DNA of 64,000 nucleotides. It comes from Candidatus Saccharimonadota bacterium. Its GTDB lineage: Bacteria > Patescibacteriota > Saccharimonadia > Saccharimonadales > Saccharimonadaceae. Positions within the stretch are counted from its first letter, which is position 1. Each line of letters begins with the position of its first letter. The translations under genes and the position numbers were made by a program. The stretch spans positions 3,501 through 67,500 of the forward strand of contig JAFQXN010000002.1 of the NCBI GenBank assembly GCA_017406905.1. The letters run 5' to 3'. This document shows positions 1 to 64,000 of the stretch, in pieces. The notes under the pieces are model-generated. The model worked only from the letters and a program-made list of their open reading frames with translations. It was not told where the DNA came from and did no database searches.

Positions 1-820
1 CCTTACCTGTAGCATAGGCCTGTTTCATAGGGGCGCCGCCATAAACCTCTGCGCCAGTCGGAAAATCTGGGCCCTTGACATGCTTCATGAGGCCTTCTAG
101 ACTGATTTCCGGATCGTCAATTTGAGCAATGGTTGCATCTATTAACTCGCCGAGATTATGAGGAGGGATATTGGTAGCCATGCCAACGGCGATACCCATC
201 TGGCCATTGAGAAGGATATTCGGAACGGCGGCCGGGAGCACGGAAGGCTCTTTCTCTGAACCATCGAAATTATCACGAAAGTCTACGGTTTCTTTCTCTA
301 TGTCGGCTAGAAGTTCGGCGCCAACTTTGTCAAGACGGGCCTCTGTATAACGAGAAGCAGCAGCCTCATCGCCATCCATTGAACCGAAATTACCTTGGCC
401 TTCTACCAACGTGTAGCGCATTTTCCAGGGTTGAGCGAGATTCACCATAGCGTCATAGATAGATGAGTCACCGTGTGGGTGGTATTTACCCATTACTTCA
501 CCAACGATGCGGGCAGATTTAACAGTGGCATGCGGGGCTTTCCAGCCGTTTTTGTTCATAGCATAGAGAATGCGACGATTAACGGGCTTGAGGCCGTCAC
601 GAACGTCTGGGAGAGCACGATCAACAATAACGGAGAGCGAATAACGAAGGAAATAATCTTCCATGGTATTTTCGACGGTACGAAGCTCGATGCCAGATTC
701 AACCGTAGAAATCTCAGAGCTATTCCCTTCGGATGCGCTTGGGATCTGATTAAGCTCATGATCATCAGGAGATAATTCCATCGGTTTTTTATCTAAATTT
801 TTATTCTTATCTTCTGCCAT
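1..820 (-). CDS. gyrA: DNA gyrase subunit A (N-terminal part; runs off the window edge)
   Basis: ATG at 820 after SD AGGAGG. The minus-strand frame encodes GyrA-type motifs (GKYHPHGD, catalytic [33 protein letters not shown]). Directly downstream of gyrB. Confidence 0.93.
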
Positions 821-829
821 GATTCCTCC

Positions 830-2815
830 TTAAAAGTCCAAATCGTCAAGATCGACAGAAGCCGCTCTTGCCTGAATAAAGTTTTTACGCAACTCGGCTT
901 GGTCGCCCATCAATTTTGAGAAAATTGAGTCGGCTTTTTCAGCATCGTCGATGTTTACTCTAATTAAAATACGATTTTCTGGGTTCATAGTAGTTTCCCA
1001 AAGCTGAGCGGCATCCATTTCGCCGAGACCTTTAAAGCGTTGTTGGGCGGTATAGCCTGCCTGTTTGAACCTCTCCGCGTCTTCGTCAATTTTAGTGCCG
1101 GCAGCTTTTCTCTCGGCGATCTTGGCGGTGAGGGTTTTTTCTAGAGCGGCTTCGTCGTAAATGTAGTCAATTTTGCGGCTATTCCCTGTACCCTTGATGA
1201 GGCCGAATAGAGGTGGTTTGGCTAGATAAACATGGCCGGATTTGATGACGTCTGGCATATAGCGGAAAAAGAAAGTCAAGAGAAGGGTGGAAATGTGGGA
1301 GCCGTCGACATCGGCATCAGTCATGAAGACGATTTTATGGTAACGGAGGCCGTCGAGATTAAATTGGTCGCCAATACCAACACCGAGCCCCTTAATGAGC
1401 GAGACTAATTCGGCATTTGCAAGCATCTTATCTAGACGAGCGCGTTCGGTGTTAAGGACTTTACCCCTTAGTGGCAAGATAGCTTGAATGCGGGAATCAC
1501 GACCTTCTTTAGCGGAGCCAGCGGCCGAGTTACCCTCTACGATGAATAATTCACATTCTTCGGCGTTGCGACTAGAGCAGTCGGCAAGTTTACTGGGAAG
1601 GTTAAGCCCCTCAAAAGCTCCTTTACGAATGACGTTATCTCTGGCGGCGCGAGCAGCTTTACGGGCACGGGCGGCAAGAGTGGCTTTACCAACAATCTTT
1701 TTGGCGATTGCGGGGTTTTCCTCTAGATAGTAGCCAAAATACTCGGTCATGACTTTGTCTACATAGCCTCTGACCTCAGGATTGCCAAGTTTGTTTTTAG
1801 TTTGGCCCTCAAATTGAGGATCAGGAAGTTTGACCAAGATAACGGCGGTAAGCCCTTCCTTAATATCATCGCCGGTGAGATTGTCTTCTTTTTCCTTAAG
1901 CAATCCGTTTTTACGGGCGTAATCGTTAATAGTGCGGTTGAGGCCCGTCCTGAAGCCGACTACGTGCATACCGCCATCTGGGGTGAGAACGTTATTGGCG
2001 AAGGGTTTCATTGTTTCGGCAAAGGTGTCATTGTACTGGAGGGCGATTTCTACAGCCGTGTCAGCCATTTGCTTCTCTACATAGAAAATGTCATCAGATA
2101 AGACTTCTTTGCCGTTGTTGAGGCGCTTGACGTAGCTCTTGATTCCGCCCTCAAAATAAAATGATTCCCTGGCGCCGGTACGCTCATCCTTGACTGTGAT
2201 GAGAATCTCCTTGGTGAGATAAGCTTGGTGACGTGCGTAATTTGCCACCCAATCGTAGTCAAAAGTTGTGGTCTCCTTAAAGATAGAGGGATCTGGATAG
2301 AATGTGATGGAAGTGCCGTGCTCTTTAGGTGAACCATTTGTGACCTGCAACTCCATAATGGGCTTACCTAAATCAAACTCTATGTGGTGAGTCTTGCCAT
2401 CTCTGTAAACTTCTGCAGTCATGTGGGTAGAGAGGGCATTTACCACGGACGAGCCGACGCCGTGAAGACCAGAGGACACTTTGTAGCCGCCATCGCCAAA
2501 TTTGCCGCCGGCGTGGAGGACAGTAAGGACGGTCTCAAGGGTGGATTTTTTGGTTTTAGGATGGATATCTACTGGGATACCGCGCCCGTTGTCGTCTACC
2601 CTAACGCCGCCGTCCTTAAGAATAGTAATTTCAATTTTGTTGGCGTAGCCAGCTATGGCCTCATCAATAGAGTTGTCGGCAATCTCCTTGATAAGATGAT
2701 GGAGACCGTCGTAACCTGTGGAGCCAATATACATACCTGGGCGTAAGCGAACTGGCTCTAGCCCTTCAAGTACACGAATTTCAGACGAATCATAATCTTC
2801 AGCTTTTCCAGCCAT
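830..2815 (-). CDS. gyrB: DNA gyrase subunit B
   Basis: GLEPVRLRPGMYIG, GGKFGDGGYKVSSGLHGVG, EGNSAAGSA, TDADVDGSHI, QRFKGLGEM. Likely start MAGKAE at 2815 with AGAGG SD (ORF track starts at 2875). Confidence 0.97.
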   Translation of the reverse strand: MAGKAEDYDSSEIRVLEGLEPVRLRPGMYIGSTGYDGLHHLIKEIADNSIDEAIAGYANKIEITILKDGGVRVDDNGRGIPVDIHPKTKKSTLETVLTVLHAGGKFGDGGYKVSSGLHGVGSSVVNALSTHMTAEVYRDGKTHHIEFDLGKPIMELQVTNGSPKEHGTSITFYPDPSIFKETTTFDYDWVANYARHQAYLTKEILITVKDERTGARESFYFEGGIKSYVKRLNNGKEVLSDDIFYVEKQMADTAVEIALQYNDTFAETMKPFANNVLTPDGGMHVVGFRTGLNRTINDYARKNGLLKEKEDNLTGDDIKEGLTAVILVKLPDPQFEGQTKNKLGNPEVRGYVDKVMTEYFGYYLEENPAIAKKIVGKATLAARARKAARAARDNVIRKGAFEGLNLPSKLADCSSRNAEECELFIVEGNSAAGSAKEGRDSRIQAILPLRGKVLNTERARLDKMLANAELVSLIKGLGVGIGDQFNLDGLRYHKIVFMTDADVDGSHISTLLLTFFFRYMPDVIKSGHVYLAKPPLFGLIKGTGNSRKIDYIYDEAALEKTLTAKIAERKAAGTKIDEDAERFKQAGYTAQQRFKGLGEMDAAQLWETTMNPENRILIRVNIDDAEKADSIFSKLMGDQAELRKNFIQARAASVDLDDLDF

Positions 2816-2889
2816 TATTCTAATACCTCTTCTTAGATGTATATCTATTATACACCTTGAGGCAAAAATAATCAAGCTCTAGGTAAAAT

Positions 2890-5523
2890 TTATTGATTTT
2901 GAGATAGCCAGCCGTCCAAAAAGCCCTTCTGAGGCGTCTGGAGCGCGTCTGAGGCCTGTTGCGGGTCGGAAGCGGTAGTTTGCGCGATGTCAATGGGAGA
3001 CGCGTCTAGAGCGCTTCCAGTGGGCTCTGAGAGCGATTTTTCGGGAGCGGTATTTTCTTGTGCGAGCTTGACTTTTTCGGCAGCCGACCAACGGTCATTA
3101 ATTTCCCTTTCTACCTCAGTCCTAGTTTTGCCGTATTTGGTGGCCGAATAGACCTTGAGTGTCTTCATTAGCTCATCATTTGGTTCACCCATGAGAGATA
3201 TATCTGGCAAATTCATTGTGAAAGGCGTGGATGGCATACCAAACATCATTACCTTAGCAATAGCCGCACGATTTGGTGTCTTGGTAAGATCTTCGGCGGT
3301 GAAGGTAGGCGTAAAGGCTTTTACCATCAAATCAGCATCAGTTACGCCAATGCGGCCACAGATAATAGTGCCGACGTTACCAAGGAGGGCTTCCCGGATT
3401 TTCTCGGTGAGTTGAGTCATGAACTGATTCGCAACAATGAGATTGAGGCGATATTTGCGGGCTTCGGAGAGAATAGATTCGAAACTGTCGGTGGCAAAAT
3501 TCTGGAACTCGTCAACATAGAGACAGAAATCTTGGCGCTCACTTTCTGGAATATCCTGGCGGCTCATAGCGGCTTGCTGGAATTTCATTACAAAAATCAT
3601 ACCGAGGAGATTAGCGTTAATATCACCGAGGCGCCCCTTTGAGAGATTAACTAGGAAGATTTTTTTGGTATCCATAATCTCGCGGATATTAAAACCGGAT
3701 TTTACCTGGCCAAGAGTATTTCGCATGATGGTATTAGAGAGGAACGGCCCCCATTTTGAGGCGAACCAGGTGATGACCTCACCGGCGTCGTTGGATTTTT
3801 GAGAGGCCGGAAATTCTTTAGTCCAGTAATCATAGACTGATTTATCTGTGACATATTTGAGTTTGGATTTGACAAATTCTGGATCAGTAAAGCACTGAGG
3901 AATATCAATAAATGTAGCGCCGGCTGGATCTGACATAAGAAGCAAAGCGGCATTGCGGAACATATGTTGGCCACGGGGGCCGAAGAAGCCTTGATTCTGG
4001 GGATCGAAAAGGCTTTGAAGCATAGAAATTCCCTCTTGTACGATGAAATCCTTTTGGTCCGGACTGGTAAATTCGAACATATTCATACCGACAGGATGCT
4101 CAATGTCGGCTGGATCAAAATAAATGACGTCATCGATTCTCTCTTCTGGCACACGTTTAAGAATCGCTTCTACGGCGTCGCCGTGAGGATCGATGAAGGC
4201 AAAGCCGCGACCATCGCACATATCTTGAAAGGCGAGATTCTCAAGGAAGACAGATTTACCCATACCAGTCTGGCCGATGACGTATATGTGACGACGACGA
4301 TCGTCGTTATCGAGATAAATGGCTTTTTTAGAGCCGCGGAACTCGTTAGTGCCAAGGAAGAGGCCTTCGGTGGCAAGACGGGCTGGCCCGTCTACTTGCT
4401 TGGTCAACTGGCGTTCTACCTGGGAGTTTGGTATAGCGTTCTGCTCTGGTAGATGATAAATACTAGCTAATTCTACGCTATTTAGGATGTTGGAATGATT
4501 TTTGATTGGGAAAGTACGGAAGGTGAAATCTAGAGCGAACTTTTTCTGGTCTTTAAGGGCGTTGATTTTGAAACCATTAAACTCAGGTGAATCGAACTGA
4601 GAAAAAGCCGATGCCACACCTCCTAGAATCGCGTCTGAGCGGGGTTTAGACTTAGAGCTGGCAATGATGCGAATTAAGGTTTCGAAGGCCGGAAAACGCA
4701 TTTTGTTGGTGATGGCGGTGATTTCATCCTGTTTGACGCTGGTGATAGTAGTCGTCTGCTCGGTTTTTTCGTGTTCGCCGGGAACTTCCCAGGGGGCGCG
4801 GATAACGTCCATCGCGAAATCACCGATGCTTGCTCCGATAGTTTTTTGTTTTTTCCCTTTCTGCATACTCTCGACGTGTGTTTTAACGCTTTCTGACCAA
4901 CTTTTTTGTGCAGGACGGAATAAAATTTGTACAGCGGCACCTTCGTCTTTGCGCAGGCTAGAAAGTGCGTTTAAAATTGCCATCTGAGCATCACGCTGAG
5001 AGTCTTCGTAGGTAGTAATCGGATAATACGATTCTCTTTTAAGGCTAAGCTCGGCTCCAGATACCGCGCCGATTCCATCACCACCTCTAAAGATGTTGTC
5101 TTCGAGCTTCTCCTCGAGACGGGCGGTGGGATAGGCGGATTGGACGGCCTGCTTAACCGTCTCTGTCAATACTGCGGGCACTACGGCATAGTATTTGATA
5201 AAGCCATCTTTAGCGATGATTTCTAGGGAGAAGTGCCTCTGACCGTAGAGTTTGGTTTTTAGCCCTTTTGTGGCGGTGGAGGCAAGGATAGAGTACATTA
5301 CCTGGGCTTTAGAGATGGCCTCATTGGCGATGTCGCGCTTGTCACGGCCGTTGGCCTCAATGTCATCAGTGGTGGGTGGAAGACGAATCAATAGTGGTAC
5401 CATTTTAAGACTACGTTCGTAGCGTTTAACCTTGCGAAGATTAGAGATTTTAACGGCAAGAATAATGGCAATGAAGACCGACACCGCCACTACAGCAATT
5501 AGGATAACTACCCAGAGCGCCAT
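2890..5523 (-). CDS. VirD4/TraD-like (HerA/FtsK clade) ATPase with N-terminal TM anchor
   Basis: Walker A GQTGMGKS, Walker B LYVDEFQNF, SEARKYRLNLIVANQ, IDPHGD motif, N-terminal hydrophobic helix. Confidence 0.8.
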   Translation of the reverse strand: MALWVVILIAVVAVSVFIAIILAVKISNLRKVKRYERSLKMVPLLIRLPPTTDDIEANGRDKRDIANEAISKAQVMYSILASTATKGLKTKLYGQRHFSLEIIAKDGFIKYYAVVPAVLTETVKQAVQSAYPTARLEEKLEDNIFRGGDGIGAVSGAELSLKRESYYPITTYEDSQRDAQMAILNALSSLRKDEGAAVQILFRPAQKSWSESVKTHVESMQKGKKQKTIGASIGDFAMDVIRAPWEVPGEHEKTEQTTTITSVKQDEITAITNKMRFPAFETLIRIIASSKSKPRSDAILGGVASAFSQFDSPEFNGFKINALKDQKKFALDFTFRTFPIKNHSNILNSVELASIYHLPEQNAIPNSQVERQLTKQVDGPARLATEGLFLGTNEFRGSKKAIYLDNDDRRRHIYVIGQTGMGKSVFLENLAFQDMCDGRGFAFIDPHGDAVEAILKRVPEERIDDVIYFDPADIEHPVGMNMFEFTSPDQKDFIVQEGISMLQSLFDPQNQGFFGPRGQHMFRNAALLLMSDPAGATFIDIPQCFTDPEFVKSKLKYVTDKSVYDYWTKEFPASQKSNDAGEVITWFASKWGPFLSNTIMRNTLGQVKSGFNIREIMDTKKIFLVNLSKGRLGDINANLLGMIFVMKFQQAAMSRQDIPESERQDFCLYVDEFQNFATDSFESILSEARKYRLNLIVANQFMTQLTEKIREALLGNVGTIICGRIGVTDADLMVKAFTPTFTAEDLTKTPNRAAIAKVMMFGMPSTPFTMNLPDISLMGEPNDELMKTLKVYSATKYGKTRTEVEREINDRWSAAEKVKLAQENTAPEKSLSEPTGSALDASPIDIAQTTASDPQQASDALQTPQKGFLDGWLSQNQ

Positions 5524-5572
5524 TACTTATCCCCCTCCGTCAAGAAAGTGTTGTATTTTTTACTAAAACAGA

Positions 5573-6100
5573 TTAGGCTGCCCATGGTTCGTCTTCTCCT
5601 ATCGCGCGGTTGTATGAGCTTTTGAGGTTTCTTTCTACTAATTTCCAATATTCGTCGGTGGCACGAGCGATGTCACCACTTTTGGTGAATTGATGGATGA
5701 TTCCATCCATCTGGCGAACACCAGCTTTATTGAGTGTTTCTCCGGTCTTAATGGACTCTTCGGGGTGAAAAGTGGCCTCGGTAGAAGCACTGCTCGACGC
5801 AACGTCTAGCCCTGGCTGCTCAAGCTCAGTGACTACGCCCATGGGCGGCATGGTCGGAGTGATTTCTGCGGACATAATTGGGCTGTTGTGGCTACTTTCG
5901 GTACTATTTAGCGTGTTACTGCCAATGCTACGGAGGTCATGTTCGGCCGTGGAGCCCCAAGAAACTTGATTATTGGTAGTGTCTAGATTATTTTCTGGTT
6001 CAAAATTATTAACTTCTTCTGAGGCGGTGCCAGCGCCGGCGGTAAAGAAGGGTTCTTCTTGAGTAGGGGCAGCGGACTGCATAGTATGACCATAATCCAT
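5573..6100 (-). CDS. hypothetical acidic protein
   Basis: 175-aa ORF preceded by TGG-TAAAAT-6 nt-ATG. Confidence 0.7.
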   Translation of the reverse strand: MDYGHTMQSAAPTQEEPFFTAGAGTASEEVNNFEPENNLDTTNNQVSWGSTAEHDLRSIGSNTLNSTESSHNSPIMSAEITPTMPPMGVVTELEQPGLDVASSSASTEATFHPEESIKTGETLNKAGVRQMDGIIHQFTKSGDIARATDEYWKLVERNLKSSYNRAIGEDEPWAA

Positions 6101-6118
6101 AAGCTTATTTTACCACAT

Positions 6119-6472
6119 TTAGATTCTTTTGTAGACTAAAAACTCAGCCAAAAACAGAAAGATAAAAATAAGGCTGATAGTCCATAGATCTACGGCCCCG
6201 AACGAACGCGCCATGAGCAACATAATGGGACAGAAAGCCATAACTGCGGAATAGAGGTAATCTTTACCGCGAAAAGTGTTCCTTCTGAGCGCAAGCTTAA
6301 TGAAACTGCGCATGATGAGTGTCATAATGCCAAAAGACACGATATAAATTGTTGTAAAAAATAATAAAACCCCGAACGGCCCAATTTCCGTCGGAGATGT
6401 AAAAATAAGCATAATGATTAAAGCTGCGAGTCCAATAATGCTTACTGTTGAGAGAATACGGTTATGCTTCAT
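6119..6472 (-). CDS. small 4-TM membrane protein
   Basis: 117-aa hydrophobic ORF preceded by TGC-TATAAT-6 nt-ATG. Confidence 0.75.
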   Translation of the reverse strand: MKHNRILSTVSIIGLAALIIMLIFTSPTEIGPFGVLLFFTTIYIVSFGIMTLIMRSFIKLALRRNTFRGKDYLYSAVMAFCPIMLLMARSFGAVDLWTISLIFIFLFLAEFLVYKRI

Positions 6473-6514
6473 AACCCTATTATAGCATATCTGGTTAAAT
6501 CCCCCAAGAATTTA

Positions 6515-6878
6515 TTGAAGGGTGAGCGGGGGGTTATCCGGTGCTAAAATCACAACTATTGACCGCAACCCCTGTCGCTTTTCCCTTTTTGACCGCTTCA
6601 CGCTAGGTGAAGCATTGTCCTTGTTAGCTATTTTCTTTCATTCTTGTTTATGTTTCTTTAATGTGCTAATGAAAGATTTGATCTAACGCGCTCTACGCTT
6701 TTGGTTTCTGTCGCTAAGGTCAAACCCTTTAGCGGAGCTCTAGGTAATTCCTAAGGTGTAATTTATGGCTAGAAATTACCTTTTCGCCCGCTAAAGTTTA
6801 CGGTTTATTCCTAGCTTTTGGCTTTTTCCTTTTCATTTTGTCCTTTGTTTTTAGTTTTTGTTTTAGTCATCTCGACTG
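6515..6878 (-). ncRNA. unannotated structured RNA or long leader (~365 nt), with a possible 12-aa uORF
   Basis: Sigma70 promoter just upstream. Four hairpins at 6714-6814, 6623-6687, 6595-6613 and 6518-6588. No long ORF. Confidence 0.55.
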
Positions 6879-6883
6879 TTTTA

Positions 6884-6912
6884 ATACTAGCATACATTGC
6901 GAAAAAAATCAA
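6884..6912 (-). promoter_or_regulatory. sigma70 promoter TTGATT-17-TAGTAT with extended -10 TG
   Basis: Minus strand reads ttgatt tttttcgcaatgtatgc tagtat. Confidence 0.6.
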
Positions 6913-6934
6913 TAGATTTGTTCGGCTTTTTAAA

Positions 6935-7011
6935 GTATTTTTTACAACGTTTTGCCAGTTTTTCCCTGTTTATGCCGGTTGTTTGAATTGTTGTATTTTT
7001 TACAACGTTTT
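6935..7011. repeat. 19-bp perfect direct repeat GTATTTTTTACAACGTTTT (6935-6953 and 6993-7011)
   Basis: Read directly from the sequence; 58-bp period. Confidence 0.9.
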
Positions 7012-7081
7012 TATGTTGTTTTGCGTAAATGATGGTAATGGGACATAAAAAATAGGCCTTTGGGGCTCGGATCGACATAAA

Positions 7082-7438
7082 TGGTGGAGCTGCCGGATAC
7101 TGCCTCCGGGTCCGAACTATCACTTGGATATGAATCTACGCGCATAGTTTTCTGTTTTATCTTGGCGGATATTATCAGCTGCAGAAAACGAAACTGATAA
7201 ATGCCATGGCTAGTTTTCGAGCTATTTCTCGCCAATTAAATAGCCTTATTCCCGTTGTATGATAATTTCAATCCTACGGAACCTCAGATTGAAACCAGCC
7301 TAGAAATAATAATTAGGCATAAGCTGGCATGTATGCTACATGCGCAGTTTGCGTGTTTTTAGCACTTATTTAATACTTACGGTATTTAATCGACGCGCAT
7401 CATATCTGTAAATAATCCGTCTAAGCTTTGTCAGCCCC
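7082..7438 (-). ncRNA. ssrA: tmRNA (tag AKNTQTAHVAYMPAYA*, 7363-7313)
   Basis: 5' end GGGGCTGA..AGAC and 3' end ..CCGGCAGCTCCACCA form the alanyl acceptor/T-arm. Resume context ATAAGT-GCT. Tag ends in Ala. Confidence 0.95.
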
Positions 7439-7479
7439 AACTACGGTATAGTATAGCATAAGAGTCAACAGATAGCAAT

Positions 7480-7587
7480 AGAAAAAGACCGGTAACTGCG
7501 AGGAAAACCGGTCTTTTGTAGAGTGTGGAGTTATTTTGGCTAATTTTTTGTTTTGACCTTTTGAATAATTTTTTTATTCAAAAGCTA
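7480..7587 (-). ncRNA. candidate ~105-nt sRNA
   Basis: Perfect TTGACA-17-TATAAT promoter (7621-7593), 5' hairpin CTTTTGAATAA/TTATTCAAAAG, intrinsic terminator, no AUG. Confidence 0.6.
7482..7517 (-). terminator. intrinsic terminator AAAAGACCGGT-13-ACCGGTCTTTT
   Basis: 11-bp perfect inverted repeat with U-tract. Confidence 0.8.
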
Positions 7588-7592
7588 TCTCT

Positions 7593-7621
7593 ATTATAGT
7601 GCGTAAAAATGCTAATGTCAA
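7593..7621 (-). promoter_or_regulatory. consensus sigma70 promoter TTGACA-17-TATAAT
   Basis: Minus strand reads ttgaca ttagcatttttacgcac tataat. Confidence 0.8.
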
Positions 7622-7807
7622 TACATTTTTCATACTTTTTTTATTCAAAATGCTTCGAGTTTTCCACAACTTCACCCTGGCCTACAGATTATGTATTGAG
7701 GTAATTTTATGCAAAAATGCACAAAAACTTTGAACAATTTTGTGTATTAAAGCATAGGCTTACGGTAGGGGGTTGAAATATGTTTACCCCTGTGCTAAAA
7801 GGGGTGC

Positions 7808-9316
7808 ATGATAGCTAAAATACATTCTGCAATTCCCTACGGCTTCGAAGGAAAGCTGGTCGAAGTCGAAGGAGATATGAATCGGGGGTTACCAGCTTTC
7901 AATATCGTGGGCATGGCAAACAAAACCATAAATGAGGCAAAGGAAAGGGTGCGAAGCGCAATAGTAAACTCAGATTTTTCGTTCCCCGATAAAAAAGTGA
8001 CGATCAGTTTAGCTCCAGCCGAACTGATGAAGGATGGGGCATATCTGGATTTACCGATTGCGCTCTCTGTACTACTGCTGTCTGGACAGCTAGTAAAGGG
8101 CGATGTGGCAGATAGGTTGTTCGTGGGTGAATTGTCGCTGAATGGTGAAATTCGGCCCGTGAGAGGCATTATAAACATCGTAGAGGCCGCCAAAAAGGCC
8201 GGATATAAGGAAATATACGTCCCGCGCAAAAATCTCACACAGGCTTCCTTGGTCACCGGAATAGACATATATGGCTTAGATACCTTGCAAAATCTATTCT
8301 TGGGACTAAAGAACCAGATTACGCTAGCTGTGGCAAGTGGAGCGGTGGCGCCAAAAAATGAAGATGAAGAGAGTACGGATGGCCCAGTATTAGATCATAT
8401 CAGGGGTCAGAAATTAGCAAAAAGGGCGATGGAGATTGCAATTGCCGGGCATCATAATATCTTGATTTCTGGGCCGCCCGGGGCGGGCAAAACGCTGCTT
8501 GCGAAGGCGGCAGCCAATCTGTTACCAAAATTAACTTCGGTAGAAAAAGTTGATATTACGAAAATTTATTCGATTGCAGGATTATCTACAGATGAAATAG
8601 TAGAGGTGCGACCGTTTCGGGATCCGCATCATACGGCGAGTTCAATCTCGATGATAGGTGGGGCGACTGGCCCAGGGGAGATTTCGTTGGCGCATAAGGG
8701 TATTTTATTTCTTGATGAGATACCAGAATTTCCGCGGTCGGTGTTAGAGGCCTTAAGACAGCCACTTGAGAATAAGACGATTTCGATTTCACGGGCGAAT
8801 CGCAAAACAACTTACCCAGCAGACTTCATGTTAGTAGCGACGATGAACCCCTGTCCGTGCGGATATTTGGGCGACCCCACGCATGAGTGTAAGTGCACAG
8901 AAACTCAGATTCATAATTACCAGAAAAAGCTTTCTGGACCGCTGTTTGACAGGATAGATATGAATGTTGAAGCCGAAAAGGTAGATAATCGGCACTTGCG
9001 AGCTAAAATTGCAGTAACTGCGGAAGAGCATAGTGTTGTAAAAAATAATATAACAGGGGCAATTTTACGCCAAAAGGCGAGGTACGGGCGGGAAGGGTTT
9101 TACAATAGTTCCCTTTCTTCATTTGAAGTATCTAATTTATTGAAGCTCGAACCAAGGGCCGAGAAGTTACTATCCGATGCTTCGGAGAAATTAAATTTGT
9201 CAGCGAGATCTTACTTTAAGACTATCAAGGTCGCCCAAACAATCGCCGACCTTGATAATTCGGAAATGATTTTGGCAAAACATTTGGCCGAGGCTCTGAT
9301 ATACAGAAGAAGATAG
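7808..9316 (+). CDS. comM: YifB/ComM Mg-chelatase-like AAA+ ATPase
   Basis: GPPGAGKT, RPFRDPHH, GEISLAHKGILFLDE, NPCPCGY, SARSY motifs. Confidence 0.92.
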   Translation: MIAKIHSAIPYGFEGKLVEVEGDMNRGLPAFNIVGMANKTINEAKERVRSAIVNSDFSFPDKKVTISLAPAELMKDGAYLDLPIALSVLLLSGQLVKGDVADRLFVGELSLNGEIRPVRGIINIVEAAKKAGYKEIYVPRKNLTQASLVTGIDIYGLDTLQNLFLGLKNQITLAVASGAVAPKNEDEESTDGPVLDHIRGQKLAKRAMEIAIAGHHNILISGPPGAGKTLLAKAAANLLPKLTSVEKVDITKIYSIAGLSTDEIVEVRPFRDPHHTASSISMIGGATGPGEISLAHKGILFLDEIPEFPRSVLEALRQPLENKTISISRANRKTTYPADFMLVATMNPCPCGYLGDPTHECKCTETQIHNYQKKLSGPLFDRIDMNVEAEKVDNRHLRAKIAVTAEEHSVVKNNITGAILRQKARYGREGFYNSSLSSFEVSNLLKLEPRAEKLLSDASEKLNLSARSYFKTIKVAQTIADLDNSEMILAKHLAEALIYRRR

Positions 9317-9345
9317 AAAACATAAGAAAATATTTGTGCTACCCC

Positions 9346-9374
9346 TTGTGTTTTTTATGGAATTTTGTTATAAT
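9346..9374 (+). promoter_or_regulatory. infC operon promoter TTGTGT-17-TATAAT
   Basis: Hexamers at 9346-9351 and 9369-9374. Confidence 0.65.
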
Positions 9375-9409
9375 TGTTGCAGGTTAATTCAAGAGAAGAA
9401 AGGACTACC

Positions 9410-9931
9410 ATAAAAACTACATCACGCACCCGGCTGAATTCAGAAATTCGTTATCCGGAGGTACGCGTAATAGGCTCAAATGGAGAGCAGCTAGGCATTA
9501 TGTCTAGTCGCGATGCCCAGCTTCTCGCGAAGGAACAAGGGGTGGATTTGGTGGAGATTGCTGCGAATGCAAATCCTCCAGTGGTTAAGGTAATTGACTG
9601 GGGTAAATACCAGTACCAAAAGATGAAAGAAGAGGCTAAGAATCGGAAAAAGGCTCGAGAAAAGCAATCCGAGCTGAAACAGATGAAGATTGGCTTAAAG
9701 ATTTCAGATAACGACCTTAACATAAAAGTCCGAAAAATGCGTGAGTTTTTGGATGACGGCGACCGAGTAAAGATTTTAATAATCTTCCGAGGGCGCGAGA
9801 TGACGCACAAAGAGATTGGATCTGAGCTTTTGAATAGAGTAATAGGTCTGCTCGGCGAAGACGGCATCGTAGTCGAAGGAAAGCCACAAATGAACGGGCG
9901 TAACCTATCGGTACAGGTACGGAAGAAGTAA
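9410..9931 (+). CDS. infC: translation initiation factor IF-3 (probable ATA start)
   Basis: [46 protein letters not shown] lies 5 nt before an in-frame ATA at 9410. Confidence 0.93.
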
Positions 9932-10016
9932 TTTCCTACTTTTACGGCCTACCGATTGCACTTTGAGAGACACGAGTGCGTGTCTAATACTAACTATAAA
10001 TAATAAAGGAAATACT

Positions 10017-10211
10017 ATGCCGAAGTTAAAGACGCATAAAGGTACCGCTAAGCGTATCAAAGTTACCGGCTCGGGTAAATTGGTTCGTGAGCGCGCTTTC
10101 GGGAATCATATTCTCGCAAAGAAATCAAAAGCCAGAAAACGCAACATGAAAACTGCTGCCGTGATTGATGGTAAGATTGGTAAAAATATAAAGAAAGCAT
10201 TGGGGGTTTAA
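10017..10211 (+). CDS. rpmI: 50S ribosomal protein L35
   Basis: [21 protein letters not shown]; SD AAAGGA; infC-rpmI-rplT order. Confidence 0.96.
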
Positions 10212-10212
10212 G

Positions 10213-10560
10213 ATGAGGGTTAAAAGAGGAGTCGCGGCACACGCGAAGCATAAGAAAATTTTGAAGGCTGCTAAAGGCATGCAGCACGCCCGCACTAGGA
10301 GTTATCGACTAGGTAAGCAAGGTGTGATTAAGGCTCTGCAATACAGCTATCGCGACCGCAGGAATAAAAAGCGTGACTTGAGAGCGCTTTGGATTACGCG
10401 TATCAATAACGCTTCGAGAGAATTAGGTCTTTCCTACTCTCAGTTAATTGCTGGAATGAAGGCAAAAAATATTTCGCTTGATCGAAAGATTTTGGCTGAC
10501 CTTGCGGTGAATAACCCTGAAGCATTCAAGAAGATTGTTAACACGGTAAAGGAGAAATAA
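10213..10560 (+). CDS. rplT: 50S ribosomal protein L20
   Basis: [28 protein letters not shown]. Confidence 0.97.
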
Positions 10561-10561
10561 A

Positions 10562-10789
10562 ATGGCTATTTGTGAAATTACCGGCAAGGGCAAGATGTAT
10601 GGCCATAACGTTTCATTCTCGCAGCGCCATACAAGGAAAGTTTTTAAGCCTAATGTTTCGAAGCGGACTTTGATTATAAACGGTCAAAAAATTAAGTGCA
10701 ATGTTTCCGCATCTGCACTTAGGACTTTGAAGAAAAAAGGTTTAATTGAATCGCCAAAGGCTCGTGCTGAAAAAAAGGCGAACAAATAA
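10562..10789 (+). CDS. rpmB: 50S ribosomal protein L28
   Basis: CEITGKGKMYGHNVSFSQRHTRKVFKPN. Confidence 0.95.
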   Translation: MAICEITGKGKMYGHNVSFSQRHTRKVFKPNVSKRTLIINGQKIKCNVSASALRTLKKKGLIESPKARAEKKANK

Positions 10790-10805
10790 TAATTGCACTT
10801 GCGCA

Positions 10806-10835
10806 CAAAAAATCGCTCTTTCGGGCGATTTTTTG
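10806..10835. terminator. bidirectional intrinsic terminator between rpmB and rnpB
   Basis: CAAAAAATCGC-8-GCGATTTTTTG inverted repeat. Confidence 0.85.
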
Positions 10836-10850
10836 ATTTATTGTGAATAT

Positions 10851-11187
10851 GAGCCGTCATTAAGCCGGGTTCTGTAATCCCTCAAAGAGAGACCGACAAC
10901 CATCTATCTTGACGTTACATTGCTATAACGTTCTAGCGGTAAGCGCACATCCTCGAGCGAAGGTTTAATAGTGCTCCTTGCAACAGGTAGGGTTTGCCTC
11001 CGCGACATATCGCTACGACGCGCTGTGGGCTCTTACCCCACTCTTTTCACCCTTACCCCGTGCAAGCACGAGGCGGTTTGGTTTCTGTGGTACTTTCCCT
11101 ATCCTTACGGACGGTCGCTGTTAGCGACTACCCTGCTCTGTGTTGCCCGGACTTTCCTCTTATATAAAGCGATTGTCTTTCAGGCTC
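10851..11187 (-). ncRNA. rnpB: RNase P RNA
   Basis: Conserved GAGGAAAGTCCGGGC near the 5' end and ACAGAACCCGGCTTA near the 3' end. P1 is GAGCC/GGCTC. Confidence 0.95.
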
Positions 11188-11233
11188 TCCTGAATTATAT
11201 CACAGGACGAATAATATTAAAAGTAGTTATAGT

Positions 11234-12079
11234 TTACCCTCGGATGCGGTCGATGGCGGAATTGGCCTCGTGATCGGCGATTAGATTTTGACTACGCGGA
11301 ACATGGCTAAACGAAACTGCGTCAAAGTGCAAAAGTTTTTGCTGAATATCATTATAAACAGGGACGATGTCTTGGTTTTTGACCTGAAAAATGCCGTTGA
11401 GTTGGTTAACTACCATAAGACTGTCAGAGATAAATTTGGCACTTTTGTAGCCTAATTCGATAGCGCGTTCGATACCTTTGCGCATGGCATGGTACTCGGC
11501 AAGACGAGAGGTGGCAAAACCAATAAATTCGCCACCCTGTTCGACAATGTGACCATTACCGTCGTGTATGCAATAGCCGATGCCGGACGGCCCAGGGTTG
11601 CCTCTAGAGGCGCCATCCACGTTGATAGTGATGCTATTGGCGGTATCGCGAGCAGAAATGCGATTAGACGTAATTTTGCCTTCTTCAATTTCTAGGACAG
11701 ATATGCTGGCTTCATTAAGGCGAATATTTGCGGTATTGAAGTCCTTGATGAACTTATAGGCAGTATAGCGTTCGTGCGGGGTGGGTTTTAATTCCCCGCC
11801 AACACCTAGCTCATAAATGATATAGAGATTGCTGAGTTGGCTGGAGCCTTCTGGTGCAAGGAAGGTAATAACGTCTTTTAGTTTAATTAGCGAGGCAGTT
11901 AGTCCAGTATATTCGGAAAGTGAACGCACCATGGCTTCTTCTGGCTGCTCGCCGAATTTGATTTTGCCGGTCGGAAGCTCCCAAAAAGCCGGGGCCTCGC
12001 TCCGACCTCGGCTACGTTTAAAAACCAAAAAGCCGTTTTCATTTTTAACTAATCCAACGACGCGTATTCTCTGTTTCAT
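11234..12079 (-). CDS. NUDIX hydrolase-like domain fused to RNase HI
   Basis: N-terminal WELPTGKIKFGEQPEEAMVRSL (degenerate Nudix box). C-terminal NVDGASRGNPGPSG..AEY..SDS..HVPRSQN..AD RNase HI. Likely start MKQRIRV at 12079. Confidence 0.85.
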   Translation of the reverse strand: MKQRIRVVGLVKNENGFLVFKRSRGRSEAPAFWELPTGKIKFGEQPEEAMVRSLSEYTGLTASLIKLKDVITFLAPEGSSQLSNLYIIYELGVGGELKPTPHERYTAYKFIKDFNTANIRLNEASISVLEIEEGKITSNRISARDTANSITINVDGASRGNPGPSGIGYCIHDGNGHIVEQGGEFIGFATSRLAEYHAMRKGIERAIELGYKSAKFISDSLMVVNQLNGIFQVKNQDIVPVYNDIQQKLLHFDAVSFSHVPRSQNLIADHEANSAIDRIRG

Positions 12080-12098
12080 GCCCACTCTTAAACATAAT

Positions 12099-12228
12099 GG
12101 CCCTGCTGACCTGTTTTCCCCGTAATATATACAAGGTGGGTAAAATCTTATGCGACACACCCTCGAGTGTGAGCCACGAAATCCCTATGACATGATTATT
12201 CAGGAAAATCATGCTGCCAACAGGGCTT
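12099..12228 (-). ncRNA. ssrS: 6S RNA-like RNA (short, ~130 nt)
   Basis: TGG-TATAAT promoter (12240-12235). 11-bp closing stem GCCCUGUUGGC/GUCAGCAGGGC. The 3' side CCACCUUG...AAAAC..GUCAGCAGGG resembles 6S RNAs as recalled (not searched). Confidence 0.65.
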
Positions 12229-12291
12229 GTCTATATTATACCACACTTTGCCCGGCGCTACTATTCCCCTCCAGGTGTATTATAGGGAGAA

Positions 12292-12936
12292 TTAGCTGCC
12301 AACTGTCCAATAGAAAAGCGACAAAATACCATTTAAACCGTTTATCATGAGCTGTGAAAATACTTCTCCAAAAAGGAAAATCATCATGTATACGATGATG
12401 AAACCGTATCTTTCGATGCTGTTGAAGAAATTACGGACAAAATCTGGGGCGAAAGCGTAGAGAACGCGAGAGCCATCTAGTGGTGGAATCGGGATGAGAT
12501 TGAAGAGCATAAAACCTATATTAACATAGACAAGCTCGACAAAGATAAATTCTGGAATATCGCCACCGACACCATAAATTAGGCCAGAAAAATGACCGAT
12601 TAAGAAGCTAATGAAGGCGAGTAGGAAATTAGTGAGTGGGCCGGCGATAGCGACAAGTGCCATGCCCCACTCACGCCATTTGAGATTATGATAATTAACC
12701 GGTACTGGCTTGGCGCCGCCAAATACTGGCGCTCGTAGTATATATAATATAACAGGTACGAGGATGGACATATAGGGGTCAATGTGTTTGATAGGATTGA
12801 AAGTAAGGCGTCCGGCGTCTTTAGCGGTACGATCCCCTAGCCAGTATGCAGTAATGCCGTGAGAAAGCTCATGTAAAACCACCGAAAAGACGGTGATGAT
12901 GAGAATAATAATAATGAGGACGGGGTTTGTGTTCAT
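12292..12936 (-). CDS. site-2 protease family (M50) metallopeptidase
   Basis: HELSH zinc motif, AGPLTN, FNLIPIPPLDG. Confidence 0.92.
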   Translation of the reverse strand: MNTNPVLIIIILIITVFSVVLHELSHGITAYWLGDRTAKDAGRLTFNPIKHIDPYMSILVPVILYILRAPVFGGAKPVPVNYHNLKWREWGMALVAIAGPLTNFLLAFISFLIGHFSGLIYGVGGDIPEFIFVELVYVNIGFMLFNLIPIPPLDGSRVLYAFAPDFVRNFFNSIERYGFIIVYMMIFLFGEVFSQLMINGLNGILSLFYWTVGS

Positions 12937-12937
12937 G

Positions 12938-13384
12938 CTAGTTCAATATGACGACCTCTTTGGCAGCTGGGAGACTGTCTAGATTTTTGACTTTGAGCTT
13001 TTTCTCGGTACGAGCGGAAAGCTTAAGGTCGGCTACCATGCCGTCTACGTTACCCATAGCCACGATGAGCTTAGGCTCGATTTCTCGGATAGCGCGTACA
13101 GATGAAGTACAGAGGATGTCAGCAACGATGTCATCTAAACCTTCTTCGATGCCACCGATGATGCCGATATGCACGCCACCAATTTCTACGTCATAGATGG
13201 TCTTGCCGCTCTCTGTGGCCACGCCACGGATGGCGGCATCGCCGATTTCAAATTCACCAGGGCCGGTGATTTTGCCAACAGCGAGGCCAGCATCAATAAC
13301 GGCATCGGCGATGTTGAATTTGATGGTGGTCTTTTTGGTGGAGATGATGATTTCATCTGGATTTTTGCTTTCGATTTCAAACAT
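12938..13384 (-). CDS. truncated MBL-fold (Lactamase_B_3-like) protein
   Basis: ITGPGEFEIGDAAIRG and IREIEPKLIV resemble this CPR family. The HxHxDH motif is absent. Confidence 0.45.
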   Translation of the reverse strand: MFEIESKNPDEIIISTKKTTIKFNIADAVIDAGLAVGKITGPGEFEIGDAAIRGVATESGKTIYDVEIGGVHIGIIGGIEEGLDDIVADILCTSSVRAIREIEPKLIVAMGNVDGMVADLKLSARTEKKLKVKNLDSLPAAKEVVILN

Positions 13385-13392
13385 TTTAGCTC

Positions 13393-13998
13393 CTATCCTT
13401 TAATTAGTTTTTCTGGATCTACGATTTCAGTGATTTCCATTTCAAGAACTTCGACAATGAAGCGATCTCTGACGCTCTTGCGGTAAGTGAAATCATCTGG
13501 TGACATAATGACGTAATTGATGGGCTTACCTTGTTTCTTTTCGATAACTTCGGCCCAACGGGTGAGCTTTTTGGTTTTATCGTTGCCAATGATAAGTAAA
13601 TCTATGCCATCTTGGCCAGGCAGACGATTGGTGACGATGAGACCTTTAAGGTAATTTTTGACAGGACGGCAATATTCTTCCCAGGTGGTTTCTTTGACAT
13701 CTTGATCGCGGACTGCGTCAATTTTTTTAGAAAATATATCGACAAGTGGGCGACAGAAAGGGTGCTTGTTATTGGCCGAGTAATAAACTTTGTTATCGAA
13801 AGTCTCGTTTTTAATGACGCCGATGCTTTCGAGATTGAGCAATTCCCTGCGGACGGAATTAATCTGTTCGTCAATTACTCTAGTCATTTCGCGAACGTAG
13901 AAACTTTTTTCGGGATTTTCGAAAAAGAGCTTGAGGAGCTTCGCGCGAGTTTTGGAACCAAATAATTTTTCAGTTGGTGTGTTAGCAACTTTACTCAT
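13393..13998 (-). CDS. winged-helix transcriptional regulator with C-terminal nucleotidyltransferase-like domain
   Basis: LFGSKTRAKLLKLFF, YVREMTR, INSVRRELLNLE; C-terminal IDLLIIG. Confidence 0.7.
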   Translation of the reverse strand: MSKVANTPTEKLFGSKTRAKLLKLFFENPEKSFYVREMTRVIDEQINSVRRELLNLESIGVIKNETFDNKVYYSANNKHPFCRPLVDIFSKKIDAVRDQDVKETTWEEYCRPVKNYLKGLIVTNRLPGQDGIDLLIIGNDKTKKLTRWAEVIEKKQGKPINYVIMSPDDFTYRKSVRDRFIVEVLEMEITEIVDPEKLIKG

Positions 13999-14043
13999 TC
14001 TATATATATTTTATCACGTTCACGATAAAAATGCATAAATTTA

Positions 14044-14889
14044 TTATCGTTGTGATATATTTTTAAATACGTCTATGATATATGGGTAAACTTCTTCGAG
14101 CCTAAGCCAATTGATTGATTGATTACGCTTAAACCAAGTCATCTGGCGCTTGGCTAAGTGCCAATCTTCATAAAAACTACGTTCTTTGGCTTCGGACAAA
14201 CTGATTTTGTGATCAAGATAATCCCAGACATATTCGTAAATATTGCTTTTCATGGCTTGGTTATCCCAGCCGTAGGTTTGGACAAGTTTTTTGGTCTCGT
14301 CGTACAAATCTTGATTGAACATTTGGTCAATGCGTTGTTTGAGACGGCTACGTAATTCGGGTGTTTCCCATTTGATGCCAACGATGAGATAGTCGCCTTT
14401 TATCTCTTTACGGTCTGAACAAGTTTTTTGTTCAATGTCACCGATTTTGGCACCAGTCGGGCCTTTGAATTGATAATCGTAGATTAGTGCGTCAATATAA
14501 AGACCGGTGCCACCGACGATAATTGGGATTTTGCCTCTTGACTTGATGTCTTTAATCTTAGACTCCGCGTAAGATTTCCAATCGGCAACAGTGAAACGTT
14601 CGCCTGGCCTAACTAAATCTAGGCCGTAATGAGGGATACCTTGCATTTCTGCTGGCTCAGGTTTGGCAGTACCGATATCCATGCCCTCATAAATGGCGCG
14701 AGAGTCAGCGGAGATAATCTCGCCGCCAATAGCCTGTGCGATTTTAATGGATACACCGGTTTTGCCGGAGCCGGTGGGGCCCAGGATTACTACAACCCGT
14801 TCTCGACGGGTCCTGTCGCCGCCTCCTCCCCAGCGAAAATGTTGCGGGGGTCCCCCTCCGGCGGCACCGCCCATCGATATCAACATCAT
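14044..14889 (-). CDS. miaA: tRNA dimethylallyltransferase (with N-terminal hairpin-element insertion)
   Basis: GPTGSGKT, SADSRAIYEGMDIGTAKP, VGGTGLY, AKRQMTWF. The ATG overlaps the thrS TGA. Confidence 0.93.
   Translation of the reverse strand: MMLISMGGAAGGGPPQHFRWGGGGDRTRRERVVVILGPTGSGKTGVSIKIAQAIGGEIISADSRAIYEGMDIGTAKPEPAEMQGIPHYGLDLVRPGERFTVADWKSYAESKIKDIKSRGKIPIIVGGTGLYIDALIYDYQFKGPTGAKIGDIEQKTCSDRKEIKGDYLIVGIKWETPELRSRLKQRIDQMFNQDLYDETKKLVQTYGWDNQAMKSNIYEYVWDYLDHKISLSEAKERSFYEDWHLAKRQMTWFKRNQSINWLRLEEVYPYIIDVFKNISQR
14796..14874. repeat. GC-rich palindromic element, copy A (in-frame in miaA)
   Basis: Shares GACGGGTCCTG, CCTCCCC and GGGGGkCCCCCTCC with 34266-34359. Confidence 0.75.
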
Positions 14890-16652
14890 TTTAGGCCCTT
14901 GATAAACTCGGCAAGTTTGGAAAGTTTGACCTTTTCTTCCCTATCGCGGAGGCGGATGGAGACGACTTTTTCTTCGGCGTCTTTCGGGCCAACTACGAGA
15001 ACGGCTGGAATTTTCATCTCGGTAGCGCGTTTAATTTTCTTACCTAAAGAGTCAGCGGACTCATCAACGGTGTAGCGAAGTTCATTGTATTTAAGAGGCT
15101 TATCAAGAACGATACTGTCTAGGATTTTAGTAATCTCGGAGACATAATCAAACACGGTATTATTGACAGTAACAATGCGAACTTGCTCTGGGGCGCACCA
15201 AAACGGGAACCAGCCGCCGGTATGCTCAATAAATACAGACAAGAAGCGCTCGATAGAGCCGAGTGTGGCATGATGGATCATCACTGGACGTTCTTTCTCG
15301 CCTTTTTCATTGATAAACTCTAGGCCAAAACGCTCTGGCATGACGAAATCTAGCTGAATAGTGGCAAGCTGATGCTCGCGGCCAATGGCATCCTCAGCCA
15401 TAAAATCAATCTTCGGGCCATAAAAGGCGGCTTCGCCTTCTTGCTCAAAATAATCTAGACCATTGTCAATAGCGGCTTGCTTGATTTGGCCTTGCGCCAT
15501 GTCCCAAAGTTTCTTATCGCCGAGATATTTGTCTTCATCAGAGCGATAGGAAAGGCGGGCGCGGAGTTTAGACATACCCATAGTAGAATAAAGCTCTTTG
15601 ACGATGCCGACGAGGCGCTTAACTTCGTCTTTGATTTGGTCTTTACGACAAAAGACGTGAGAATCATCTTGCGTGAGCGAGCGTACGCGAGAAAGACCGC
15701 CGAGCTCACCAGTCTTCTCATCGCGGTAATCAGTGGTAGCTTCCATGTAGCGTACTGGCATCTCGCGATAAGTGCGCGGGCGAGAGGCAAAAATCTGAGT
15801 ATGATGTGGGCAATTCATGGGCTTCATAGCGAAATCGTCGCCATTGACTTGAGAGTGTACCATGAACAATTCATCGCCAAATTTAGCGTAGTGACCAGAA
15901 GTCTTGTATAAATCTGTTTTGGTGATATGCGGAGTCCAGACTTTCTTGAACCCTTCCCTGCCGCGGAGACTCAAAGAGTAGTTAGCCATGAGCTCACGAA
16001 GCTCAGTGCCGCGTGGAGTAAAGAGTGGTAAACCAGCGCCGACTAAGTCAGAAAAGCAGAACAAATCTAACTCTTTGCCGAGCTTGCGGTGATCGCGAGC
16101 TTTGGCTTCTTCTTGGCGTTTAAGATATTCATCTAATTCTGCTTGAGTGTTAAAAGCTACACCATAAATGCGCGTAAGCATAGGGCGCTTCTCATCGCCA
16201 CGCCAATATGCGCCAGCGACTCGGATAAGTTTGAAAGGGCCGACTTCGGATAAATCTTTGACGTGCGGGCCCTTGCAAAGGTCGGTAAAGACTTCGCCCA
16301 TATCGTAGAAGGAGATTTCGGCATCTTCGGGTAATTCTTCGATGAGCTCGATTTTACAATCTTGTTGGTGGTCGCGCGCCCAGTTAAGAGCTTCGGATTT
16401 TGATGAGGTGCGTTTGGTCATAGGCAGCTTGCGAGCAATAATTCCTCGCATTTTTTTCTCAATCTTGGATAGATCCGTATCGGAGATTTTAGTGTCGCCA
16501 AAATCTATATCATAATAAAAACCATTATCAATGGCAGGGCCGATGCCAAGCTTTGCTGTAGGATAAAGTTCCTGCACGGCAGCAGCGAGTACGTGACTTA
16601 GGGTATGTCTCATTTTTTCCAAATCAATATTGTCCTTCTTCTGAGGTTTCAT
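14886..16652 (-). CDS. thrS: threonine--tRNA ligase
   Basis: DLCKGPHV, RDHRKLG, KPMNCPHH, GEAAFYGPKIDF, TIQLDF. Confidence 0.98.
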   Translation of the reverse strand: MKPQKKDNIDLEKMRHTLSHVLAAAVQELYPTAKLGIGPAIDNGFYYDIDFGDTKISDTDLSKIEKKMRGIIARKLPMTKRTSSKSEALNWARDHQQDCKIELIEELPEDAEISFYDMGEVFTDLCKGPHVKDLSEVGPFKLIRVAGAYWRGDEKRPMLTRIYGVAFNTQAELDEYLKRQEEAKARDHRKLGKELDLFCFSDLVGAGLPLFTPRGTELRELMANYSLSLRGREGFKKVWTPHITKTDLYKTSGHYAKFGDELFMVHSQVNGDDFAMKPMNCPHHTQIFASRPRTYREMPVRYMEATTDYRDEKTGELGGLSRVRSLTQDDSHVFCRKDQIKDEVKRLVGIVKELYSTMGMSKLRARLSYRSDEDKYLGDKKLWDMAQGQIKQAAIDNGLDYFEQEGEAAFYGPKIDFMAEDAIGREHQLATIQLDFVMPERFGLEFINEKGEKERPVMIHHATLGSIERFLSVFIEHTGGWFPFWCAPEQVRIVTVNNTVFDYVSEITKILDSIVLDKPLKYNELRYTVDESADSLGKKIKRATEMKIPAVLVVGPKDAEEKVVSIRLRDREEKVKLSKLAEFIKGLK

Positions 16653-16712
16653 CTTTATCCTTTCTTTAACTATATATATTATAGTGTAAAAAGAGGAAAA
16701 TTACAACAGAGC

Positions 16713-17642
16713 TCAAAGGCCGAGCAGCAGAAGAATCATGAGTGGCATGGTGACGACTGAGAGAATAGTAGAGACGGTGACCAGCTCGGATGATTCGATA
16801 TTATTGCCGCCATATTTAGTGGCGAAAAGCCCGAGCGAGGTGGCAGTGGGGAGAGCCTGAATGAGCGTGCAGACCTGGATAACTTCAAGCGGAAAATGCA
16901 AAGCCGTGAGGATGCCCCAGGTAGCTAGTGGGCCAATAGTGAGTTGAATAAAGGCCGTAAGAATGAGGCGCCATTTCTTGAAAATGGCTTTGAAATCGGC
17001 GCGAGAAAGCATGAAGCCAATACAAATAATAGAAAGCGGCGTGGTAGCACCTCCTACGTAGCCAACAGCGTCAAGAATAAAGCCGGGAAGATGGATATTA
17101 GTGAGAAACAGAACCATACCAAGAAGAACCGCAAGGATATTAGGGTTAGTGACGATGCTTTTAAGGAGTTTGAATGAAATCTTATGTTCAAAAAGCCAGA
17201 TACCATAAGAAAAGAGAGCAATATTAAAGGCAATAATAAAGCCACAATAGGCAATAACTCCTGATGGGCCAAAAGTATTGACGACAATGGGGTAGCCTAA
17301 AAACGTAGCGTTGTTAAAAATTAGGGCGAATTGAGATTCGCAGCGGAGGCCGCCTTTAAACCACCACTTGTTGAAAATAATTCTGGATAGAATAATCAAC
17401 ATGAGCATTACGATAATACCGGCGACTAGCCCAGCGAAGAATAAATTGAGAGTAGAATCGTCATATTCGGATGGGAAAGCGACAAAAAGAGAGGCTGGCA
17501 TAAAGACCGTGAGAAGGAGGTTGGTTAATTCCCTGTTAGTACTGGTGCTGATGAGCTTCCACTTACCGAGCAAAAAACCAAGAATGAGAATAAGGGCGAT
17601 GGCGCCGAGTCTAGCGTAAAAAGTAGTGAGCTCGATCTCCAT
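16713..17642 (-). CDS. AEC (auxin efflux carrier) family transporter
   Basis: About 10 TM helices; NNATFLGYP, NPNILA, ALPTA motifs. Confidence 0.85.
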   Translation of the reverse strand: MEIELTTFYARLGAIALILILGFLLGKWKLISTSTNRELTNLLLTVFMPASLFVAFPSEYDDSTLNLFFAGLVAGIIVMLMLIILSRIIFNKWWFKGGLRCESQFALIFNNATFLGYPIVVNTFGPSGVIAYCGFIIAFNIALFSYGIWLFEHKISFKLLKSIVTNPNILAVLLGMVLFLTNIHLPGFILDAVGYVGGATTPLSIICIGFMLSRADFKAIFKKWRLILTAFIQLTIGPLATWGILTALHFPLEVIQVCTLIQALPTATSLGLFATKYGGNNIESSELVTVSTILSVVTMPLMILLLLGL

Positions 17643-17646
17643 ACTT

Positions 17647-18318
17647 TTATTTTAACATTTTTTTGGATTTTTTGCCGGAACCACCGCGGATATTAAGGAG
17701 CTTGTAAGTTTTGTTGATAACTTCGTCGTAGCCATCGTAGATTTTGATACTGCGTCCGAAAAAGTCAGTAAGATTTGGCTTAATGTCGCTAAAATTCGTG
17801 CAGGCTAGAATGAGAACTTTAGGGCGAAAGGCAGTCTTAGCGAGGAATAATTTGAGGGTAGTGGAGATTTCTTGTTCGGTGAGCTCGCCGTCATCAATCT
17901 TCGCAGGCCAAGAATCTAGGGAGAGCGTTTTGTGTTTGCATTTAAGATGGCGGAGAAAATTGTAGTAGTTGACCGTCTTAGTGACGGGCTTAGTGGTGAG
18001 GAGCAGAGTGTCTCGCATAATGTCGCTAGGCGTGAGATTGAAGCCGAGGAATTTTTGGGTTTTATATTTGCGTTTGAAATGCCTAAGGCTGGTGATGCTC
18101 AGAAAGTGATTGGCGAGGATGATGAGATCTACTTTGCCGAGATAGGGCCTGAGGGCTTGCTTGGCATATTCGCGAGCAAGGCGAGAGTTGGTTTGAATTT
18201 CTTGGGCGTGTCGCCAATCTATAACTCGGATAATTTCCACTAGAGGAAATTCGGTAGCGAGACGATCGGCAAAAAATTCGCCACCGTATCCGCAATCGAA
18301 AACTACAATTTTTAGCAT
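17647..18318 (-). CDS. Asp/Glu racemase-fold (MurI-like) protein, degenerate active site
   Basis: VFDCGYGG resembles VFDSGxGG and LACTNF resembles LGCTHF. The first catalytic ACNT is replaced by ANHF. Confidence 0.6.
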   Translation of the reverse strand: MLKIVVFDCGYGGEFFADRLATEFPLVEIIRVIDWRHAQEIQTNSRLAREYAKQALRPYLGKVDLIILANHFLSITSLRHFKRKYKTQKFLGFNLTPSDIMRDTLLLTTKPVTKTVNYYNFLRHLKCKHKTLSLDSWPAKIDDGELTEQEISTTLKLFLAKTAFRPKVLILACTNFSDIKPNLTDFFGRSIKIYDGYDEVINKTYKLLNIRGGSGKKSKKMLK

Positions 18319-18386
18319 TCTGATATACCTTTCTTTTGGCGCGATTATATCATAATTAATAGGGGAGAAAATTTTAGGATTATGAG

Positions 18387-18408
18387 TTATGCGACAAATG
18401 TCGCATAA
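18387..18408. promoter_or_regulatory. perfect palindrome TTATGCGACA-AA-TGTCGCATAA between divergent promoters
   Basis: 10-bp inverted repeat with 2-nt spacer, read directly. Confidence 0.5.
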
Positions 18409-18448
18409 GTATAGCGTTTATCGTGAAAAAGTGGTATAATGACAGGGT

Positions 18449-18525
18449 GGGTGATTAGCTCAGTTGGCTAGAGCGTCTCGTTTACACCGAGAAGGTCGGG
18501 GGTTCGAGCCCCTCATCACCCACCA
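18449..18525 (+). tRNA. tRNA-Val(UAC)
   Basis: Full cloverleaf, anticodon TAC, encoded CCA, TGG-TATAAT upstream. Confidence 0.97.
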
Positions 18526-18595
18526 TTTTTGTTGCACAAAAACTCAAAGGCGGGACTCGTTCTTCGAATCGAGCCCCTCATCACCCACCATTTTT
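18504..18595 (+). repeat. 27-bp direct repeat of the tRNA-Val 3' end (18504-18530 and 18569-18595); att-like scar
   Basis: TCGAGCCCCTCATCACCCACCATTTTT occurs twice, 38 bp apart. Confidence 0.9.
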
Positions 18596-18677
18596 TGTGT
18601 TGATTGTTCCATTAAAAAAACAACACGGATTCATCTGTGTTGTTTTAAATATAAATTATTTCTGTGCGTCACGGCGC

Positions 18678-19559
18678 CTAGCTATTTGCGCCTTTATTGA
18701 TTCTGTCTTCAATGTCCTTCGAAATCTTGCCTAAAAATTTTCCTAGTTCAGAATCGTCGATTACTCGCTCCGGCATCATCGGCTGATAGCCGGACTCATC
18801 ATTGCCTTTCCTGAGTTGCAATTTACCGTGATTCCGAGATTCCAATATTTCTTCGTTTTTTGCCATGTTGCTTGAAACCTTGATAAACTCTAGTCCGACT
18901 ATGTATAACTCATCAGGACTTTCCACATATTTTAACATTTCCCACGGATTAAGCAGAATGGTCTCTTCTCTCCCCCGCTCATTTACATATACCACTCGTT
19001 CTGCGTATTGGTTGGCGATCTCTCTCTTCACGTTCCCTTTTGTCGTGTTTTTATTAAACTCGCCAATATCGTCATAATCGTTACTCTTACCATTATCTCG
19101 ATTATTATTAGTTGTACCGCTGCTAATCACTTTTTCAATAAGAGCATGAAGTTCTGGCGATTCCTCTTTCGTTCCCAATACATAACCTCTATCTATTAGG
19201 TTTCGGCTGGTACCAAACTTCCAATGTTCTGCCAAATCCATGCATGCATCGCCGACAAAACACAGCTCATGAGGTGTCTCTGCAAACTGAGCCAAAGCAA
19301 ATGGATCATCATCAAAATATATATCTTCGCCATTTTTGCTTTCATATAACACTCGTTCCGCGTATTGCTTTACTAGTTGTCTTCTACCAATTTTATCGCT
19401 TAACTTATTGACATCCAAATCGCCAGTTTCATCAGATTTCAATAGACTATCTAAATCTTGTGGCTGCTGCCTATCTTCCCATTTCATCTTTGTTAAATCG
19501 TCCCACTGATGCCCTAATTGGTTTGGGCTATTGCTATTGGATTCTCCAGATTTCTCCAT
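18678..19559 (-). CDS. hypothetical acidic protein with an internal two-fold repeat
   Basis: QYAERVLYES..ETPHELCFVG versus QYAERVVYVN..ESPDELYIVG. Likely start MEKSGE at 19559. Confidence 0.75.
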   Translation of the reverse strand: MEKSGESNSNSPNQLGHQWDDLTKMKWEDRQQPQDLDSLLKSDETGDLDVNKLSDKIGRRQLVKQYAERVLYESKNGEDIYFDDDPFALAQFAETPHELCFVGDACMDLAEHWKFGTSRNLIDRGYVLGTKEESPELHALIEKVISSGTTNNNRDNGKSNDYDDIGEFNKNTTKGNVKREIANQYAERVVYVNERGREETILLNPWEMLKYVESPDELYIVGLEFIKVSSNMAKNEEILESRNHGKLQLRKGNDESGYQPMMPERVIDDSELGKFLGKISKDIEDRINKGANS

Positions 19560-19801
19560 GGCTGAGTGACCTTGTTTAGTTGATGAGGGCGGGCACATTA
19601 AAAATGGCACCGCAAGGGGTGCTACAACCAAATATATTACGGATTTCGCTCCATAAAACATTTGTTACCTTACGGTGCCAATTATATGTTCCATGAAGCT
19701 CCGTGATATAAAAATCGCGAATCCTTATAATATATTTAATTGTAGCAATTTTATTGTATCACGTTTACGATTTTTTGAGAAGACTAATTTGTGATGATGG
19801 G

Positions 19802-21427
19802 CTATTTTTTGACGATTTTTTTGGTGACATCAAACTTCTCCATGTAGAGGCCTAGCATGAGGCGAGTTTGTGCATAATAAGCCGCGAGCGACTGATACAA
19901 AATAGAAGTAATAGGCATGAGAATCCACTGCAGGAGCATGAAAACACTCCGGCTTTTGTGGTATTTGGCGGGGCGCTTCGGTAGGATGCGGAAAGAAATT
20001 AGGACAGTGATAATTAAGCCAATCATAGCAAAAGTCTCTACCCAGCTGACGATGTTGGGGAGATTGTAGGCAACCATAGTGTGGGAGGAATAGTTCATGA
20101 TCATTGGCACCCAGCCACCAAAAGTAATCAGTGGCGCCATGATAGCCAGCGTGACGTGGCCGTCTAGTAAGCGCCAGAATTTAGGAAAAAGCTGCCAAAA
20201 CGGCATCACGCGCTTACTTTTGGGAACGAAAAGCTTGGAGCCAACATAGGCTACGTCACTAGCACCGTAATACCAACGGCGTACCTGGATAAATTGGGCT
20301 TTGACTGTCTTCCAGAAAGTCTCGTCAATGACGGCGTCTTGATAAATGGGGATACGAATGGGTAAAACGGAGTAATCGCCGTCGAAAAAGAAGAGGCTGC
20401 GCCAGTACTGGTGGCCGTCTTCGACAATAGTGCGCTTGCTCCAAAAATCCATAGCCTTGAGAGCCTGAAGTGGCTGTGAATGGCTGGCAAAATTACGCAG
20501 TAAATGTGGGCGCATAGTAGTAATAATATTGAAGAAAGAATTGGAAACCGCAATAACACGAGTGGGGGCAGGAGCATCCCAGATATTGTTCATAAAAAGA
20601 GAGACCGGCTGATAACTGAGACGCTGGCGATTAGGGTGTGTAATAAATTCGTAAGCCACGGAATCTAGGTATTTCTCGGCCATGCGATTATCACTATCTA
20701 GAGAGGTGACGATGATGTTCTCGATAGGGAGGTGCTTCTTATCTACGTAATCGGCGACGGCGTGCCCAGCGTAAGTGAGATTAGGGCCTTTGCCGATGAC
20801 CTCACCATGGAGATTGGCGGGGTGCTTGACGAGAAGGAAATCTTTGAAAACACCTTTGTATTTTTGTTTGAGAGCGAGAGCGGTTTGCTCCATCGCTTCC
20901 CCGCCCCGCTCTTCGTAAGCTAAGGCAAAAATAATGTGGTCGTTTGGGAAAGTGGTATCTTGTACGGCCTTGATGGACGGAGAGAGAACGTCTTCGCCTT
21001 CATCGTAGGCGGTCATAATGACAACGTGATGAATTTTGGTGGGATCGGGATATTCTTTATGCATGGCTGCCATCATTTTGAGATTAGCAAGGTGCTCCTC
21101 AAAATGATAACTTTTGTTATCGTCGTCGCGCAGGCGCTCGTAGGCCTCATGTGGGTTAGCGAGGTCTTCTACACGCTTGCGCCAATTAATGCGCTCTGCC
21201 CTTTTGATGACGTTGTAGCCCTGTACTGTGCGATAGGCGACGCCGATGGCTTTAACTAATGTGGCGGTGATAAGGATGAATAAATAAATTGCCCCGAGGA
21301 TAGGATCTAGCCACGATAGTATGAACAATAAAATTATAGCGCCGTAAGAAATCAAACCTGGAAGAATCTCAAGGAAACGATAAAGTTTGGTGCGTTTCCC
21401 TTGTGGAATTTCGAGATTTTTGCGCAT
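19802..21427 (-). CDS. membrane glycosyltransferase family 2
   Basis: TSLDSD (DxD), IVEDGHQ, QVRRW (QxxRW); N- and C-terminal TM helices. Confidence 0.9.
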   Translation of the reverse strand: MRKNLEIPQGKRTKLYRFLEILPGLISYGAIILLFILSWLDPILGAIYLFILITATLVKAIGVAYRTVQGYNVIKRAERINWRKRVEDLANPHEAYERLRDDDNKSYHFEEHLANLKMMAAMHKEYPDPTKIHHVVIMTAYDEGEDVLSPSIKAVQDTTFPNDHIIFALAYEERGGEAMEQTALALKQKYKGVFKDFLLVKHPANLHGEVIGKGPNLTYAGHAVADYVDKKHLPIENIIVTSLDSDNRMAEKYLDSVAYEFITHPNRQRLSYQPVSLFMNNIWDAPAPTRVIAVSNSFFNIITTMRPHLLRNFASHSQPLQALKAMDFWSKRTIVEDGHQYWRSLFFFDGDYSVLPIRIPIYQDAVIDETFWKTVKAQFIQVRRWYYGASDVAYVGSKLFVPKSKRVMPFWQLFPKFWRLLDGHVTLAIMAPLITFGGWVPMIMNYSSHTMVAYNLPNIVSWVETFAMIGLIITVLISFRILPKRPAKYHKSRSVFMLLQWILMPITSILYQSLAAYYAQTRLMLGLYMEKFDVTKKIVKK

Positions 21428-21789
21428 TAGCCTTCTCCAAGTAGGCGAACTAATACGCAGAAGGTGCCAAGTATGAGTGCGGTGGTGATGATAAGGAAAA
21501 ATTTCGCCATGCCACTACCGCGCTTATGATAAATGCGGAGAGTGAGAAAAGTATGGATGACGCCAAAGGTTAAAGCGAGGAGTGGAAAGGCAATCATATC
21601 TACCCAAGAACCATCACGATAGCCCCCGATGTCGCCATAGCCGATTTTAACTACGGCACTGTTAGGATTGAGATGGATGATTGAAAAAATCAATAGGCCG
21701 ATTGAAAGAAGGATGTTGAGAATCATCGAGGCAAGAATGCCACGCTCGGAATGATAAATCTCAGCTATATCTTCTTTGAAAATATTCAT
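21427..21789 (-). CDS. small membrane protein
   Basis: 120 aa with 3 TM segments; translationally coupled to the GT2 gene. Confidence 0.75.
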   Translation of the reverse strand: MNIFKEDIAEIYHSERGILASMILNILLSIGLLIFSIIHLNPNSAVVKIGYGDIGGYRDGSWVDMIAFPLLALTFGVIHTFLTLRIYHKRGSGMAKFFLIITTALILGTFCVLVRLLGEG

Positions 21790-21791
21790 GG

Positions 21792-22385
21792 TTATTTACT
21801 TGTGAGCTTTGATACTACGGCGTTGACGTGCTGGATGAAGACGATATCACCGATAATGCCGATGATGCCGGTCAAAATCATGAGCCAGCCCACGAGAACG
21901 ACCACTGCGCCTGCATTAAAGGTGATGAAAATGCCCAAAACCAACATAATTAGAGCGAGAAGAATAATGCCCTTCCAGGCGGAGACGCCGGCGGTAGCAA
22001 GCTTGGTGGCGGTATTAACGCGGACTAGGGATTCGTAAATAATAATGATGCCTATAATAATGCGGAAAATATGCGCGATATCCTCACCAATCACGAGAGA
22101 GGCAATACCAATTAAAACTGAAACCACACCGGAGAGGAGGCCGTTATTAAAGAAATCGTTTTGACCTTTTACCATGAAATAATTGATAATCTGAAAGCCA
22201 CCTTTAACGATGAAAAATGCGCCGACGATATAGGCGAGAACCTGGATAATAGAATCTTGTAAAACGATAAAAAGTATGCCAAGAATCATCAATGCAAGCG
22301 ACTCGATAACGGCAGCCCAGGCGGATTTTTTGATGTCGTCACTGACCTGTTCGGCAGGGCGCTTGATAATTTCTACTTTGGACAT
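21792..22385 (-). CDS. HdeD/DUF308-family membrane protein
   Basis: Six-TM repeated pattern (ILGILF..IVGAFFIVKG..GVVSVLIG). Confidence 0.7.
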   Translation of the reverse strand: MSKVEIIKRPAEQVSDDIKKSAWAAVIESLALMILGILFIVLQDSIIQVLAYIVGAFFIVKGGFQIINYFMVKGQNDFFNNGLLSGVVSVLIGIASLVIGEDIAHIFRIIIGIIIIYESLVRVNTATKLATAGVSAWKGIILLALIMLVLGIFITFNAGAVVVLVGWLMILTGIIGIIGDIVFIQHVNAVVSKLTSK

Positions 22386-22471
22386 ATATTATCTCCTTAA
22401 TTATTTATATTATATCACAATATTGTGTTATAATGGAACAAGTGCTGGTGTCTTTACGGCTCGGCATGGGT

Positions 22472-22547
22472 GCCGATGTAGCTCAGTTGGTAGAGCAGCT
22501 CATTCGTAACGAGCAGGTCACAGGTTCGATCCCTGCCATCGGCTCCA
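22472..22547 (+). tRNA. tRNA-Thr(CGU)
   Basis: Cloverleaf GCCGATG...CATCGGC-T-CCA, anticodon CGT. Confidence 0.95.
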
Positions 22548-22558
22548 TTTTTTATTGT

Positions 22559-24052
22559 TTACGATGCTTTACGGGGTTTGCGTTTTTTCTTGGATTTATC
22601 TGGGGCGGCTGCGGGGGCGGGGCGGCTGGCGAAATTGAGGGCGTGGAGGAGCTTTTGGCGGGCGTGCGGGGTGATGATGCGGTCAAGCCAACTGGATTTG
22701 GGAGTCTGATTTTTAGAGGTGAGAATCTCTACGATGTCGCCTTGTTCTAATTTTTTGTTCAGGTTACTCATCTTACCGTTGATTTTAACACCGATGACGT
22801 GATCGCCAATCTCGGAATGTAGACGATAGGCAAAATCAAGAGGGAGTGCACCTTTAGGGAGGTCAATAATATCGCCTTTAGGCGTGTAAACGAAAATTTT
22901 GTCGGCGAAAAGGTTGATTTTGAGTTTTTTGAGATCAACCTTTTTACCTTCGCGTAGTTTAGCAGCGGTCATTTGAAGCTCAGTAATCCAGAGCAGATTA
23001 GTAGGAAGATGCTCTATCTTTCCCTTTTTATAGTTTTCAGTGAGCTTTTGTTCGTTATAGTAGAAGCTAGCGGCAAGCCCACGCTCGGCGTATTCGTGCA
23101 TTTCTTTGGTGCGGATTTGGAACTCAACAATGCGTTTGTCTTTAGTGATGACGGTGGTATGGAGAGATTGATAGCCGTTTTGCTTGGGCATGGCGATATA
23201 ATCTTTAATACGGCCGTTCATGGGGGTATAGAGAGAATGAATAACGCCAAGCGTAAGATAACAGGTAGTGATGTCATCGACAATAATGCGCAGAGCGGTA
23301 AGGTCATAGATTTCGCCCATATTTTGATTATGCTTGGCGAGTTTTTTGTGAAGTGAATAAACTGACTTCACGCGACCAGATAAGGAATATTTGATTTTTT
23401 CTTTTTTGAGAGTAGAAGCAACTTCTTGTTCGATTTTTTGGAGAGATTTGGCGGCGGATTTATTGTATTTTTCGATTAAATCTTGGAGCTCGGTGAAGCG
23501 TTTAGGATCAACGTATTTGAAGGAAAGGTCGGCCATCTCGACACGAAGCAAGCCCATATTGAGCCGGTCGGCCAGAGGAGCAAAAACTTCGAGAGTTTCT
23601 TTGGCGATTTTTTTCTGCTTTTCTGGTGGGAGAGCGCTGAGAGTGCGAAGATTGTGTAGACGGTCGGCAAGCTTGATAATAAGGACGCGAATATCGTCGC
23701 CGAGCGCAATCATGAGTCGGAGAAAGTTGTCTCTGGTGGCTGGAAGATAAGTGTCAATGTCGCGCATGCCATCGCGAGCGGTAGATAATTTGGTAACGCC
23801 ATCAACGAGGAAGGCCACAGTCTCGCCAAATTCTTTACGTATGTCATCTAGAGTAAGGTCGGTATCTTCGACGGTGTCGTGCAAAATGCCGGCGATAATG
23901 GTGTCTTCGTCCATACCCCATTCTTCAAGGATTTTTTTGACGGCAAGCGGATGGACGATGTAAGGTTCGCCGGTTTTCCTGAATTGACCATCATGGGCTT
24001 TTTTGGCTAATTCAACGGCTTTTTTAACTCTGTCGGAATCTTTTGCCTTCAT
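22559..24052 (-). CDS. rel: RelA/SpoT (p)ppGpp hydrolase/synthetase (HD-SYNTH-TGS, no ACT domain)
   Basis: HDTVED, IKLADRLHNLRTL, GRVKS, KQNGYQSLHT, EFQIRT, TGS VYTPKGD. Confidence 0.93.
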   Translation of the reverse strand: MKAKDSDRVKKAVELAKKAHDGQFRKTGEPYIVHPLAVKKILEEWGMDEDTIIAGILHDTVEDTDLTLDDIRKEFGETVAFLVDGVTKLSTARDGMRDIDTYLPATRDNFLRLMIALGDDIRVLIIKLADRLHNLRTLSALPPEKQKKIAKETLEVFAPLADRLNMGLLRVEMADLSFKYVDPKRFTELQDLIEKYNKSAAKSLQKIEQEVASTLKKEKIKYSLSGRVKSVYSLHKKLAKHNQNMGEIYDLTALRIIVDDITTCYLTLGVIHSLYTPMNGRIKDYIAMPKQNGYQSLHTTVITKDKRIVEFQIRTKEMHEYAERGLAASFYYNEQKLTENYKKGKIEHLPTNLLWITELQMTAAKLREGKKVDLKKLKINLFADKIFVYTPKGDIIDLPKGALPLDFAYRLHSEIGDHVIGVKINGKMSNLNKKLEQGDIVEILTSKNQTPKSSWLDRIITPHARQKLLHALNFASRPAPAAAPDKSKKKRKPRKAS

Positions 24053-24105
24053 ATATATTATTATAACACTTTAGATGGGGCTGACGCTTGAATGGCGGAT
24101 ATTAC

Positions 24106-24966
24106 TTACTGTGCGTCGTCATCGCCGAGTAGGCGTTTGATCAAAGATTTTAGCTCTGATTCATTTTTACATTTAAAGGTGAGGCTACGACCAGAAATGC
24201 GCGCGAGAATGTCGTATTTGGCGGTGAGAGCATCTTCTTCTTTGCGATAAGTATCGCGTTTGATGAGGGCCGTGGAAGATTTCTTCTTGGTCTCGGCAAA
24301 ATAGCGCTCGGTCTTACGGGCAGTCCAGCCCTCTGAGATGATTTTAGGTAATACTTTTTTAATGGTGGCTTCGTCGCAGGAGACAAGTGGACGCATGACG
24401 CCTTCGGAAAGTTTTTCCTTGACCATGATTTTTTTGACATCGTCGGGGAGATTGAGGAGGCGCATGGTGTTTTGGACGGAAGCTTCGCTCTTCCCTACTT
24501 TGGCGCCGATTTCTTGAGCGGAAAGATTGAACTGAGTCTTAAGCTTGGCGTAAGCGGTGGCGAGCTCGATGGCGTTTAAATCTTCACGTTGAGCGTTTTC
24601 GATAATGGAAAGCTCAAGGCGGTTTTGAGAATCAAGAGTACGAATGATGGCTGGAATTTTATCAAGACCAGCAATCTTAGAGGCGCGCCAACGACGTTCG
24701 CCGGCGACGATTTTGTATTTGCCGTCTTCTCTTGTGACGACAATGGGTTGAAGCACGCCATGTTCTTTGATAGAGGCAGCGAGAGCTTCAATAGCTTCTG
24801 GACTGAACTCGCGACGAGGCTGATCTTCATCGCGAATAATATCGGAGACATTGAGCTCTTTGAGCTCGCTTTCTTTTTTGTCCTCTATGGCGGTAGGATC
24901 AAACTCTTCGTCGATAAGTTCAGTGGGGATAAGGCTTTCAAATCCTCTACCTAGACCTTTTGTCAT
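24106..24966 (-). CDS. parB: ParB/Spo0J partition protein
   Basis: GLGRGFESLIP, QPRREF, GVLQPIVV, AGERRWRA, ENAQREDL. Confidence 0.96.
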   Translation of the reverse strand: MTKGLGRGFESLIPTELIDEEFDPTAIEDKKESELKELNVSDIIRDEDQPRREFSPEAIEALAASIKEHGVLQPIVVTREDGKYKIVAGERRWRASKIAGLDKIPAIIRTLDSQNRLELSIIENAQREDLNAIELATAYAKLKTQFNLSAQEIGAKVGKSEASVQNTMRLLNLPDDVKKIMVKEKLSEGVMRPLVSCDEATIKKVLPKIISEGWTARKTERYFAETKKKSSTALIKRDTYRKEEDALTAKYDILARISGRSLTFKCKNESELKSLIKRLLGDDDAQ

Positions 24967-25741
24967 TTTTCCATGTCCTTTCTTCTACTTCTTTTGTAAA
25001 TTCTTTATAGGCTTTAGCGCCTTTACTAAATTTATCGTAAGCGCCAACCGGTACTCCGTGGCTGGGCGCCTCAGCGACGCGTACATTACGCGGGATGGTA
25101 GTATTAAAGGCGAGCTGCTTGAAGTATTTTTTGATTTCAGCGAAAACTTGAGGAGAAAGGCTGGTGCGCTTGTCATACATGGTGGCAAGTACGCCGAGAA
25201 GCTTGAGGTTGGGATTAGCTTGCTTCATGACGAGCTTCATAGATTCTAGAAGTTGCGCGACGCCTTCTAGGGCGTAGAATTCAGTCTGGACTGGTAAGAG
25301 GAGATAATTTGAGGCAATCATACCATTGACGGTAAGAAGCGAGAGTGACGGCGGTGAGTCAATAATAATATAATCGTAATTTGGCTCTACAGAGCGGATA
25401 GCATCACGAAGACGAGTGAATTTTTTTTGCATATTGGTAATTTCGACTTCTGCGTTAGCAAGTTCGGGAGTGGCGGGAGCGAGATCGAAATGCTTGTACT
25501 TGGTGGGGCGAATGGCTTGTTGCATTTCGGCAGCGCCTAAAAGAACATCGGTCATAGTAAGACCAAGCTTTTGACGATTAGCCTTGTCGACACCAAGACC
25601 AGAGGTGGCGTTGCCTTGAGGATCGAAATCGATAAGGAGAGTTTTGAATTTGTCTTTGGAGAGGTAATACGATAGATTGACGGCTGTCGTGGTCTTCCCT
25701 ACGCCGCCTTTTTGGTTCGTAACACAAATTACCTTCGCCAT
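24947..25741 (-). CDS. parA: ParA/Soj ATPase
   Basis: NQKGGVGKTT, DFDPQGNAT, DSPPSL. Likely start MAKVIC at 25741. Confidence 0.96.
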   Translation of the reverse strand: MAKVICVTNQKGGVGKTTTAVNLSYYLSKDKFKTLLIDFDPQGNATSGLGVDKANRQKLGLTMTDVLLGAAEMQQAIRPTKYKHFDLAPATPELANAEVEITNMQKKFTRLRDAIRSVEPNYDYIIIDSPPSLSLLTVNGMIASNYLLLPVQTEFYALEGVAQLLESMKLVMKQANPNLKLLGVLATMYDKRTSLSPQVFAEIKKYFKQLAFNTTIPRNVRVAEAPSHGVPVGAYDKFSKGAKAYKEFTKEVEERTWKNDKRSR

Positions 25742-25867
25742 AATACTTACGATTATACCATAAAATACTGATAAATAAAATAAAAATAGCCTAAAGGTGG
25801 CAGAATTTGCAAAAGCGTGCCTTATGGACACGCTTCGCAAATTTTAACCGCCTTCGGTTTGGATTAT

Positions 25868-26176
25868 TTAGGAAATTTTGGTGATTTCGATTTCGGTGTA
25901 TTTCTGGCGGTGACCAGTTTCTTTGTGTACGCGCTTTTTGGCTTTGTAGCGAATAACGCGAACTTTATCACCTTTAACTTCGGGCGTTTTGACTTTAGCT
26001 GAAACTTTTACGCCCTTTACTGTAGGTGTGCCAACGGTGGTTTGATCGCCGTCGATTACGAGTAAAGCGTCAGTTTCGAGCTCTTTAGTGCCTGCCGGGA
26101 GGAGGTCCACCCGTAGGGACTCTTTTTCGGCAACGAGATATTGCTTCCCGCCGACGAGAATGACTGCTTTTTTCAT
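25868..26176 (-). CDS. rplU: 50S ribosomal protein L21
   Basis: GGKQYLVAE, GHRQKYTEIEI. Confidence 0.96.
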   Translation of the reverse strand: MKKAVILVGGKQYLVAEKESLRVDLLPAGTKELETDALLVIDGDQTTVGTPTVKGVKVSAKVKTPEVKGDKVRVIRYKAKKRVHKETGHRQKYTEIEITKIS

Positions 26177-26200
26177 ATAGTTCCTTTATAGTTACTCGTT

Positions 26201-27508
26201 CTATTTTACCATATTATCTGGTTTTTGGGAAGAGTCTTCTTTAGGGGCGTCTTTGCCGGAGACGTTGCCTTCAACGGTTTTAAGGGTTTTACGGGTGCGA
26301 TAGAAGTAATAACCGCCGCCACAGATGCCAGCAATAATCACAATAGCGAGGACAATCTCGAGTGGGCCGGTGTTGGGCAGCTCTTGGCAGCCTTCCATTT
26401 CGGGGTTGGTGGCACAAGTTTTAACAACAACATTGCAATTATCACCAGTAACGGTTAGCGTAAGTCCGGCGTGCTTATTGCCGTCATTGGTACTAACTGT
26501 GACATTGTTAGTGATTTCATCACCACAATTAACGCCATCTTCTACAAGAACTTGATAAGTGACTTCGGCCCAGCCGCTACCACCAGCATAATCACCAATG
26601 CTCATACCATTTTCATTGATGATGTCGTCATTGACTTCTTTGCCATCTGGAAAATTGTTGTTGTATAATTTAGCACTACCTGCGACATACTGGAGGCCTG
26701 TTGGTAAAGTATCCCTTACTACTACATTAGTTTGATCCATAGTGCCAGTGTTATCATAGCGAACTTTGAAGGTGACAATATCGCCAGCTTTGACGGTGGT
26801 AGAGTCGCCAACTACTGATTTGGAAATATCAAAACCAGGGGCATCGGCAAAAATTTGGTAGGTGATGTACCCAGCGTATTCGTTGCAACCTGGGAGAATG
26901 CCGGAGAAATTGTTATAACCAAGTAAAGCACCGTCGCCGAAAAGATAATCTGGGCCAATAGACTGACCATTCAGAGCGCCTCCGTTATGAATAGTTGCCG
27001 TGCCAGGAACATAACGCAAATAAAGATCTTGATTAGGGTTCATATAGGCGCCGTCCCAAACTGCAAGTGGGTTAGTATCATTGGCAAAAATAGTAGCTGT
27101 AACTGTCGCTCTTTCGCCAGCTTTAACGGTAGCTGGGAAACTAGACTTAACGGCTGCGCCGTCAGCAATGCCGATGGCGGTCTTGCCAATATCGTGAGCA
27201 TCGGCGTTGTTGTGATAGTAGATATAGACCTCGTAAGTTTTCCCTGCTTCGAGGGTGACTTCGTCTTGATAATATTGCTGATTAACTTCGCGAATTTGGA
27301 CGAAATTGCGTTCGTCACCTACGCCAGGATTATCAGTGATAGAATTAAAGGTAGCATAGGGAGCAGGATCGTCCCAAGTAAAAGTGGTACGATCTGGGCC
27401 CCAAGGGGTATCTACTAAAGCAGAGGCCGAAGCAAAGTTAATAAGCGCTCCGGCTAGCATGCTAATTGCTAGAGTGGCTAAAATTGATTTTGGTAAATGT
27501 TGTTTCAT
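26201..27508 (-). CDS. secreted DUF11-type surface protein with LPNTG sorting signal
   Basis: Signal peptide, WGPDR..FNSITDNPGVGDERNFV, DUF11-like VKAGDIVTF..VVRDTLPTGLQYVAGS, then LPNTG-TM-basic tail. Confidence 0.8.
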   Translation of the reverse strand: MKQHLPKSILATLAISMLAGALINFASASALVDTPWGPDRTTFTWDDPAPYATFNSITDNPGVGDERNFVQIREVNQQYYQDEVTLEAGKTYEVYIYYHNNADAHDIGKTAIGIADGAAVKSSFPATVKAGERATVTATIFANDTNPLAVWDGAYMNPNQDLYLRYVPGTATIHNGGALNGQSIGPDYLFGDGALLGYNNFSGILPGCNEYAGYITYQIFADAPGFDISKSVVGDSTTVKAGDIVTFKVRYDNTGTMDQTNVVVRDTLPTGLQYVAGSAKLYNNNFPDGKEVNDDIINENGMSIGDYAGGSGWAEVTYQVLVEDGVNCGDEITNNVTVSTNDGNKHAGLTLTVTGDNCNVVVKTCATNPEMEGCQELPNTGPLEIVLAIVIIAGICGGGYYFYRTRKTLKTVEGNVSGKDAPKEDSSQKPDNMVK

Positions 27509-30500
27509 TTAGAAATCTCCTTCTGCGACACGTGCTTCTTCTTTGGCGTCGCTATTATTATCTCCACCCGGTGTTGATTCTGCTTGAGCTTCTGCCTGAG
27601 CAGCGTTGCCTTGCCCATCTCTTTGTTGGCCTTGTTTTATCTCAGAGGCAGGATGGTAGGCGTTTTCGCCGGCCATTTCAGCGTTACCATTTTCGTTAGC
27701 AGCTTGGTTTTCACCACCCGGCAAACGAGTTTCGCCTTCAGTGGTAGCGCCCGGGGCCACTATGCCACTATCGGCAAAGCCAGTTTCTTCATTTATGCCA
27801 TTGTTTTCGCTGCCGGAGCCTGGAGTTGCTTGATTGTCATCAACGTAGCCTTGGTTGCCTTGATTTACTTGCTCGCTTTCTTCTCTAGTGACTTCAGAAT
27901 CGGGATCTACCTGGTCAGACGGCAACCTGTTGTCGCCGCTATTTGGGTCGCCGGATTTACCCCATTCAGGTTCAGGTTCTGGTTCTGGTTCGGGTTCAGG
28001 GCGTGGGCGAGGCTGAGGACGGGGTTCAGGCTGAGGTTGTGGGCGAGGTTGAGGTTCGGGCTCAGGTTCCGGTTCAGGCTGCGGCTCGGGCTGCGGTTGT
28101 GGTTCTGGTTCAGGCTGCGGCTCGGGCGTATCGTCTGGCGGCGTGACCGGGGTAGGAGTGTCGCTCGGTGGAGTTGTGTCGTCGGGAGGAGTAACCGGAG
28201 TTGGCGTGTCACTCGGTGGGGTAACTGGCGTAGTCGTATCACTTGGCGGCGTGACCGATGGCGTCGGCGTAGAGGTAGAAGGAGCAGGGGTTGGAGCGGT
28301 GTTTTGAGTCGGCAGGAACTCCCCGCGGGCAGTTTTTTGGATACAGTTAAGACGGTCTGACACGTAATCTAGCCTGTAATTATTTGGCAGATTCCATAGT
28401 CTACGAACGACATTGGTATCGTAAATCGAGTTGCCATCTTTATCGGTAAATACAATACCTATACCATTAGTAGGACGCTGGATGCGGCCCATGCGTTGCA
28501 AGATATTGCCATTGACCAATTTGGCCCAGGTCGAATATTGGTATTGATTCCCTGGCTCGGCGTAATTGATAAACCTAATTGTGCCGCCGTCAATTTTCTC
28601 GTAGAACATATCAAAGGTATCATTGACAAAGGCATCGTATGCTTCCCCATCGCGACTAATAATATCGGCGGCAAGGTTGATTTCGTCTTGGGTATCAATT
28701 AGTTCTGGCGCTCCGTCGCCATCAATATCCATTTCGAAGCCGCCACTGAGCATAACACGGGTAGAAACGATTGCTTCTGGAGAACGGCCAACAGTTTCTA
28801 GGTAAGTTTGGATAACTTCGCCTTCGGTGATTTCGTTGTTGTTGACTTTTTCCATGAAGAGGGCGTCGATTTCGGTGGAAGTGCGACCGTTGGCTTCCTC
28901 TCCTACCATCATGCGGACTACGGAAGCGCCGCTATTGTTGGCACCGTCGAGTCGCTTCATTTCGGAGAAGAAAGTGTCGTCCGTTTCACTGTAGCCGCCT
29001 TGACGAACTGCGTGCCTGACTTGAACCGCCTCACCGCTTGCGGTAGTAAGACTGGTGACGTCGTTAGTTTCTTCATACCCCATAGGAGTACCTGGATCTT
29101 TTTCGGCAATAAATCCATTTGTGGCTTCGAAGTCAGCAGCCTGAGTGACCGCTGTAGGCGTAGGTAAATCGTAAACTTCTTCACCTCTCATAATTTGATA
29201 TGCGTAGTTCATCTTGACGGCGTCTGGATTGTTGGCAACGATAGTGGCGACGTCTGGATGACCATCGCCGATAGTAGCGTAGACGTCAATATGGCCGTCT
29301 GCACCCTCGCGTACTATTTCGCCGTAGCCACCTAAGTATTGTTCACCATTAAAGAGGCTGGACTCCGGAGAACCTGCCGGAATAACGATGGTGCCATCTG
29401 GCTGAATGTCTACCGTGATGCCAGAGTTCGTGATACCATCACCTGGAGTAAGGAGCATTTTCATACCGGTCAAATCAGTGTTGGAGCCGGGGCGAGGAGC
29501 CACTTGCATAACAATATCGCCGTTGTCGCCCATGTGCGCACCACCGACAATAACTTGAGGGTTGCCATTATTATCGGTAATCCAACTTCTACTAGTAATT
29601 TCTGTAAGGTTATTAGTGTCTTTGTTATCAAGATTGAAATATTCTTTGAGTGCGACCGGTTTAGTGGCGTCTTCGACTGGGATTTCAGTTTCAAACTCTT
29701 TGATTTCGAACCCGGCATCTTCGAACATTTTCTTGGACTCTTCAGTTAGGGAGCCGTCTGGATTGTATTCTATGCCGCTAGCGTCGCCTTGGCCGATGAT
29801 TTCTTCGCCGTTAATTTTGACGTTATAGCCGCCGTTGTCGTCGAGTGATAATTCGGCTACGTTGCTAGAGTCAGAGATTTCTTCCCCAGCAGTAGCGCCT
29901 GCCGCCACTCCTGCTGCGGTGGCGTCTCCGGCCTGCCAGTGGGCGCGAATTTGCGATGATATAGCGCCAGCCGCACCACCAATCGTGGCGCCGATGATGC
30001 CGTCTACCAGGGCTTGCCTTGCCATAAACTTATACCGTGCCCGGTTCGCTTCTTTGTTGTCTTTTTCAAATTGTTGGATGTCGCTTGCGATGCGAGCATC
30101 AATTTCTTCTTCTGATACGTCTGCTCTGAGCAAATTATCCCTGGCATTACTTAATAACACAGCGAGTAGCAAACGTTCGCGAGCGATATCGCCGTGTTTG
30201 CCATCAAATGCGATTAAGTCTATGCCGAGATCGGCGGAAGCTCGGTTGCGAGCTATGGCATCAGCGTATGCCTCTACGAGCTTGTCTTTAAGCTCTGCCA
30301 AATCGGCATCTGCCTCTGGTTCGGAGAGCTGATGGTTGAGCTCATTGAGGTTATCCATGATTTCGGCGGAACTTTTGCGTTTGCGAGCCGCTTCAATGGC
30401 TTTTAGGTATTTGTCTTCGCCAGTAGCTTTGCGTTTGGCACTGTTAGCGGCGCTGTTAATTTTGGCGAGAAGACCGCGGAAGGATTTTTGCTCGGCGGCG

Positions 30501-31756
30501 TTGAGGCCTTCGGGTTTGCCGGATTCCGATTCTGTCGATTCTGATTCGGATTCGGATTCGGATTCTTCTTGCGGCTGCTCTTCGCCTTCGGCGCTGGATT
30601 CTGACGCCTGAGATTCTTCACTTTCTGGTGAAGCTTCTTCCGGTTCTGCTGGAGCTTCGGCATCAGAGCCGTCGGTGGCGTGTTTGATTTCGCTTTCGGA
30701 AATTTTAATGCTAGCTTGGCGCGCGCCACGAGCGGCACCAAAGATGCCGCCGAGGGCAGCACCGACGCCAATTGACCCACCCAAAGCAGCGCGAGCGCCG
30801 ACGCGACTTTGGTAGCCCAATACGGTGTAAGCGATGGCACCAACAGCGCCACCTTTAGCGACTGCCTCTAAGATGGAATTGACTTTTTGTTTAGTATAAA
30901 CTCCTTCTTTCATGGATGCACGATAAAGCGAAAGATTTTCGTCAAGGTAGGCGTTCAAATCTTGCTTGCTAATATCTTCTTCGGCGAGCTGTTTGATGCC
31001 GGCCTTGGCGTCTTTGATGCCGTCCAGTACGGTGATATGCTGTTTGGTGTGGTCGCCTATCAAATAGCGCATCACTGGCGAATTAAGAATACCGCCTTGT
31101 GCACCCTGCGCAAACATCCCCTCAGCTTGCCAAGCATCAATTTGACTGTCGAATTTTTCTTCGGCAGCTTTACGCTCTTCGTCGGTCTTAGCGGATTTTA
31201 AGTCGGCCAGTAAATCTGTGAGAGCACCTTTGATTTTGGCTTTTTCTTCGTCTTTGACGGCGATTTTTTCGATGCTTTCGCCTTTGTTTAATGCAACGCT
31301 ATCTTCGGAGCTGATGGAACTACCCTCTTCGGGAAAGCCGGCATCTTCGAGCGCCAATCTTGCACGTGCGCGGTTATCTTCGGCGCCATCACCGGCAGCG
31401 ATACGGCTTTGGAAGTTTTCTAAATCTAGGCTGGCGGCGGCAGAAGAAAGCTTGCCAGTTTTGGCGACTGCGCCAGAAGCTTTAGTACGATAATAGGCGG
31501 CCAGGAGAGGCTTGACGACGAGGCTGACAACGGGAGTTTTAGCAAGCGAATTAAAAAATCCCTTCTGTTTCATTTTTTGTTCAGCGGCTTCATTGATGGC
31601 ATTGCTGCGGTCAGTCTGATCCATTTCGTTAAGAACGAGAGAAAGAGAGCCTAAATGCTTTTTAATGGTGTCTTTTCTTTCATTATCGAGCGTGTACTCT
31701 GCGCTAGCGGAGTCTTCAGGACTCCGATTATCTTTTGGTGTGGGTGCTGCATCCAT
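27509..31756 (-). CDS. large (1415 aa) acidic protein with glycine-zipper hydrophobic segments and Pro-rich linker
   Basis: Long ORF in an operon with its neighbours. GxxxG-rich helices at about aa 300-355 and 580-600. Confidence 0.8.
27965..28295 (-). repeat. coding tandem repeats ([15 protein letters not shown]; PEPQ/PRPQ dipeptide runs)
   Basis: For example GGTTCAGGCTGCGGCTCGGG occurs twice. Confidence 0.85.
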
Positions 31757-31764
31757 GATTAATT

Positions 31765-32217
31765 TTACTCCTCTGTCCCCTTAGGGGTGTTTTCTCCAAG
31801 ATAGATTTCGCGGAAGCGAGCCATGGTGGCGCCGGTGATTTCGCTGGCGTCAAGGCCGGCGTCGATTATCATTTGGGCGATAACGTCGGGGGCAATCTGA
31901 CCGTTTTCGGCGGCCATCTTGCCAAGCTCTTCAAGTTTATCTTCTGGCAGCTCAGATACAAGAGAGCGGTCAATTTGTTCGAGGAGGCTAGCCTTGAGGT
32001 CGTTGTAGATGTCTTGATACATGGCTTCTTTTGAAGAATCGATGCCTTTTTCTTGCATAATGCCGCGGATGAAAAGATCAATAGTTTCCTCATTGGTGAG
32101 GTTGGCTAACATTTCGTCTTCGGAAAGGTTAGAGGTATCGTCAGCGGTGGGGGCGCCGTGGATTGCCGCTTCGTCTTGTTGAAGTGATGCAAAGGCATCT
32201 GTAGTATTGTTGTCCAT
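31765..32217 (-). CDS. hypothetical acidic helical protein (possibly DUF5663-like)
   Basis: 150-aa ORF with TTGACA-17-TACAAT promoter upstream. Family call is by resemblance only. Confidence 0.65.
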
Positions 32218-32320
32218 GTGTGAAGACCTTTCTATTAACTTTATGTATAACCTTTTTCTTTTATAATTGTAATGCTTATATTACCTGATGTCAAGCTTGT
32301 AAATTTATTGCGATAATGAA

Positions 32321-32345
32321 AAAACCGAACATCGTGTTCGGTTTT
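32321..32345 (-). terminator. intrinsic terminator AAAACCGAAC-5-GTTCGGTTTT
   Basis: 10-bp perfect inverted repeat downstream of 32401-32601. Confidence 0.8.
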
Positions 32346-32400
32346 ATGCTTGCGGTGTGAAAGGTATAATAAATGAAGTTGTGGCTATGAGGTGGATAGA

Positions 32401-32601
32401 TTATGCGGCAAGTTTTTTCTCTAGGCCCAAGATACCAAGCTTAATATTACGTTGCTTAATTCTTTCGAGACTTTCTCGTGAAACTCTATTTTTGGAAATA
32501 TAGTCTGCTTCTTGGGGGTAAGGCATAAAATCGGCATCATCAATATCGTCTTGCCAATCTGCGTTGACTACTTTGTTTGGTAAATTAATAACTTCTGCCA
32601 T
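32401..32601 (-). CDS. 66-aa small protein ending in -KKLAA
   Basis: SD AAAAGGA 5 nt upstream, own TTGACT-17-TATACT promoter and own terminator. Confidence 0.7.
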   Translation of the reverse strand: MAEVINLPNKVVNADWQDDIDDADFMPYPQEADYISKNRVSRESLERIKQRNIKLGILGLEKKLAA

Positions 32602-32800
32602 GTTTTTCCTTTTTGTTTTTGTTTTATTGGTTGTTAGAATGTTTATTTTATTTTCTAACTTACTTTGAGTATAGCACACTTAGGCGAAAAAGTCAATACT
32701 TTTTATGCTAAAAAATGAGATTTTGTCAACATCGCCTCTGGAAAAAGCTTGAAAAAACATCAAAAAGGTAGCGGCTCACCGGCTGAAGCTGATATGATAA

Positions 32801-35800
32801 TTATAATTTTTCTAATGAGATGGTGATATTTTCGCCGTTGACTTTGGCGATTTCGTCATGAGCGTAGTTAGAGTTTAGCTCAATATTATCAGCGAGAACT
32901 TCAGACTTAATCATATCAAGATGCTCTTCGGGTGGGACAATCGAGAGAGAGAGTTTAATTTTATCACCAGGGGCGAGGCCAGCGTGCTTACGAGCAGATT
33001 GAATGACACGGATGAGCTCACGGGCTTGACCTTCCCTTCTGAGTTCATCGGTAATGGTCTTATCTAGGGTAAATTCATTGGTGTTTTCGACTATTTTGAC
33101 GTTGACTTCGTCAGCGATGATTTGTTCATAAAAACTATCGAGCTTATCACCGTCATAGGTGAGCCTAGAGAGAGGCTGGCGAATTTTAATTTGTTCCTCG
33201 ATGTCGGACTTCTGCATGCGGAGAGCAAGAGCGTCGGTGATGATTTGGCGGGTGCGTGACATTTGCGCTAAAACTTCGGTGTCAATAACGTTCGGTTCTG
33301 GCCAATCCAGAAGATGGACGGAATCGGTGGAGCCAGTGATTTTTTGATAAAGCTCTTCGGCAAGGAATGGAGTAAAGGGAGCAAGAAGTTTGCTGAGATA
33401 AACTAAGACATAGTAAAGAGTAGCGAAGGCTTGTTTTTTATCTGCGGCATCTTTGTTTTTATTGAAGCGGCGGCGTGAACGACGAACAAACCAATTACTC
33501 ATATCATCAATGAACGGTAAAACACCATCTAACGCCCGGGGGATGTTGTACTCTGCCATACCCTCGGTGATTTGCTTTTGCAGCTCATAGATACGAGAGA
33601 CAATCCAGATATCGAGTGGAGAGCTTGAAATGCCTTCATCTCGGGACGGGGTTCTCGCGCCCGTCTTTACGGGGCTCGGCTCCTCGCTGTCTCGGTGGCA
33701 ACCTCCGAAGCGCCCTCGATTGGAGGCATTTTCAAGCTCTTCCGAATCTATGTTTTCAATTTCCGCATATGTCGTGAAGAAGTCGTAGACATTCCAAACC
33801 ATAGCCAATTTACGGTTGATGTCGGAGACGTCTTTATCAAGAAGGGCAAAATCTTCGCCAGAAAGAACCGGTGAGCTAAGCAAGAGAAAGCGAAGGCTAT
33901 CGGCAGAGTATTGATCCATGAGCTCATTAGGATCGGTGTAATTGCCAAGGGATTTGCTCATTTTGCGGCCATCATTCCCCGCTAATGTGCCGGTGGTGAT
34001 GACATTTTTATAGGCATTTTTGGCGCCGTTTTTGGCCTTTTCGCCAAATGCACCGATGCTGGCGAGGGCAGTGTTTACTGCGTGGACGTAGTAGAACCAA
34101 GCGCGAACTTGACCAACATATTCCACAATGAAATCAGCTGGGTAGTTGGATTCGAATTTGGCTTTGTTTTCGAATGGATAGTGGAGTTGAGCAAAAGGCA
34201 TGGAGCCAGATTCGAACCAACAGTCGAGAACTTTCTCGATGCGGGTGAAATGCTCGAGGTGGGCGCCCGTTTCGCTGGACGGGTCCTGCCGGGCATTTTC
34301 CTCCCCCACGTCGCTAACGGCTCCGTGGGGGGCCCCCTCCATGCCCGTCACCCGTCCATGCAAAACATACGCATCAAACTCAACTTCGTCCACCCATGGA
34401 CGATGATAGTCGTCGAGTTTCTTGCCGGAGTATTTTTCTAACTCTTCGTAAGAGCCAATAACAATAGTAGTGCCCTCTTTGGATTTCCAGACTGGCATGG
34501 CGGTAGCCCAGAAACGGTCGCGAGAAAGATTCCAATCTGGTGCTTGTTCAATATTATTGGCAAAGCGGCCGTGCTTGAGATAGGCTGGGAACCAGTTGAT
34601 GTTCTCGTTTTCCTCTAACATCATTTGTTTCTGGCCGTTAATATCGAAAAACCAAGACGGGAAGGCGCGATACATAATGCGTTCTTTGCTGCGGGGATTA
34701 AATGGATATTCATGCTGGATGTATTCAATTTTGTAGATGATGCCCTTCTCTTCGAGGACTTTGGCAATAAATTTGTTGCCGGCCCAGGCTTGAATACCGT
34801 GGTCATCGGTATCGCGGACGCCAAGTGCATGAAGAGTGTCGGCCATTTCTGGGAGATAGTAGCCATTTTCGTCTAGACAATCTACAAAATCAACTTCATA
34901 CTGCTGCGCAAGAGCGTAATCATCTTCACCGTAAGCTGGCGCGATGTGGACAATGCCGGTACCATCGCCGGCGGATACAAAATTACCCGGAAGTACAGAG
35001 TAGGTATCTTTGCGCTGGACTGTACCCTGGTCGCCACGAAAGCCAAGATCATACAAACCATCGGCGACGGAGATGATTGGCTCGTAATGTTTGCCGACGA
35101 GATGGGAGCCTTTGAAAGCTTTTTCTGGCTTTTGGTCTGGGAAAAGGACTTTAGCGCGCTCAAGGGCGACGATTAGTTTATCGCCGTTTACATCGTAGAT
35201 ACCGTAGTCGAGCTCTGGATTGACGGCGAGGCACATATTGGCGGGGAGAGTCCAGGGGGTAGTAGTCCAAGCTAGGAGGTACATAGGGGAGCCGACATGC
35301 GCCAGCTCGCCGCTAGCTAGCTTGAACTTAACATACGCGCTGGGATCGGTGACGGTTTGGTAGGCATCGTTATCCATGGTGACCTCGGCTTTTGATACTG
35401 GAGTTGCGAATTTAGTATCGTACATGAGAACTTTGCGACCTTCGTAAATCTTGCCAGCGTCGTAGAGCTGCTTAAAGGCCCACCAGACTGATTCCATAAA
35501 ATCTTTATTCATGGTGCGGTAACAGTTGTCAAAATCCACCCAGCGACCAATGCGATCGATGGTGCTACGCCAAGTCTCAGAATTTGCAACCATAGATTCG
35601 CGCGCCTTAATGATATAATCCTCTAGGCTCCATTTCGTGCCGATGTCGCGGCGGTCTTTAATGCCGAGCTGTTTTTCGACAAAATTTTCAGCTGGTAAAC
35701 CATGACAGTCCCAACCCCAGCGGCGCTCAACCCTGTAGCCGTTCATAGTCCAATAGCGCGGCACAGCGTCTTTGACGATTGAGCTGAGAAGAGTGCCGTG

Positions 35801-35965
35801 ATGAGGATTGCCAGTGATAAATGGAGGGCCGTCGTAAAAAACATACGATTTATCAATCGGGCGGCTTTCGACCGATTTTTCAAAAGTTTTGTGTTGTTTC
35901 CACCAATTAGCGATGGATTTTTCGTATTCTATAGCCTTTCGGCGCTCTCCAGCTCTATATTTCAT
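32801..35965 (-). CDS. ileS: isoleucine--tRNA ligase (IleRS2-like) with two GC-rich insertions
   Basis: YDGPPFITGNPHHG (HIGH-like), WGWDCHGLP, WTTTPWTLP, GTGIVHIAPAYG, KMSKS. Confidence 0.97.
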   Translation of the reverse strand: MKYRAGERRKAIEYEKSIANWWKQHKTFEKSVESRPIDKSYVFYDGPPFITGNPHHGTLLSSIVKDAVPRYWTMNGYRVERRWGWDCHGLPAENFVEKQLGIKDRRDIGTKWSLEDYIIKARESMVANSETWRSTIDRIGRWVDFDNCYRTMNKDFMESVWWAFKQLYDAGKIYEGRKVLMYDTKFATPVSKAEVTMDNDAYQTVTDPSAYVKFKLASGELAHVGSPMYLLAWTTTPWTLPANMCLAVNPELDYGIYDVNGDKLIVALERAKVLFPDQKPEKAFKGSHLVGKHYEPIISVADGLYDLGFRGDQGTVQRKDTYSVLPGNFVSAGDGTGIVHIAPAYGEDDYALAQQYEVDFVDCLDENGYYLPEMADTLHALGVRDTDDHGIQAWAGNKFIAKVLEEKGIIYKIEYIQHEYPFNPRSKERIMYRAFPSWFFDINGQKQMMLEENENINWFPAYLKHGRFANNIEQAPDWNLSRDRFWATAMPVWKSKEGTTIVIGSYEELEKYSGKKLDDYHRPWVDEVEFDAYVLHGRVTGMEGAPHGAVSDVGEENARQDPSSETGAHLEHFTRIEKVLDCWFESGSMPFAQLHYPFENKAKFESNYPADFIVEYVGQVRAWFYYVHAVNTALASIGAFGEKAKNGAKNAYKNVITTGTLAGNDGRKMSKSLGNYTDPNELMDQYSADSLRFLLLSSPVLSGEDFALLDKDVSDINRKLAMVWNVYDFFTTYAEIENIDSEELENASNRGRFGGCHRDSEEPSPVKTGARTPSRDEGISSSPLDIWIVSRIYELQKQITEGMAEYNIPRALDGVLPFIDDMSNWFVRRSRRRFNKNKDAADKKQAFATLYYVLVYLSKLLAPFTPFLAEELYQKITGSTDSVHLLDWPEPNVIDTEVLAQMSRTRQIITDALALRMQKSDIEEQIKIRQPLSRLTYDGDKLDSFYEQIIADEVNVKIVENTNEFTLDKTITDELRREGQARELIRVIQSARKHAGLAPGDKIKLSLSIVPPEEHLDMIKSEVLADNIELNSNYAHDEIAKVNGENITISLEKL
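33621..33739. repeat. hairpin/cloverleaf element in-frame in ileS (copy C, diverged)
   Basis: Terminal inverted repeat GAGCTTGAAATGCC / GGCATTTTCAAGCTC encloses internal hairpins. Confidence 0.7.
34266..34359. repeat. GC-rich palindromic element, copy B (in-frame in ileS)
   Basis: Nested stems TGGACGGGT/ACCCGTCCA, GGGCAT/ATGCCC, CCCCACG/CGTGGGG. Homologous to the miaA copy. Confidence 0.8.
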
Positions 35966-35996
35966 AAAATAATTATACCATAATTATAGACATACT

Positions 35997-36020
35997 AAAA
36001 CCCCGCCATAAAGGCGGGGT
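35997..36020 (-). terminator. intrinsic terminator ACCCCGCC-5-GGCGGGGT
   Basis: 8-bp inverted repeat followed by a U-tract on the minus strand. Confidence 0.75.
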
Positions 36021-36040
36021 GGGGTTGCGAATCGGGCAGG

Positions 36041-37195
36041 TTATTTTCTACCGAAAGAGACTTTCGCTTTATTGCGCTTTGATACGTAGCGCAGAGCGTA
36101 AGCAACCATCGCAATTACTGCTAACGATACAGCGGAGACGCCCGCTACTAAGCCTTTGCCATCAGCGGTAAAGGTACCGGTTTCTGGAGTAGAGGCCGTA
36201 GAGGATGAGGAGCTGGAACTGCTATCTGTGTCGCTTGCTAATTCGAAGTTAAATTCGAGAGTGAAGTTTGCGTCCGCCAAAGCGATGCCTTTCTTTACAG
36301 TGTCAGTATCTGTGGTGAGCTCTAGGTTAGCCGTGGGTGGCACAATCTCTACTTTTGATAATTCGTATTTAGAGAGATTGAAAATTTTGGATAGGGTGTT
36401 CGCGATGATGTCATCCGTATCAATGATGTCGCCGTGATAAATCGAGTCGTTACAGGAATAATAACCATACTCGTTTTTATCACAATTACTGTTAAGATAA
36501 ATCGGATTATGGGTTTCAACTTCCGTGTCGCCATTGAGGAAGATGGCGTAACTCACCCAACCACCACGAGTATCGACTTGATGGGTGTAGCCTCCCGACA
36601 AAATTGAGACCGTATTATCAACACTGCTTTTATCCGGGAACCATACCTCATGTGTGGATGACGAATCCAAAAATTTCAAAACGGATAAATCTATGCCGTA
36701 TTGAAAATTTGTGCCGTTTAATTCTTTATCTATCTTTTCAGCATAAGCTATGGTCTTGAGGTATAGTGAGTGGTCAGTGCCAATAGTTTCGAGATTAGGG
36801 TTGTTGGAGAAATCATAATAAGTATTTGAAATTCCTTTGACGTTAATTTCTTTTAATTTAGTGTTTTGTGAAAAATCCATATCCCAAATTCTAAGGCTAG
36901 GATTATACGAAACATCAAATTTTTCTAGATTGGGGAAGAGAGTGATGCCGCGGAAATAAACGATGCCGCGGTTGGAACAATTGAGTGTGGTGACCTTTGT
37001 GAAATCTACTTCTTCAATGCTAGTGACGCTAGTAGAAAACTCAGCATTATAATTGTCTATAATACAGTTTTTACCAGCTGCATCAAAATAGCTGGAAGAA
37101 CCTTCAGCAAAAGTGTTTGCCATAGGCACTGCGAGTCCGGAAATCGCGGAGCAAAGCATAACCCCAGTGGTTAAGAAATGTTTTGGTTTTAACAT
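36041..37195 (-). CDS. secreted leucine-rich-repeat surface protein with TPETG-like sorting motif
   Basis: Signal peptide, LRR-like VTTLNCSNRGI..LEKFDVSYNP..LKEINV, Ser-rich linker, TPETG, TM helix and basic tail. Confidence 0.8.
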   Translation of the reverse strand: MLKPKHFLTTGVMLCSAISGLAVPMANTFAEGSSSYFDAAGKNCIIDNYNAEFSTSVTSIEEVDFTKVTTLNCSNRGIVYFRGITLFPNLEKFDVSYNPSLRIWDMDFSQNTKLKEINVKGISNTYYDFSNNPNLETIGTDHSLYLKTIAYAEKIDKELNGTNFQYGIDLSVLKFLDSSSTHEVWFPDKSSVDNTVSILSGGYTHQVDTRGGWVSYAIFLNGDTEVETHNPIYLNSNCDKNEYGYYSCNDSIYHGDIIDTDDIIANTLSKIFNLSKYELSKVEIVPPTANLELTTDTDTVKKGIALADANFTLEFNFELASDTDSSSSSSSSTASTPETGTFTADGKGLVAGVSAVSLAVIAMVAYALRYVSKRNKAKVSFGRK

Positions 37196-37245
37196 AAAGT
37201 TTCTCCTTTTCGTTTGTATTTTTGTGTATAACCTTTATGCTTCTA

Positions 37246-37275
37246 ATATTACCCCCCCCCCCCCCGATTTGTCAA
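37246..37275 (-). promoter_or_regulatory. promoter TTGACA-(AATC+G14 = 18 nt)-TAATAT with homopolymer spacer
   Basis: 14 C residues at 37252-37265 on the plus strand, between the -35 and -10 hexamers. Confidence 0.8.
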
Positions 37276-37319
37276 TACCAAAAAGTGCCAAATTTTATGG
37301 CACTTTTCCACAAGTTGGA

Positions 37320-38120
37320 TTACTTCTTGTTGTGGACGTCTAGCTGGGTGTACGGGATGGAAATCTTGTGAGATTCAAGGGTGGAGACAGCGATGCCGAG
37401 AGCATTGCGCCGAGCTTGAAGGCGGTTGGCCGGATCGCAAACGATGACAAGCTGATAGTTGAGCGAAGATTCGGCGATTTCGGTAAGGCCTTGGTAGTCG
37501 CAAGAATTGATGAGGTCATTTTTTGCAACATTCTTGGCGATTTCTCGCATAACTTCCTCAGCCTTAGCAAATTGAAGTTCATACGGAAGCGGTATTGGGA
37601 GATAGATATAGCCTGGGTCGATTTCGACTTTATCAATGTTGCGATTGGCGATGGAGACGATGTCCATAGTGTTGATGTCCTGGATTTTGGTAGTGAGTAG
37701 GCTGATGGACGTAACTGGGCCGACATTATTATCGAATCTGATAACATCACCAATTTCATAATAATCATCCGAAATAATAACAAACCCGCGAATGATGTCT
37801 TTAAGTGAATCTTGAAGAGCAAAACCAACTACTATACCAACGATGCCGACGCCGGCGAGCATGGAAGTAACATTGACGCCGTAAATTTGGAGCACCATGA
37901 GAACGGTGATAATACTGAGTGCCCCAGCGACTACACTCTTGAACATACGGATAAGAGTCTTGTTCTTTTTGTTGCTGATGATTTTGGAAGATTTCTTCTC
38001 TTTCCTGCTTAATACGCGAGTAATAACGCGGTAAATAAACAAGCTAAATAAAATTACTACAACTGACCAGAAGCCGCGTTGCACCCAAGTATTTTCAACA
38101 ATATTTTTCAAAATATCCAT
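37320..38120 (-). CDS. mscS: small-conductance mechanosensitive channel family protein
   Basis: AGVGIVGIVVGFALQDSLKDII, YEIGDVI. Confidence 0.9.
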   Translation of the reverse strand: MDILKNIVENTWVQRGFWSVVVILFSLFIYRVITRVLSRKEKKSSKIISNKKNKTLIRMFKSVVAGALSIITVLMVLQIYGVNVTSMLAGVGIVGIVVGFALQDSLKDIIRGFVIISDDYYEIGDVIRFDNNVGPVTSISLLTTKIQDINTMDIVSIANRNIDKVEIDPGYIYLPIPLPYELQFAKAEEVMREIAKNVAKNDLINSCDYQGLTEIAESSLNYQLVIVCDPANRLQARRNALGIAVSTLESHKISIPYTQLDVHNKK

Positions 38121-38127
38121 AGGCTTA

Positions 38128-38382
38128 TTATATCATATAGTATAAAACTTCGTTAATGAGAGGCAAATTGCGACCACGCCAACTTTCGCGAATTTCACCT
38201 TTTTCGCCGAGGGCAAGAATAGTGGGATATTCGACGACGTCGTAAGCTTCACAAAAATTAGTATTTTGATCGGGATCCATAGTTTCTATTTCCCTGCCGG
38301 TCTGGCGACGAAAATTTTCAAGCCACTCGGAAACTGAGCGACTATAATCTTGATTGTCTCGATAAATACATACCACTCTCAT
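38128..38382 (-). CDS. thioredoxin-fold-like small protein
   Basis: YDVVEYPTILALGEKGE pattern; no CxxC. Confidence 0.55.
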   Translation of the reverse strand: MRVVCIYRDNQDYSRSVSEWLENFRRQTGREIETMDPDQNTNFCEAYDVVEYPTILALGEKGEIRESWRGRNLPLINEVLYYMI

Positions 38383-38384
38383 AA

Positions 38385-38855
38385 TTAATTGCCTATTTTC
38401 TTCATTTCTTTTTTAGCCTTTTGTTCCTTAAGAATATTCTCGAAATCTTCGAGAGTCTTGAACTCGCGAAAAACGGAGGCAAAGCGGACATAGGCAACTT
38501 CGTTGACATTTGCGAGGACATCGAGAACGGCCTCACCGATTTGCTTAGAAGTGATTTGGTCGGAACCGTAGCCATAAAGGATGTCAGTAGCACGATTAAC
38601 TACATCTTCGATTTCTAACTCGGAGTTAAAAAACTTGCCGACGCTGCGTTTGACGGCGAGGAGAAGCTTGTCGCGATCGTAGATTTCTTTGTTGCCGCTA
38701 CGCTTAGTAACTGTGAGTTGCGGCATTTCGATACGTTCGTATGTGGTGAAACGATGACCATCGGAAGAAACGCGACGTCGCCGAATCATGGTACCATCTA
38801 CCGTCTCGCGGCTTTCTAGAACTTTGCTATCTCCTATACGAAATTTTCGTTCCAT
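38385..38855 (-). CDS. nrdR: transcriptional repressor NrdR (Zn-ribbon cysteines absent)
   Basis: SKVLESR..IRRRR..RFTTYERIE, ATP cone VTKRSG..YDRDKL, VAYVRFASVFREF. Confidence 0.93.
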   Translation of the reverse strand: MERKFRIGDSKVLESRETVDGTMIRRRRVSSDGHRFTTYERIEMPQLTVTKRSGNKEIYDRDKLLLAVKRSVGKFFNSELEIEDVVNRATDILYGYGSDQITSKQIGEAVLDVLANVNEVAYVRFASVFREFKTLEDFENILKEQKAKKEMKKIGN

Positions 38856-38873
38856 TCCGCAACTCCTTTGATG

Positions 38874-40028
38874 TTATTTTTTCTTTTTGCCTTTTAGGCG
38901 CTCTCTGAGGGAAGGCGGTACATCCATATCCTCGTCGCTGGCGACGGGCTCTGGTTCTGGTTCATTTTTGATGGAATCCCACATATTGGATTTGTTTTCC
39001 AGAGCAAAATCTTTAGCCTCGGTAGTGGGCTTTTCGTCAGCAAATTTAGACTCTGGCTCTGGGGCTGGCTCTTCATTGTAATAATCGGAATCAAAACCAG
39101 TGGCAACAACAGTAACGATGATTTCATCTTCTAGCTCTGGGCGGATAGAAGCACCGAAGATAATATTAGCATCTGGAGAAACTGCACCAGTGATGACTTC
39201 GGCAGCTTCTTGAATTTCTGACATAGACATATCATAACCGCCCGCTACGGAGAACAATACCCCGCGAGCGCCTTCGATTTTAACCTCAATGAGTGGTGAT
39301 TCGACAGCTTGTTGGGCAGCGATAACAGCACGATTTTCGCCAGAAGCGCGACCGATACCCATAAGGGCCGAACCGGCATTTTTCATGATGGCTTTGACAT
39401 CGGCGAAGTCTAGGTTGATGAGAGAATGCTCAGTAATGAGCTCGGAGATACCTTGAACGCCTTGGCGAAGGACGTCGTCGGCGATTTTGAAGGTTTCTAA
39501 GAGTGGGGTGCGAGGGTCGATGGTCTGCAAAAGACGGTCATTTGGGATAGTAATAAGGGCATCAACTTGGCGAGCAAGCTTGTCAATAGCGAGGTCTGCA
39601 TTAGCGCGACGACGAGCGCCTTCAAAGGTAAATGGCTTAGTGGCCACACCGACGGTGAGAATATCTTTTTTACGAGCTTCTTCGGCTACAATAGGTCCAG
39701 CGCCAGAGCCAGTGCCGCCACCAGCACCAAGCGTAATGAATACCATATCGGCACCATCTAGAGCTTTTTCGATAGCTTCCCTGCCCTCTTCAGCGGCTTC
39801 GCGACCTTTTTCTGGATCGCCACCGGCACCAAGGCCTTTGCCGATATGGACTTTAACGTCGGCGGGCGAGTGATGTAGGGCTTGAGCGTCGGTATTGATA
39901 GCTACAAATTCAACGCCAGAAAGCCCGACTTCTTTCATTCTCTCTACGGCAGATCCGCCGGCACCACCAACTCCCACAACTTTAATACTAGCTTTGCTTT
40001 CCACCTCTGTCGGTTTAATTTCTGGCAT
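38874..40028 (-). CDS. ftsZ: cell division protein FtsZ
   Basis: GVGGAGG, GAGGGTGSG, NLDFAD, C-terminal DVPPSLR. Confidence 0.98.
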   Translation of the reverse strand: MPEIKPTEVESKASIKVVGVGGAGGSAVERMKEVGLSGVEFVAINTDAQALHHSPADVKVHIGKGLGAGGDPEKGREAAEEGREAIEKALDGADMVFITLGAGGGTGSGAGPIVAEEARKKDILTVGVATKPFTFEGARRRANADLAIDKLARQVDALITIPNDRLLQTIDPRTPLLETFKIADDVLRQGVQGISELITEHSLINLDFADVKAIMKNAGSALMGIGRASGENRAVIAAQQAVESPLIEVKIEGARGVLFSVAGGYDMSMSEIQEAAEVITGAVSPDANIIFGASIRPELEDEIIVTVVATGFDSDYYNEEPAPEPESKFADEKPTTEAKDFALENKSNMWDSIKNEPEPEPVASDEDMDVPPSLRERLKGKKKK

Positions 40029-40100
40029 AATAATTCCTCGCTTTAATATAGTATCAGTATATACCTAATCTGTGGGAAAATCAAGAGGCTATCTGGAATA

Positions 40101-41870
40101 TTATGATTCGGCTGGGTGGTAGACTGCGCCAATAAACCAAGCTTCGCCAGATGATTTGTCGCGAATGAGGAAGAGGAATGGCTGATCGAAAGTAAGGTTG
40201 ATTTCTTCGACCGGAACATCCCATTTGTACTCGAAATATTTTGGATGAGCAGCACCAAGACCGCCGACAATACCAGTAGTGGCAGCAGCTTTAATTCCAT
40301 CGTTGGAGAAATCTATGTCGGCTTTATGGACGACATCCTGAATATAGGATTCCGGTAAATTAGTCAAATTGGAGAGATCTGCAACGTTAAAATCAAATAT
40401 ATCGTTGACGCCGAGTATTTGAAGATCTTCACGGATGCCAAGATCGTAATTAAAATTAAAGAATGGTATATGGGCGGAAATTTTGGTGACTGTTCTATCT
40501 GTATAATTAGACATTACAGATGAATCTTTGAGGCCACCGATGAGGTTGGCAGCTTTTTCGACGGTGAGTGCATCAATATAGGTGTTTAAATCTTGATTTT
40601 TAGGCATGATACCAACATACTGAAGTACTGAGCCGTCGTATTCTTGAAGATCTTTAGCGAAGACTTTTTCGTTGTCGGTGTCAAGGAAATAAAAGTCAGT
40701 AGAGGTAGCGATTTGGCCATAATTAGAATTGAGCCGTTCCATATATAGGTCGATGTCGAACTCGGTGTCGTATTGATCTATATTCTCGGTGTCTTTTTGA
40801 ACTTCGGCTAGCCATTCGTCGTAGGCGGCTTGGACGGTGGAGCGGATATATTCTTCGCCAAGCTCGTTGACAATATCGTAGCGATTGACGCTGGCGCCGA
40901 TTCGCGCGGAGTCGACCTCTTGATTATTGAAGTTGATTTTGTCGAATTCGGTATGGGAAATGCCTAAGATTTCTACGGAATCGCTGTAATTTTCATTGTA
41001 GTAATTTACGCTATAATTTTTGCATGGCATATCTTTTGTGGGGTTGTAGAAACATTGGAGTTGATTGTTCCAGTTCATATCAATCGCGAGCGCATTGGCA
41101 AGGATAAAGTCGCCGTCTAATGCGGTTTCGTCGAATATGTTATTAACTATGCCTAGAGTCTTATCGCTCACCCATTGATTGAATGGCTCAACACTTTGGA
41201 ATGATTCATTAACGACTTCGGCATCGAATTTTTGTTTGAGCGTTTGAGTGTAAGAATCTAGAATATACTCTTTGACGCTATCGCGGATAAACATAGCGTT
41301 GGCTATGGAGCGATGCGAGCTGTTGGCATAAGATTTGGGCTGATAGTCACCGATGAGATTGGTGATTTGAGTTTTGGACTCGCCGGCAGTGGCTTCGGAA
41401 AGCATAGCGAGAGCGTACTTAATGGAAAGTGGGCTGTATATAATATTGTCTTTAGCGGTGGCGTCTTCAGTCGCTAAGCGAAGGAAGGTGAAATCGAAAT
41501 CGCTTAATTGGCCGAGGTCATAACTAGCTGGCTCTTGAGCGTCAGGAGATTGTTCGTCTTGTGATGGCTCAGAATTGCCCGAGAACATAAACCAAGCGAG
41601 ACAGCCTGCGCCAGCTATGAGCACGATGAGAATAATTAGAAGAGCAATGAGGAGTTTTTTGGATTTCTTGGCAGGGGCTGGCGATTCTGGCGTAGGTGAT
41701 GGCTCCGTTGAATCCAGAGCGGGCGTAGGTGATTCTGGGGAGGGAGTCGGTATGGTAGATTCTGGCTTTGAGGTGGGCTCAGGAGTGGGTTCTGGAGATG
41801 GCGCAGGCTCTGGGGCGAATGCCTGCTCCAATTGTGAATTAGATTCTGTGTGCTCTTTGGATGGTTCCAT
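40101..41870 (-). CDS. membrane-anchored serpin (serine protease inhibitor)
   Basis: NIIYSPLSI..ALAML, hinge DFSNDGIKAAATT, FDQPFLFLIRD. Pro-rich N-terminus followed by a TM helix. Confidence 0.9.
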   Translation of the reverse strand: MEPSKEHTESNSQLEQAFAPEPAPSPEPTPEPTSKPESTIPTPSPESPTPALDSTEPSPTPESPAPAKKSKKLLIALLIILIVLIAGAGCLAWFMFSGNSEPSQDEQSPDAQEPASYDLGQLSDFDFTFLRLATEDATAKDNIIYSPLSIKYALAMLSEATAGESKTQITNLIGDYQPKSYANSSHRSIANAMFIRDSVKEYILDSYTQTLKQKFDAEVVNESFQSVEPFNQWVSDKTLGIVNNIFDETALDGDFILANALAIDMNWNNQLQCFYNPTKDMPCKNYSVNYYNENYSDSVEILGISHTEFDKINFNNQEVDSARIGASVNRYDIVNELGEEYIRSTVQAAYDEWLAEVQKDTENIDQYDTEFDIDLYMERLNSNYGQIATSTDFYFLDTDNEKVFAKDLQEYDGSVLQYVGIMPKNQDLNTYIDALTVEKAANLIGGLKDSSVMSNYTDRTVTKISAHIPFFNFNYDLGIREDLQILGVNDIFDFNVADLSNLTNLPESYIQDVVHKADIDFSNDGIKAAATTGIVGGLGAAHPKYFEYKWDVPVEEINLTFDQPFLFLIRDKSSGEAWFIGAVYHPAES

Positions 41871-41901
41871 AGTGTGGTTCCCTTTAATAAATTATAATTA
41901 T

Positions 41902-43149
41902 TTAAAATTTGGAAAAAATCTTTTTAATGAGGCCAACAGGGCCCGAGCCAGATTTGGGTGTTTTGGCAGATTTGGAGGATTTTTTGCTGGTGGGAGCAGT
42001 ATATTGAGCAGATTCTGCGGCGAGCATGGCTAGACCAGCTGCGGCGGCAAATTCGGGCTTTTCGATGGCGTCGGAAACTCCTCCGAGGCCTTTGGGTGTG
42101 CCAATTTTGACGGCTGCTTCGAGGGATTTTTTGGCGAATAAATCTATGTCGCGCATTTTAGCCCCACCACCGACTAAAACGATGCCCTCGGGGAGACGCT
42201 GATCGTACTTGGCGGATTTGAGTTTTTTACGAATTTCGCCAAAAATTTCATCGAGGCGAGCTTTGACAACTTCTTCTACTTCTTTGCGGTCAAAGACTCT
42301 TTCGTCTTTACCTTCCCTGCCGATTTTGATGACTGGGCTTTTGTCGGTATCGAAATTACCGGTAACGAAACGAGTTTTGATTTCTTCAGCAAGACCAGGA
42401 TCGATAGCGAGAACGATGGCGAGATCGTTCGTGATATTGTTTGAGCCGGCTGGCACAACGCCCACATATTGCAAATCACCTTCTTCGTAGACTGCAACTG
42501 AAGTGGTGGCGGCACCAAAATCTACAACGGCAACGCCGTTTTCTTTTTGACGCTCGGTAAGGACGGCCTTGGCAGCAGCTACAACGCTAGGAATGAGCCT
42601 TTCGGCGTGGACATCAGCGGCAGAGGTGGCTTTTTTGAGATTTTCACAATTTGGAGTGAGTGCCGAGATAACATTGGCGCGCATCTCTAGGCGTGCACCG
42701 GACATGCCGAGCGGATCCTTAATCCCTCCTTGCCCGTCAAGAGCGTATTCTAGTGGAACTACATCCAAAACATCGCGATTGGCTGGAATGCGGCCAGATA
42801 CGGCTACTCCTTCTACTCTGTCTAAATCTTCGTCGTTAATCTCGTGTTCTACCGTACCGACGGCAATCATACCTTCGGTATGAGTAGAAATGACGGTGGA
42901 GCCATTAATAGAAACATAGGCTGAGCGCACATCATAGCCACCCATACGTTCTGCATCGCCGAGCATTTGGTCGATAGAACCGGCTGGGCCAGCAAGATTG
43001 GCTGGTACACCTTTGCGCATACCGGCGGATTTACCTTCATTGTAGCCGACGATGGCAATTTCGCCGCTTTTATTAACACTGGCAATCACGGCACGGACGT
43101 TTTCTGTGCCTACGTCGAGACCTGTAACAAAACGATTATCGTTATCCAT
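41902..43149 (-). CDS. ftsA: cell division protein FtsA
   Basis: GLDVGTENV, VVDFGAATT, LVGGGAKM. Confidence 0.95.
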   Translation of the reverse strand: MDNDNRFVTGLDVGTENVRAVIASVNKSGEIAIVGYNEGKSAGMRKGVPANLAGPAGSIDQMLGDAERMGGYDVRSAYVSINGSTVISTHTEGMIAVGTVEHEINDEDLDRVEGVAVSGRIPANRDVLDVVPLEYALDGQGGIKDPLGMSGARLEMRANVISALTPNCENLKKATSAADVHAERLIPSVVAAAKAVLTERQKENGVAVVDFGAATTSVAVYEEGDLQYVGVVPAGSNNITNDLAIVLAIDPGLAEEIKTRFVTGNFDTDKSPVIKIGREGKDERVFDRKEVEEVVKARLDEIFGEIRKKLKSAKYDQRLPEGIVLVGGGAKMRDIDLFAKKSLEAAVKIGTPKGLGGVSDAIEKPEFAAAAGLAMLAAESAQYTAPTSKKSSKSAKTPKSGSGPVGLIKKIFSKF

Positions 43150-43190
43150 GATTTTATTATAGCATATAATAAATAACTAATTTCAAGATT

Positions 43191-43967
43191 TTAATCTGGC
43201 AAGGTTAAAACTTCGTAACCGTCTTCAGTGACAAGAACAGTGTGCTCGCAATGGCAACCAATGGAACCGTCTTTCATTTTGACCGTCCAACCATCGTCTT
43301 TGTCGGTGTAATTGGCGGGTTTGCCAAGACATGACATAGGCTCAATACAAATGGTGTCGCCTTCGACTAATTTATAGCCACGACCTTTTTTGCCGTAATT
43401 TGGTACTTCTGGCGCTTCGTGCATAGTCTTGCCAATGCCGTGGCCGATATAATTCTCAATAACGCCGAGGTGGCCTTTTCTAAGGACTGTTTCGACGGCA
43501 TGGCTGATGTCGCCAATGTGGGCGCCCGGTTTGACCTGTTCAATACCTTCCCACATCGCAGATTCGGTGACAGAAATCATCTTTTTGACCGCCGGAGAAC
43601 CTTTTGTGCCGACAATCATAGTAAAGGCAGAATCAGTGAAATACCCCTTGTAATATATATCTAGATCAAAGGAGACCTTATCGCCCTCTTGCAGGACTTC
43701 GTCGGTCGGAGCACCGTGCACGAGGCCGTCGTTAATAGAAATACAAATGGCGCCCGGAAAACCATCGTCAAGCATATCGTAGGCGACTTCGGCGCCACGA
43801 GTGACGATTTCCTTGCGCACCCAAGAATTAATTTGTTTGCCAGTCATACCAGGCTGTACGTAATCTTTGAGATCACGGAGTAACTGCCCAAGAATCTTGC
43901 CGCCTTCGCGCATGGCGGTAATTTTCTCCTGTAAAGTTTTGGCGGTGGCGGTTTCTTTATTCACCAT
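43191..43967 (-). CDS. map: methionine aminopeptidase type I
   Basis: CISINDGLVHGAP, DSAFT, GHGIG..HEAP, HCEHT. Confidence 0.96.
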   Translation of the reverse strand: MVNKETATAKTLQEKITAMREGGKILGQLLRDLKDYVQPGMTGKQINSWVRKEIVTRGAEVAYDMLDDGFPGAICISINDGLVHGAPTDEVLQEGDKVSFDLDIYYKGYFTDSAFTMIVGTKGSPAVKKMISVTESAMWEGIEQVKPGAHIGDISHAVETVLRKGHLGVIENYIGHGIGKTMHEAPEVPNYGKKGRGYKLVEGDTICIEPMSCLGKPANYTDKDDGWTVKMKDGSIGCHCEHTVLVTEDGYEVLTLPD

Positions 43968-44550
43968 AACTTTGTTCTATTTCCCCGCCGTTAACATCGG
44001 TGGATTGTTCGATGGCATTAGGATCGAATTCTTCGACTACTTTAACTAGGCGTGCGGTGACCTCTTCGACACTACCGACGCCATCAACACGTGTAACTGG
44101 AATATTCTTAGCCTCTAACAGAGGTAAAATTGAACAAATATTTTGTTCAAAAATCTCAAAGCGGCGCTTAATGCTGCTACGCTCTTTGTCGTCGTCGCGG
44201 CCACGAAGAGCGAGACGATTGAGAAGTTCATCCTTTGGTACTTCAAGGATGATGGCGCCGTTTATTCTGTCGGCCATGTGGTTTGCCATGTATTCAGCTT
44301 GAGCCTTGCTGCGTGGATAGCCGTCCAAGATAACGTCGAACCCTTCGGCTTCGGCCTTTTCAATTTGCTTGTTCATGAGGTTGATAACGTCTTCGTCGGG
44401 GATAAGATTACCGCCGTCGATAATTTCTTTATATTCGCCTGTATCGCGAATTGCCTGCCCAACGGATAGCCATTTCCAGCCAAAAATCTCTGATAAAGCT
44501 TTACCCTGAGTGCCCTTGCCGGAGCCGGCTAAACCAAATAGAATGATCAT
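43957..44550 (-). CDS. adk: adenylate/nucleoside monophosphate kinase (short LID)
   Basis: GLAGSGKGTQ, LDGYPR, RGRDDD. Confidence 0.85.
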   Translation of the reverse strand: MIILFGLAGSGKGTQGKALSEIFGWKWLSVGQAIRDTGEYKEIIDGGNLIPDEDVINLMNKQIEKAEAEGFDVILDGYPRSKAQAEYMANHMADRINGAIILEVPKDELLNRLALRGRDDDKERSSIKRRFEIFEQNICSILPLLEAKNIPVTRVDGVGSVEEVTARLVKVVEEFDPNAIEQSTDVNGGEIEQSYGE

Positions 44551-44659
44551 AAAACTCCTTTAATTATATTATACCACTCTTGACGAGTCCTGCTAGTTTT
44601 TCCCCTAAAATTGGTGACAATTTGGAATAATTTTAAAAGTTATTACTCGTTGACGTAAT

Positions 44660-44687
44660 ATAAAATCTCCCCGAGGGGAGATTTTAT
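44660..44687 (-). terminator. intrinsic terminator after rpsU
   Basis: AAAATCTCCCC-GA-GGGGAGATTTT. Confidence 0.8.
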
Positions 44688-44905
44688 TATTTGAGTCCTA
44701 ACTTGATGCGCTCGGTCTTCTCGGCCTTGCGAGCTTCACGGATGATGGCCTTGAGGCGTCGCTCGCGCTTAGAAATAGGTTTACTAAAACGCATTTGCGA
44801 TTTCTTCAAAGGCATCATGCCACTCTGAAGGACTTTACGGTTGAAGCGACGAATGATGTTCTCATTGGCTTCGCTTTGATCTTTTCTAGTAACTTTAATA
44901 GCCAT
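44687..44905 (-). CDS. rpsU: 30S ribosomal protein S21
   Basis: ENIIRRFNRKV..RFSKPISKRERR; TTGTGT-17-TATAAT promoter upstream. Confidence 0.9.
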   Translation of the reverse strand: MAIKVTRKDQSEANENIIRRFNRKVLQSGMMPLKKSQMRFSKPISKRERRLKAIIREARKAEKTERIKLGLK

Positions 44906-44990
44906 ACTGGTTTAATTATAGCACAGGTTAGGAGAAAACACAAGAGGGGGCCCGATGATAATAAAAAAGCCCTGAGGGCTTTCTTTGCAG

Positions 44991-45067
44991 TGGCGGAATC
45001 GACGAGACTCGAACTCGCGACCTCTGCCGTGACAGGGCAGCGCTCTAACCAACTGAGCTACGATTCC
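44991..45067 (-). tRNA. tRNA-Asp(GUC)
   Basis: GGAATCG...CGATTCC-G-CCA cloverleaf, anticodon GTC. Terminator AAAGCCC/GGGCTTT follows. Confidence 0.97.
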
Positions 45068-45174
45068 AACTTGTTTGATTATAACGTACTTTAGGAAAAA
45101 ACGCAAGACTGCAAAATTATTCCCCACCTTGATATTATCACACTTATCCTAAAATGTCAAGATGGGGGCTGGCG

Positions 45175-47211
45175 CTACATGCCTGGGATTTTGAAGGCGC
45201 TAGGATCAGAGGCTTGTGGAGTGTAAACTTGATCCTGCATGGCGGGCTGGGGGCCGAGTGATGAAGGTGTGGGTGGGATAACTGGGGCGGCAGGTTCAAT
45301 GGGGGCCGTAAACGGAGCCGGCGAGGAGGTGGGCTCTGAGGTGATTGGCGAATTGATGTCGATGGGTGGGGCAGGTGGTGGAGGGAGAACTTCTTCCCCA
45401 GGCATAGGCATATAATTGATTTCTGGAACGCCGTTGATTTCTGGGGTGGTAGCAACAGCAGGAGCGCTAGCTGCGGCGGGATTGCCGGCGAATGGCGAAA
45501 CTGGCGACGTAGGATTAGGGGTAAACGTAGGAGTACCTACGGGGCTACCAAACGATGACTCTGGAGCTGCTGGGGCGGCGCTCGGGTTGCTGAGGCCAGC
45601 GAGGGCGTCTTCTAGCATTTTGCCATACCTGTCAGCGCTAGTGTCGGATAGACTGGCGTCAAAATCGGCGGGAGGCGCGATAACCTTCTCTGGCTTGGCG
45701 ATTTCTGGGGATTCAGCAGGAGCGGCGGGTTCAGCCGTAGGCTCTGAAGACGGCTCCGGGGTGGGTAAAAAGCCAGAATTAGAGCTAGGTGTATCTGGGG
45801 TAGTGGGGAGTGATGATGGGGTGGCCGACGTAAGTGGCTCCGGAGTGGTAACCACGGGCGGGAGTGTAGGATCTAAGCTAGGAGTAGATGCGATGGGCGT
45901 TGGAGTAGGAACAGGAATGTCTGCTGGATCGGGAGTGGGGGCGGGATTTTCAGCCGGAGAAGCGGGGGCTGAAGTTTCAGCTGACGGAGCGGAAGCCGGC
46001 GAGGAGGTGGCGGAAGAAGCGGATGTTTCGCCGGAAACATCTTCTATTTTAACGGGGCGATTGCCGAGATCTGGAGTGGTCTCAGCACCAGCTTGAGCAA
46101 GGCTAGCTTCGGCAGCCTTGAGATCATCAAGTAGAGTGGATTCTTTCTCGGTGATGTTGTCATCTACCTCTTTGCTCTCATCTACGTTTTCTTCGCGACC
46201 ATGCCCGATGTCTAACTTGGTAGGATCGGAATCTTTCTTCTCTGAGGCAAGCTTGCTGGTAGGATCTTTAAATGAGAACATTTCATTATCAATATCTGGG
46301 GTGATATTTTTGGAAATCAACTGCTGATTAGCGCCAGACTCCATAAGACGAGAGGATACTCGCATGGTGCTAGGAGTGGTCTTGGCGTTAGAAAAACGAT
46401 TGGTGGCCGCGACGATACCGGTGAGGAAGGCTGTGGCTTCTTCTTTTTCGATTTTAGTCTTACTGTTAATGCTATAGAGGAGCTTGGCAATCATCTCGGA
46501 GACGGAACTGGCGGTCTTATCGCTCCATTCGATTTCACCGAATTTGCCAGGATTACCAGTGGTGATATTAACGATGGAAGCATCATGCATGATACGGCCG
46601 TGCTCGCGCAAGGCAGAGTCGAGATCTATGCCATTCGTAACATCGAGGGCGAGGACGAGGTCTACATTAAAATCGCCGTAAGAGAACTCTAAATCTTCTT
46701 CGGAGATGCGGGTGCGATAAGGAGTGATATATATCTTGACATAATCGCCATCGAGTTTATAGCGGAGGTGGTCGGCCTTGTCTTTATTGAGTGCAATAAC
46801 GAAATCTTGAAGAGTATCAACGGTGGGCTCAAAAGTCTCTTCCGGCTTGAGAAACTCAAGCGCATTAGGGGTGGCACCAGAATAAATAGCAGTAGCGCGC
46901 TTGCCTAATTTGTCTAAATAAAGAGATAGACCGATGGCGGCAGCCATTTCGTCAACTGAAGGATCACTGGAGAGAGCGATGAGGACATTGTGCGATTCAC
47001 CGATTTTGTGGGCAACTTCGGCAGGAATTTCAGGATCAGGAGCGGAATCTTTGGGCTGAGCGGGAGCAGAATCTGGCGATGCAATCGTGGGTGTAGGGAT
47101 AGCGTTTGGAACTGGATCAGGAGCAACTGAGTCTGGAGACTGAGTATCAGAAACCGGGGCAGCTGGAGCAGCTGGTGGCGTAGGATTAGTACCAGTGGGC
47201 CCGTCAGGCAT
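45175..47211 (-). CDS. DHH-superfamily-like protein with long Pro-rich N- and C-terminal extensions
   Basis: PSVDEMAAAIGL, LTGIVAATNRF; DHH-fold core with a degenerate motif. Confidence 0.65.
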   Translation of the reverse strand: MPDGPTGTNPTPPAAPAAPVSDTQSPDSVAPDPVPNAIPTPTIASPDSAPAQPKDSAPDPEIPAEVAHKIGESHNVLIALSSDPSVDEMAAAIGLSLYLDKLGKRATAIYSGATPNALEFLKPEETFEPTVDTLQDFVIALNKDKADHLRYKLDGDYVKIYITPYRTRISEEDLEFSYGDFNVDLVLALDVTNGIDLDSALREHGRIMHDASIVNITTGNPGKFGEIEWSDKTASSVSEMIAKLLYSINSKTKIEKEEATAFLTGIVAATNRFSNAKTTPSTMRVSSRLMESGANQQLISKNITPDIDNEMFSFKDPTSKLASEKKDSDPTKLDIGHGREENVDESKEVDDNITEKESTLLDDLKAAEASLAQAGAETTPDLGNRPVKIEDVSGETSASSATSSPASAPSAETSAPASPAENPAPTPDPADIPVPTPTPIASTPSLDPTLPPVVTTPEPLTSATPSSLPTTPDTPSSNSGFLPTPEPSSEPTAEPAAPAESPEIAKPEKVIAPPADFDASLSDTSADRYGKMLEDALAGLSNPSAAPAAPESSFGSPVGTPTFTPNPTSPVSPFAGNPAAASAPAVATTPEINGVPEINYMPMPGEEVLPPPPAPPIDINSPITSEPTSSPAPFTAPIEPAAPVIPPTPSSLGPQPAMQDQVYTPQASDPSAFKIPGM

Positions 47212-47351
47212 TATATAACCTTTCCATAGTTAGATATTACCATAAGCTTTAATTTTGTGCAAGAACTTTGCGAAAATCACCTCTTTACTTTTAGGGTAGA
47301 GAGTGGTATAATGGGTAAAAGTCATTAATTTTTAATCTATATAGGAAAAAA

Positions 47352-47606
47352 ATGCCGATTATTAAATCTGCCAAGAAGGCTGCTCGACAAGCGGAAAAAC
47401 GCACTGAGCATAATGTATCAATCAAGAAAGATATCAAGGCTGCATTGAAGGCTTTTAAGGCAAATCCGACGCCAGAGACTTTGGCGAAGGCACAGTCCGA
47501 ATATGATAAAGCCGTAAAGAAGGATTTGTTAAAGAAGAATACTGCTTCGCGTCGCAAGGCTAAATTGCACGCAATCGCGAAAGAAGCCAAAGTTAAATTA
47601 GCCTAA
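47352..47606 (+). CDS. rpsT: 30S ribosomal protein S20
   Basis: MPIIKSAKKAARQAEKR, KNTASRRKAKL. Confidence 0.96.
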   Translation: MPIIKSAKKAARQAEKRTEHNVSIKKDIKAALKAFKANPTPETLAKAQSEYDKAVKKDLLKKNTASRRKAKLHAIAKEAKVKLA

Positions 47607-47631
47607 AGTAAGCCCTGTGGGGCTTACTTTA
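47604..47631. terminator. bidirectional terminator between rpsT and the holA-like gene
   Basis: TAAAGTAAGCCC-4-GGGCTTACTTTA, 12-bp inverted repeat. Confidence 0.85.
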
Positions 47632-48232
47632 TTTGAGATAATCTGAGGAGAAATGCCTCGATCAGGAGCCAGGGGTCGGTGGCAGTGCTTTTAAGCTGAA
47701 GGTCTAGTTGGGAGAGTGCCTTGAGGATTTTCTTTTCTGTGATTCCCTGCCTGGCGGAGTAATCTCTGATGGCCTGAGAAACAAGAAGACCAAAGAACAT
47801 GAGAGGATCTTGCGTGAATTTAATTTCTTCTAGCATGGCGACGGATTTTTTGCCGTCGCGTTTGGCGGTTTTGAAGATATTGAAGATGAGATTGGCGTTT
47901 GGATCTTTGGGGAGAGCAAAATCTTGAATTTCTACCTTAGCGCTGAGGGCTTTATAGGTGGCGGAACGTTTGTCCAGTTTGAGCTCAAGCAGTGCCACGC
48001 GGTGAGGGGTATCGAGATAGTCTGGGAGTTTTTCGAAAACTGGTTTATTGATGGAGAGATCGCGAATTAAAATAGAGCGCGTGGGGGTAAGCAGAGAGGC
48101 TCCCCTGAAAATGCTAGGGAGATCTCCAGTGGTGATGTCAGCGCCTTCAACAACTTCGTAATCATCGCCCAAGTAGGCGTGGATAGCCTGAGTGGCGCGT
48201 ACACGATCTTCGCCGGTAAAGATTTTAAGCAT
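47624..48232 (-). CDS. holA: DNA polymerase III delta (HolA)-like protein, short
   Basis: MLKIFTGED, SLLTPTRSILIR, C-terminal LDLQLKSTATDPWLLIE. Start at 48232 overlaps the mutM stop. Confidence 0.6.
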   Translation of the reverse strand: MLKIFTGEDRVRATQAIHAYLGDDYEVVEGADITTGDLPSIFRGASLLTPTRSILIRDLSINKPVFEKLPDYLDTPHRVALLELKLDKRSATYKALSAKVEIQDFALPKDPNANLIFNIFKTAKRDGKKSVAMLEEIKFTQDPLMFFGLLVSQAIRDYSARQGITEKKILKALSQLDLQLKSTATDPWLLIEAFLLRLSQIK

Positions 48233-49178
48233 TTTGGCCTGCCTTTTTACGGGAATTTGCGGAGTTTCTATAGGCGCTTGCTTGAGAGTTTGACAGGGGT
48301 GATGATTGACAATGCGGACAAATATGAGTACCACGGCCGGCAACTTTGATTTTAATGATTGGAGTGCCGCAGCAGTAACAGGCTTGCCCTTCCCTGTGAA
48401 AAACTTGAGCGAATTTGTCAAGATAATCTCCCTTGGTGCCGTCGGCTTTAACGTAGGTGGCCATAGTGGAGCCGCCAGAATCAATAGAGGTCTGCATGAC
48501 AGATTTGGCGGCCTCGAGAAGACGGGTGGCATCTTCTAATGAAAGTGAGCCGGAACGACGCTCCGGATGGATGCCGGCAGTAAATAAAGCTTCGTCAGCA
48601 TAAATGTTGCCAAGCCCGCAGATGATAGTTTGGTCTAAAATGGTGGCCTTAATCAGTGAATTACTATGTTTTTGGAGCCTAGCGTGGAGCTCTTGGGCGG
48701 TCATTTGCCAAGGTTCTTTGGCGAGTTTGCAAATAAATGGATCTTTTTCTACCTCGCTAGTAGGGGTGGGTTTGATGAAACCGAATTTGCGTTGGTCATT
48801 AAAATAAAGAATGCCGTTTGTAAAATGAAGGATAACACGGGTTTGCTTATTGGGGAGAGCAGCGATGAAATTGTCGCTGGGGTGCCCAGCAGCATAACGG
48901 CTACGGGCGGGATGTGGCTCGGCGCCACTAGAAGTGAATTTGCCATCGCTGTCATAGATGAGCTGACCAGTCATGCGTAAGTGAATAATGAAAGAGTGGC
49001 CGTTATTAAAATCAAGAACTAGAGCCTTGCCAAAGCGGCGAATTGCTGTGACTGTGCCAGTGATTGGCGTGCCGAGAAAGGATTTTTCGCAGAGGATGTC
49101 GATTTTGGTAAGTTTTTGTTTGAGAATAAGTTTATTGAGGCCGCGACGGATGGTTTCTACCTCTGGCAATTCAGGCAT
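48225..49178 (-). CDS. mutM: formamidopyrimidine-DNA glycosylase
   Basis: MPELPEVET, HLRMTG, GLGNIYADE, Zn finger CYCCG..CPHCQ. Confidence 0.97.
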   Translation of the reverse strand: MPELPEVETIRRGLNKLILKQKLTKIDILCEKSFLGTPITGTVTAIRRFGKALVLDFNNGHSFIIHLRMTGQLIYDSDGKFTSSGAEPHPARSRYAAGHPSDNFIAALPNKQTRVILHFTNGILYFNDQRKFGFIKPTPTSEVEKDPFICKLAKEPWQMTAQELHARLQKHSNSLIKATILDQTIICGLGNIYADEALFTAGIHPERRSGSLSLEDATRLLEAAKSVMQTSIDSGGSTMATYVKADGTKGDYLDKFAQVFHREGQACYCCGTPIIKIKVAGRGTHICPHCQSSPLSNSQASAYRNSANSRKKAGQNA

Positions 49179-49809
49179 AGCGGTCTCCTAAATAATCCTT
49201 AGAAAAACTTGCAATCATGTCGTCAAGAAGTCGATCGAGACGAGCTTCGGTGTAGAAAAGATATGGTTGGCCGCGCATAGCATCATTGAGGGCGTTGTCG
49301 GAAAGGATGCGTTCGACGTCCAGAATATCTTCGGCAGTGATGTCAGTAGCAGGAATTTGGCTAGCGAGAGCGGCATATTCTTTGGCTTCGTTCTGTTCGA
49401 TGCCGAGCCGATGGTGGAAATTCGTGTCATACACCCAGAAATCGTGATGTTTGATTTCGCGCTTGGCTTCCCTGTCAAGCCCTTCGCCTAGCTTGTGGTG
49501 CTTAATGGTGCGATAAAAATCATAATTGAAATAGCCATCCGTATAGAGATGAAAAAGATAGCCGAGATAGATGGGGTTGAGATGATCGATTTCGGGCTTG
49601 TTTTCGGCATAAAAATTAAGGGAGCTTTTTTGGTCAAAAGCATAGTGAGTTTGCTCATGTGGCTTTTCGACTTTAACTTTGTTGATGTAACCATTATTAA
49701 TGTCTGGAAGAAGGCAGCCGAGCAAAAAAGCCTTGCGCTTTTTACCAGAAAGTTTGAGTTTGCCGGCAAGACGTTCTCCAGCTTCTAAGTGTATATTCCA
49801 ACTTGGCAT
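49171..49809 (-). CDS. zinc-dependent phospholipase C-like (HD-type) protein
   Basis: N-terminal WNIH, LPD, THY, GYLFHLYTD. Confidence 0.6.
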   Translation of the reverse strand: MPSWNIHLEAGERLAGKLKLSGKKRKAFLLGCLLPDINNGYINKVKVEKPHEQTHYAFDQKSSLNFYAENKPEIDHLNPIYLGYLFHLYTDGYFNYDFYRTIKHHKLGEGLDREAKREIKHHDFWVYDTNFHHRLGIEQNEAKEYAALASQIPATDITAEDILDVERILSDNALNDAMRGQPYLFYTEARLDRLLDDMIASFSKDYLGDRYA

Positions 49810-49855
49810 GTTATTATTATACCATATTTTTTGGTTTTGCGAAAATTGTGGAAAA

Positions 49856-49910
49856 ACACTATATTTGGTGTAAAAAAAGTGTTGACAGCACTATATATGG
49901 TGTCTATAAT
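49856..49910 (+). promoter_or_regulatory. tandem NrdR boxes (49856-49871, 49888-49903) overlapping TTGACA-17-TATAAT
   Basis: ACACTATATTTGGTGT and GCACTATATATGGTGT match the acaCwAtATaTwGtgt consensus, 32 bp apart. Confidence 0.88.
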
Positions 49911-49975
49911 AGATTCTAGGTAATGCTTATAAAACATAAACTGTGCTAGATGCGACAGGCATAGAAAGGAAAACC

Positions 49976-50413
49976 ATGAAGAAAATTATTTATCGAAACC
50001 AGAATGATGCTGAAAATTTTGACATGAAGAGATTTTTGAAATCACTCGCTAGATACGCAAAAGTGTCAGAAAAGGAGGCTGAAGCAGCTTTGGCAGAATT
50101 TGACCAGTATGAGACGATGCACGTATCGTGCCTGGTAGAGGTAGGAATGAAATTGATTGGCGAGAAAGCCGGCGACAAGGCGATGAAAGAGTATTTTGAG
50201 GAGTATGCGGATTATTTTGATGAGGGCAAATTTGAGCGCTTACGCCGAATTACTGGCTATTTGGTAGGGACTTTAGACCGTTGGAATGATGCAAAAAAGG
50301 CAGAGGAGAAGGCGCGGGTAAAGCACTGCGTAAATTCATCGATTGACGACGCGGCACGCTTGGTAGCGCTTGAAACACAAGCAATGGAGCAAAATATTGC
50401 TTACGCGCACTAA
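49976..50413 (+). CDS. mini NrdD-like protein (ATP-cone-like N-terminus plus glycyl-radical C-terminal motif)
   Basis: FERLRRITGYLVGTLDRWNDAKKAEEKARVKH; SD GAAAGGA; NrdR boxes upstream. Confidence 0.8.
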   Translation: MKKIIYRNQNDAENFDMKRFLKSLARYAKVSEKEAEAALAEFDQYETMHVSCLVEVGMKLIGEKAGDKAMKEYFEEYADYFDEGKFERLRRITGYLVGTLDRWNDAKKAEEKARVKHCVNSSIDDAARLVALETQAMEQNIAYAH

Positions 50414-51393
50414 TTTTCTAGTAATTTGCAGATGAGGGCTATGAGTAGCCCTTTTTCTGTGGGATTAGATTCGGCAATTAGAAGGGCGAGCGCAGTGAGG
50501 GCGCGGTCGGAAATTTTGGTTTCGCCGTTTTTAGTGAGATGATAATCGTTGATGGTGAGAAAGACTACAAAAAGAAGAGCGCCGATACGTTTGTTGCCAT
50601 CATAAAATGGGTGGTCTTTGATGACTAAATAGAGGAGATTGGCGGCCTTTTCAGCGATGGACGGATAGAGATCCTGTTGGTCAAAAGTTTGGGTGATGGC
50701 GCCAAGGGATGATTCAAATGAAGCGCCGCGAGGTTTGCCAAAAAGAGCGTTACCCTTGACATTTTTCTTTAACTGTGATATAATGTCATTACACTCGGTT
50801 GGAGTGAGGGTTTTTGTAGCTTTCTTCCCTTTGGAGAAAGAGATATGACCTTCATCATATTCTTGTAAAGCTTTGAAGCTGGGGGCATACTTAGTAATGA
50901 CTTCGAGGACGCCGCCGGCTTCACCTGCGGAAAGTTCAGAGGTGGCGACGAGGCGCTTGACGATGCTAAGAGCGCCTTCGATTTCACGAAGCTTCTTGGT
51001 ATCGAGCTCTTTGAGGCGATGTTCATTGATGGCTGCACCATCTACTACATAATGGCGAAGAACCTTAGTAGCCCAGATACGGAAATCTGTGGCTTTTTTG
51101 GAATTGACACGGTAGCCGACTGAGATAATGGCGTCGAGATTGTAGGTGTTGACTTCGCGGGTGACGTTCCTGGAGCCTTCTTTGCGAACTATTAAGGTTT
51201 TCTTAATGGTTCGATCAGCCTCAAGTTCGCCTTCATTATAGATGCGTTTGAGGTGCATATTGATATTCGGCACTGTAACGTCGAATAATTGAGCTATCTG
51301 AGCCTGGGTGGCCCAGATGGTTTCCTTGGCAGCGTCGACATTAAAAATTACCTCGCCCTTCGCTACTTTGTAAATCTCAATTCCCTTCTCCAT
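50410..51393 (-). CDS. RhuM-like domain fused to a Fic/Doc domain
   Basis: TIWATQAQIAQLF, YNLDAIISVGYRVNS (RhuM); HPFYDGNKRIG (Fic/Doc). Confidence 0.9.
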   Translation of the reverse strand: MEKGIEIYKVAKGEVIFNVDAAKETIWATQAQIAQLFDVTVPNINMHLKRIYNEGELEADRTIKKTLIVRKEGSRNVTREVNTYNLDAIISVGYRVNSKKATDFRIWATKVLRHYVVDGAAINEHRLKELDTKKLREIEGALSIVKRLVATSELSAGEAGGVLEVITKYAPSFKALQEYDEGHISFSKGKKATKTLTPTECNDIISQLKKNVKGNALFGKPRGASFESSLGAITQTFDQQDLYPSIAEKAANLLYLVIKDHPFYDGNKRIGALLFVVFLTINDYHLTKNGETKISDRALTALALLIAESNPTEKGLLIALICKLLEN

Positions 51394-51419
51394 ACCTATA
51401 TATTAGCATAGTTGGGCGA

Positions 51420-53774
51420 TTAGAGCTCGCCCCAATTCCGGCCGATGGTGACTTCGACGGCGAGCTTAATGGCAAGCTCAGGAGCGACAGACTCCATATT
51501 GGACTGGAGGAGCTTAGCGACTTGGTCTGCGATGGATTCGTCGCACTCTACGATGAGGGAGTCGTGGACTTGCATAATGAGGTCGGCGTTAGCCGGAAGG
51601 CTGGCAGCGACTTTAATCATGGCGCGCTTCATGAGGTCGGCTTCGGTACCTTGAATAGGCATATTGCTGGCGGCGCGTTCGGCGGCTTGACGAATAAGAA
51701 AATTGGAAGATTTAACATCTGGCGTGGGGCGACGACGACCGTAAAAGGTCTCAACATAACCTTGTTCCCTGGCTTGCTCGAGGATTTGGTCGAGTTTGCG
51801 TTTGATGGGCGCGCGAAGTTCAAAATAATTATCGATGAACTGTTTGGCGTCGGCGATGGACATCTTGGCAGCGTCAGCGAGGCCTTTGACACTCATGCCA
51901 TAGAGAATGCCAAAATTGATAACTTTGGCGGCACGACGCTGATCTTTGGTGACCTCTGACATGGGGACTTTAAATGCTTCTGAGGCAGTTTTGGTATGGA
52001 TGTCGATGTCGCTGTTGAAGTCGTCGATGAGCGATTTGTCGTCGCTGAGGATGGCGGCAAGGCGAAGCTCAAATTGAGAATAATCTGCCGAAACGAGTAC
52101 GCGGCCAGGTGGGGCGATGAACCCTGTGCGGATGCGCCTACCTTCGTCGGTGCGTACAGGGATGTTTTGGAGATTAGGATTTTGACTGGAAAGGCGGCCG
52201 GTAGCGGTGACATTTTGGGTGAAAGTGGTATGAATGCGACTATTGGCGTCGGCAAGCGCTGGCATGGGAATAATGTACGTAGAGAGGAGTTTGGCGACTT
52301 CGCGATATTCAATAATCTTAGAGATGATGGGATGGAAAGATTTAAGCTTGTCAAGCTCTTTAGCGCCGGTGGAATAGCCACGAGAAGTCTTCTTGATGCC
52401 TTTGACTGGGAGGCGGAGATTTACGAAGAGGATTTCAGAAAGTTGGATGGGAGAGTTAAGATTAAATTCTTGGCCGGCCATAGAGTAGATTGTTTGCTCG
52501 AGATTTTTGGCTTCGGCGGTATATTCTTTTTGGAGGCTGCCAAAATAATTGCGATCTAGAGCCATGCCTTTTGATTCCATTTTGTAAAGAATGGGAATAA
52601 GAGGGAGATCTAAATCAGTATAGACTTGGTAAAGTTTAGGGTATTTTTGAAATTCGGTGAACTGGCGTTGGTATTCTTCTTCTGGCACAGCAAGCTGAGG
52701 GTTTTCCCTGGACAAAGGATTGAGAAGAAAGGCAGCCTGGGATAAATCCCAAAAAGGTTTTTGGTTTTCTAAGATTTCGTGGGCGATGGCGGGATTATTG
52801 TGCATTAGTGATTTAATGTTGTAGTCTATAATTAAATCGCTGCCGAGCACGCTTGAGGCTACTTGGGTAGGCTTATGGCTTGAAGAAGAAGGAGTTTCTA
52901 GCTCTGAGGCGCTATTGATTTTATCAAACTTGCGGATTAAAGAGTTAAACTCCAATTTCTTTAGCCCGCTGATTACGCGGTCGTGGTCAAAATGAAAGTC
53001 TGGTATGCTAGAGAGTTTAATGGGGGCGTCAAACATAATTTGGGCAAGTTGACGCGACATATAGGCAGAAGTCTTGCCGGCTTCGAGCTTGGCGCGAGTA
53101 GAGCCGGAGATTTGTTCAAGATGTACGTAGATACCATCGAGCGAGCCGTAATCGTTGAGGAGCTTGGCGGCGGTTTTTTCGCCGATGCCGGCGACGCCGG
53201 GGATGTTGTCGGATGCATCGCCCTTGAGCGCTTTGAGGTCGAGGAATTGAGATTTCTGGATGCCATATTTGGCTTCAAGCTCTTGGACATTAATTTGCTC
53301 TATATTAGTAAAACCTTTAAGAATGCGCCACATACGGGTATTGTCATCGACAATTTGAAGCATATCGAGATCGCTAGAAATGATATAAGTATCGTAATCG
53401 CCGGCCTCGTCTGCTTGGCGACTAAGAGTGCCAATGATGTCGTCAGCTTCATAATCATCTATCTCAACAAAACTCCAGCCTAAATCTTGGATAAGCTCCT
53501 CAAGAAGTGGAATCTGAGTGTAAAAATCATCGCCGGGTTTGACTCGGCCAGCTTTATACTCTGGATAGATGGCGCGGCGCTTGGAGGTGGAAGATTTAGA
53601 ATCCCAGGCAACAACAACTTTAGTGGGGCGTAATTTTTGGACGATTTCCATGGCGATTGCCGCAAAGCCATAAACGCCACCAGTGGGTGTGCCATCAGAA
53701 AGACTAAGCGCGCCCATCGCATAGTATCCTCTATAGAAGATTGACTTGCCATCGATTAAAACTAAACGTTTCAT
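51420..53774 (-). CDS. polA: DNA polymerase I (5'-3' exonuclease plus polymerase; 3'-5' exonuclease largely deleted)
   Basis: EADDIIGT, GDASDNIPGV, TGRLSSQNPNLQNIP, DYSQFELR, KVINFGILYG, QVHDSL. Confidence 0.97.
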   Translation of the reverse strand: MKRLVLIDGKSIFYRGYYAMGALSLSDGTPTGGVYGFAAIAMEIVQKLRPTKVVVAWDSKSSTSKRRAIYPEYKAGRVKPGDDFYTQIPLLEELIQDLGWSFVEIDDYEADDIIGTLSRQADEAGDYDTYIISSDLDMLQIVDDNTRMWRILKGFTNIEQINVQELEAKYGIQKSQFLDLKALKGDASDNIPGVAGIGEKTAAKLLNDYGSLDGIYVHLEQISGSTRAKLEAGKTSAYMSRQLAQIMFDAPIKLSSIPDFHFDHDRVISGLKKLEFNSLIRKFDKINSASELETPSSSSHKPTQVASSVLGSDLIIDYNIKSLMHNNPAIAHEILENQKPFWDLSQAAFLLNPLSRENPQLAVPEEEYQRQFTEFQKYPKLYQVYTDLDLPLIPILYKMESKGMALDRNYFGSLQKEYTAEAKNLEQTIYSMAGQEFNLNSPIQLSEILFVNLRLPVKGIKKTSRGYSTGAKELDKLKSFHPIISKIIEYREVAKLLSTYIIPMPALADANSRIHTTFTQNVTATGRLSSQNPNLQNIPVRTDEGRRIRTGFIAPPGRVLVSADYSQFELRLAAILSDDKSLIDDFNSDIDIHTKTASEAFKVPMSEVTKDQRRAAKVINFGILYGMSVKGLADAAKMSIADAKQFIDNYFELRAPIKRKLDQILEQAREQGYVETFYGRRRPTPDVKSSNFLIRQAAERAASNMPIQGTEADLMKRAMIKVAASLPANADLIMQVHDSLIVECDESIADQVAKLLQSNMESVAPELAIKLAVEVTIGRNWGEL

Positions 53775-53776
53775 AA

Positions 53777-54211
53777 TTATACCCTCGTGTATTCGCGCGC
53801 GGCTTTGCCGTGTATGGATTTCTTGATTGCATCGACTACTTTTGGTATGTTATAGCAAGCTTTTTCGTCACAGACGTTAGTGGTGTCGCTTGTGTCGAGA
53901 ATTAGAGCTGAAGTGTCAATGCCATTATAAATAACAGTGGAGTGTTCGTCGGAACCTTTTTTGATGTTTTCTTGCTTGACGATGATTGACTTGTTGTAGA
54001 CGTAGTAAGTGGTGCGGATACCGGAGCTTTCGGTCTGAGGATCGCTGACGGCGAAATTGTAATTTTCGGGAACATCGGGAGAAAATTCGGCGTTTAGCAT
54101 TTGAGCTGAGAGGACGCCACCCAAAACGAGACAAATGATTGCTACCGCCCAAATACCGTAGCGCATTAAGTTCCCTTTTTTGTAGGCAACGGAAGTCAGT
54201 TCGGCGCTCAA
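53777..54211 (-). CDS. hypothetical secreted or membrane-anchored protein
   Basis: 144 aa with an N-terminal TM or signal segment; coupled to its neighbours. Confidence 0.7.
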   Translation of the reverse strand: MSAELTSVAYKKGNLMRYGIWAVAIICLVLGGVLSAQMLNAEFSPDVPENYNFAVSDPQTESSGIRTTYYVYNKSIIVKQENIKKGSDEHSTVIYNGIDTSALILDTSDTTNVCDEKACYNIPKVVDAIKKSIHGKAAREYTRV

Positions 54212-54774
54212 AATTCAATCTCCTTTAAAATGCGATCGAGATTATTTTGCAAATCGGGAATAGAACCATTGTTCAAAATATAATAGTCAGCGGCGGCAAT
54301 CGGCCCGCCCTTTTCGAGATTTTCGATTTCAGAGCGATCGCGCTCGCGGATAGCGTTAGTATCAAAAGAACGGCCCGGACGATGGGCAACGCGCTCATAT
54401 CTAAGGTTTTTATCTACTACAATAGCCAAGAAAGTGATGCTGTGGGGAAATTCGTGTTTGAGAATTTTGTATTCTGTCCAGGAATAGACTCCGTCTAGGA
54501 CGATGCGTTTTTGGCCAGCATGAATGAGATCTTTAGTTTCTTCGATAACTTGACGAACAACCCAATCTTTGCCTTCAGTCTGGCGTATCATTTCGCGGAA
54601 ATTTTTTTCTGATTCGCCATCTTCAGTGCGCTTGATACCGCGTTTATCCATTTCTTTATAAATCATGCCGCCGAAATAGACTTTGGGGTAACCTTTTTCT
54701 GTCAAGTGGTCGACCGCGACGGATTTGCCGCTTCCGCTCATGCCGACGACTGCTAAGATTTTTACTCTATTCAT
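54208..54774 (-). CDS. P-loop kinase (dephospho-CoA kinase-like, AAA_17 type)
   Basis: VVGMSGSGKS, LDGVYSWTEY, LEKGGPIAAADY. Start MNRVKI at 54774. Confidence 0.75.
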   Translation of the reverse strand: MNRVKILAVVGMSGSGKSVAVDHLTEKGYPKVYFGGMIYKEMDKRGIKRTEDGESEKNFREMIRQTEGKDWVVRQVIEETKDLIHAGQKRIVLDGVYSWTEYKILKHEFPHSITFLAIVVDKNLRYERVAHRPGRSFDTNAIRERDRSEIENLEKGGPIAAADYYILNNGSIPDLQNNLDRILKEIEF

Positions 54775-54838
54775 ACCTTCATTATAGCACAGAAGAAATA
54801 AAACCAGATTTTTCTCAGCTGTTAAAATGCGCACCAAG

Positions 54839-54917
54839 ATATTTTTGACAACGTCAGGCGGATTTTGCTCGGCGTAGACAAGCTCGCTCGCAAAATCCGT
54901 GAAGTTGTGAAAAATAT
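54839..54917. repeat. long imperfect inverted repeat (~28 bp arms), REP/MITE-like
   Basis: ATATTTTTGACAACGTCAGGCGGATTTTGC-21-GCAAAATCCGTGAAGTTGTGAAAAATAT. Confidence 0.75.
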
Positions 54918-54979
54918 ATGGGCGATTTTAAATGCTTCGAAGAAATCTGGTTTTATTTCCCTATGGTATAATATGTGAT

Positions 54980-55819
54980 ATGAGCAGATTTTTTACAACT
55001 TCTGATCCGTTGGATGAGATTATTGCGGAGACTTTTCCGGATAGGCAGATTGAAAATACGAAGCATATTTTGACGGGATGGACAAATATTGTAATTGAAG
55101 TGACGACTGATGTTGGAGCGTATTTTTTTAGATTTCCAAGAAACCCATTTTGGTCGAAAATGATTGTGAAAGATGCTGCGGTATGTAATTTTGTAGACGG
55201 CAAGACAAGTTTTTATACTCCGCAAATGAAACTTTGTTATGATGCGAAGAAGAGACCTTTTTCGGTGCATAAAAAAATTGAAGGATACACGCTGGGCGAT
55301 AGGATTTATCATCTTTCTCATACGGCGTTGACTGGAGCGGCATACGATGTGGCAAAATTTATAAAAGAGTTATCAAAGATAGATTTAAAAGATGCGCCGG
55401 AAGAGGTAAAATATCCATTGTCTGATTTCTTGCGCGAATTGGATTATAAGCATTATGACAATCATATTGATAATGACCACAAATTCATCAAAGAAACTGA
55501 AATGACGAATTTGGTACATGGAGATTTGAATCTGGGGAATGTTTTGCTAGATAATAATGATAGAGTAGTTGGAATCATTGATTTCTGTTTTGCGGGAACT
55601 GGCAACCCGAATATGGATGTAGCGAGAATGTTGTCGCGGCCAGTACCAGAAAAATTTGAATCGGAATTTTTGGCGCAATTTGTGAATGAAGATGGGGCAG
55701 ATGAAAATCAGGCGCGCGCTGAAGTAGATAGAATGAGAAGGGCATGGAAAAATATTGACAACGGATATGCAAACCATATAAGAATGTATTTTCCGGAAAT
55801 AAATTTGAATCAATTATAA
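54980..55819 (+). CDS. aminoglycoside phosphotransferase (APH)-family kinase
   Basis: GWTNIV, FFRFPR, HGDLNLGNVL, GIIDF. Start MSRFF at 54980. Confidence 0.85.
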   Translation: MSRFFTTSDPLDEIIAETFPDRQIENTKHILTGWTNIVIEVTTDVGAYFFRFPRNPFWSKMIVKDAAVCNFVDGKTSFYTPQMKLCYDAKKRPFSVHKKIEGYTLGDRIYHLSHTALTGAAYDVAKFIKELSKIDLKDAPEEVKYPLSDFLRELDYKHYDNHIDNDHKFIKETEMTNLVHGDLNLGNVLLDNNDRVVGIIDFCFAGTGNPNMDVARMLSRPVPEKFESEFLAQFVNEDGADENQARAEVDRMRRAWKNIDNGYANHIRMYFPEINLNQL

Positions 55820-56617
55820 ATTGGTAAGTAGATATTTGATTTTGGCGTCGCGACGAGCATCATCGTCGTCTGACGGAAGAGCAGTACGATTAGAATAATC
55901 TGCAAAAATGTTAAGACATTGATTTATTGTGCCATCGTAAATTGGGGGCCGATCATAGACGCTCCAAAGAATGATGCGTAAGTCTGGGGATTTTGTGGCG
56001 TAGAAATTGAGAGCCTCGGACGTGGCGCGGATAAATTCTTGTTCGGTAGTTTTGGCGTGACGCCAAGCGCGATTACTAAGAAAATGTTCTGTTACTGTGG
56101 GAGATGTGGTAATCATTAAAATAATTGTTTGATAATTTGAAGCGGTGAGCATTTTGAGTAAAATAGCTTCCATTTTAGGATCTAGGAGAGTGACATCGAG
56201 AATGATGTCGTAATGCTTTTCGGTGAGGGCAGAAAGCGTAAGAAATAACATAATGGTACTAAATTCGTCGGTCATTTTACGAAGATTTTTTTCGCCATAA
56301 AAATCTTTGATTTCGGAGTAATGTGGGTGATATTCGACAAAACGACGGGCAGCAATAAGGATGGGATGGAGAGCGACTTTTTCACAATAAGCTTCTACGG
56401 CTGGGAGAATTTGAGTAGTTTTACCAGAACCAGAAAGGCCTGCGATGCGAAAAAGATTCCCTTGGCGAGTGGCGTCGATGGTAAAATCGGAGAGAATTTT
56501 TGTGAGGATGGCGGGATACTCGGAAAGTTCAATTTGCCATTCTGGCTTAACGGGCGAAGGCCAGTGCGCTTTCATATAGGCGATGATTTGTTCTAGTTCT
56601 CGATGACTTTCAGACAT
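55814..56617 (-). CDS. zeta toxin-like P-loop kinase
   Basis: IAGLSGSGKTT, FVEYHPHY, IILDVT. Confidence 0.65.
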   Translation of the reverse strand: MSESHRELEQIIAYMKAHWPSPVKPEWQIELSEYPAILTKILSDFTIDATRQGNLFRIAGLSGSGKTTQILPAVEAYCEKVALHPILIAARRFVEYHPHYSEIKDFYGEKNLRKMTDEFSTIMLFLTLSALTEKHYDIILDVTLLDPKMEAILLKMLTASNYQTIILMITTSPTVTEHFLSNRAWRHAKTTEQEFIRATSEALNFYATKSPDLRIILWSVYDRPPIYDGTINQCLNIFADYSNRTALPSDDDDARRDAKIKYLLTNL

Positions 56618-57501
56618 TGGTCGGACTTTCTAATTTCAATTTTTTTGATATTTTTAAAAATGCGGTATTCTCCTTCGGCCTGCAATTCGACAGTGGCGGG
56701 TTGAGTAAATTCTAGAATGTCATCCGTAGTCTCGCTACCGGGGATACGGAAGAAAATGCTTTTTAACATTAGTTTGAAAAGTCGCCAAAAACTTGCCAAG
56801 CGGTCGGTCTGGCTGCGGAAAACTTTTGGCTTGCGATAATCTTCCCCACCCTTCATAATGCGCGCCATTGAACGACCATTGACGGCGGCATAATCAGAAG
56901 TTTGGCGATGTTGAAGGTGATTGTTTAATTTAAATTCGGGAATGAAGGTTTTTTGGTGACGATTTTTGAAATACCAACTAGCTAAACTTAAATATGAGCC
57001 AAAAGAACGGCCTGAGGATTTTTTGAGATTTTTGCGAACTTTGGGATTGTCATAAATTTCAACAGCTTCTGCCGTCATACCAATCGTGACATAACACGTG
57101 GCATAGCGAAAAAATTTATTATCGACTAAAATTTCGAGTGGATAGAGTTTGCCGGTGTGATATTTGTGATTGAAAATATCGTGAAAATTAGAAGTGCGAA
57201 GCGTACGCGAGAGGTCATTGAAATTGCCGTACGGAAGTGCAGCAAGAGTGGCGTTTTTACCGGATAGTAAAATGCTGTTTGAGGCGATGGAAGCGGTAGC
57301 ATCACCACCGGCAGAGATAATTAAATCATCGTCTTTGATGATTTTGGCAAGTTTGGCGGCGTTTTGGTCTACGTCGGTGTTTTCAACTTCGTATTTGCCA
57401 ATGATGTAGCCTTTGAGGGTATTGGCTTGACTAAGGACTTCTTTTTGGACATCCGCGAAACGCGATGAGCGCGGATTATAGACGATTAAAATCCTTTTCA
57501 T
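56593..57501 (-). CDS. diacylglycerol kinase family (YegS-like) protein
   Basis: VYNPRS, SAGGDAT, LPYGNFNDLSR, AEGE. Confidence 0.85.
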   Translation of the reverse strand: MKRILIVYNPRSSRFADVQKEVLSQANTLKGYIIGKYEVENTDVDQNAAKLAKIIKDDDLIISAGGDATASIASNSILLSGKNATLAALPYGNFNDLSRTLRTSNFHDIFNHKYHTGKLYPLEILVDNKFFRYATCYVTIGMTAEAVEIYDNPKVRKNLKKSSGRSFGSYLSLASWYFKNRHQKTFIPEFKLNNHLQHRQTSDYAAVNGRSMARIMKGGEDYRKPKVFRSQTDRLASFWRLFKLMLKSIFFRIPGSETTDDILEFTQPATVELQAEGEYRIFKNIKKIEIRKSDQCLKVIEN

Positions 57502-57945
57502 TTAGACTCCGAGTGGCTTGAAGCCCGGAATGAGCCAATTGAGAAGAGCGTAAATAATCACATAAGCAACGAGGCCAATGACAATTTCAAACATACGGCG
57601 CTTGGCTTTGCGGGTTTTTTCTTCGTTGCCGCCAGCGGTGAGATATTGAATGCCAACGATGGTGATACCGATGACGCCAAGAATGCCAATACCAATAGTC
57701 ATAATGTTGACAACGAGATTAAGAATATCCAGAATACTAGAGCCCTCGCCATTATCGCATTTACAGCGAATTGTCTTGCCAGTGTAGTCACTACCGACTT
57801 TATTGCCGTTTTCGTCATAGAGACCACCAAGCACGGATGTAGGGACGCAACTTTCTGGACATTTGATTGCAGCGGATGTAGGTGCGGCGATTAAGAATCC
57901 GCTCATGAAGATTGTTAATAATCCGAGTAGTATTTTCCTTCTCAT
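57502..57945 (-). CDS. VirB2/TrbC-like pilin-type protein
   Basis: Signal peptide, Cys pairs, IGILGVIGITIVGIQYLTAGGNEEKTRKAKRRMFEIVIGL. Confidence 0.75.
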   Translation of the reverse strand: MRRKILLGLLTIFMSGFLIAAPTSAAIKCPESCVPTSVLGGLYDENGNKVGSDYTGKTIRCKCDNGEGSSILDILNLVVNIMTIGIGILGVIGITIVGIQYLTAGGNEEKTRKAKRRMFEIVIGLVAYVIIYALLNWLIPGFKPLGV

Positions 57946-57953
57946 GATTTCTC

Positions 57954-58928
57954 CTATTTCAAATATTCGTGCAATTTTTTGGTGTCTTTGTTTTTGCGGA
58001 GCTTGGAAAGGGCTTTGGCTTCGATCTGGCGGATACGTTCGCGGGTAACATCGAACTCTGAGCCGACTTCTTCTAATGTATGCGGGCGCCCGCCGCCAAT
58101 ACCAAAACGAAGGCGGATAATTTTTTGTTCACGCTCGGTAAGGGTGGAGATAATTTCGGAAAGTTGTTCTTTGAGGATTTGATTTGCGGCGGTCTCTTCT
58201 GGGGATGCGCGCTCTTCGTCTTCGACAAAATCACCGAGTACAGAATCTTCGTCGTCACCTTCGCGACCGACGGAAGCATCGAGTGAAGCAATATCTTGCT
58301 TAATGCGCATGACGTAATCGATCTTTTCGGGCTCCATGTCAAGCTCTTTGGCGATTTCTTCGTTTGTGGGTTCGCGATTAAGCTCGGCGGTAAGCTTGCG
58401 GGTGGTTCGAAGGACTTTGTTAATGGTCTCAACCATGTGGACCGGGATACGGATAGTACGAGCTTGATCAGCGATGGCGCGAGTGATAGCCTGACGCACC
58501 CACCAAGTAGCATAAGTGGAGAATTTAAAACCTTTGTCGGGGTCAAATTTTTCGACGGCACGCAAAAGGCCAGTGTTCCCTTCTTGGATAAGATCAAGAA
58601 AATCTAGGCCACGGCCACCATAACGCTTGGCAATAGAAACGACTAGGCGCATATTGGATTCGACCATTTTGTCTTTGGCTTTTTTATCGCCTTTGACAAT
58701 GCGCGACGCGAGGTCGGCTTCTTCTTCTGGAGTAAGAAGTGGGATTTTACCGATTTCACGAAGATATAATCTGACGGAATCGTCAGCAAAAGCATCGACA
58801 TTTTCAGCCGTAATAGCGAGCTCCTCGTCTGAAAGCTCTTCCTCGTTCTCGAGGTCGCCAGTGCCTGGCTCGTCGAAATCTAAAGTTAAATCTTTTGCAT
58901 TCAAAATATCGTCTTTTTTCGAGCTCAT
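57954..58928 (-). CDS. rpoD: primary sigma factor RpoD (short, lacking region 1.1)
   Basis: [52 protein letters not shown]. Confidence 0.97.
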
Positions 58929-58973
58929 TACAAGTGAGTATACCTCAAGTTGGTGTTTTTTGCAAGACTTGCG

Positions 58974-60605
58974 TTATCCTTCGCGCCGGATATTATCTAT
59001 CTCGCGAATAATATTATTATATTCATGATCATCTTCGTCCAAATTGGAAAGTTTTTCACTTAGTTCGGCGATTTTTTGACGTTTGGTTTCGGCATCATAA
59101 CGAGCAAGCAACTCGGCGGCTTCACGTTCGATGTCGGTATGAGAAACTTCATGCTCACGATTGAAAATAAGTTCAAGTTCAGCGAGACGCGTGTCATCGT
59201 CTGGCACGTCGAGAGGGATATTGGTTTTAGTGACGCCGCCAAAAATTTTGATGGCAAGGAGAGAATTTTCGAGTTTTTTAAGTTTGTCATTTTTAAGCTC
59301 GGTTTTGGGTTTTTTGAAGTATTTTTTGCCGGATTGGGCTAATTTTTGGTTTAATCTTTCTCCTTTTTCGCGTAGGATTTCTACGTCGACATTGAGTTTT
59401 TGGGCAACTTTTTCTTCGTAACTAGCGCGTTCGATTTCGTCTTTAATATAGGATAAAAGTTTTAGAGCGACGTCGGAGTATTTTTTCTTGTCAGGAGCAA
59501 GACGAAGATTTAGATTTTCTTCGTATTTGTTAAGAAGCCAGTCAACGGCCGGAATGCGTTCTTCGACGGCCGATTGCCAAAGTTTAGGATCTTTCTGAAT
59601 GAGCTCGTCCGGGTCTTTGGCGCCGTGGTAATTAGAGATGACTGTCAAATCGATGCCGAGATCGCCCGCCATCATGATAGCGCGTTCGGTAGCTTTGACG
59701 CCGGCAGCATCGCCGTCATAGGCAAGACGAATGTCGCTAGTAAGATTGGAAAGCGATTTAAGATGCTGCTCGGTCATAGCTGTACCGCTGGTAGCAACAG
59801 CTTCTTTGACGCCGGCTTGGTGAGATGAAATAACATCCATATTCCCTTCTACAATAACAACAAATCCATTTCGACGAATTGATTCTTTGGCTTGATAAAG
59901 TCCAAAAATGTAACGGGATTTATTAAATAGTAATGTTTCGGGAGTGTTGAGATATTTAGGTTCGCCTTTATCCAAAATGCGAGCAGTGAAGCCAATGACG
60001 CTGCCGGTTGTGTCGATGAATGGAACAGTCATACGATTGCGAAACATATCGCCTTTGAAACGATTAAGAAGCCCGGCGGCGTCTAGCTCGTCTTCGGTAA
60101 AGCCTCGTTTTTTGAGAACTTCGGTTAAACTTTTGCCACTGGGTGGCGCATAACCGATTTTAAACTCGGTGACGGTGGCGCGATTGAGATTGCGCTTGTA
60201 AAAAACGTACTCGCAGACGGCCTTGCTGCGCGTAAGGCAAACTTGATAATATTTCGTGGCGAGAGCGAGAGCTTCTTTGGCACGAACTTTTTTCTTGGAA
60301 ACGGCAGGGTCGCCGCCGCGATATTTACCCAAATCAACGCCGGCTTGGGCGGCAAGTTTCTCTAATGCTTCTTTGAAACTGATTCCCTCAACTTCCATAA
60401 TGAAAGTAAAAATATCGCCACCTTTATTGGCGGAAAAATCATGCCAAATACCTTTTTCTGGAGAGACCATGAAACTGGGAGTTTTATCTACGCCCCATGG
60501 TGAGCGGCCTTTGAGATTCCGGCCGGCTCGTTTTAGCTCCACATACTGCCCCACAACATCTTCCACCGCTAGTCGGGATTTTATTTCCTCCTTAGCATCA
60601 TTCAT
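58974..60605 (-). CDS. dnaG: DNA primase (zinc-binding domain without Cys ligands)
   Basis: KYLNTPET, VEGNMDV, YDGDAAG, KDPDE. Confidence 0.96.
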   Translation of the reverse strand: MNDAKEEIKSRLAVEDVVGQYVELKRAGRNLKGRSPWGVDKTPSFMVSPEKGIWHDFSANKGGDIFTFIMEVEGISFKEALEKLAAQAGVDLGKYRGGDPAVSKKKVRAKEALALATKYYQVCLTRSKAVCEYVFYKRNLNRATVTEFKIGYAPPSGKSLTEVLKKRGFTEDELDAAGLLNRFKGDMFRNRMTVPFIDTTGSVIGFTARILDKGEPKYLNTPETLLFNKSRYIFGLYQAKESIRRNGFVVIVEGNMDVISSHQAGVKEAVATSGTAMTEQHLKSLSNLTSDIRLAYDGDAAGVKATERAIMMAGDLGIDLTVISNYHGAKDPDELIQKDPKLWQSAVEERIPAVDWLLNKYEENLNLRLAPDKKKYSDVALKLLSYIKDEIERASYEEKVAQKLNVDVEILREKGERLNQKLAQSGKKYFKKPKTELKNDKLKKLENSLLAIKIFGGVTKTNIPLDVPDDDTRLAELELIFNREHEVSHTDIEREAAELLARYDAETKRQKIAELSEKLSNLDEDDHEYNNIIREIDNIRREG

Positions 60606-60622
60606 GATATAATTATAGCATA

Positions 60623-61240
60623 ATGGAAGGTCAAGAGTACTTGAACCAGATTTCAGCTACGGTGCGACCAGAAAAAAAGTCTGGGGGTGGTGGATTTTTG
60701 TCATCTAAATTTTTCTTAGTAGGCACAATTGGCGTCGTATTGCTGGTAGTGATTATGATAATCGGAATGTTACTAGGCGGAGGTAAAGGCGGAGAAAAAA
60801 ATTTATCTTTTGCTTTGAAGTTACATTTAGATAACACCTCGGCCGTGATTCAAAAATATCAGCCAAATGTAAAATCTTCAGATTTGCGTTCAAGTAGCGC
60901 ATCGCTTTATAGTGTACTTTCCAACACGAGTCGCGATTTAACAAATTATATTACGGAAAAATACGATTATAAAGAAAAAAATGTAAATAAAAATTTGGTG
61001 GAGGAAGCGACTACCGCGAAGGACGCGCTTGAGAATGAATTATTTAAAGCAAAAATTAATGGCATTATGGATAGGATTTATGCGCATAAAATGGCTTATG
61101 AGATTGCGGCATTTATGATGGAGGAGTCAAAGCTAATAAATTCCACCGGGAATGCAACATTGAAAGAATCATTAACCACATCTTATAATAGTTTGAAAAA
61201 TCTATACGATAAATTTAATGATTTTTCGGAAACTAAATAA
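60623..61240 (+). CDS. hypothetical single-TM protein
   Basis: 205 aa, N-terminal TM helix followed by a helical domain. Confidence 0.75.
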   Translation: MEGQEYLNQISATVRPEKKSGGGGFLSSKFFLVGTIGVVLLVVIMIIGMLLGGGKGGEKNLSFALKLHLDNTSAVIQKYQPNVKSSDLRSSSASLYSVLSNTSRDLTNYITEKYDYKEKNVNKNLVEEATTAKDALENELFKAKINGIMDRIYAHKMAYEIAAFMMEESKLINSTGNATLKESLTTSYNSLKNLYDKFNDFSETK

Positions 61241-61260
61241 TTTATAAAGAAAGGATTATT

Positions 61261-61707
61261 ATGGCGAAGGCTGATGAGGTGGAGAAAAAGAATCAGAAAA
61301 CTGCAAAGGCGAAGGAGGCTTTAGGTAAAGCACGCAAGAGCGGTTCTAGCTTTAAGGATGAATTTATAGAATTCATCAATCGCGGCTCCGTGGTGGATTT
61401 AGCAGTAGGTGTAGCGGTAGGTGGAGCCTTTACGGCAATTGTCAATTCCCTGGTGAATGATATAATAATGCCAATCGTAGGACTTTTGGCGGGTGGTGTG
61501 GATTTCACCGGCCTAGCAATTACAATTCCAAATTTCTTTGGTGGCGACGATGCGGCAGTGATTGCTTACGGTAATTTTATTCAGAACGTGATTCAATTCT
61601 TGATTATTGCGTGGGTAATCTTTATGATTATCAAAGGCATGAATAGATTGAACCGCAAACGTGACAAAAAGGCTGAAGCGGATAAAACCGATAAATCTGA
61701 CAAATAA
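61261..61707 (+). CDS. mscL: large-conductance mechanosensitive channel
   Basis: EFINRGSVVDLAVGVAVGGAFTAIVNSLV..YGNFI. Confidence 0.95.
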   Translation: MAKADEVEKKNQKTAKAKEALGKARKSGSSFKDEFIEFINRGSVVDLAVGVAVGGAFTAIVNSLVNDIIMPIVGLLAGGVDFTGLAITIPNFFGGDDAAVIAYGNFIQNVIQFLIIAWVIFMIIKGMNRLNRKRDKKAEADKTDKSDK

Positions 61708-61708
61708 A

Positions 61709-61996
61709 TTAGTTAGTGAGGTTGTAACTAAGTCTAATTAAATCTTCAAGTTCTTGTTGGTCGAGCTGACCGGCAAGAACTATTTCTATGCCACCGCGGC
61801 CAAAATAACGAGATTCCATGACTGATTCATATTTTGTTTTTAATAAATCGCTGAGTTTTTCATCGCAACGTACTTCGATGGTATTTTTGGTAATAACAAG
61901 AAAAACTTTTTCTTGTTTGAAAAAAAGTTCTCGTTGTTTTTCTTTTTTAACCGTATAGCCTTCAAGGCCGGCTATTTTAGAAATGTCAAATACCAT
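61709..61996 (-). CDS. MmcQ/YjbR-family-like protein
   Basis: RCDEKLSDLL..SRYF..QELEDLIRLSYNL. Confidence 0.6.
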   Translation of the reverse strand: MVFDISKIAGLEGYTVKKEKQRELFFKQEKVFLVITKNTIEVRCDEKLSDLLKTKYESVMESRYFGRGGIEIVLAGQLDQQELEDLIRLSYNLTN

Positions 61997-62496
61997 TTGA
62001 ACTCCTCGATTGAACCATTAATATCATCAAGTGCGCGATGATTTTCTGGTTTGATAAATTTTTTGTTGAGCGCGTTTTCAAAATAAATTTTCCAGGAAGA
62101 GACGTCTAATATGCGGTAGTGAAGTTTGCTGTTCAGCTTCGGCATTTCGCGTTCAATAAATTTGCGATCTTGGTGGACGGAATTGCCAGCGAGATAAATC
62201 GTGTTACCGAAATATTTGTCGACAAAAGCCAGGAGTTCGCTTTCTATGGTTTGAATTGGTTTGCCGGTAGAATTTTGCGCGATGAGCGCATCGCGAGATT
62301 TTGGATTTTTTTCCCAAAAATCGCCGACCATACGTTGCGCGATGATTTCCGGCTCAACTTTGACGATGCCTTCATAAGTGGCGATGGTGTTAAGATCCAT
62401 ATCGGTCGCGATGGCGGCGACTTCAAGAATTTTGTCTTTTTCAGGATTAAGACCGGTCATTTCAAGATCAATCCATAATAATTTGGCTTTTTTCAT
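61972..62496 (-). CDS. orn: oligoribonuclease
   Basis: WIDLEMTGL, AGNSVHQDRKF, HYRILDVSS, HRALDDI. Confidence 0.95.
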   Translation of the reverse strand: MKKAKLLWIDLEMTGLNPEKDKILEVAAIATDMDLNTIATYEGIVKVEPEIIAQRMVGDFWEKNPKSRDALIAQNSTGKPIQTIESELLAFVDKYFGNTIYLAGNSVHQDRKFIEREMPKLNSKLHYRILDVSSWKIYFENALNKKFIKPENHRALDDINGSIEEFKWYLTFLK

Positions 62497-64000
62497 TACA
62501 TCTCCTCCGGGATATTGATGCCAAGTAAATCGAGACCATGAGAAATTGTATTAAGATAAACTTGAACTAGCCTGGCGCGCACTTGTTCCTTGTCGCTGCC
62601 AGCAACTGGGCAGCTTTCGTAGAAACGGCTAAAGGCCTGAGCCAGCTCGTAAAGATAGTTGGCAACTTTGTGGGGAGCCAACTCGGCAACGGATTCTTGC
62701 AAGACTGGCTTATATTCCAAAAGTTTCTTAGCGAGTTGCCGTTCAGACGAGTTTAAGGTACTCGCTTGTTGGGTATTTTGTGGTTTAACAATTTTTGCTA
62801 AAATCTTCTTGGCACGAACGGCAGAGTAAAGGAGGTAGGGGCCGGAGTTGCCGGTCATTTTAACTGATTCTTGAGGATCAAAAATGATATTGCCGCCCAT
62901 TTTATATTTGAGGAAGGCGTATTTAGTGGCGGCAAGGGCAACATTCTCGTCGGTAGAATTATATTCAACCTTAAGCTCGTCTTTAATCATATCGAGCACA
63001 TCTACAGCTTTTAAGAAATTACCTTTTCTGGATGACATTTTAATATTGCCAGGAAGTTTGACGAGGCCATGGGTAAGATGAGTAGTGCGGCTGGTTAGCT
63101 CTGGAGCATATTGCTCGATAGATTTAAGAACAACTTTCATGTAATCAAGCTGCTCGGAGCCGGTGATAACGACTGATTTATCAAAATGATAATCTTGCCA
63201 TTTGGTGAAAATGAGGCCGACATCTTTTGTTTCATAAGTAGGAACGCCTTCTTTATTAATAAAGACGCGAGTATGTAAACCAAATTTGTCGCCGTTAAAA
63301 ATGACGGCGCCGTCGGAATATTCGTAAATTCCTTTTGCTAGTTGCTCTTTGACGGTAGCAAGCCCAAGGGCGGCAACGGTAGATTCTGGATAATATTTAT
63401 CAAATTGAACGCCGATTTGTTTGTAGAAATCGCGGAAGTAATCATAGGATAATTCCCTGGCGTGCCAATATAAATCAGCAAGAGGCGTGCCGTGAATTTT
63501 GTCGTGATTGATTTGGTAGATTTCTTTGTTTAATTTAGTGATTCGTTCGTGCGCAGAGGAATCTTCGTCGTAGGCGGCAGTACCCGCGATGTAACAATTA
63601 GCAATATCTTCAATTTGAAGGCTGGAGGTATCTTTTTGTTGTAAAATATACATGGTTTTAGCTACATGTAGCCCCACATCTCCACCGAAATTAGCGCGAA
63701 TGACGCGAGCTCCGGCGTATTCGAAGAGACGACTAATTGAATCGCCGACGATGGAAGTATATAGATGACCAACGTGGAGGACTTTAAAAGGATTCGGATC
63801 AGAAAATTCGCAAATAATGGTTTTGTTTTGATATTCGCCATAGGAGATATTTTGGGCGAAGTCTGTAGTGTAATTATCTATAGCCGTGTTTAAATATTCG
63901 TCGGAGAGATTAAAATTTAAAAAACCAGGCGATGAAATGAAAGTGCCGTTTTCTGGATTGATTATTGTATTCCCTACTATTGCTTGAGATAATTCTTCGG
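62496..64000 (-). CDS. argS: arginine--tRNA ligase (5' end beyond the window)
   Basis: The frame stays open to the window edge. EFSDPNPFKVLHVGH, KMSSRKG, GNSGPYLLY. Confidence 0.96.
   Translation of the reverse strand, partial: EELSQAIVGNTIINPENGTFISSPGFLNFNLSDEYLNTAIDNYTTDFAQNISYGEYQNKTIICEFSDPNPFKVLHVGHLYTSIVGDSISRLFEYAGARVIRANFGGDVGLHVAKTMYILQQKDTSSLQIEDIANCYIAGTAAYDEDSSAHERITKLNKEIYQINHDKIHGTPLADLYWHARELSYDYFRDFYKQIGVQFDKYYPESTVAALGLATVKEQLAKGIYEYSDGAVIFNGDKFGLHTRVFINKEGVPTYETKDVGLIFTKWQDYHFDKSVVITGSEQLDYMKVVLKSIEQYAPELTSRTTHLTHGLVKLPGNIKMSSRKGNFLKAVDVLDMIKDELKVEYNSTDENVALAATKYAFLKYKMGGNIIFDPQESVKMTGNSGPYLLYSAVRAKKILAKIVKPQNTQQASTLNSSERQLAKKLLEYKPVLQESVAELAPHKVANYLYELAQAFSRFYESCPVAGSDKEQVRARLVQVYLNTISHGLDLLGINIPEEM

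Follow-up and report, generated by a model that had tools for sequence, protein, structure and literature searches.

The stretch of DNA analyzed here, hereafter the window, spans 64,000 nucleotides and derives from a gut Saccharibacterium (Ca. Nanosyncoccus). On its minus strand, from about 6878 to 6515, lies an RNA gene with its promoter, a 5′ hairpin and four helices (H1 to H4), its product being about 360 nt long in this copy. The gene is followed by those of a small membrane protein, mp117, and a coupling-type ATPase (Table 1), and Rfam places a tmRNA at 7082-7438 and an RNase P RNA at 10846-11188. The original prediction, made from the sequence alone, had described an unannotated structured RNA with its own promoter at this site, and had considered tmRNA, RNase P RNA and a 6S-like RNA to be accounted for elsewhere. 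The overall observation held, as did the assignments of tmRNA and RNase P RNA; that of the 6S-like RNA was not confirmed, Rfam finding no 6S or SRP RNA anywhere in the window.

Table 1. Features of the RNA locus and of the genes downstream of it (positions are those of the window)
Feature	Position	Strand	Details
RNA-gene promoter	6884..6912	(-)	-35 TTGATT 6912-6907, 17-nt spacer, extended -10 TG-C-TAGTAT 6892-6884 (TG at 6892-6891, then C, then TAGTAT at 6889-6884); read directly
5′-terminal hairpin AGUC-GAGAU-GACU	6865..6877	(-)	In the MFE fold; compensatory changes at 4/4 pairs
A-rich linker AAAACAAAAACUAAAAAC	6837..6864	(-)	Shine-Dalgarno AAGGA at 6845-6841; read directly
Mini-ORF MKRKKPKARNKP, followed by stop	6798..6836	(-)	ATG at 6836, TAA at 6800-6798
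H1, long irregular hairpin	6727..6796	(-)	Basal stem CUUUAGCGG/CCGCUAAAG; upper stem GGUAAUU/AAUUACC
H1 loops	6727..6796	(-)	Internal loop GCGAAAA/UAGAGCU; apical CUAGCCAUAAAUUACA
Variable region between H1 and H2	6699..6726	(-)	Expansion point of the family
GCGUAGAGCGC mini-hairpin (6688-6698) and H2	6623..6698	(-)	H2 outer GUUAG/CUAAC, inner UCUUUCAUU/AAUGAAAGA
AAGGAC linker, H3 and invariant GGUCAAA	6587..6622	(-)	H3 = GAC..UGCUUCAC-loop-GUGAAGCG..GUC
H4, three-tier hairpin	6519..6586	(-)	AGGG/CCCU, AGCG/CGCU, GGGGUUGCGGU/ACCGGAUAACCCC; conserved CAAUAGU and GGAUAAC
Pyrimidine-rich 3′ tail	6505..6518	(-)	Ends ..CCCUUCAAUAAA; CUCCAAA in most relatives; from alignments
Downstream-gene promoter	6479..6507	(-)	-35 TTGGGG 6507-6502, 17-nt spacer, TG-C-TATAAT 6487-6479; read directly
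mp117, 117 aa, four predicted transmembrane helices	6119..6472	(-)	Directly downstream of the RNA in inspected lineages
VirD4/TraD-like coupling-type ATPase, 877 aa	2890..5523	(-)	Pfam TraG-D_C, 25.3 bits vs cut-off of 22

The promoter claimed for the RNA, TTGATT-17-TGcTAGTAT, was confirmed by direct reading, and its TTG and TGnTAnnAT elements were kept in 56/56 aligned relatives. It was not listed by a simple consensus scan of the window because only 8 of the 12 consensus positions match. The start site (~6878-6876) is inferred from sequence alone, with no mapped 5′ end. No hairpin-plus-U-run terminator was found after the RNA in the window or in its clade, leaving the 3′ end of the RNA undefined in this clade; given the absence there of a terminator or a mapped 3′ end, read-through into the next gene is possible. 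Environmental relatives of the RNA end in such a terminator.

A separate promoter had also been claimed for the downstream gene, and this held for the window and for 17 inspected distant gut-clade loci, in all of which an extended −10 (TGnTATAAT) stands 6 nt ahead of the ATG. This layout, lacking a Shine-Dalgarno, is that of a leaderless gene, and a −10-like hexamer was found 4-9 nt ahead of the downstream ATG in at least 20 of 47 environmental loci. These promoters are sequence predictions and not mapped start sites.

The RNA gene sat just upstream of the four-transmembrane-helix (4-TM) protein gene and the VirD4/TraD-like ATPase gene in all lineages inspected, and the family occupies the equivalent position beside both genes in hundreds of Saccharibacteria genomes. 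Homologs of mp117 numbered 706, the few with a named source being hypothetical proteins of Saccharibacteria, and no Pfam domain scored above cut-off in mp117 or any of these homologs. An AlphaFold2 model of mp117 is a four-helix bundle (mean pLDDT of 82), for which a Foldseek search of the PDB returned no significant fold similarity (best E = 1.0). The basic residues in the loops of mp117 are what any membrane protein would have. In environmental loci, which were retrieved with the ATPase gene as anchor, the downstream ORF matched mp117 by hmmsearch (down to E = 2e-11). NCBIfam TraD/VirD4-like matches to the ATPase scored below their cut-offs. The RNA, 4-TM and ATPase genes have kept together, and the RNA loops unchanged, despite a divergence of the proteins to 35-50% identity. 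This speaks for a functional partnership, but the adjacency may in part reflect the strong synteny of small Saccharibacteria genomes.

Fold, covariation and the mini-ORF

The minimum free energy (MFE) fold of the RNA reached −100.1 kcal/mol, compared to −68.8 ± 4.5 in 100 shuffled sequences, none of which was as stable (z = −6.9). Every helix listed in the original prediction, namely the 5′ AGUC/GACU hairpin and H1 to H4, was found, and each is also in the MFE fold. Across 56 related sequences the 76 pairs were 91.1% paired, as opposed to 36-47% when the 3′ partners were slid; compensatory changes on both sides affected 33 of the 76 pairs vs 11-17 in the slid controls, and the covariation score was 0.172 vs at most 0.076. 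Covariation was found in three independent alignments.

At the 5′ hairpin, the compensatory changes are exemplified by AGCU/AGCU in loci L042 and L001; distant and environmental relatives carry in its stead a hairpin with a CAAAAACAAAAAC loop. The basal stem of H1 covaries as well (UAGCGG/CCGCUA, UUCCGCA/UGCGGAA and UGGUGG/CACCAA, for example), while compensatory changes in L076 and L277 favor pairing of GGUAAUU with the distal AAUUACC over AAAUUAC in the upper stem. The alternative fold GUAAUUU/AAAUUAC was rejected, as the changes in these two loci break it and keep the other pairing. An AAACC/GGUUU extension claimed at the base of H1 held in part only: it is specific to the window and overlaps the last codons of the mini-ORF. 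H2 showed the strongest covariation in the clade of the window, with both-side changes at 5/5 outer pairs and one inner pair split almost evenly between AU (28 sequences) and GC (27). The H3 region is nearly invariant in the close clade, with U-A replaced by C-G in 28/100 sequences. In an alignment of the 3′ module comprising H4, 18 of 29 pairs were changed on both sides (covariation of 0.284 vs at most 0.138 in slid controls). Several motifs had been reported to occur twice. Of these, relatives conserve GCGGUCAA, which occurs downstream of H3 and again within H4; the remaining ones consist mainly of A-rich sequence.

The apex of H1 was identical in 118/118 distinct sequences, a count that is partly built in, the pattern used to retrieve most of them having fixed 15 of the 16 apical bases. 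Among 55 loci fetched instead via a comM-like protein, 15 of the 16 apical bases were invariant or at least 90% conserved; the first one (C) varies in L076. A base-pairing partner for the invariant tip within the window was considered and rejected, its complement occurring no more often than by chance (seven matches with up to three mismatches vs 6.9 expected).

On the minus strand, G-U pairs exceeded A-C mismatches by 415 to 149 (120:17 in another count), which argues for RNA folding rather than a DNA palindrome. This bears on the possibility that the inverted repeats act at the DNA level, as a transfer origin or as a recombination or attachment site beside tmRNA. The location of the element next to tmRNA, a common integration site, and to a VirD4-like gene speaks for such a role, as does the inversion of the tmRNA gene in about half of the relatives. 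Against it stand, in addition to the wobble excess, the conserved promoter, the presence of the element in RNA libraries, and the single copy per genome with fixed synteny across the class, such that we consider this explanation all but ruled out. Two related scenarios were also rejected. An island inserted at tmRNA is not supported, as neither inverted repeats nor a duplicated tmRNA 3′ end surround the region and synteny is stable; a phage or mobile origin is not supported either, the H1 core pattern being absent from 2.9 million viral contigs.

The zone at 6837-6864 had been described merely as A-rich, an incomplete account that overlooked the Shine-Dalgarno and tiny ORF found there. An ATG-initiated mini-ORF of 4-20 codons is present in 101 of 119 distinct gut-clade sequences, with GTG as the start in some others, and a Shine-Dalgarno-like motif precedes the ATG by 3-16 nt in 86 of these 101. 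The stop, positioned at the foot of H1, alternates between TAA and TAG and lies exactly 17 nt ahead of the AAAGG of H1 in 47 sequences. With the stop at a constant distance from H1, changes in mini-ORF length thus preserve the frame, and the mini-ORF satisfies the criterion for a protein-coding small ORF in having a conserved frame, a start signal and a stop. The predicted peptides (4 to 20 residues) share little sequence, as illustrated by MKYK, MKRKP, MQLKIPK and MKRKKPKARNKP. Thus, the act of translation, which is itself inferred, seems to matter rather than the peptide. The mini-ORF is missing from some gut lineages (L097, L125 and L174) and from all environmental relatives and is therefore not central to the function of the family. 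A second in-frame ATG in the loop of the 5′ hairpin (MTKTKTK...) was discarded, its stop not being conserved and the ATG itself being absent from some relatives.

The RNA could, in principle, be a small mRNA whose product is the cationic mini-peptide and whose structure only stabilizes or terminates the message. A good Shine-Dalgarno, the ATG and the conserved frame and stop position are consistent with this view. Yet the peptides vary in length and sequence, no environmental relative and not every other lineage has the ORF, and the conservation of the ORF falls far short of that of the non-coding part; we thus regard this explanation as very improbable.

Breadth of the family, expression and known RNA families

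The H1 core of the gut type was detected in no fewer than 120 genomes, in one copy per contig. Among 80 of these, every label was Saccharibacteria or Nanosyncoccus, apart from one untyped bacterial bin. In gut-clade loci, anything between 127 and 1057 nt separates the H1 core from H3. Expansion of the segment linking H1 to H2 brings the RNA beyond 1 kb in some relatives (up to about 1.1 kb), and the long variants fold extensively. Environmental Saccharimonadales harbor a short version consisting of the 5′ hairpin, H3, H4, the CUCC tail and a terminator. This short RNA was found on the same strand 0.9-1.1 kb upstream of the ATPase gene in 45 of 79 ATPase-anchored environmental loci, and at least 120 further genomes match the motif pattern of the short type.

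Detection of the short environmental type required a structure-aware model: a sequence-only nhmmer profile search of environmental relatives matched L277 alone, a locus intermediate between the two types. A covariance model of the 3′ module around H4 (R1) detected 116 gut-clade loci, and the best match within 2 kb to the environmental-type model (R2) fell at 6530-6572 of the window (E = 0.021). Reciprocal matches between gut and environmental models fall at the right place, and the two types have their blocks in the same order: AGCGGUCA, in the H3 region of both, followed by GCGsU-C-AAUAGU, CGGAUwwAC and the CUCC(A) tail, the counterpart of which in the window is CCCUUCAA. Weak as the model scores are (12.5 and 14.7 bits), they make it likely, together with motif order and genomic context, that the two types are homologous. 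We conclude that the ancestral core comprised the 5′ hairpin/A-rich element, H3, the invariant AGCGGUCA, H4 (AAUAGU, GGAUwwAC) and a CUCC-containing tail, and that the gut clade (Ca. Nanosyncoccus and relatives) inserted the mini-ORF, the invariant-tipped H1 and H2 ahead of this core.

Contigs from four rumen or gut metatranscriptome runs cover positions 6523-6850 at a depth of 5-46, and one of them reaches as far as AAAAGGAGAAUCAUGAAAAAGAAGCGAUUC, where a relative has its ribosome-binding site and mini-ORF. Depth drops at positions below about 6523. We do not take this profile as proof of transcript boundaries, the flanks being too diverged for contigs of relatives to map. These are assembled contigs of relatives that carry no strand information, and the evidence is accordingly supportive rather than decisive.

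No family matched the RNA among the 4227 models of Rfam 15, which include OLE, ROOL, GOLLD, raiA, 6S, SRP, T-box and riboswitches. Scans at gathering thresholds of the window, 14 distant gut-clade loci and 10 environmental loci yielded only tmRNA, RNase P RNA, tRNA and rRNA. Permissive scans (E up to 5-10) of the element, taken as positions 6300-7200 of the window, the 1.1-kb variant in L121 and the short variant in L264, together with a scan of the whole window at E ≤ 1, returned chance-level matches only on the element (E = 1.1 or worse). The RNA might still be a housekeeping RNA, SRP or 6S RNA, so diverged in Patescibacteria as to escape the Rfam models. Such a view finds support in the absence of any detected SRP or 6S RNA from the 64-kb window and every fetched locus, in the single-copy, class-wide distribution of the family, and in the proximity of tmRNA and RNase P RNA. 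However, not even a weak match to the bacterial SRP or 6S models was seen on the element at E up to 10; the H3 and H4 loops are not GNRA and vary, and there is no GNRA-capped helix with SRP domain IV loops. The consensus folds into multiple hairpins, and its ends do not form the closing stem with central bubble typical of 6S RNA. Moreover, the window is a small part of the genome, and SRP and 6S RNA can simply lie elsewhere. This explanation is thus highly unlikely.

The original prediction had proposed that the RNA may represent a new stand-alone ncRNA class and had named three findings that would refute it: a match to a known Rfam family, a lack of transcription, and homologs without covarying stems. 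None was encountered, since no known family matches, the RNA is seen in rumen and gut metatranscriptome contigs, and homologs are abundant with stems that covary. The proposal is thus supported, with amendments. The conserved mini-ORF means that the RNA is not strictly non-coding, the family to which the RNA of the window belongs is much larger and older, its 3′ end is undefined in this clade, and the tight, class-wide link to the downstream genes means that a cis or partner role has to be kept in view. Altogether, the locus very likely encodes a structured RNA whose family, so far undescribed, is distributed throughout the class Saccharimonadia. Its sequence, conserved promoter, covarying structure, frame-preserving mini-ORF, synteny and presence in RNA libraries are established.

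Possible roles and parallels with known systems

The tail of the RNA raises the possibility of a trans-acting sRNA, the CUCC tail or another single-stranded block of which would pair with Shine-Dalgarno regions and block translation. C-rich motifs targeting ribosome-binding sites are typical of sRNAs in monoderm bacteria. Most relatives, gut and environmental alike, have CUCC(A) after H4 (the window has CCCUUCAA); in environmental loci this motif lies just ahead of the terminator, a frequent seed position. On the other hand, in the gut-type fold the tail pairs with the 5′ strand of H4, which is rich in purines, and some 30 or more invariant loop positions amount to far more conservation than a seed would account for. 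No conserved target pairing was found at the start of mp117, the only candidate examined in the absence of a genome-wide target search. Antisense control of mp117 through an 8-bp match between the 5′ strand of H3 and the first bases of the mp117 mRNA (AUGCUUCA:UGAAGCAU) was rejected, as the match is not maintained: the Lys codon alternates between AAG and AAA without compensation, and other lineages lack the match altogether. An sRNA role thus appears unlikely.

More difficult to dismiss is a cis-acting leader, a riboswitch-like aptamer or an attenuator of the operon formed by mp117, a 175-aa protein and the VirD4-like ATPase, which would sense a ligand, a protein or, via the mini-ORF, ribosome traffic and thereby set transcription into the operon. 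Several observations are in favor of this possibility. The RNA is always directly upstream of, and co-oriented with, one gene set across the class, at a median distance from the ORF of only 55 nt in environmental loci, where a terminator often lies between the two. Conserved nucleotides cluster in internal loops and junctions as in an aptamer, the C-rich, G-poor tail could load Rho, and the mini-ORF abutting a helix recalls leader-peptide attenuators. The Salmonella mgtL/mgtA and corL/corA leaders are attenuators of this type, with which the RNA shares a very short ORF ending at a helix, so that ribosome position can remodel structure, and a C-rich stretch that could load Rho. Unlike in these leaders, a leaderless promoter is predicted for the downstream gene itself, inspection by eye revealed no alternative pairings, and the ORF is absent from short relatives. 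A cis-regulatory leader would have no promoter between itself and the regulated gene, contrary to the extended −10 predicted here; with this −10 located 6 nt before an ATG devoid of a Shine-Dalgarno, leaderless translation would require its own start rather than read-through. In addition, the environmental terminators have no constant sequence and lie outside the conserved core, no anti-terminator pairing was seen (alternative pairings were checked by eye only), the clade of the window lacks any terminator, a size increase from about 200 nt to over 1 kb is atypical of a sensor, and no Rfam riboswitch matched. A leader function nonetheless remains possible.

The function we favor is that of a stable, protein-binding RNA working with the neighboring membrane and ATPase genes. 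This is an inference unsupported by binding data, which we hold to be more doubtful than probable; no protein partner of the RNA has been identified. According to this model, the RNA would be a stable product made in its own right from its extended −10 promoter. A module made up of the 5′ hairpin, the mini-ORF and its strong ribosome-binding site would stabilize the 5′ end and load ribosomes; on reaching the mini-ORF stop, a terminating ribosome would occupy the foot of H1 and transiently open it. In H1, H3 and H4, the internal loops and the invariant loops would provide surfaces for protein or tertiary contacts, hence the proposed role of the RNA as a ribonucleoprotein scaffold or regulator acting with the leaderless 4-TM protein and the VirD4/TraD-like ATPase. 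The start site, the 3′ end, translation, the role in stability and any protein partner are all inferred. Taken as a whole, identity and mechanism combined, we judge this best explanation as apt to be wrong as right.

Elements of this model have precedents. In the Bacillus subtilis aprE leader and the cryIIIA STAB-SD, which are 5′ stabilizers of monoderm bacteria, a 5′ hairpin and a strong ribosome-binding site protect the RNA downstream of them from 5′-end-dependent decay, and the Saccharibacteria RNA likewise has a 5′-most hairpin with a strong ribosome-binding site close behind. Those modules, however, protect ordinary mRNAs, whereas here the body is non-coding, a mini-ORF with a fixed stop is kept, and stabilization is only inferred. 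In gene arrangement, the locus resembles that of OLE RNA of Bacillota, a large, ornate and highly conserved RNA of unknown biochemical function. The OLE gene directly adjoins that of a small four-transmembrane-helix protein, OapA, which binds the RNA and takes it to the membrane. OapA has four helices and forms a membrane-bound particle (PMC11332333, PMC12265935), and its predicted fold resembles the membrane domain of CNNM/CorB (PMC11332333); these two studies support the helices and the particle and not the order of the genes. The Saccharibacteria RNA gene also always precedes a 4-TM protein gene. In contrast to OLE, it has no Rfam OLE match, belongs to a different phylum, is expressed from a promoter separate from that of mp117, and encodes an RNA of about 200-360 nt in most members instead of about 600 nt. 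An OapA-like partner was rejected, as mp117 has no Pfam domain, no PDB match at E < 1 and no CorB chain among its best 50 matches.

ROOL and GOLLD, which came to light in metagenomes from rumen and lakes, are large ornate RNAs that self-assemble into multimers (PMC12286853). The present family resembles them in its rumen-derived sequence, its large, elaborate variants (up to about 1.1 kb), its unknown function and its location beside a tRNA-like gene (tmRNA). It differs from them in matching neither Rfam model, in its absence from viral contigs, and in being chromosomal, single-copy, vertically inherited and not phage-linked. FinP/FinO and RocR/RocC, finally, are systems in which small RNAs control conjugation or competence machinery. 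Here too, a structured RNA lies beside, and plausibly acts on, type IV secretion-like or DNA-transfer genes, but it is not antisense to its neighbor, no FinO/ProQ-type partner was identified, and it is much more structured and conserved.

A bolder reading would tie the RNA to the type IV secretion-like apparatus of Saccharibacteria, either as a dedicated component or even as its cargo. The RNA would form a membrane-associated particle together with the VirD4-like ATPase and the 4-TM protein, or the ATPase would hand it to the host cell. The mini-ORF and the lineage-specific expansions would then be host-facing additions of the gut clade. We consider this reading unlikely.

Irrespective of mechanism, the novelty of which as a type is not established, the RNA family is new. 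A preprint on the TM7x transcriptome stated that Saccharibacteria have "no currently validated small RNAs" (10.1101/2022.03.25.485537), and with their genomes about 94% coding, a conserved non-coding gene of 200-1100 nt stands out. Its occurrence in hundreds of species-level genomes, with dozens of invariant nucleotides and covarying helices, places it among the better-supported orphan bacterial RNAs. The family also illustrates how structured RNAs grow, the gut clade having enlarged a small ancestral core by a mini-ORF, the translation of which is inferred, and by near-kilobase expansions. The type IV secretion-like system of Saccharibacteria is essential and its role is unexplained (PMC11665869). 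Fixed as it is beside a VirD4-like ATPase gene, the RNA may thus offer an entry point to this machinery and to the epibiotic lifestyle of these bacteria.

Structure and conservation of the RNA gene

The structured RNA encoded on the minus strand downstream of tmRNA is very likely the product of an independent gene and the member of an RNA family that we rate as new. The 371-nt RNA region (see table) folds with an energy of -100.1 kcal/mol, compared to -68.8 +/- 4.5 for dinucleotide-preserving shuffles (z = -6.9). It matched no Rfam family at gathering thresholds in a scan of the window, and only chance-level matches were obtained between 6300 and 7200 at E up to 10. Elsewhere in the window (1-64000), Rfam models revealed RNase P RNA, tmRNA and three tRNAs, and neither 6S nor SRP RNA was found at E up to 1; the 6S-like RNA placed elsewhere by the original prediction was not confirmed by any model. 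That the RNA is itself a diverged SRP or 6S RNA is very unlikely. Literature searches yielded no description of the RNA, and no validated small RNAs are reported for TM7x (10.1101/2022.03.25.485537).

Coordinates of the RNA gene and surrounding features in the window
Feature	Position	Strand	Remark	Source
ATPase gene (877 aa)	2890-5523			
mp117 gene (117 aa)	ATG 6472	minus	starts six nt after TATAAT	sequence
Downstream-gene promoter	TTGGGG, 17 nt, TG-C-TATAAT 6487-6479	minus	~30 nt beyond RNA	
Helices H1 to H4	last ends near 6515	minus		sequence
Mini-ORF, 12 codons, MKRKKPKARNKP	ATG 6836, TAA 6800-6798	minus		sequence
A-rich linker, 3' end AAGGA	6845-6841	minus		sequence
Second ORF, from ATG in 5'-hairpin loop	6862-6806			
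5' hairpin AGUC-GAGAU-GACU	6877-6865	minus	at inferred transcription start	
RNA promoter	TTGATT 6912-6907, 17-nt spacer, TG-C-TAGTAT 6892-6884	minus		sequence
Perfect 19-nt direct repeat GTATTTTTTACAACGTTTT	6935-6953 and 6993-7011	plus (as written)	between tmRNA and RNA promoter	
tmRNA	7082-7438		upstream of RNA gene	Rfam
tmRNA gene body, segment inverted in relatives	7082-7444			
comM-like gene	7808-9316		Mg-chelatase domains	
RNase P RNA	10846-11188			Rfam

Using the comM-like gene as an anchor, 80 loci were collected, of ruminant-gut source and nearly all labelled Candidatus Saccharibacteria or Ca. Nanosyncoccus (a few bins bore other labels), whose comM-like proteins share 54-81% identity. 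Nearly all loci reaching that far kept the RNA region, always on the same strand and at 70-82% nucleotide identity. In an alignment of 56 sequences the RNA promoter was conserved and the upper part of H1 and H3 were nearly invariant, while the base of H1, H2 and H4 varied in sequence with clear compensatory changes; RNAalifold returned 54 pairs, 24 of them with such changes. Covariation was counted over 76 pairs from helices judged to be family-level, with the 3' partners slid by 1-3 columns as a control: 91.1% of cells were paired (36-47% in slid controls), 33 pairs had changed on both sides (11-17) and the covariation score was 0.172 (at most 0.076). None of 500 column shuffles reached the observed values, and the relatedness of the sequences inflates this control. 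Compensatory and wobble changes in the upper stem of H1 favour pairing of GGUAAUU with the distal AAUUACC. The sequence of the H1 basal stem differs completely between lineages, yet its pairing is retained. In the gut-type alignment G-U pairs exceed A-C mismatches (415 versus 149), indicating that selection acts on the minus-strand RNA rather than on DNA palindromes. That the region is a DNA element is very unlikely.

When the H1 tip was searched as an exact pattern (TAGCCATAAATTAC-N2-8-AGGARTTRCC), at least 120 genome contigs matched, once per contig, from sources including ruminant and mouse-gut catalogues; the 80 matches inspected were all labelled Saccharibacteria or Nanosyncoccus, save one untyped bacterial bin, and no viral contig matched. 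The distance from H1 to H3 ranged from 127 to 1057 nt among gut-clade loci, inserts between H1 and H2 consisting of extra, well-folding sequence and yielding a version of ~1.1 kb in L121 (3866-5160). Rfam matched none of the expanded gut variants, L121 included. A covariance model of H3 and H4 (the 3' module) detected this module in 116 of 116 gut-clade loci searched; over 100 distinct sequences, 18 of 29 pairs had changed on both sides, with a covariation score of 0.284 versus at most 0.138 in slid controls.

Besides their long structured H1-H2 inserts, the long versions (L121, L087, L196, L164, L125 and L097; 0.8-1.1 kb or more) carry two or three additional hairpins with CACGAU loops on the 3' side of H4, then a conserved UUUUUGAAUCAGAGGUGU and sometimes another tiny ORF.

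The window's exact strain was not found in any RNA run searched. Contigs from relatives were recovered in four rumen or gut metatranscriptome runs from three studies; placed on 6100-7500 at >=80% identity, they covered 6523-6850 at a depth of 5-46 (80-2950 for tmRNA). One contig extended from H1 into AAAAGGAGAAUCAUGAAAAAGAAGCGAUUC, the relative's ribosome-binding site and mini-ORF. As the contigs carry no strand information and the flanking sequence is too divergent for mapping, they establish the presence of the RNA in RNA libraries, not transcript boundaries.

A mini-ORF preceding H1

The A-rich segment of the original prediction is present, and in relatives it consistently carries a Shine-Dalgarno-like motif followed by an ATG that opens a very short ORF. 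This mini-ORF was found in 101 of 119 distinct gut-clade sequences (4-20 codons; stops TAA 74, TAG 26, TGA 1), several others having a GTG start, and it is absent from a few gut lineages (L097, L125, L174). Between the stop and the H1 AAAGG the spacing is exactly 17 nt in 47 sequences from the window's clade, even though ORF lengths there range over 5-12 codons, so that indels must have preserved the frame. Apart from M-K and a basic character, the peptides have little in common (MKYK, MKRKP, MKKFKT, MQLKIPK). From sequence alone, we infer that translation as far as the foot of H1 is what is conserved, not the peptide, and a peptide product is a very unlikely role for the locus. A ribosome at the stop codon would, judging from the size of its footprint, occupy the base of H1 and open the pairs there.

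A second ATG, in the loop of the 5' hairpin, opens MTKTKTKNK... in the window. It is found in most relatives and in a few reads in frame into the mini-ORF; as a candidate ORF it was rejected, the position of its stop not being conserved.

A shorter RNA in environmental Saccharimonadia

The 877-aa ATPase encoded nearby carries a TraG-D_C domain, its TraD/VirD4-like matches falling below cut-off. Anchoring on a 49%-identical representative yielded 80 environmental Saccharimonadia loci. Among these, a sequence-only profile (nhmmer) detected the gut-type RNA only in L277, where every gut-type part is present, including an ORF of 3 codons. A marginal match of the 3'-module model in L264 led to the discovery of a shorter element consisting, in order, of a promoter, a 5' hairpin with a CAAAAACAAAAAC loop, H3, GAGCGGUCAGUCA, H4 (UAAGCGCU ... 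AAUAGU ... AGCGGAUUUA) and GGCUCCAAA. A separate hairpin-plus-U-run terminator lies 3' of GGCUCCAAA in four of the five short-type loci inspected in full; L264 instead has a U-run immediately after H4. A covariance model built from four short-type sequences detected the short RNA in 45 of 79 other environmental loci, on the gene strand in all and, in most, with a distance of 0.9-1.1 kb to the downstream ATPase gene. In this set, 94.2% of cells were paired, 17 of 25 pairs had changed on both sides, the covariation score was 0.401 (at most 0.073 slid) and G-U pairs exceeded A-C mismatches 120 to 17. Rfam recognised no family in the short RNA, whether in the 10 environmental loci scanned at gathering thresholds or in the permissive scan of the L264 variant. 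The short-type motif pattern occurred in at least 120 further genomes; of 80 inspected, nearly all bore the label Saccharimonadales or Saccharibacteria, and a few bins were named otherwise.

The gut and environmental types are likely homologous, since four motif blocks are common to both in the same order, the top match of the short-type model within 2 kb of the window's RNA is H4 (6530-6572, E = 0.021), L277 is intermediate and the neighbouring genes are identical in kind. The short type is probably an older, class-wide relative of the gut RNA.

Neighbouring genes and possible function

Several observations concern the upstream side. One copy of the 19-nt repeat is included in a TTGTA-N5-TACAA palindrome; palindromes of this type were present upstream of the RNA's promoter in 95 of 115 gut-clade loci versus 4 of 96 control stretches, and might serve as terminator or operator. 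In about half of the close relatives' loci (L011, L006 and L007 versus L001), only the body of the tmRNA gene is inverted, with both flanks collinear and a promoter of its own in each orientation; no inverted repeats flank tmRNA in the window. In eight loci of environmental Saccharimonadales (L264, L272, L255, L230, L246, L247, L253, L266), the gene for RNase P RNA is located a few kb 5' of the short RNA, and the window shows a similar order of RNase P RNA, tmRNA and the RNA of interest over a stretch of at most 5 kb. Such grouping of stable-RNA genes seems to be conserved.

In the window, the RNA is followed by the four-TM protein gene (mp117), a 175-aa gene without matches, the VirD4-like ATPase gene and gyrB. 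The ATPase family is very large (P0121-P0270 here; 20,463 representatives at E up to 0.001), and many members are twice as long (1400-2000 aa), C-terminal extensions thus being common. An ORF of 107-145 aa directly follows the RNA in every lineage inspected: in the gut clade it encodes the 117-aa protein, at 35-50% identity in distant lineages, and in environmental loci it starts a median of 55 nt past the RNA, 23 of 47 such ORFs matching the gut-protein profile (E from 2e-11 to 2e-4). The 706 homologs of mp117, the few with a source name being hypothetical proteins of Saccharibacteria, contain no Pfam domain. AlphaFold2 predicts a four-helix membrane bundle (mean pLDDT 82), and comparison of the model to the PDB returned no significant neighbour.

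In the window (6472-6507) and the 17 distant gut-clade loci inspected (L084-L196), an extended -10 (TGnTATAAT) lies 6 nt before the mp117 ATG without a Shine-Dalgarno sequence, and at least 20 of 47 environmental loci have a -10-like hexamer 4-9 nt before the downstream ATG. The proximity of this conserved -10 suggests, again from sequence alone, a leaderless mRNA with its own start. The main rival explanation, that the RNA is a cis-acting leader, remains possible and is weakened mostly by this conserved leaderless promoter. Ranking after it, a base-pairing sRNA acting through the CUCC tail is unlikely; invariant nucleotides in the loops and internal loops number in the dozens, well beyond the need of a pairing seed.

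The nearest analogy is OLE RNA, an ornate RNA brought to the membrane by its four-TM partner OapA; the OLE and OapA genes adjoin. Membership in the OLE/OapA system was rejected on both the RNA model and the protein fold of mp117. ROOL and GOLLD RNAs are similar in rumen origin, ornate size and a tRNA-like neighbour. The RNA matches neither of these models, however, and, unlike them, is chromosomal and vertically inherited.

We favour a stable, protein-binding RNA working with the four-TM protein and the ATPase, a function that is inferred rather than shown and that we hold with less than even confidence. This reading rests on the RNA's own promoter (and, in the short type, terminator), the invariant loops, an adjacency to the two protein genes that is unbroken although both proteins diverge, and the 5' hairpin with its ribosome-binding site; a 5' hairpin combined with a strong ribosome-binding site is a classic guard against 5'-end-dependent decay in monoderm bacteria. 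The type IV secretion-like system of these organisms is described as class-wide and essential, its role being completely unknown (PMC11665869); in the protein-binding reading, the RNA would be a stable partner of the adjacent membrane protein and ATPase.

Follow-up and report, generated by a model that had tools for sequence, protein, structure and literature searches.

A previously undescribed family of small RNA genes beside tmRNA in Saccharibacteria

We identified a small RNA gene on the minus strand between the tmRNA gene and comM in the genome of a ruminant-gut Saccharibacteria (TM7) organism that is Nanosyncoccus-like. The gene adjoins the tmRNA gene, specifies a predicted RNA of ~108 nt, and is very probably a real, independent noncoding RNA gene (Table 1). 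The window, here and below, is the whole stretch of DNA that was analysed, 64,000 nucleotides of contig JAFQXN010000002.1. The promoter, both hairpins and the unpaired core of the gene are conserved as one module, together with a box upstream of the promoter, in ~196 of 203 Saccharibacteria loci, and the sRNA is a well-supported, previously undescribed family of this group. The observations as a whole are best explained by an independent, trans-acting, C-rich sRNA gene, a reading to which we assign a probability of roughly 0.45. A literature search of partial coverage returned no description of this sRNA, and an earlier mention elsewhere is possible; a preprint on the TM7x transcriptome states that the organism has 'no currently validated small RNAs' (bioRxiv 10.1101/2022.03.25.485537).

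Table 1. Features of the sRNA locus, in window coordinates
Feature	Position	Strand	Basis
Upstream box TTGTGGAAAACTC, candidate transcription-factor site, part of the sRNA module	7658..7670	-	conservation among relatives
A/T-rich element just 5′ of the −35 element; 86% copy of the 28-nt hairpin region	7623..7650	-	direct-repeat comparison
Promoter, sigma-70-type TTGACA-17-TATAAT	7593..7621	-	12/12 consensus positions
Predicted RNA, ~108 nt, starting UAGC	7479..7587	-	model R1 match and conservation onset; ends predicted
5′ hairpin P1, 11 bp, loop of 5	7558..7584	-	fold and inverted-repeat arms
Unpaired A/C-rich region, ~40 nt	7518..7557	-	unpaired in MFE and centroid folds
Invariant 20-mer AAAAUAACUCCACACUCUAC	7537-7518	-	inside unpaired region
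Terminator hairpin P2, 11 bp, 13-nt loop	7483..7517	-	fold and inverted-repeat arms
Invariant 12-mer UUCCUCGCAGUU	7505-7494	-	P2 loop positions
U-run 3′ of the terminator stem	7478..7482	-	read from sequence
tmRNA gene, conserved neighbour, outside the sRNA	7082..7438	-	Rfam RF00023, 89.7 bits, full length

The original prediction had proposed a perfect TTGACA-17-TATAAT promoter, and every consensus position is indeed matched, with TTGACA at 7621-7616, a 17-nt spacer, and TATAAT at 7598-7593 on the minus strand. Three such perfect sites are observed in the 64-kb window, versus 0.03 expected. The ComM/Mg-chelatase-like gene starts divergently from the sRNA gene, at 7808 on the plus strand. The 5′ hairpin, the A/C-rich single-stranded core and the 11-bp intrinsic terminator that had been foreseen are all present where they were proposed and are supported by folding. 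Specifically, the arms of P1 (7584-7574 and 7568-7558) directly follow the expected start and are 100% complementary, as are the arms of P2 (7517-7507 and 7493-7483), which are followed by UUUUU. The P2 stem is bordered by an A-run and a U-run in the style of a bidirectional terminator, the U-run reading UUUUU or UUCUUCU in relatives; a simple terminator scan missed P2 because the scan permits loops of at most 8. The 110-nt RNA folds with a minimum free energy of −24.3 kcal/mol (z = −5.7), and none of 200 dinucleotide shuffles is equally stable. A covariance model of the RNA (R1) finds one copy in the window (7477-7587, 132.5 bits), and the transcript is predicted to start at ~7587 and to end at ~7479. 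The expected lack of AUG is borne out across 7587-7478 on the minus strand, where GUG is absent as well; the sole UUG frame has 13 codons and is broken in relatives by 1-2-nt linker indels.

The promoter is conserved together with the RNA. Of 123 unique homologues, 122 have TTGAC and 113 have a spacer of 17 nt before TAWWWT. In the 74 loci found through ComM (see below), the −35 element is invariant, the −10 element reads TATAAT or TATTAT, and conservation restarts exactly at UAGC, 5-6 nt after the −10 element. Further upstream, the TGTGGAAAA box occurs in 114 of 123 unique upstream regions, and in 3 more in reversed orientation; its distance to the −35 element is 37-38 nt in 96 upstream regions. 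The box takes the form of a palindrome, TTCCACATGTGGAA, in Nanosynbacter loci and moves with the sRNA on inversion of the module. Found in either orientation and at a fixed distance, it looks like a transcription-factor site, as which it probably serves. A role of the TGTGGAAAAC box as a general promoter element was rejected, given that the exact box has a single match in the window and that matches with one mismatch are at chance level.

The region between the box and the −35 element contains an A/T-rich element that forms part of a repeat. A 15-bp direct repeat had been proposed to flank the promoter, and in this genome it does: the window contains just two exact copies of the 15-mer TTTTTTTATTCAAAA, at 7569 and 7636, and the repeat extends to 28 nt with 86% identity. 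The exact repeat is, however, specific to a subgroup, and most relatives read AAAATTGTTCAAAA at the position of the A/T-rich element, a sequence resembling the 3′ arm of P1. TTCAAAA is found at this position in 66 of 123 upstream regions and AAATWRTWCAAAA in 52 of 123. The element may act as an UP element or an operator.

The other parts of the window with related promoter elements were also recorded. A near-match to the TGTGGAAAAC box at 49847 adjoins the NrdR-like boxes of a different promoter. The second perfect TTGACA-17-TATAAT promoter (49857-49910, plus strand), with NrdR-box-like palindromes ACACTATATTTGGTGT upstream and CACTATATATGGTG in its spacer, precedes a ~145-aa ORF (49977-50413, plus strand) in which RITGYLVG is a glycyl-radical-like motif, as judged from sequence alone. 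The third perfect consensus promoter (50756-50784, plus strand) lies inside and antisense to a 327-aa ORF (50410-51393, minus strand), and it could be an antisense promoter or a chance occurrence.

To define the family, we used the neighbouring ComM protein to fetch 80 loci from species-representative genomes, at ComM amino-acid identities of 54-81%. These loci belong to Candidatus Saccharibacteria or Nanosyncoccus MAGs, mostly from ruminant gut, save one contig binned as Bacteroidales, and ~75 of the 80 contain a stretch that matches window positions 7669-7476 at 80-93% DNA identity. Six species have an exact copy of a 47-nt segment of the RNA. Furthermore, a two-anchor pattern search (AACTCCACA, a gap of 12-40 nt, TTCCTCGCAGTT) matched at least 120 species genomes; the matches listed are all Saccharibacteria save one contig, and include oral Nanosynbacter, Nanosyncoccus nanoralicus, and MAGs from mouse and horse gut. 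NCBI assigns Nanosynbacter and Nanosyncoccus to different orders. The Bacteroidales-binned exception (L090 = L026) has the same ComM-sRNA-tmRNA region and is probably mis-binned. A profile search recovered the RNA in ~196 of 203 related loci, with 123 distinct sequences. No match to the sRNA was found among IMG/VR viral contigs, and a phage origin was rejected on this ground. The family thus appears confined, as far as seen, to Saccharibacteria. Two MAGs contain two different sRNA copies each on separate contigs (L029/L085 and L142/L148), which could reflect mixed bins or true paralogues, and locus L147 has a degenerate second copy at 3867-3937, ~200 nt downstream of the first.

The sRNA is better conserved than tmRNA in 67 of 70 loci, with a median identity to the window of 92% versus 83%. 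We base statements on invariance on the 74 ComM-derived loci; since these were found through ComM, their choice is independent of the RNA sequence. Invariance in loci L087 and above would be circular, because those loci were found with the very words in question. In the 74 loci, neither the 20-mer AAAAUAACUCCACACUCUAC nor the 12 nt UUCCUCGCAGUU within the P2 loop vary. The 20-mer can be read as a pair of CUCYACA units, of which some lineages have extra or perfect copies (for example, CUCCACACUCCACAC). The linker 5′ of the 20-mer tolerates indels, and L143 has an extra hairpin inserted.

Both helices are supported by covariation. In a covariance-model alignment, 95% of cells are paired and 15 of 23 pairs change on both sides, values that 0 of 500 shuffles reach, and all 11 P2 pairs show compensatory changes in this model-fitted alignment. 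A plain MAFFT alignment, which is agnostic of structure, also gives 95% paired cells, with double changes at nine pairs (0 of 500 shuffles) and compensatory changes at 5 of 10 P2 pairs. In P1, both-side changes occur at four pairs, the clearest covarying pair being U-A 38, C-G 26 and U-G 6. The P2 stem occurs as GACCGG, GGCCGG, AGCCGG, GGUCGG, GUCAG, UCCGG and other variants, around a constant loop. P2 escaped RNAalifold in the raw MAFFT alignment of 118 sequences, where indels had shifted the stem out of register; the covariance-model alignment and the smaller MAFFT alignment both resolve it. The self-contained sRNA gene of the original prediction is thereby borne out by a module with homologues in ~196 of 203 loci, by the covariation of both P1 and P2, and by a promoter of its own that is kept through rearrangements.

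The alignments also indicate on which strand, and at which level, the constraint acts. G-U and U-G cells number 20, versus 4 for A-C and C-A, and the constraint therefore acts on the minus-strand transcript rather than on a DNA palindrome or the opposite strand. This one-sided wobble pattern bears on the idea of a purely DNA-level element with a functionless transcript, consisting of promoter operators or of a recombination or att site by ssrA, a gene well known as a hotspot of integration. The promoter does have palindromic and repeated A/T-rich elements around it, the TGTGGAAAAC box does occur in either orientation, and there are local inversions around ssrA; yet, besides the wobbles, there is covariation in the terminator stem around a fixed loop, the consensus promoter is directed into the element, and viral contigs have no match. 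We consider a purely DNA-level element highly improbable.

The fixed loop also invites a reading as a riboswitch-like or pseudoknotted sensor, in which core UAACU would pair with AGUUA at the 3′ side of the P2 loop in an H-type pseudoknot that tunes termination or stability. Consistent with such pairing, the complementary 5-mers adjoin invariant loop residues, the one variable pair gives U-A 95, A-U 10 and U-G 5 versus 12 mismatches, and the loop and core are conserved far beyond the needs of a plain terminator. However, four of the five pairs never vary and so give no covariation, and the fifth base, A7493 in the main class, already closes the covarying P2, for which reason the UAACU:AGUUA pseudoknot is rated unproven. 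In addition, no Rfam riboswitch matches, and no gene is consistently downstream: a riboswitch or attenuator would have a conserved downstream gene under its control, and here the downstream neighbour varies with the arrangement. A sensor is accordingly a very unlikely identity for the RNA.

We then compared the position of the sRNA relative to tmRNA among relatives. The two genes lie 23-850 nt apart in 190 of 196 loci, in three arrangements: tmRNA is downstream on the opposite strand (convergent) in 94 of the 190, downstream on the same strand (tandem, as in the window) in 61, and upstream on the same strand in 35. The sRNA retains its box, promoter and terminator in all three. The original prediction of a three-RNA cluster on one strand is therefore true of this genome and fails for the 94 relatives with tmRNA on the opposite strand. 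The 3′ ends of the two genes are as close as 23-26 nt in convergent genomes, where the P2 hairpin probably terminates both. Order and orientation vary by species across loci L001-L203, which implies that whole modules of RNA genes were repeatedly inverted or transposed in small local events.

The three arrangements argue that the sRNA is not a tmRNA leader, and, together with the wide conservation, they dispel the concern that it might be only an attenuated tmRNA leader lacking conservation. A role in cis as a leader or attenuator of tmRNA, or an origin as a by-product when the tmRNA precursor is processed, would fit the tandem arrangement on the same strand, in which the window and the other such loci (61 of 190) have the sRNA 34-149 nt upstream of tmRNA (823 nt in one locus), and one RNA-Seq contig runs from the sRNA terminator into the 5′ part of tmRNA (7353-7515, X4). 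Against this stand the convergent loci and those with tmRNA upstream, the strong terminator with a covarying stem that separates the two genes, and a promoter-like TTGCTA-17-TATACT with TG between them. The sRNA is thus neither always directly upstream on the same strand nor devoid of its own terminator, as a leader would be, and we regard this interpretation as scarcely tenable.

Direct pairing between the two RNAs was also considered and gained no support. Full-length sRNA-tmRNA duplex folding in 118 species gave only long, inconsistent structures, and a 7-nt match between loop CGCAGUU and tmRNA AACUGCG is at chance level (an estimated ~0.13 per tmRNA). The tmRNA itself was found by Rfam and missed by ARAGORN. 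Its T-loop reads GGCAGUA versus the canonical UUCRANY, and relatives share GGAGGCAGUAUCC; read from the sequence, it may have a lineage-specific, non-canonical tRNA-like domain.

Expression was viewed in assembled Logan contigs of public runs, which contain mixed strains. In X1, X2 and X4, from three studies, the depth of the sRNA region is similar to or above that of tmRNA, and X1 and X4 contain contigs of 102-104 nt that run exactly from 7486 to 7587. The ends of such contigs may be de Bruijn graph branch points at which inter-strain conservation stops. In X4, a true rumen RNA-Seq library, the sRNA bins stand at 4.8-4.9 and the coding bins at 0-1.5 over a 4.9-kb stretch, coverage being highest in the sRNA bins and in one block (5.4) of the large RNA nearby. 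X6, X28 and X40 have DNA-like even coverage and kilobase contigs. In the X7 metatranscriptome, tmRNA is covered 2000-3000x and the sRNA 0, a negative result, although it may reflect size selection. Transcription of the sRNA is supported by the contigs, its ends being predicted and not mapped.

The large RNA lies downstream of tmRNA. The words that the core of the sRNA had been noted to share with this 365-nt RNA are not significant: the window has 5 occurrences of AAAACAAAAA and 12 of AGCCAAAA, at chance level, and since both are frequent in this A-rich genome, sharing them with a neighbouring RNA means little. The region of the large RNA (6520-7020) is 75-80% identical in ~120-160 related loci and has near-invariant blocks, among them a long hairpin (6796-6727) and a promoter-like sequence, TTGATT-17-TGcTAGTAT, at ~6918-6888. 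It contains no ORF above 33 aa on the minus strand and has no Rfam match, and is probably another undescribed, larger noncoding RNA, the minus strand and the ends being tentative. Beyond it, an extended −10 element, TGCTATAAT (6478-6489, minus strand), ends ~8 nt before the ATG of a 117-aa ORF (6119-6472, minus strand) with no Pfam match, which suggests that the mRNA of this ORF may be leaderless. An 877-aa ORF (2893-5523, minus strand) has weak matches to the TraG/TraD C-terminal domain and to HerA/AAA, and is possibly a type IV secretion coupling protein; after it come two ORFs without Pfam match, at 5576-6100 and 6122-6472.

On the basis of this architecture, we propose how the sRNA may work. 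Transcription would start at ~7587 from the consensus sigma-70 promoter, which a factor binding the TGTGGAAAAC box at its fixed distance probably modulates, and the RNA would fold into a 5′ hairpin, a ~40-nt unpaired A/C-rich stretch and an intrinsic terminator hairpin. The sRNA probably acts in trans, and it would do so through two exposed and invariant surfaces that are C-rich and G-poor, AAAAUAACUCCACACUCUAC and the P2-loop UUCCUCGCAGUU. Its most likely action would be to pair, as an antisense RNA independent of Hfq, with mRNAs at their G-rich ribosome-binding regions. Specifically, each surface holds one anti-Shine-Dalgarno-like tetramer (CUCC and CCUC), which makes pairing with ribosome-binding sites in the RsaE/RoxS manner the most economical mechanism. 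The apparent anti-Shine-Dalgarno resemblance consists of these two tetramers, and pairing with ribosome-binding sites, suggested by analogy, is a tentative assignment that we hold at somewhat short of even odds.

A search for partners within the window gave a null result. With the core and the loop as queries, RNAduplex found nothing beyond shuffled seeds on either strand of the 64-kb window, the best non-self duplexes being −26.7 and −27.4 kcal/mol versus shuffled-seed minima down to −23.4 and −26.8 kcal/mol; the top core duplex (22627, plus strand) lies antisense within a gene. Neither tmRNA nor RNase P RNA nor the neighbouring large RNA showed complementarity in this window scan.

Invariant over such divergent loci, the 20 and 12 nt exceed what a base-pairing seed usually needs, and fit a protein or RNP partner almost equally well. 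The leading rival is accordingly a housekeeping RNP or protein-sequestering RNA, in which the CUCYACA repeats and the loop would serve to bind protein rather than as antisense seeds. Candidate partners are single-strand binders of the KH, S1 or cold-shock type, Rho, and trans-translation factors, the last of these because linkage to ssrA persists. Invariant segments and conservation above that of tmRNA are typical of RNP RNAs, the CUCCACA unit is duplicated in L094, L161, L126, L154 and L193 in the manner of protein-binding repeats, and the consensus promoter suggests abundance. In addition, 190 of 196 loci keep the sRNA no more than 850 nt from tmRNA through three rearrangements, and the window yielded no mRNA target. 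However, no partner protein is co-located, the neighbours being comM, infC-rpmI-rplT-rpmB, two ORFs without Pfam match and a TraG-like gene; the tmRNA linkage may be no more than a consequence of local inversions, the genome being small and highly syntenic; and the null result of the window scan for tmRNA, RNase P RNA and the large RNA counts against it too. We judge an RNP or protein-sequestering RNA somewhat unlikely. A phylum-specific stable RNA that forms an RNP via the CUCYACA repeats and the loop, and is coupled to trans-translation or ribosome function, we judge decidedly unlikely; if true, it would account for the tighter-than-tmRNA conservation and the lasting ssrA linkage, and a tie to trans-translation would give that system, whose parts are believed to be all known, a further component.

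Saccharibacteria are ultrasmall epibionts with genomes below 1 Mb and few recognisable regulators. The RNA gene described here is defined in sequence, supported by covariation, and found in Saccharibacteria from the mouth, the gut and wastewater, among them Nanosynbacter, a genus that can be cultivated. It offers a testable entry point to the post-transcriptional or RNP biology of the Candidate Phyla Radiation, and the invariant 20-mer and 12-mer could be a compact lineage marker in metatranscriptomes.

We finally compared the sRNA with known RNA families. At the gathering threshold, Rfam finds only tmRNA, RNase P RNA and tRNAs in the whole window, and a search of 6400-7850 at E-values up to 10 gave no real family over the sRNA, the matches there being junk. 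SRP RNA is a long closed helix with a GNRA-capped domain IV; it was rejected as an identity (RF00169/RF01854), the sRNA having no Rfam match, no long terminal helix and no GNRA in either loop. 6S RNA, a ~180-nt rod with a central bubble, was rejected too (RF00013), with no Rfam match and a molecule of 108 nt that is mostly unpaired. The sRNA does resemble the housekeeping RNAs (4.5S/SRP, 6S, RNase P and tmRNA) in that it is phylum-wide and probably single-copy, with a consensus-strength promoter and invariant unpaired nucleotides, and it clusters with other stable-RNA genes, next to tmRNA and 3.3 kb from RNase P RNA (11188-10846, minus strand, by Rfam). It differs from them in that most of the molecule is unpaired and their defining structures are missing. 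With protein-sponge sRNAs such as CrcZ/CrcY (A-rich CA motifs) and CsrB (GGA repeats) it shares repeated short unpaired motifs in A-rich sequence, but it has only two CUCYACA repeats (extra ones in some lineages), and the motif is unlike the known ones.

The C-rich, Hfq-independent sRNAs of Firmicutes, RsaE/RoxS, act on G-rich ribosome-binding sites. The RsaE/RoxS covariance model (RF01820) gave no match, either at the gathering threshold or at E-values up to 10. The likeness is one of design: both are ~100 nt and have a hairpin at the 5′ end, a single-stranded segment rich in C and poor in G, a further C-rich motif in a hairpin loop and an intrinsic terminator, and both are conserved to a degree unusually high for an sRNA. 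The motifs differ, being UCCC/CCCC in RsaE/RoxS and CUCC/CCUC within CUCYACA and UUCCUCGCAGUU here, and the phylum is another one. In more general terms, the gene has what marks a trans-encoded, intrinsically terminated sRNA: a conserved promoter of its own, a covarying Rho-independent terminator with a U-run, and no conserved ORF.

Follow-up and report, generated by a model that had tools for sequence, protein, structure and literature searches.

REPs are extragenic, 20–40 nt long and carry a conserved GTAG tetranucleotide at the 5' side, and RAYT genes typically have REPs on both sides. The byp elements of yeast mitochondria have their origin in GC clusters. The Rickettsia palindromic elements (RPEs; Ogata et al. 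2000, as summarised in PMC10969869) are about 100–150 bp in length, and each family specifies one conserved peptide, read in one frame (PMC10969869). Prokaryotic MITEs give rise to stable stem-loop transcripts and to occasional in-frame fusions, and are typically AT-rich and intergenic, with flanking target direct repeats (PMC10969869). In the mitochondria of Nematomorpha there are long, perfect palindromes with two coding arms (PMC6649704). This study focused on GC-rich hairpin elements in a window of 64,000 nucleotides (the whole stretch of DNA that was analysed) from a Candidatus Saccharimonadota bacterium, an ultra-small inhabitant of the gut. Like RPEs, they are short, dispersed palindromic repeats in the reduced genome of a host-dependent bacterium.

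Hairpin inserts in miaA and ileS

The features of the window that are relevant here are:

14044–14889, minus strand: miaA, tRNA dimethylallyltransferase, 281 aa, carrying copy A as an N-terminal extension
14803–14877, minus strand: copy A, 75 nt (25 codons) with both inverted repeats counted in, at the start (5') of miaA
32801–35965, minus strand: ileS, isoleucyl-tRNA synthetase (IleRS), 1054 aa, with copy B at about aa 531–570 and copy C at about aa 745–780
33621–33739, minus strand: copy C, inside ileS, likewise a GC-rich hairpin but belonging to another family, its core shared with other loci
34276–34358, minus strand: copy B, 83 nt from inverted repeat to inverted repeat, within ileS
43158–43209, no strand assigned: empty intergenic site, ortholog of a site that holds a family copy in locus L072
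63348–63590, minus strand: argS segment with an empty site, ortholog of a site that holds a family copy in locus L026

The element-sense strand of copies A and B is the minus strand of the window, matching that of miaA and ileS. In this sense copy B reads TGGACGGGTGAC...GGCAGGACCCGTCCA; with its semi-conserved tails it covers about 34270–34366, and its coding product, HGRVTGMEGAPHGAVSDVGEENARQDPS, is missing from most IleRS orthologs in the ortholog alignment. The left inverted repeat of copy A is partly decayed (GATGGGC, not GACGGGT), and the ATG of its host gene overlaps the thrS stop codon in the sequence ATGA at 14886–14889. Both copies fold as a three-stem hairpin (z of about −3 to −3.9 against shuffled sequences) and contain the exact blocks GACGGGTCCTG and GGGGKCCCCCTCC, which within the window are present solely in A and B. 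The middle stem has changed in sequence but kept its pairing, being GCCGCC/GGCGGC in A and GGGCAT/ATGCCC in B. A plain local alignment of A with B was of modest significance (z = 3.1) because the variable stems interrupt the conserved blocks, and it is the family-wide matches, not this alignment, that rule out chance. With a covariance model trained on 66 sequences, A and B included, copy B scored 97.1 bits (E = 5.8e-21) and copy A 60.7 bits (E = 2.7e-12), against a best score of 15.3 bits in the rest of the window. The GC content of the element is 0.67, compared to 0.45 for the window. Copies A and B are members of one repeat family, as the initial annotation had proposed, and both segments lie where it had placed them. 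Two other stretches were considered as window candidates and rejected: the GC-rich stretch at 22570–22698 is the C-terminus of RelA/SpoT, and the PolA linker at 52701–53066 holds no hairpin element.

Inserts A and B are missing in many MiaA and IleRS orthologs. MiaA orthologs with the short N-terminus MQTIIILGPTGSGKT are without copy A, and in IleRS the inserts B and C coincide exactly with gaps in the alignment to solved structures, all of which are without the insert. The idea that these segments are extra peptides, atypical for MiaA and IleRS, was therefore upheld. IleRS orthologs measure between 977 and 1087 aa, and their insertions fall in three hot spots. Copy C has an outer stem GAGCTTGAAAATGCC/GGCATTTCAAGCTC and a core, GCCCCGTAAAGACGGGCGCGA, that was also found at other loci; in P0029 it is the copy C family that occupies site 1 of ileS instead. 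Both the ileS and the miaA insertion sites act as hot spots, taken up by several different hairpin families, and the A/B family is one of several that compete for them.

Orthologous insertion sites, as judged from ortholog alignments, are empty in many relatives, and filled and empty alleles differ in length by whole codons. Some sites that appear empty retain remnants of the ends, as in L057 (AAACATGGA|CC) and L011 (CATGGCGGGTAACCG), and one MnmA site carries an antisense copy at three loci (L037, L070 and L058) and a sense copy at a fourth (L065). Within the species of the window the inserts are fixed: all members of the 90% identity clusters of IleRS and MiaA carry them, so that neither strain-level polymorphism nor ongoing movement was seen directly. 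An IleRS cluster member of 981 aa was rejected as an empty allele, being merely truncated at its N-terminus. When contigs from DNA metagenomes and from one further run were aligned to the locus, the joints were messy and a clean empty allele did not emerge. Depth over copy B in a sheep metagenome showed a spike of 99x over a background of 6x.

Distribution, architecture and reading frames of the family

A pattern derived from copies A and B gave 77 matches in 73 stretches when 596 Gb of genomes were scanned. All 77 lie in about 40 assemblies of ruminant-gut Saccharibacteria/Nanosyncoccus, among 185,579 species genomes, with several copies per genome, and the covariance model gave 105 hits in 622 kb of matched loci, so that the search for more copies with such a model, as had been suggested, was amply rewarded. 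Besides intergenic positions, the copies occupy about 20 housekeeping genes that are unrelated to one another, where either orientation and several frames occur. The initial annotation remarked that both of its host genes act on tRNA, but the family has no special link to such enzymes: host genes, named by Pfam and clustering, extend to PriA, PolA, ParA, PBP2, a P-type ATPase, prepilin peptidase, YchF and FemAB, and the essential genes that carry hairpin repeats include ileS, argS, miaA, mnmA, tgt, priA and polA. Among 79 copies, 53 fall within long ORFs or on their margins (28 internal and sense, 14 internal and antisense, eight N-terminal, three at an ORF edge) and 26 are outside them. A de novo clustering of GC-rich islands, aimed at a full list of families, was given up because orthologous genes confounded it. 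A search of 2.9 million viral contigs yielded no match to the A/B pattern and none to the copy C core, and phages were rejected as the vector.

Copies that share a genome are nearly identical. A private stem is common to five loci of assembly JAZQJM, the copies at L063 and L066 differ at a single nucleotide, and in assembly JAFWKW the IleRS copy is identical to that in prepilin peptidase save for the outermost 2 bp. Gene conversion could produce such similarity within a genome, instead of recent transposition.

The element is a single long, imperfect hairpin of about 75–95 nt. Its ends are near-invariant (GACGGGT...ACCCGTC), with a terminal inverted repeat of the form (N)NGACGGGT / ACCCGTCN(N), and its purine-rich bulges, GGAGGGGG and GGAGGAGAA, are conserved. 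Between ends and bulges are two stems that are free to vary, their complementarity being kept. Edges are sharp, conservation falling abruptly in unrelated flanks. Elements moved in the IS200/IS605 manner go in, without duplication, 3' of a short, fixed target. Here ACAT precedes about 60% of copies and may be part of the element; the sequence at one clean site is TTAA. Paired cells in the alignment amounted to 93.9%, against 39–51% with slid (shifted) partners, double-change cells to 227 against 29–88, and the covariation score was 0.34, compared to at most 0.09 in the slid controls. The covariation first noticed in the middle stem of A and B is a property of the whole family.

The shared block is read as GGA GGG GGA CCC in miaA and as G GAG GGG GCC CCC in ileS, and across the family at least five combinations of frame and orientation are in use, yielding unrelated peptides. 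Diversity at the three codon positions is 0.24/0.24/0.27 in the insert and 0.10/0.05/0.48 in the flanking codons of ileS. Since the insert lacks the third-position bias that is present in the flanks, conservation acts at the nucleic-acid level, not the protein level, in agreement with the first reading of these copies. The peptide is kept only in the closest relatives, and there are dozens of copies; the combination that the initial annotation had named as refuting its view was not seen.

The inserts are probably translated as extra segments that are rich in G, P, S, R, E and D and probably disordered, and the intact reading frames suggest that they are retained in mRNA and protein. The IleRS peptide predicted to span the insert is QDPSSETGAHLEHFTR. 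AlphaFold2 gave low confidence over IleRS residues 543–565 and 749–779, which is weak evidence for disorder, as the alignment behind the model was shallow and its overall quality poor (mean pLDDT 58, pTM 0.38).

Origin and possible mobilisation of the elements

Copies A and B are very probably copies of a short, non-autonomous, GC-rich mobile DNA element that has proliferated in Nanosyncoccus-like ruminant-gut Saccharibacteria. Some of the features described above could also be expected if the hairpin were not selfish DNA and instead a structured RNA or single-stranded DNA motif selected by the host, such as an mRNA stabiliser, a terminator, a protein-binding site or a regulator. The strong covariation and conserved unpaired blocks are in keeping with this, as are the excess of G–U over A–C pairs on one strand (55 against 16), an intergenic copy that has taken the place of the terminator hairpin of rplU and has a T-run after it, and many intergenic copies directly upstream of extended −10 boxes. 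However, the copies lie in both orientations to host transcription (the 28 sense and 14 antisense cases), occur in about 20 unrelated host genes and are missing in close orthologs, unrelated hairpin families occupy identical sites, and no Rfam family matched the element. A host-selected motif is accordingly improbable as the general explanation, and individual copies may still have gained a function after insertion.

Somewhat less probable again is that the inserts are not made into protein, being either excised at the mRNA stage or passed over by the ribosome, as in T4 gene 60 and the yeast mitochondrial byp elements, which GC-rich hairpin inserts in coding sequence do resemble. All 50 of the 50 copies inside long ORFs (internal or N-terminal) are in frame and without stop codons in the host frame, constraints that would be superfluous if the insert were skipped, and the difference between an empty and a filled allele is a whole number of codons. 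Owing to the GC-richness of the element, any given one of the six frames is open in 70–92% of copies. No take-off/landing codon pairs and no intron-like Rfam hits were found. Given that the intragenic copies are all in frame and stop-free, assignment to the translational bypass elements was rejected on sequence grounds. Inteins and self-splicing introns were likewise rejected, the inserts being of 25–40 aa, conserved as DNA and not as protein, and without an Rfam hit.

Palindromes could also be born and grow locally, by template switching during replication (quasipalindrome correction) and without any transposition. Hypervariable stems of near-perfect complementarity are what such a process would leave, and the two base pairs beyond the invariant ends, which are complementary in 62/79 and 56/79 copies and yet differ between otherwise identical copies, are suggestive of it; templated correction could, moreover, inflate the apparent covariation. 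Growth in place has no means, however, of making the same non-palindromic blocks, conserved and about 30 nt long (GGAGGGGGMCCCC, GGGGGAGGAGAA, GGCAGGACCCGTC), in about 40 genomes and at over 20 loci that are unrelated to one another, so that template switching as the sole explanation, to which we give a very low probability, is already contradicted. A selected protein module, one that benefits the host enzymes and travels by recombination, might be argued from a peptide that is partly conserved at orthologous sites (HGRVT..EG.P...VGEE..RQDPS in 12 IleRS orthologs), but it is already contradicted by frame usage, one DNA giving unrelated peptides, and also by the absence of a third-position excess of variation and of the segment itself from most orthologs, and hardly deserves credence. 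An assembly or binning artefact is equally implausible, for although metagenome assemblies are the source of all data and repeats can mislead assemblers, assemblies that were made independently, in separate studies, and obtained from several sources (ENA, NCBI, Logan) have the identical insert in the identical place, and reading frames are preserved without exception.

Copies are gained and lost, and those in essential genes would persist if they add a multiple of three bases, bring no stop codon in the host frame and fall in a permissive place, such as a loop, a linker or an N-terminus. Searches for the target-site duplications and the RAYT/TnpA gene suggested in the initial annotation came back empty. 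No duplication was present in two clean empty/filled intergenic pairs (L047 against L015; L072 against L013, L028 and the window), the flanks of which are about 75–85% identical, and flank statistics, from a small sample, gave no direct repeats. IS200/RAYT-like ORFs were not detected in 686 kb (best tblastn E = 0.17), a weak negative, the queries being IS200 TnpA and E. coli RAYT sequences. Nor did the 686 kb contain an ORF enclosed by a pair of element ends, such as a long form of the element or an autonomous parent, the related IS with matching ends from which a MITE obtains its transposase.

It could be speculated that the enzyme which moves the element acts in trans and recognises single strands in their folded form, being either an HUH/Y1-type transposase (IS200/IS605, RAYT) or a comparable structure-specific recombinase. 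This proposal is tentative, short of an even chance, and is prompted by stems conserved as structure and unpaired bases as sequence, by the two clean insertions without target duplication, and by the prevalence of G–U over A–C pairs on one strand. Insertion seems to be biased towards pre-existing palindromes and old element remnants, and such a preference would account for ileS and the thrS–miaA junction being hot spots. More doubtful is a new transposition or recombination system of candidate-phyla-radiation bacteria, one that would recognise a folded, single-stranded hairpin from its shape and a few unpaired bases, make no duplication, prefer palindromes that already exist and add, at the junction, two complementary bases copied from a template; if it exists, the essential enzymes of minimal genomes would to a large extent, and still today, receive new surface loops from hairpins. 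A structure-dependent, context-independent host function at the RNA level is the less likely alternative.

Saccharibacteria and other bacteria of the candidate phyla radiation have tiny, streamlined genomes in which mobile DNA is usually said to be scarce. In the present case several hairpin families have invaded essential genes again and again and replace one another at hot spots, which would provide, beside Rickettsia, a second natural system in which to study the survival of selfish DNA inside genes, the birth of protein loops, and mobilisation. There are also practical consequences: GC-rich islands, and markers like IleRS and MiaA that vary in length by 30–110 aa, will upset gene calling and start-site prediction, and likewise the alignments and phylogenies of the phylum. 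The conserved ends and bulges are concrete sequences with which to seek the mobilising enzyme.

Comparison with known palindromic elements

The literature search found no earlier description of such elements in the Saccharibacteria phylum, and as far as that literature goes, Rickettsia-like selfish DNA inside genes would be new for the group. The parallel with Rickettsia, drawn at the outset, stands as regards palindromes placed in frame in unrelated housekeeping genes, where both kinds of element add peptide segments and leave the ORF intact; it fails as regards a single, fixed frame and orientation. RPEs have no known transposase, and none was found for this element. Unlike RPEs, it uses five or more combinations of frame and orientation, is shorter (75–95 nt) and GC-rich, and has stems that are kept as structure only. 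Among the 185,579 species genomes the pattern is confined to Saccharibacteria and, judged by this distribution, has no sequence relation to RPEs (RPE-1 to RPE-10).

REP/BIME (RAYT) and the palindrome-associated elements derived from IS200/IS605 are, like this element, hairpin-forming and non-autonomous, with stems conserved by structure and unpaired bases by sequence, without target-site duplication, and with strand asymmetry to be expected. Compared to REPs, the present hairpin is larger and mostly intragenic, and no Y1/HUH gene was found in the 686 kb. With the prokaryotic MITEs (Correia, ERIC, Chunjie, QMITE) it shares small size, lack of autonomy and terminal inverted repeats, and it falls within their definition as non-coding elements of less than 500 bp with such repeats, but it is GC-rich, has about two thirds of its copies in ORFs, and shows no duplication. 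The GC clusters and byp elements of yeast mitochondria and the coding palindromes of Nematomorpha mitochondria are further examples of GC-rich or palindromic selfish inserts that small genomes carry in their protein-coding genes. Those, however, are organellar, and whereas byp is bypassed by the ribosome, the frame and stop constraints on the Saccharibacteria element point to read-through.

Copies A and B and their fold

The window (45% G+C) holds two copies, A and B, of one GC-rich hairpin repeat family (the A/B family), and a hairpin insert of a different family, C. The best hits of the window IleRS are named Candidatus Saccharibacteria. The features are as follows:

14044..14889, minus strand: miaA, its ATG overlapping the thrS stop codon as ATGA
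14803-14877: copy A, 75 nt from inverted repeat to inverted repeat, at the 5' end of miaA
32801..35965, minus strand: ileS, host of copy B
34276-34358: copy B, 83 nt from inverted repeat to inverted repeat, within ileS
33621-33739: copy C, third GC-rich hairpin insert, in ileS

A nested three-stem hairpin is the predicted fold of both A and B. The exact sequence blocks that the initial annotation described as common to the two copies are present and, in the window, confined to them, and they are indeed read in differing frames in miaA and ileS. A simple local alignment of A with B gave a z of only 3.1, because variable stems interrupt the conserved blocks, and the evidential weight therefore lies with the whole family and not with the pair. 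Scored by a covariance model made from 66 distinct copies, A (60.7 bits) and B (97.1 bits) are the sole copies in the window.

Across those 66 copies, standard pairs fill 93.9% of stem cells, versus 39-51% when partners are slid one to three columns; cells changed on both sides number 227 (29-88 in the slid controls), and the covariation score is 0.34 (at most 0.09). The middle-stem variants GGCCC/GGGCC, GGACC/GGTCC, GCGCA/TGCGC, AGTCG/CGACT and TGCCGCC/GGCGGCG are all matched. On the consensus strand G-U pairs outnumber A-C mismatches (55 versus 16, part of these counts being inherited and not independent), which hints that the strand as written is the one that folds. Among twelve orthologous IleRS copies, the three codon positions have nucleotide diversities of 0.24/0.24/0.27 within the element and 0.10/0.05/0.48 in 250 flanking IleRS codons; the host codons are under classical purifying selection, and the insert is under none at the protein level. 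Paired variable stems and flat codon-position diversity together uphold the earlier proposal that conservation is at the level of nucleic acid. In a poor AlphaFold model the inserts are predicted as low-confidence coil, and a search of Rfam gave no family match for the hairpin.

Distribution and host genes

A scan of one genome per species (185,579 species) with the pattern GGAGGGGGMCCCC-N(20-50)-CAGGACCCGTC returned 77 matches in 73 stretches, all from assemblies of Candidatus Saccharibacteria or Candidatus Nanosyncoccus, the latter a member of Saccharimonadota. About 40 assemblies, from the gut of goat, sheep, cattle, buffalo, yak or deer, carry matches, with a maximum of five or six each; no A/B-family copy was found in the viral contigs searched. 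When copies were aligned with 60-70 nt of flank, about 90 nt proved highly conserved, with a sudden drop beyond, and the consensus reads AACAT-[G/C]GACGGGTGAC-stem-GGAGGGGGMCCCCC-apical stem-loop-GGGGGAGGAGAA-stem-GGCAGGACCCGTC[C/G]-AGAGA. The covariance-model scan proposed in the initial annotation recovered 105 copies across 622 kb of loci fetched from relatives' genomes (L numbers below), additional copies occurring about once per 20 kb, not counting those by which the loci were chosen. A local cluster of four model matches in about 2 kb lies in and around tgt (L017, 4541-6637).

The 79 distinct copies comprise 28 sense and 14 antisense inside long ORFs, 8 N-terminal extensions, 3 at the edge of a long ORF and 26 outside long ORFs. 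At least five combinations of frame and orientation are in use; stop-free copies make up 70-92% per frame in all six frames, and G, P, S, R, E and D residues abound in the encoded segments. IleRS and ArgRS each have two different A/B-family sites. Other hosts are MiaA, MnmA, Tgt, TsaE-TsaB, a pseudouridine synthase, a THUMP-type methyltransferase, YchF, PriA, PolA, an ExoI-like exonuclease, a class-V aminotransferase, FemAB, prepilin peptidase, ParA, PBP2 and a P-type ATPase. It had been remarked that both window hosts are tRNA-acting enzymes, but a preference of the element is not borne out, because hosts span many unrelated genes; that A and B both sit in such genes reflects what a minimal genome encodes.

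Intergenic copies often have their end 5-15 nt before an extended -10 box (TGNTATAAT), found in the 3' flank at L024, L034, L039, L044, L045, L048, L061 and L072, with window 43158-43209 in addition; extended -10 promoters seem to be the kind used in these genomes.

Filled sites, empty sites and signs of movement

Ortholog alignments show both filled and empty sites in IleRS and MiaA. Among IleRS orthologs sharing 75-84% identity, lengths vary between 977 and 1087 aa, and there are three hot spots (query residues about 220, 531 and 745), each vacant in many relatives and elsewhere filled by inserts of 30-57 aa from several families; a given insert family turns up at differing hot spots across genomes. 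Alignment to solved IleRS structures runs to residue 529, restarts at 573, halts at 731 and restarts at 780, the gaps coinciding exactly with inserts B and C. In MiaA, a short N-terminus (M-x-T-I-I-ILGPTGSGKT) is typical of about 55 of 120 ortholog clusters, and the remainder are extended by 10-70 aa belonging to at least six families, with the A/B family using at least three frames here; in L011 the thrS-miaA junction is compact. Codon-level alignments show filled and empty alleles differing by whole codons in IleRS, MnmA, ArgRS, RluB, prepilin peptidase and the aminotransferase, and a single MnmA site holds an antisense copy in three genomes and a sense copy in a fourth. Strain-level polymorphism of the inserts was looked for within the window's own species and none was seen.

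Mean identity of non-orthologous copies is 0.84 within one genome versus 0.78 between genomes. In the relative JAZQJM a private stem is common to five loci, two of these copies being identical; the L063 and L066 copies are one base apart, and in JAFWKW the IleRS and prepilin-peptidase copies match except at the two outermost base pairs. Near-identity of this kind within one genome indicates recent copying or gene conversion.

Target-site duplication, which the initial annotation had suggested seeking, was not found in two clean intergenic empty/filled pairs. In one, the junction of TATAACAT and TGTTGTAA takes in GGACGGGT...ACCCGTCCAGAA; in the other, that of GATTAA(G) and TATGCTATAAT takes in (G)ACGGGT...ACCCGTCTTG(G). 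The two positions flanking GACGGGT/ACCCGTC are complementary in 62/79 and 56/79 copies (14/79 at the third position) and differ among otherwise identical copies; subfamily structure, insertion at palindromic tetranucleotides and short templated fill-in are all possible explanations. The 'empty' site of L057 retains the end fragment AAACATGGA joined to CC, as would be expected for deletion between the GGAC repeats of both ends, that of L011 retains CATGGCGGGTAACCG, and GACGG(C/G) is present at three others, so elements also get lost. Remnants or small palindromes may draw in new insertions, which would account for the hot spots. Within 686 kb, neither a transposase-like ORF (approximate IS200/RAYT-type queries) nor a long element bounded by A/B-family ends was found.

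Other hairpins and known systems

The core of copy C, GCCCCGTAAMGACGGGCGCGA, has two reading frames in use (PRNDGRD or PVTTGA) and turns up again at other loci; as GCCCCGTAAAGACGGGCGCGA, with peptide NRGRFGGCHRDSEEPSPVKTGARTPSRD, it is in 8/76 fetched loci. Between rplU and parA (window 25760-25890) lies a long intergenic hairpin (-45 kcal/mol), possibly a terminator, possibly a further element; this position holds an A/B-family copy in L020, where it replaces a relative's rplU terminator hairpin, and a plain terminator in L067. The strongest fold outlier of the window (z -4.5) is a hairpin of about 110 nt between divergent genes (54821-54940), unrelated to the A/B family. A terminator-like hairpin at 7477-7523, AAAAAGACCGGT..ACCGGTCTTTTT, is similar to the outer stem of the element (GACGGGT/ACCCGTC) and is a weak covariance-model match (15 bits). 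Several GC-rich islands of the window, unrelated to hairpin elements, are long PE/PQ/PT low-complexity repeats of a 1415-aa protein (ORF 27509-31756).

Among relatives, a 225-nt palindromic element between thrS and miaA (L061, 2470-2695) has the ends AAAGCAAACGGGTAA / TTACCCGTTTGCTTT, again with ACGGGT/ACCCGT near the termini. Elements in L051 (~1870-1925) and L052 (~5830-5890) have only the 3' end CTGGCAGGACCCGTCCAG in common with the A/B family, their inner hairpin being GGACTTTCTTT..AAAGAAAGTCC, which suggests modular or chimeric families. The insert peptide SRNP(H/Y)EDFEVSEPC(N/D)DRRERTRS occurs in ArgRS of L026 and P0026-like orthologs, twice in L026 beside one A/B-family copy.

Full-text literature searches turned up no account of elements of this kind in Saccharibacteria or Patescibacteria. 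The A/B family fails the target-duplication criterion of MITEs; its features point instead to hairpin-recognising systems of REP/RAYT or IS200/IS605 type as a candidate affiliation. The closest known phenomenon is the Rickettsia palindromic elements, palindromic repeats with no known transposase that are inserted, with the frame kept, into many housekeeping genes of a reduced genome (PMC10969869). Unlike these, the A/B family is shorter and GC-rich, makes use of many frames and both orientations, is conserved as structure and not as peptide, and shares its hot spots with several other families.

Follow-up and report, generated by a model that had tools for sequence, protein, structure and literature searches.

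The Rickettsia palindromic elements (RPEs) of Ogata et al. (2000, 2002) have been summarised as small (~100-150 bp) palindromic dispersed repeats that fall into several families (PMC10969869). In Rickettsia, a host-dependent bacterium with a reduced genome, they are inserted in frame into housekeeping genes that are unrelated to one another, and these genes stay unbroken. Each RPE family encodes a conserved peptide in a fixed reading frame; the elements are presumed to add surface peptide segments to their hosts, and no transposase is known for them (PMC10969869). Some bacterial MITEs also occur inside genes, among them ERIC, BOX, Correia, Nezha and QMITE1 (PMC10969869). The defining marks of a MITE are a target-site duplication and a cognate IS transposase, and most MITEs are intergenic. 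Quasi-palindrome correction by replication template switching is an established mutational mechanism in E. coli and phage. It turns an imperfect inverted repeat into a perfect one by copying one arm from the other, and the length of the sequence is left unchanged.

Here we describe a hairpin-forming insertion in the isoleucyl-tRNA synthetase gene (ileS) of a rumen saccharibacterium. The insertion lies within a 64-kb window, by which we mean the whole stretch of DNA that was analysed. The source genome, 90% complete, is assembled into 13 contigs that total 585 kb, and the close relatives of its IleRS are Candidatus Saccharibacteria / Ca. Nanosyncoccus from goat, sheep, yak and buffalo gut. With a probability that we put at roughly 0.7, the insertion is a single member of a selfish, non-autonomous family of DNA repeats that is specific to its lineage and that we call family A.

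Extent and fold of the ileS insertion

The ileS product matches the solved IleRS 1ILE, and orthologues were found in 31/31 relatives. A preliminary description had placed a palindromic insertion at 33621-33739 in this gene, and much of it was borne out. We found that the stretch is a GC island (GC 0.61 against ~0.45 for the genome) and that it is bounded by a 14/15 inverted repeat, with GAGCTTGAAATGCC at 33621-33634 and GGCATTTTCAAGCTC at 33725-33739 on the + strand. Its two strands fold at -56.6 and -63.2 kcal/mol (z ~ -4.2), and 0/200 dinucleotide shuffles folded as well. Both the palindromic symmetry at the nucleotide level and the membership in a dispersed repeat system were supported. The ORF translation confirmed that the peptide quoted for the stretch is encoded in ileS, and the ortholog alignment agreed that it is an insertion after the KMSKS region, since the peptide is absent from most orthologues. 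The IleRS alignment breaks at residues ~746-780 in 30 relatives. At this place the relatives are empty or carry different hairpin elements, rather than a conserved protein loop without nucleotide symmetry.

The insertion is real; its length of 119 nt, which is not a multiple of three, had to be revised. The closest empty alleles, which are 93-94% identical upstream, read D-S-D-D-L-K-L-x-L-x-N-P, while the source genome reads D-S-E-E-L-E-N, then 32 extra codons, then I-S-S-S-P. The 12 codons of the empty alleles thus correspond to seven before and five after the inserted unit, and this codon comparison gives a net insertion of 96 nt at 33632-33727. The coordinates of all features are collected in Table 1.

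Table 1. Features of the ileS insertion and its host gene, in window positions.
Feature	Position	Strand	Basis or remark
Host gene ileS (isoleucyl-tRNA synthetase, 1054 aa)	32801..35965	-	ORF list and translation; open across both insertions
Net inserted unit, 96 nt = 32 codons, residues 747-778 (ASNRGRF...SRDEG)	33632..33727	-	codon-level comparison with empty alleles L210, L211 and L214; ortholog alignment
Family A core, sequence-profile match	33638..33718	-	nhmmer E 1e-15 to 3e-20; alignment A1
Family-level short terminal inverted repeats, sense ATCGAGGG ... CCCGAGAT	+ strand 33638-33645 and 33713-33720		nhmmer, alignment A1
Complete hairpin, end-to-end match to covariance model R1	33617..33742	-	cmsearch 91.3 bits, E 4e-21
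Outer-stem arm, gene 3' side, sense ATTTCAAGCTCTCC, codons I-S-S-S	33617..33631	-	native-codon position (empty alleles: V/N-L-N/K-N)
Outer-stem arm, gene 5' side, sense GAAGAGCTTGAAAAT, codons E-E-L-E-N	33728..33742	-	native D-D-L-K-L in empty alleles
Conserved family apical hairpin, sense CCCCGT-AAAG-ACGGG	33660..33674	-	5 pairs (near-)invariant; compensatory changes in flanking pairs, 23 copies
Second, variable side hairpin of the Y-shaped fold, sense CTTCGGAGG..CCACCGAG	33691..33710	-	minimum-free-energy folds; variable region of alignment A1
Other ileS insertion, unrelated family B copy (context only)	34274..34355	-	nhmmer census

The finer structure that had been proposed fared less well. 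One of the internal hairpins, GGGGC/GCTCC, is not complementary, and another, GACGGG/CCCGTC, competes with the hairpin CCCGT-CTTTA-CGGGG that the family conserves at 33660-33674. In place of a cloverleaf the consensus is a long Y-shaped hairpin; ARAGORN reported 0 tRNA genes, and Rfam returned no family for the element, its best matches being chance miRNA matches far below threshold. The stretch is not a tRNA-like regulator. A likeness to the repeat copy in miaA proved to be at chance level (z 1.7, 21/300 shuffles as good). We found that the miaA copy is related to the first ileS insertion (z 7.7 in the shuffle comparison), a family B copy with no similarity to the element studied here (z -0.4).

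A hairpin family confined to one genus

Family A consists of a ~82-nt GC-rich core with short terminal inverted repeats, a conserved apical hairpin and a closing stem that differs between copies. The core ends, TCGAGGGG ... CCCCGAGA, are conserved in alignment A1, so that the terminal inverted repeats are family-wide, as in MITEs. The family is restricted to one genus and is present in some congeners and absent from others: searches with covariance model R1 found it in 56/61 Ca. Nanosyncoccus genomes, at 0-33 copies each, and in 0/119 genomes of 97 other genera of the order (E 1e-5). The source genome has three copies, in ileS, truB and polA, and cmsearch with R1 found the ileS copy as the only one in the window. 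A search with the core profile recovered 35 copies in 1.2 Mb of loci. An nhmmer census of families A-D in the source genome counted at least 23 copies, 20 of them inside ORFs, and the hosts are housekeeping enzymes (IleRS, LeuRS, FtsJ, TsaD, TruB, PolA, QueA, UvrD, RarA and FemAB).

The stem of family A covaries. Alignment A1, built from 23 copies, gave a Y-shaped consensus of 27 pairs, of which 20 show compensatory changes. Paired cells made up 88.1% of this stem compared with 71.1% in shuffles, and double-change cells numbered 111 compared with 36. The covariation score was 0.47 against 0.18 in shuffles; 0/500 shuffles reached 0.47, and slid-partner controls gave 0.20 at most.

Next to the fold, we analysed how the copies are placed in their host genes. 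In the source genome and five congeners we examined 32 family A copies; every one is free of stops and lies within an ORF of 158-852 aa. Relative to this ORF, 22 run sense and 10 antisense, and in each orientation three registers are used. Since every frame and both orientations occur, the conservation of family A is at the nucleotide level, and the encoded peptides differ. That the frame is kept and stays free of stops in so many independent states speaks for translation of the inserts. Judging from the sequence, ribosomes most likely read straight through the ileS insert, giving a hydrophilic loop of 32 residues that IleRS would appear to tolerate.

The same frame-keeping bears on the possibility that the insert is an intervening sequence, a mini-intron or intein-like segment removed after transcription or translation and missing from the mature enzyme. 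In this radiation rRNA genes are known to contain intervening sequences, which counts indirectly in favour of this explanation. All copies examined keep the frame and are free of stops in six reading registers, and a sequence that is removed would not need to keep it. Net lengths are divisible by three, the Rfam search matched no known intron family, and an intein would need far more than 32 residues. We therefore regard removal as very improbable.

We found that the family has a polarity of its own. One strand folds better as RNA in 17/20 sense copies and in 10/10 antisense copies, so the polarity belongs to the element and not to the host mRNA. The ileS copy is an exception to this trend, with an antisense strand that folds slightly better than the sense (mRNA) strand. 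The better-folding strand lies on the locally C-rich strand in 26/32 copies, regardless of gene orientation, which hints at a replication-strand preference, with the provisos that the GC-skew proxy is indirect and that related genomes are not independent samples.

These results weigh on a further idea of the preliminary description, that a structured RNA, tRNA-like or other, acts within the ileS mRNA and regulates synthetase expression. Such an RNA would fit the very stable, strongly covarying fold, and a variant seen in the population of another metagenome, 33626 T>C, would preserve pairing as G-U on the mRNA strand. However, a regulator specific to a synthetase mRNA is contradicted by the presence of family A in unrelated genes, truB, polA, queA, leuS, femAB and many others, in both orientations and all frames. 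With 10/32 copies antisense to the host gene, the better-folding strand tracks the element rather than the mRNA, and in the ileS copy the mRNA strand is the less stable one. Most congeners have no element at the corresponding place in ileS or carry unrelated ones, and the ARAGORN and Rfam searches also speak against a regulator. A functional RNA of this kind is hardly credible, even less so than removal of the insert, and we return to the selfish DNA repeat as the preferred reading.

Empty sites, outer stems and native codons

In the solved T. thermophilus IleRS (1ILE) the insertion site falls at residues 663-675, where a linker of 11 residues separates two helices. The linker joins the last helix of the catalytic domain to the first helix of the anticodon-binding domain, and its length is variable. 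Genome and metagenome contigs supplied ~150 distinct alleles of this linker, which we delimited by NVYDFF and LDxWI. The empty alleles (n=64) are 31-36 aa long and essentially unstructured, at about -2 to -16 kcal/mol, whereas the occupied alleles are 56-89 aa long and strongly folded, at -44 to -99 kcal/mol. The occupied alleles hold six or more core families that are unrelated to one another. Family A is present in two different sense frames and, in one case, in reverse; nested forms occur there as well, as do a family of long 126-nt hairpins and the family to which the first ileS insertion belongs. Internally deleted forms retain the outer stem, and alleles L105 and L223 share their outer arms with the source genome. 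A second IleRS loop (YVKFK...LLAWTTTPW) and one LeuRS loop behave in the same way. Such dense series of presence and absence at single sites make the mechanism of insertion directly testable.

The comparison with empty alleles also revealed what the outer stem is made of. Its two arms, 33617-33631 and 33728-33742, occupy native codon positions, and the full hairpin measures 126 nt against a net insertion of 96 nt. The 5' arm is still conservative (E-E-L-E for D-D-L-K), and the 3' arm has been rewritten as the reverse complement of the 5' arm. An earlier view, in which both arms were extra DNA carried by the element, was dropped after the codon-level comparison with the closest empty alleles. 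The excess of the hairpin over the net insertion is 19-53 nt in eight non-nested family A alleles at the ileS linker and ~30 nt in the copy studied here. A hairpin that spans more than the net insertion matches the signature expected of quasi-palindrome correction and may be a product of that mechanism.

The outer stems are private to their loci. The duplex energy from flank to flank was -28.6 kcal/mol within a copy and -12.9 +/- 4.8 between copies. When 13 private arms were compared with the genome by BLAST, each matched only its own sequence and its own partner, indicating that the arms were not copied from elsewhere. In one congener, identical cores occur at five loci; ~10 nt of inner stem are shared between these copies, and the outermost 4-10 bp are private. 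More than the core therefore travels, and the outer part is local. Identical cores at different loci with different outer stems point to recent activity or to homogenisation, and within one genome gene conversion, instead of recent transposition, could have made the cores identical. The part that the arms share is a conserved native codon string, for which reason we now prefer repeated insertion into one native sequence to a swapping of cores between arms that persist. The junctions of the ileS copy, compared with empty alleles, contain no direct repeat, so the target-site duplication that marks MITEs was not seen. In the empty allele L211 a perfect 9-bp palindrome stands exactly at the insertion point, as either a preferred target or a footprint.

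Mobility and likeness to known systems

Transposase genes were searched for with four Pfam families in the source genome, which is 90% complete. Y1_Tnp (PF01797), the transposase expected of a RAYT/REPIN system, had no match there while control genomes matched, and TnpB, DDE_Tnp_1 and rve transposases were not found either. With no transposase found in a genome of this completeness, mobility is deduced from distribution only. The genome has three RVT_1 reverse transcriptase genes. One of them belongs to a diversity-generating retroelement, as shown by a template/variable repeat pair with adenine-specific mismatches, and since no link between these genes and the hairpins was found, a reverse transcriptase was rejected as the engine.

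We also looked at contigs from four DNA runs of four studies (other sheep and cattle gut metagenomes). They contain no clean joint that removes the element; they carry the element with few substitutions, or diverged relatives of it. Two candidate joints, 33382>33774 and 33385>33641, were set aside: their sides are short, their likeness is low, and other organisms are their probable source. At both ileS elements read depth piles up, which reflects the large number of repeat copies that those communities contain. The metagenomes yielded no near-identical strain whose site is empty; the alleles found there are at most 94% identical.

An ordinary MITE moved in trans would explain part of this picture. 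Its transposase would be encoded by a phage or plasmid or by the 10% of the genome missing from the assembly, or would belong to a family other than the four searched, and the private stems would be fast-diverging terminal inverted repeats. The short family-level terminal inverted repeats, the range from 0 to 33 copies between species and the ~10 nt of inner stem common to copies of one subfamily, by which more than the core travels, all agree with such an element. On the other side stand the absent target-site duplication, the four major transposase families not found in the source genome, outer stems that sit on native codon positions and add no length, the recurrence of unrelated core families at the same sites, and the strand bias. 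We consider a MITE of this kind rather unlikely.

For the selfish repeat we tentatively propose another route, one in which no dedicated transposase would be involved. A strand-specific, single-stranded hairpin intermediate would be copied at replication, and hairpin-templated (quasi-palindrome) correction would later lengthen the stem and overwrite the adjacent codons. We think it possible that hairpin copying followed by stem growth accounts for the data, with the odds lying against it. Whether the elements represent a transposase-free kind of mobile DNA, whose hairpin prefers short native palindromes in permissive protein loops and then rewrites host codons into its own stem, is a step further and somewhat more doubtful. 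If it were true, the loops of essential enzymes would be continually written, swapped and erased at the DNA level.

The system comprises several families, and a single family reaches up to 33 copies per 0.7-Mb genome. For annotation, the elements account for GC-rich "insertions" and split domain matches in these genomes. For the study of evolution, they offer a natural experiment on how enzymes tolerate loops of 30-40 residues and on the remodelling of adjacent codons by hairpins. In-frame selfish palindromes have so far been treated as a Rickettsia curiosity, and the Saccharibacteria system, as we read it, would be an independent and very active one. It would mean that DNA parasites hidden in essential proteins arise time and again in reduced, host-dependent genomes. 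No paper describing such elements in the Candidate Phyla Radiation or in Saccharibacteria came up in a literature search, and the ileS copy is an ordinary member of an unusual, apparently unpublished system.

The elements can be set against described systems. Like MITEs, they are short, non-autonomous, able to form hairpins and bounded by terminal inverted repeats, and some MITEs likewise make in-frame fusions. Unlike MITEs, they came with no duplication or transposase here, and they lie inside ORFs in 20/23 copies of families A-D in the source genome and in 32/32 congener copies. They share with REP/REPIN (RAYT, Y1/HUH) and IS200/IS605-type transposition the one-strand DNA hairpins, the strand or replication bias and the lack of target duplication. 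In contrast, the source genome has no Y1_Tnp gene, REPINs are extragenic, and private stems are not a REPIN feature. As in quasi-palindrome correction, the outer stem of the ileS copy replaces native codons one for one; that process, however, is a mutational one and not an element family, and it explains the growth of stems but not how the core reaches new loci.

The comparison with RPEs goes furthest, and a translated-through selfish palindromic element of the RPE kind is the best reading of the ileS insertion. Both kinds occur in reduced genomes of host-dependent bacteria, are presumed to add surface segments to proteins and have no known transposase. Several features do set the two apart. 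Family A has no fixed frame: it is read in six registers, three per orientation, and yields unrelated peptides, and its locus-private outer stems overlay native codons. Hot-spot sites in Saccharibacteria are reused by several families, with nesting, and the elements there show a strand bias and are GC-rich in a 45% GC genome. They also belong to another phylum, and since family A is restricted to one Saccharibacteria genus, common descent with RPEs is unlikely; the likeness, drawn against the RPE description, is one of kind. It consists in a short (119-126 nt), palindromic hairpin (fold z -4.2, covariation above controls), in many dispersed copies of several families (at least 23 for A-D in the source genome, 0-33 per genome for family A), and in a placement in frame in unrelated genes that stay undisrupted (32/32 copies in long ORFs).

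Insertion sites in IleRS and LeuRS

At ileS site 2, the IleRS linker that holds the flagged family A hairpin repeat, one metagenome contig (L211) carries an empty allele. At the exact point at which elements are inserted in other genomes, it has the perfect 9-bp palindrome ATTTAAAAC-TA-GTTTTAAAT, whose arms are separated by 2 nt. This palindrome may be either a target or the footprint of an excision. In a congener (L093:3233-3361), the same site showed nesting, with a family A element that has its own stem lying in the right half of an element of the long-hairpin family.

Another hot spot of IleRS, YVKFK...LLAWTTTPW, is occupied in congeners by the long-hairpin family and by families A, C and D. 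The allele of the source genome (G000) is a GC-rich segment of 28 aa, LASGELAHVGSPMY, compared with 19-21 aa in the minimal alleles, and may be the leftover of a lost element. LeuRS also varies, its open frame ranging from 754 to 1049 aa across the genus (L031 and loci L042-L070). The extra segments occupy at least three positions (around residues 250, 375 and 630 in G000 protein numbering); in G000 itself, only 630 is filled, with a family C element.

Coordinates of the features
Feature	Position	Remark
Family B copy	window 34274-34355	first ileS insertion
Family B copy	window 14800-14873	miaA insertion
IleRS hot spot YVKFK...LLAWTTTPW in G000	window 35252-35335	IleRS residues 211-238
Diversity-generating retroelement repeats	L172:3563-3803 and 4154-4394	G000 contig C9 ~201060-201890; outside window

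Family B, other inverted repeats and contig depth

Family B has seven copies in G000, one of which (C9:221392-221467) is not within any long ORF. Two more inverted-repeat pairs were observed in the window (42116-42257 and 19620-19747), with arms of 20-23 nt, about 90 nt between them and interiors that are not GC-rich. In three runs from other gut metagenomes (X5, X10 and X11), contig depth at the ileS element cores (33628-33709 and 34284-34365) was up to 10-fold over the flanks, which is consistent with numerous core copies in co-resident organisms.

A diversity-generating retroelement

At locus L172, a 241-nt template repeat adjoins a reverse transcriptase gene and matches a variable repeat in the 3′-terminal part of a 554-aa ORF. 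Every mismatch between the two falls at a template adenine, and the pair belongs to a diversity-generating retroelement. G000 has three reverse transcriptase genes of this kind, each preceded by an ORF without known family.
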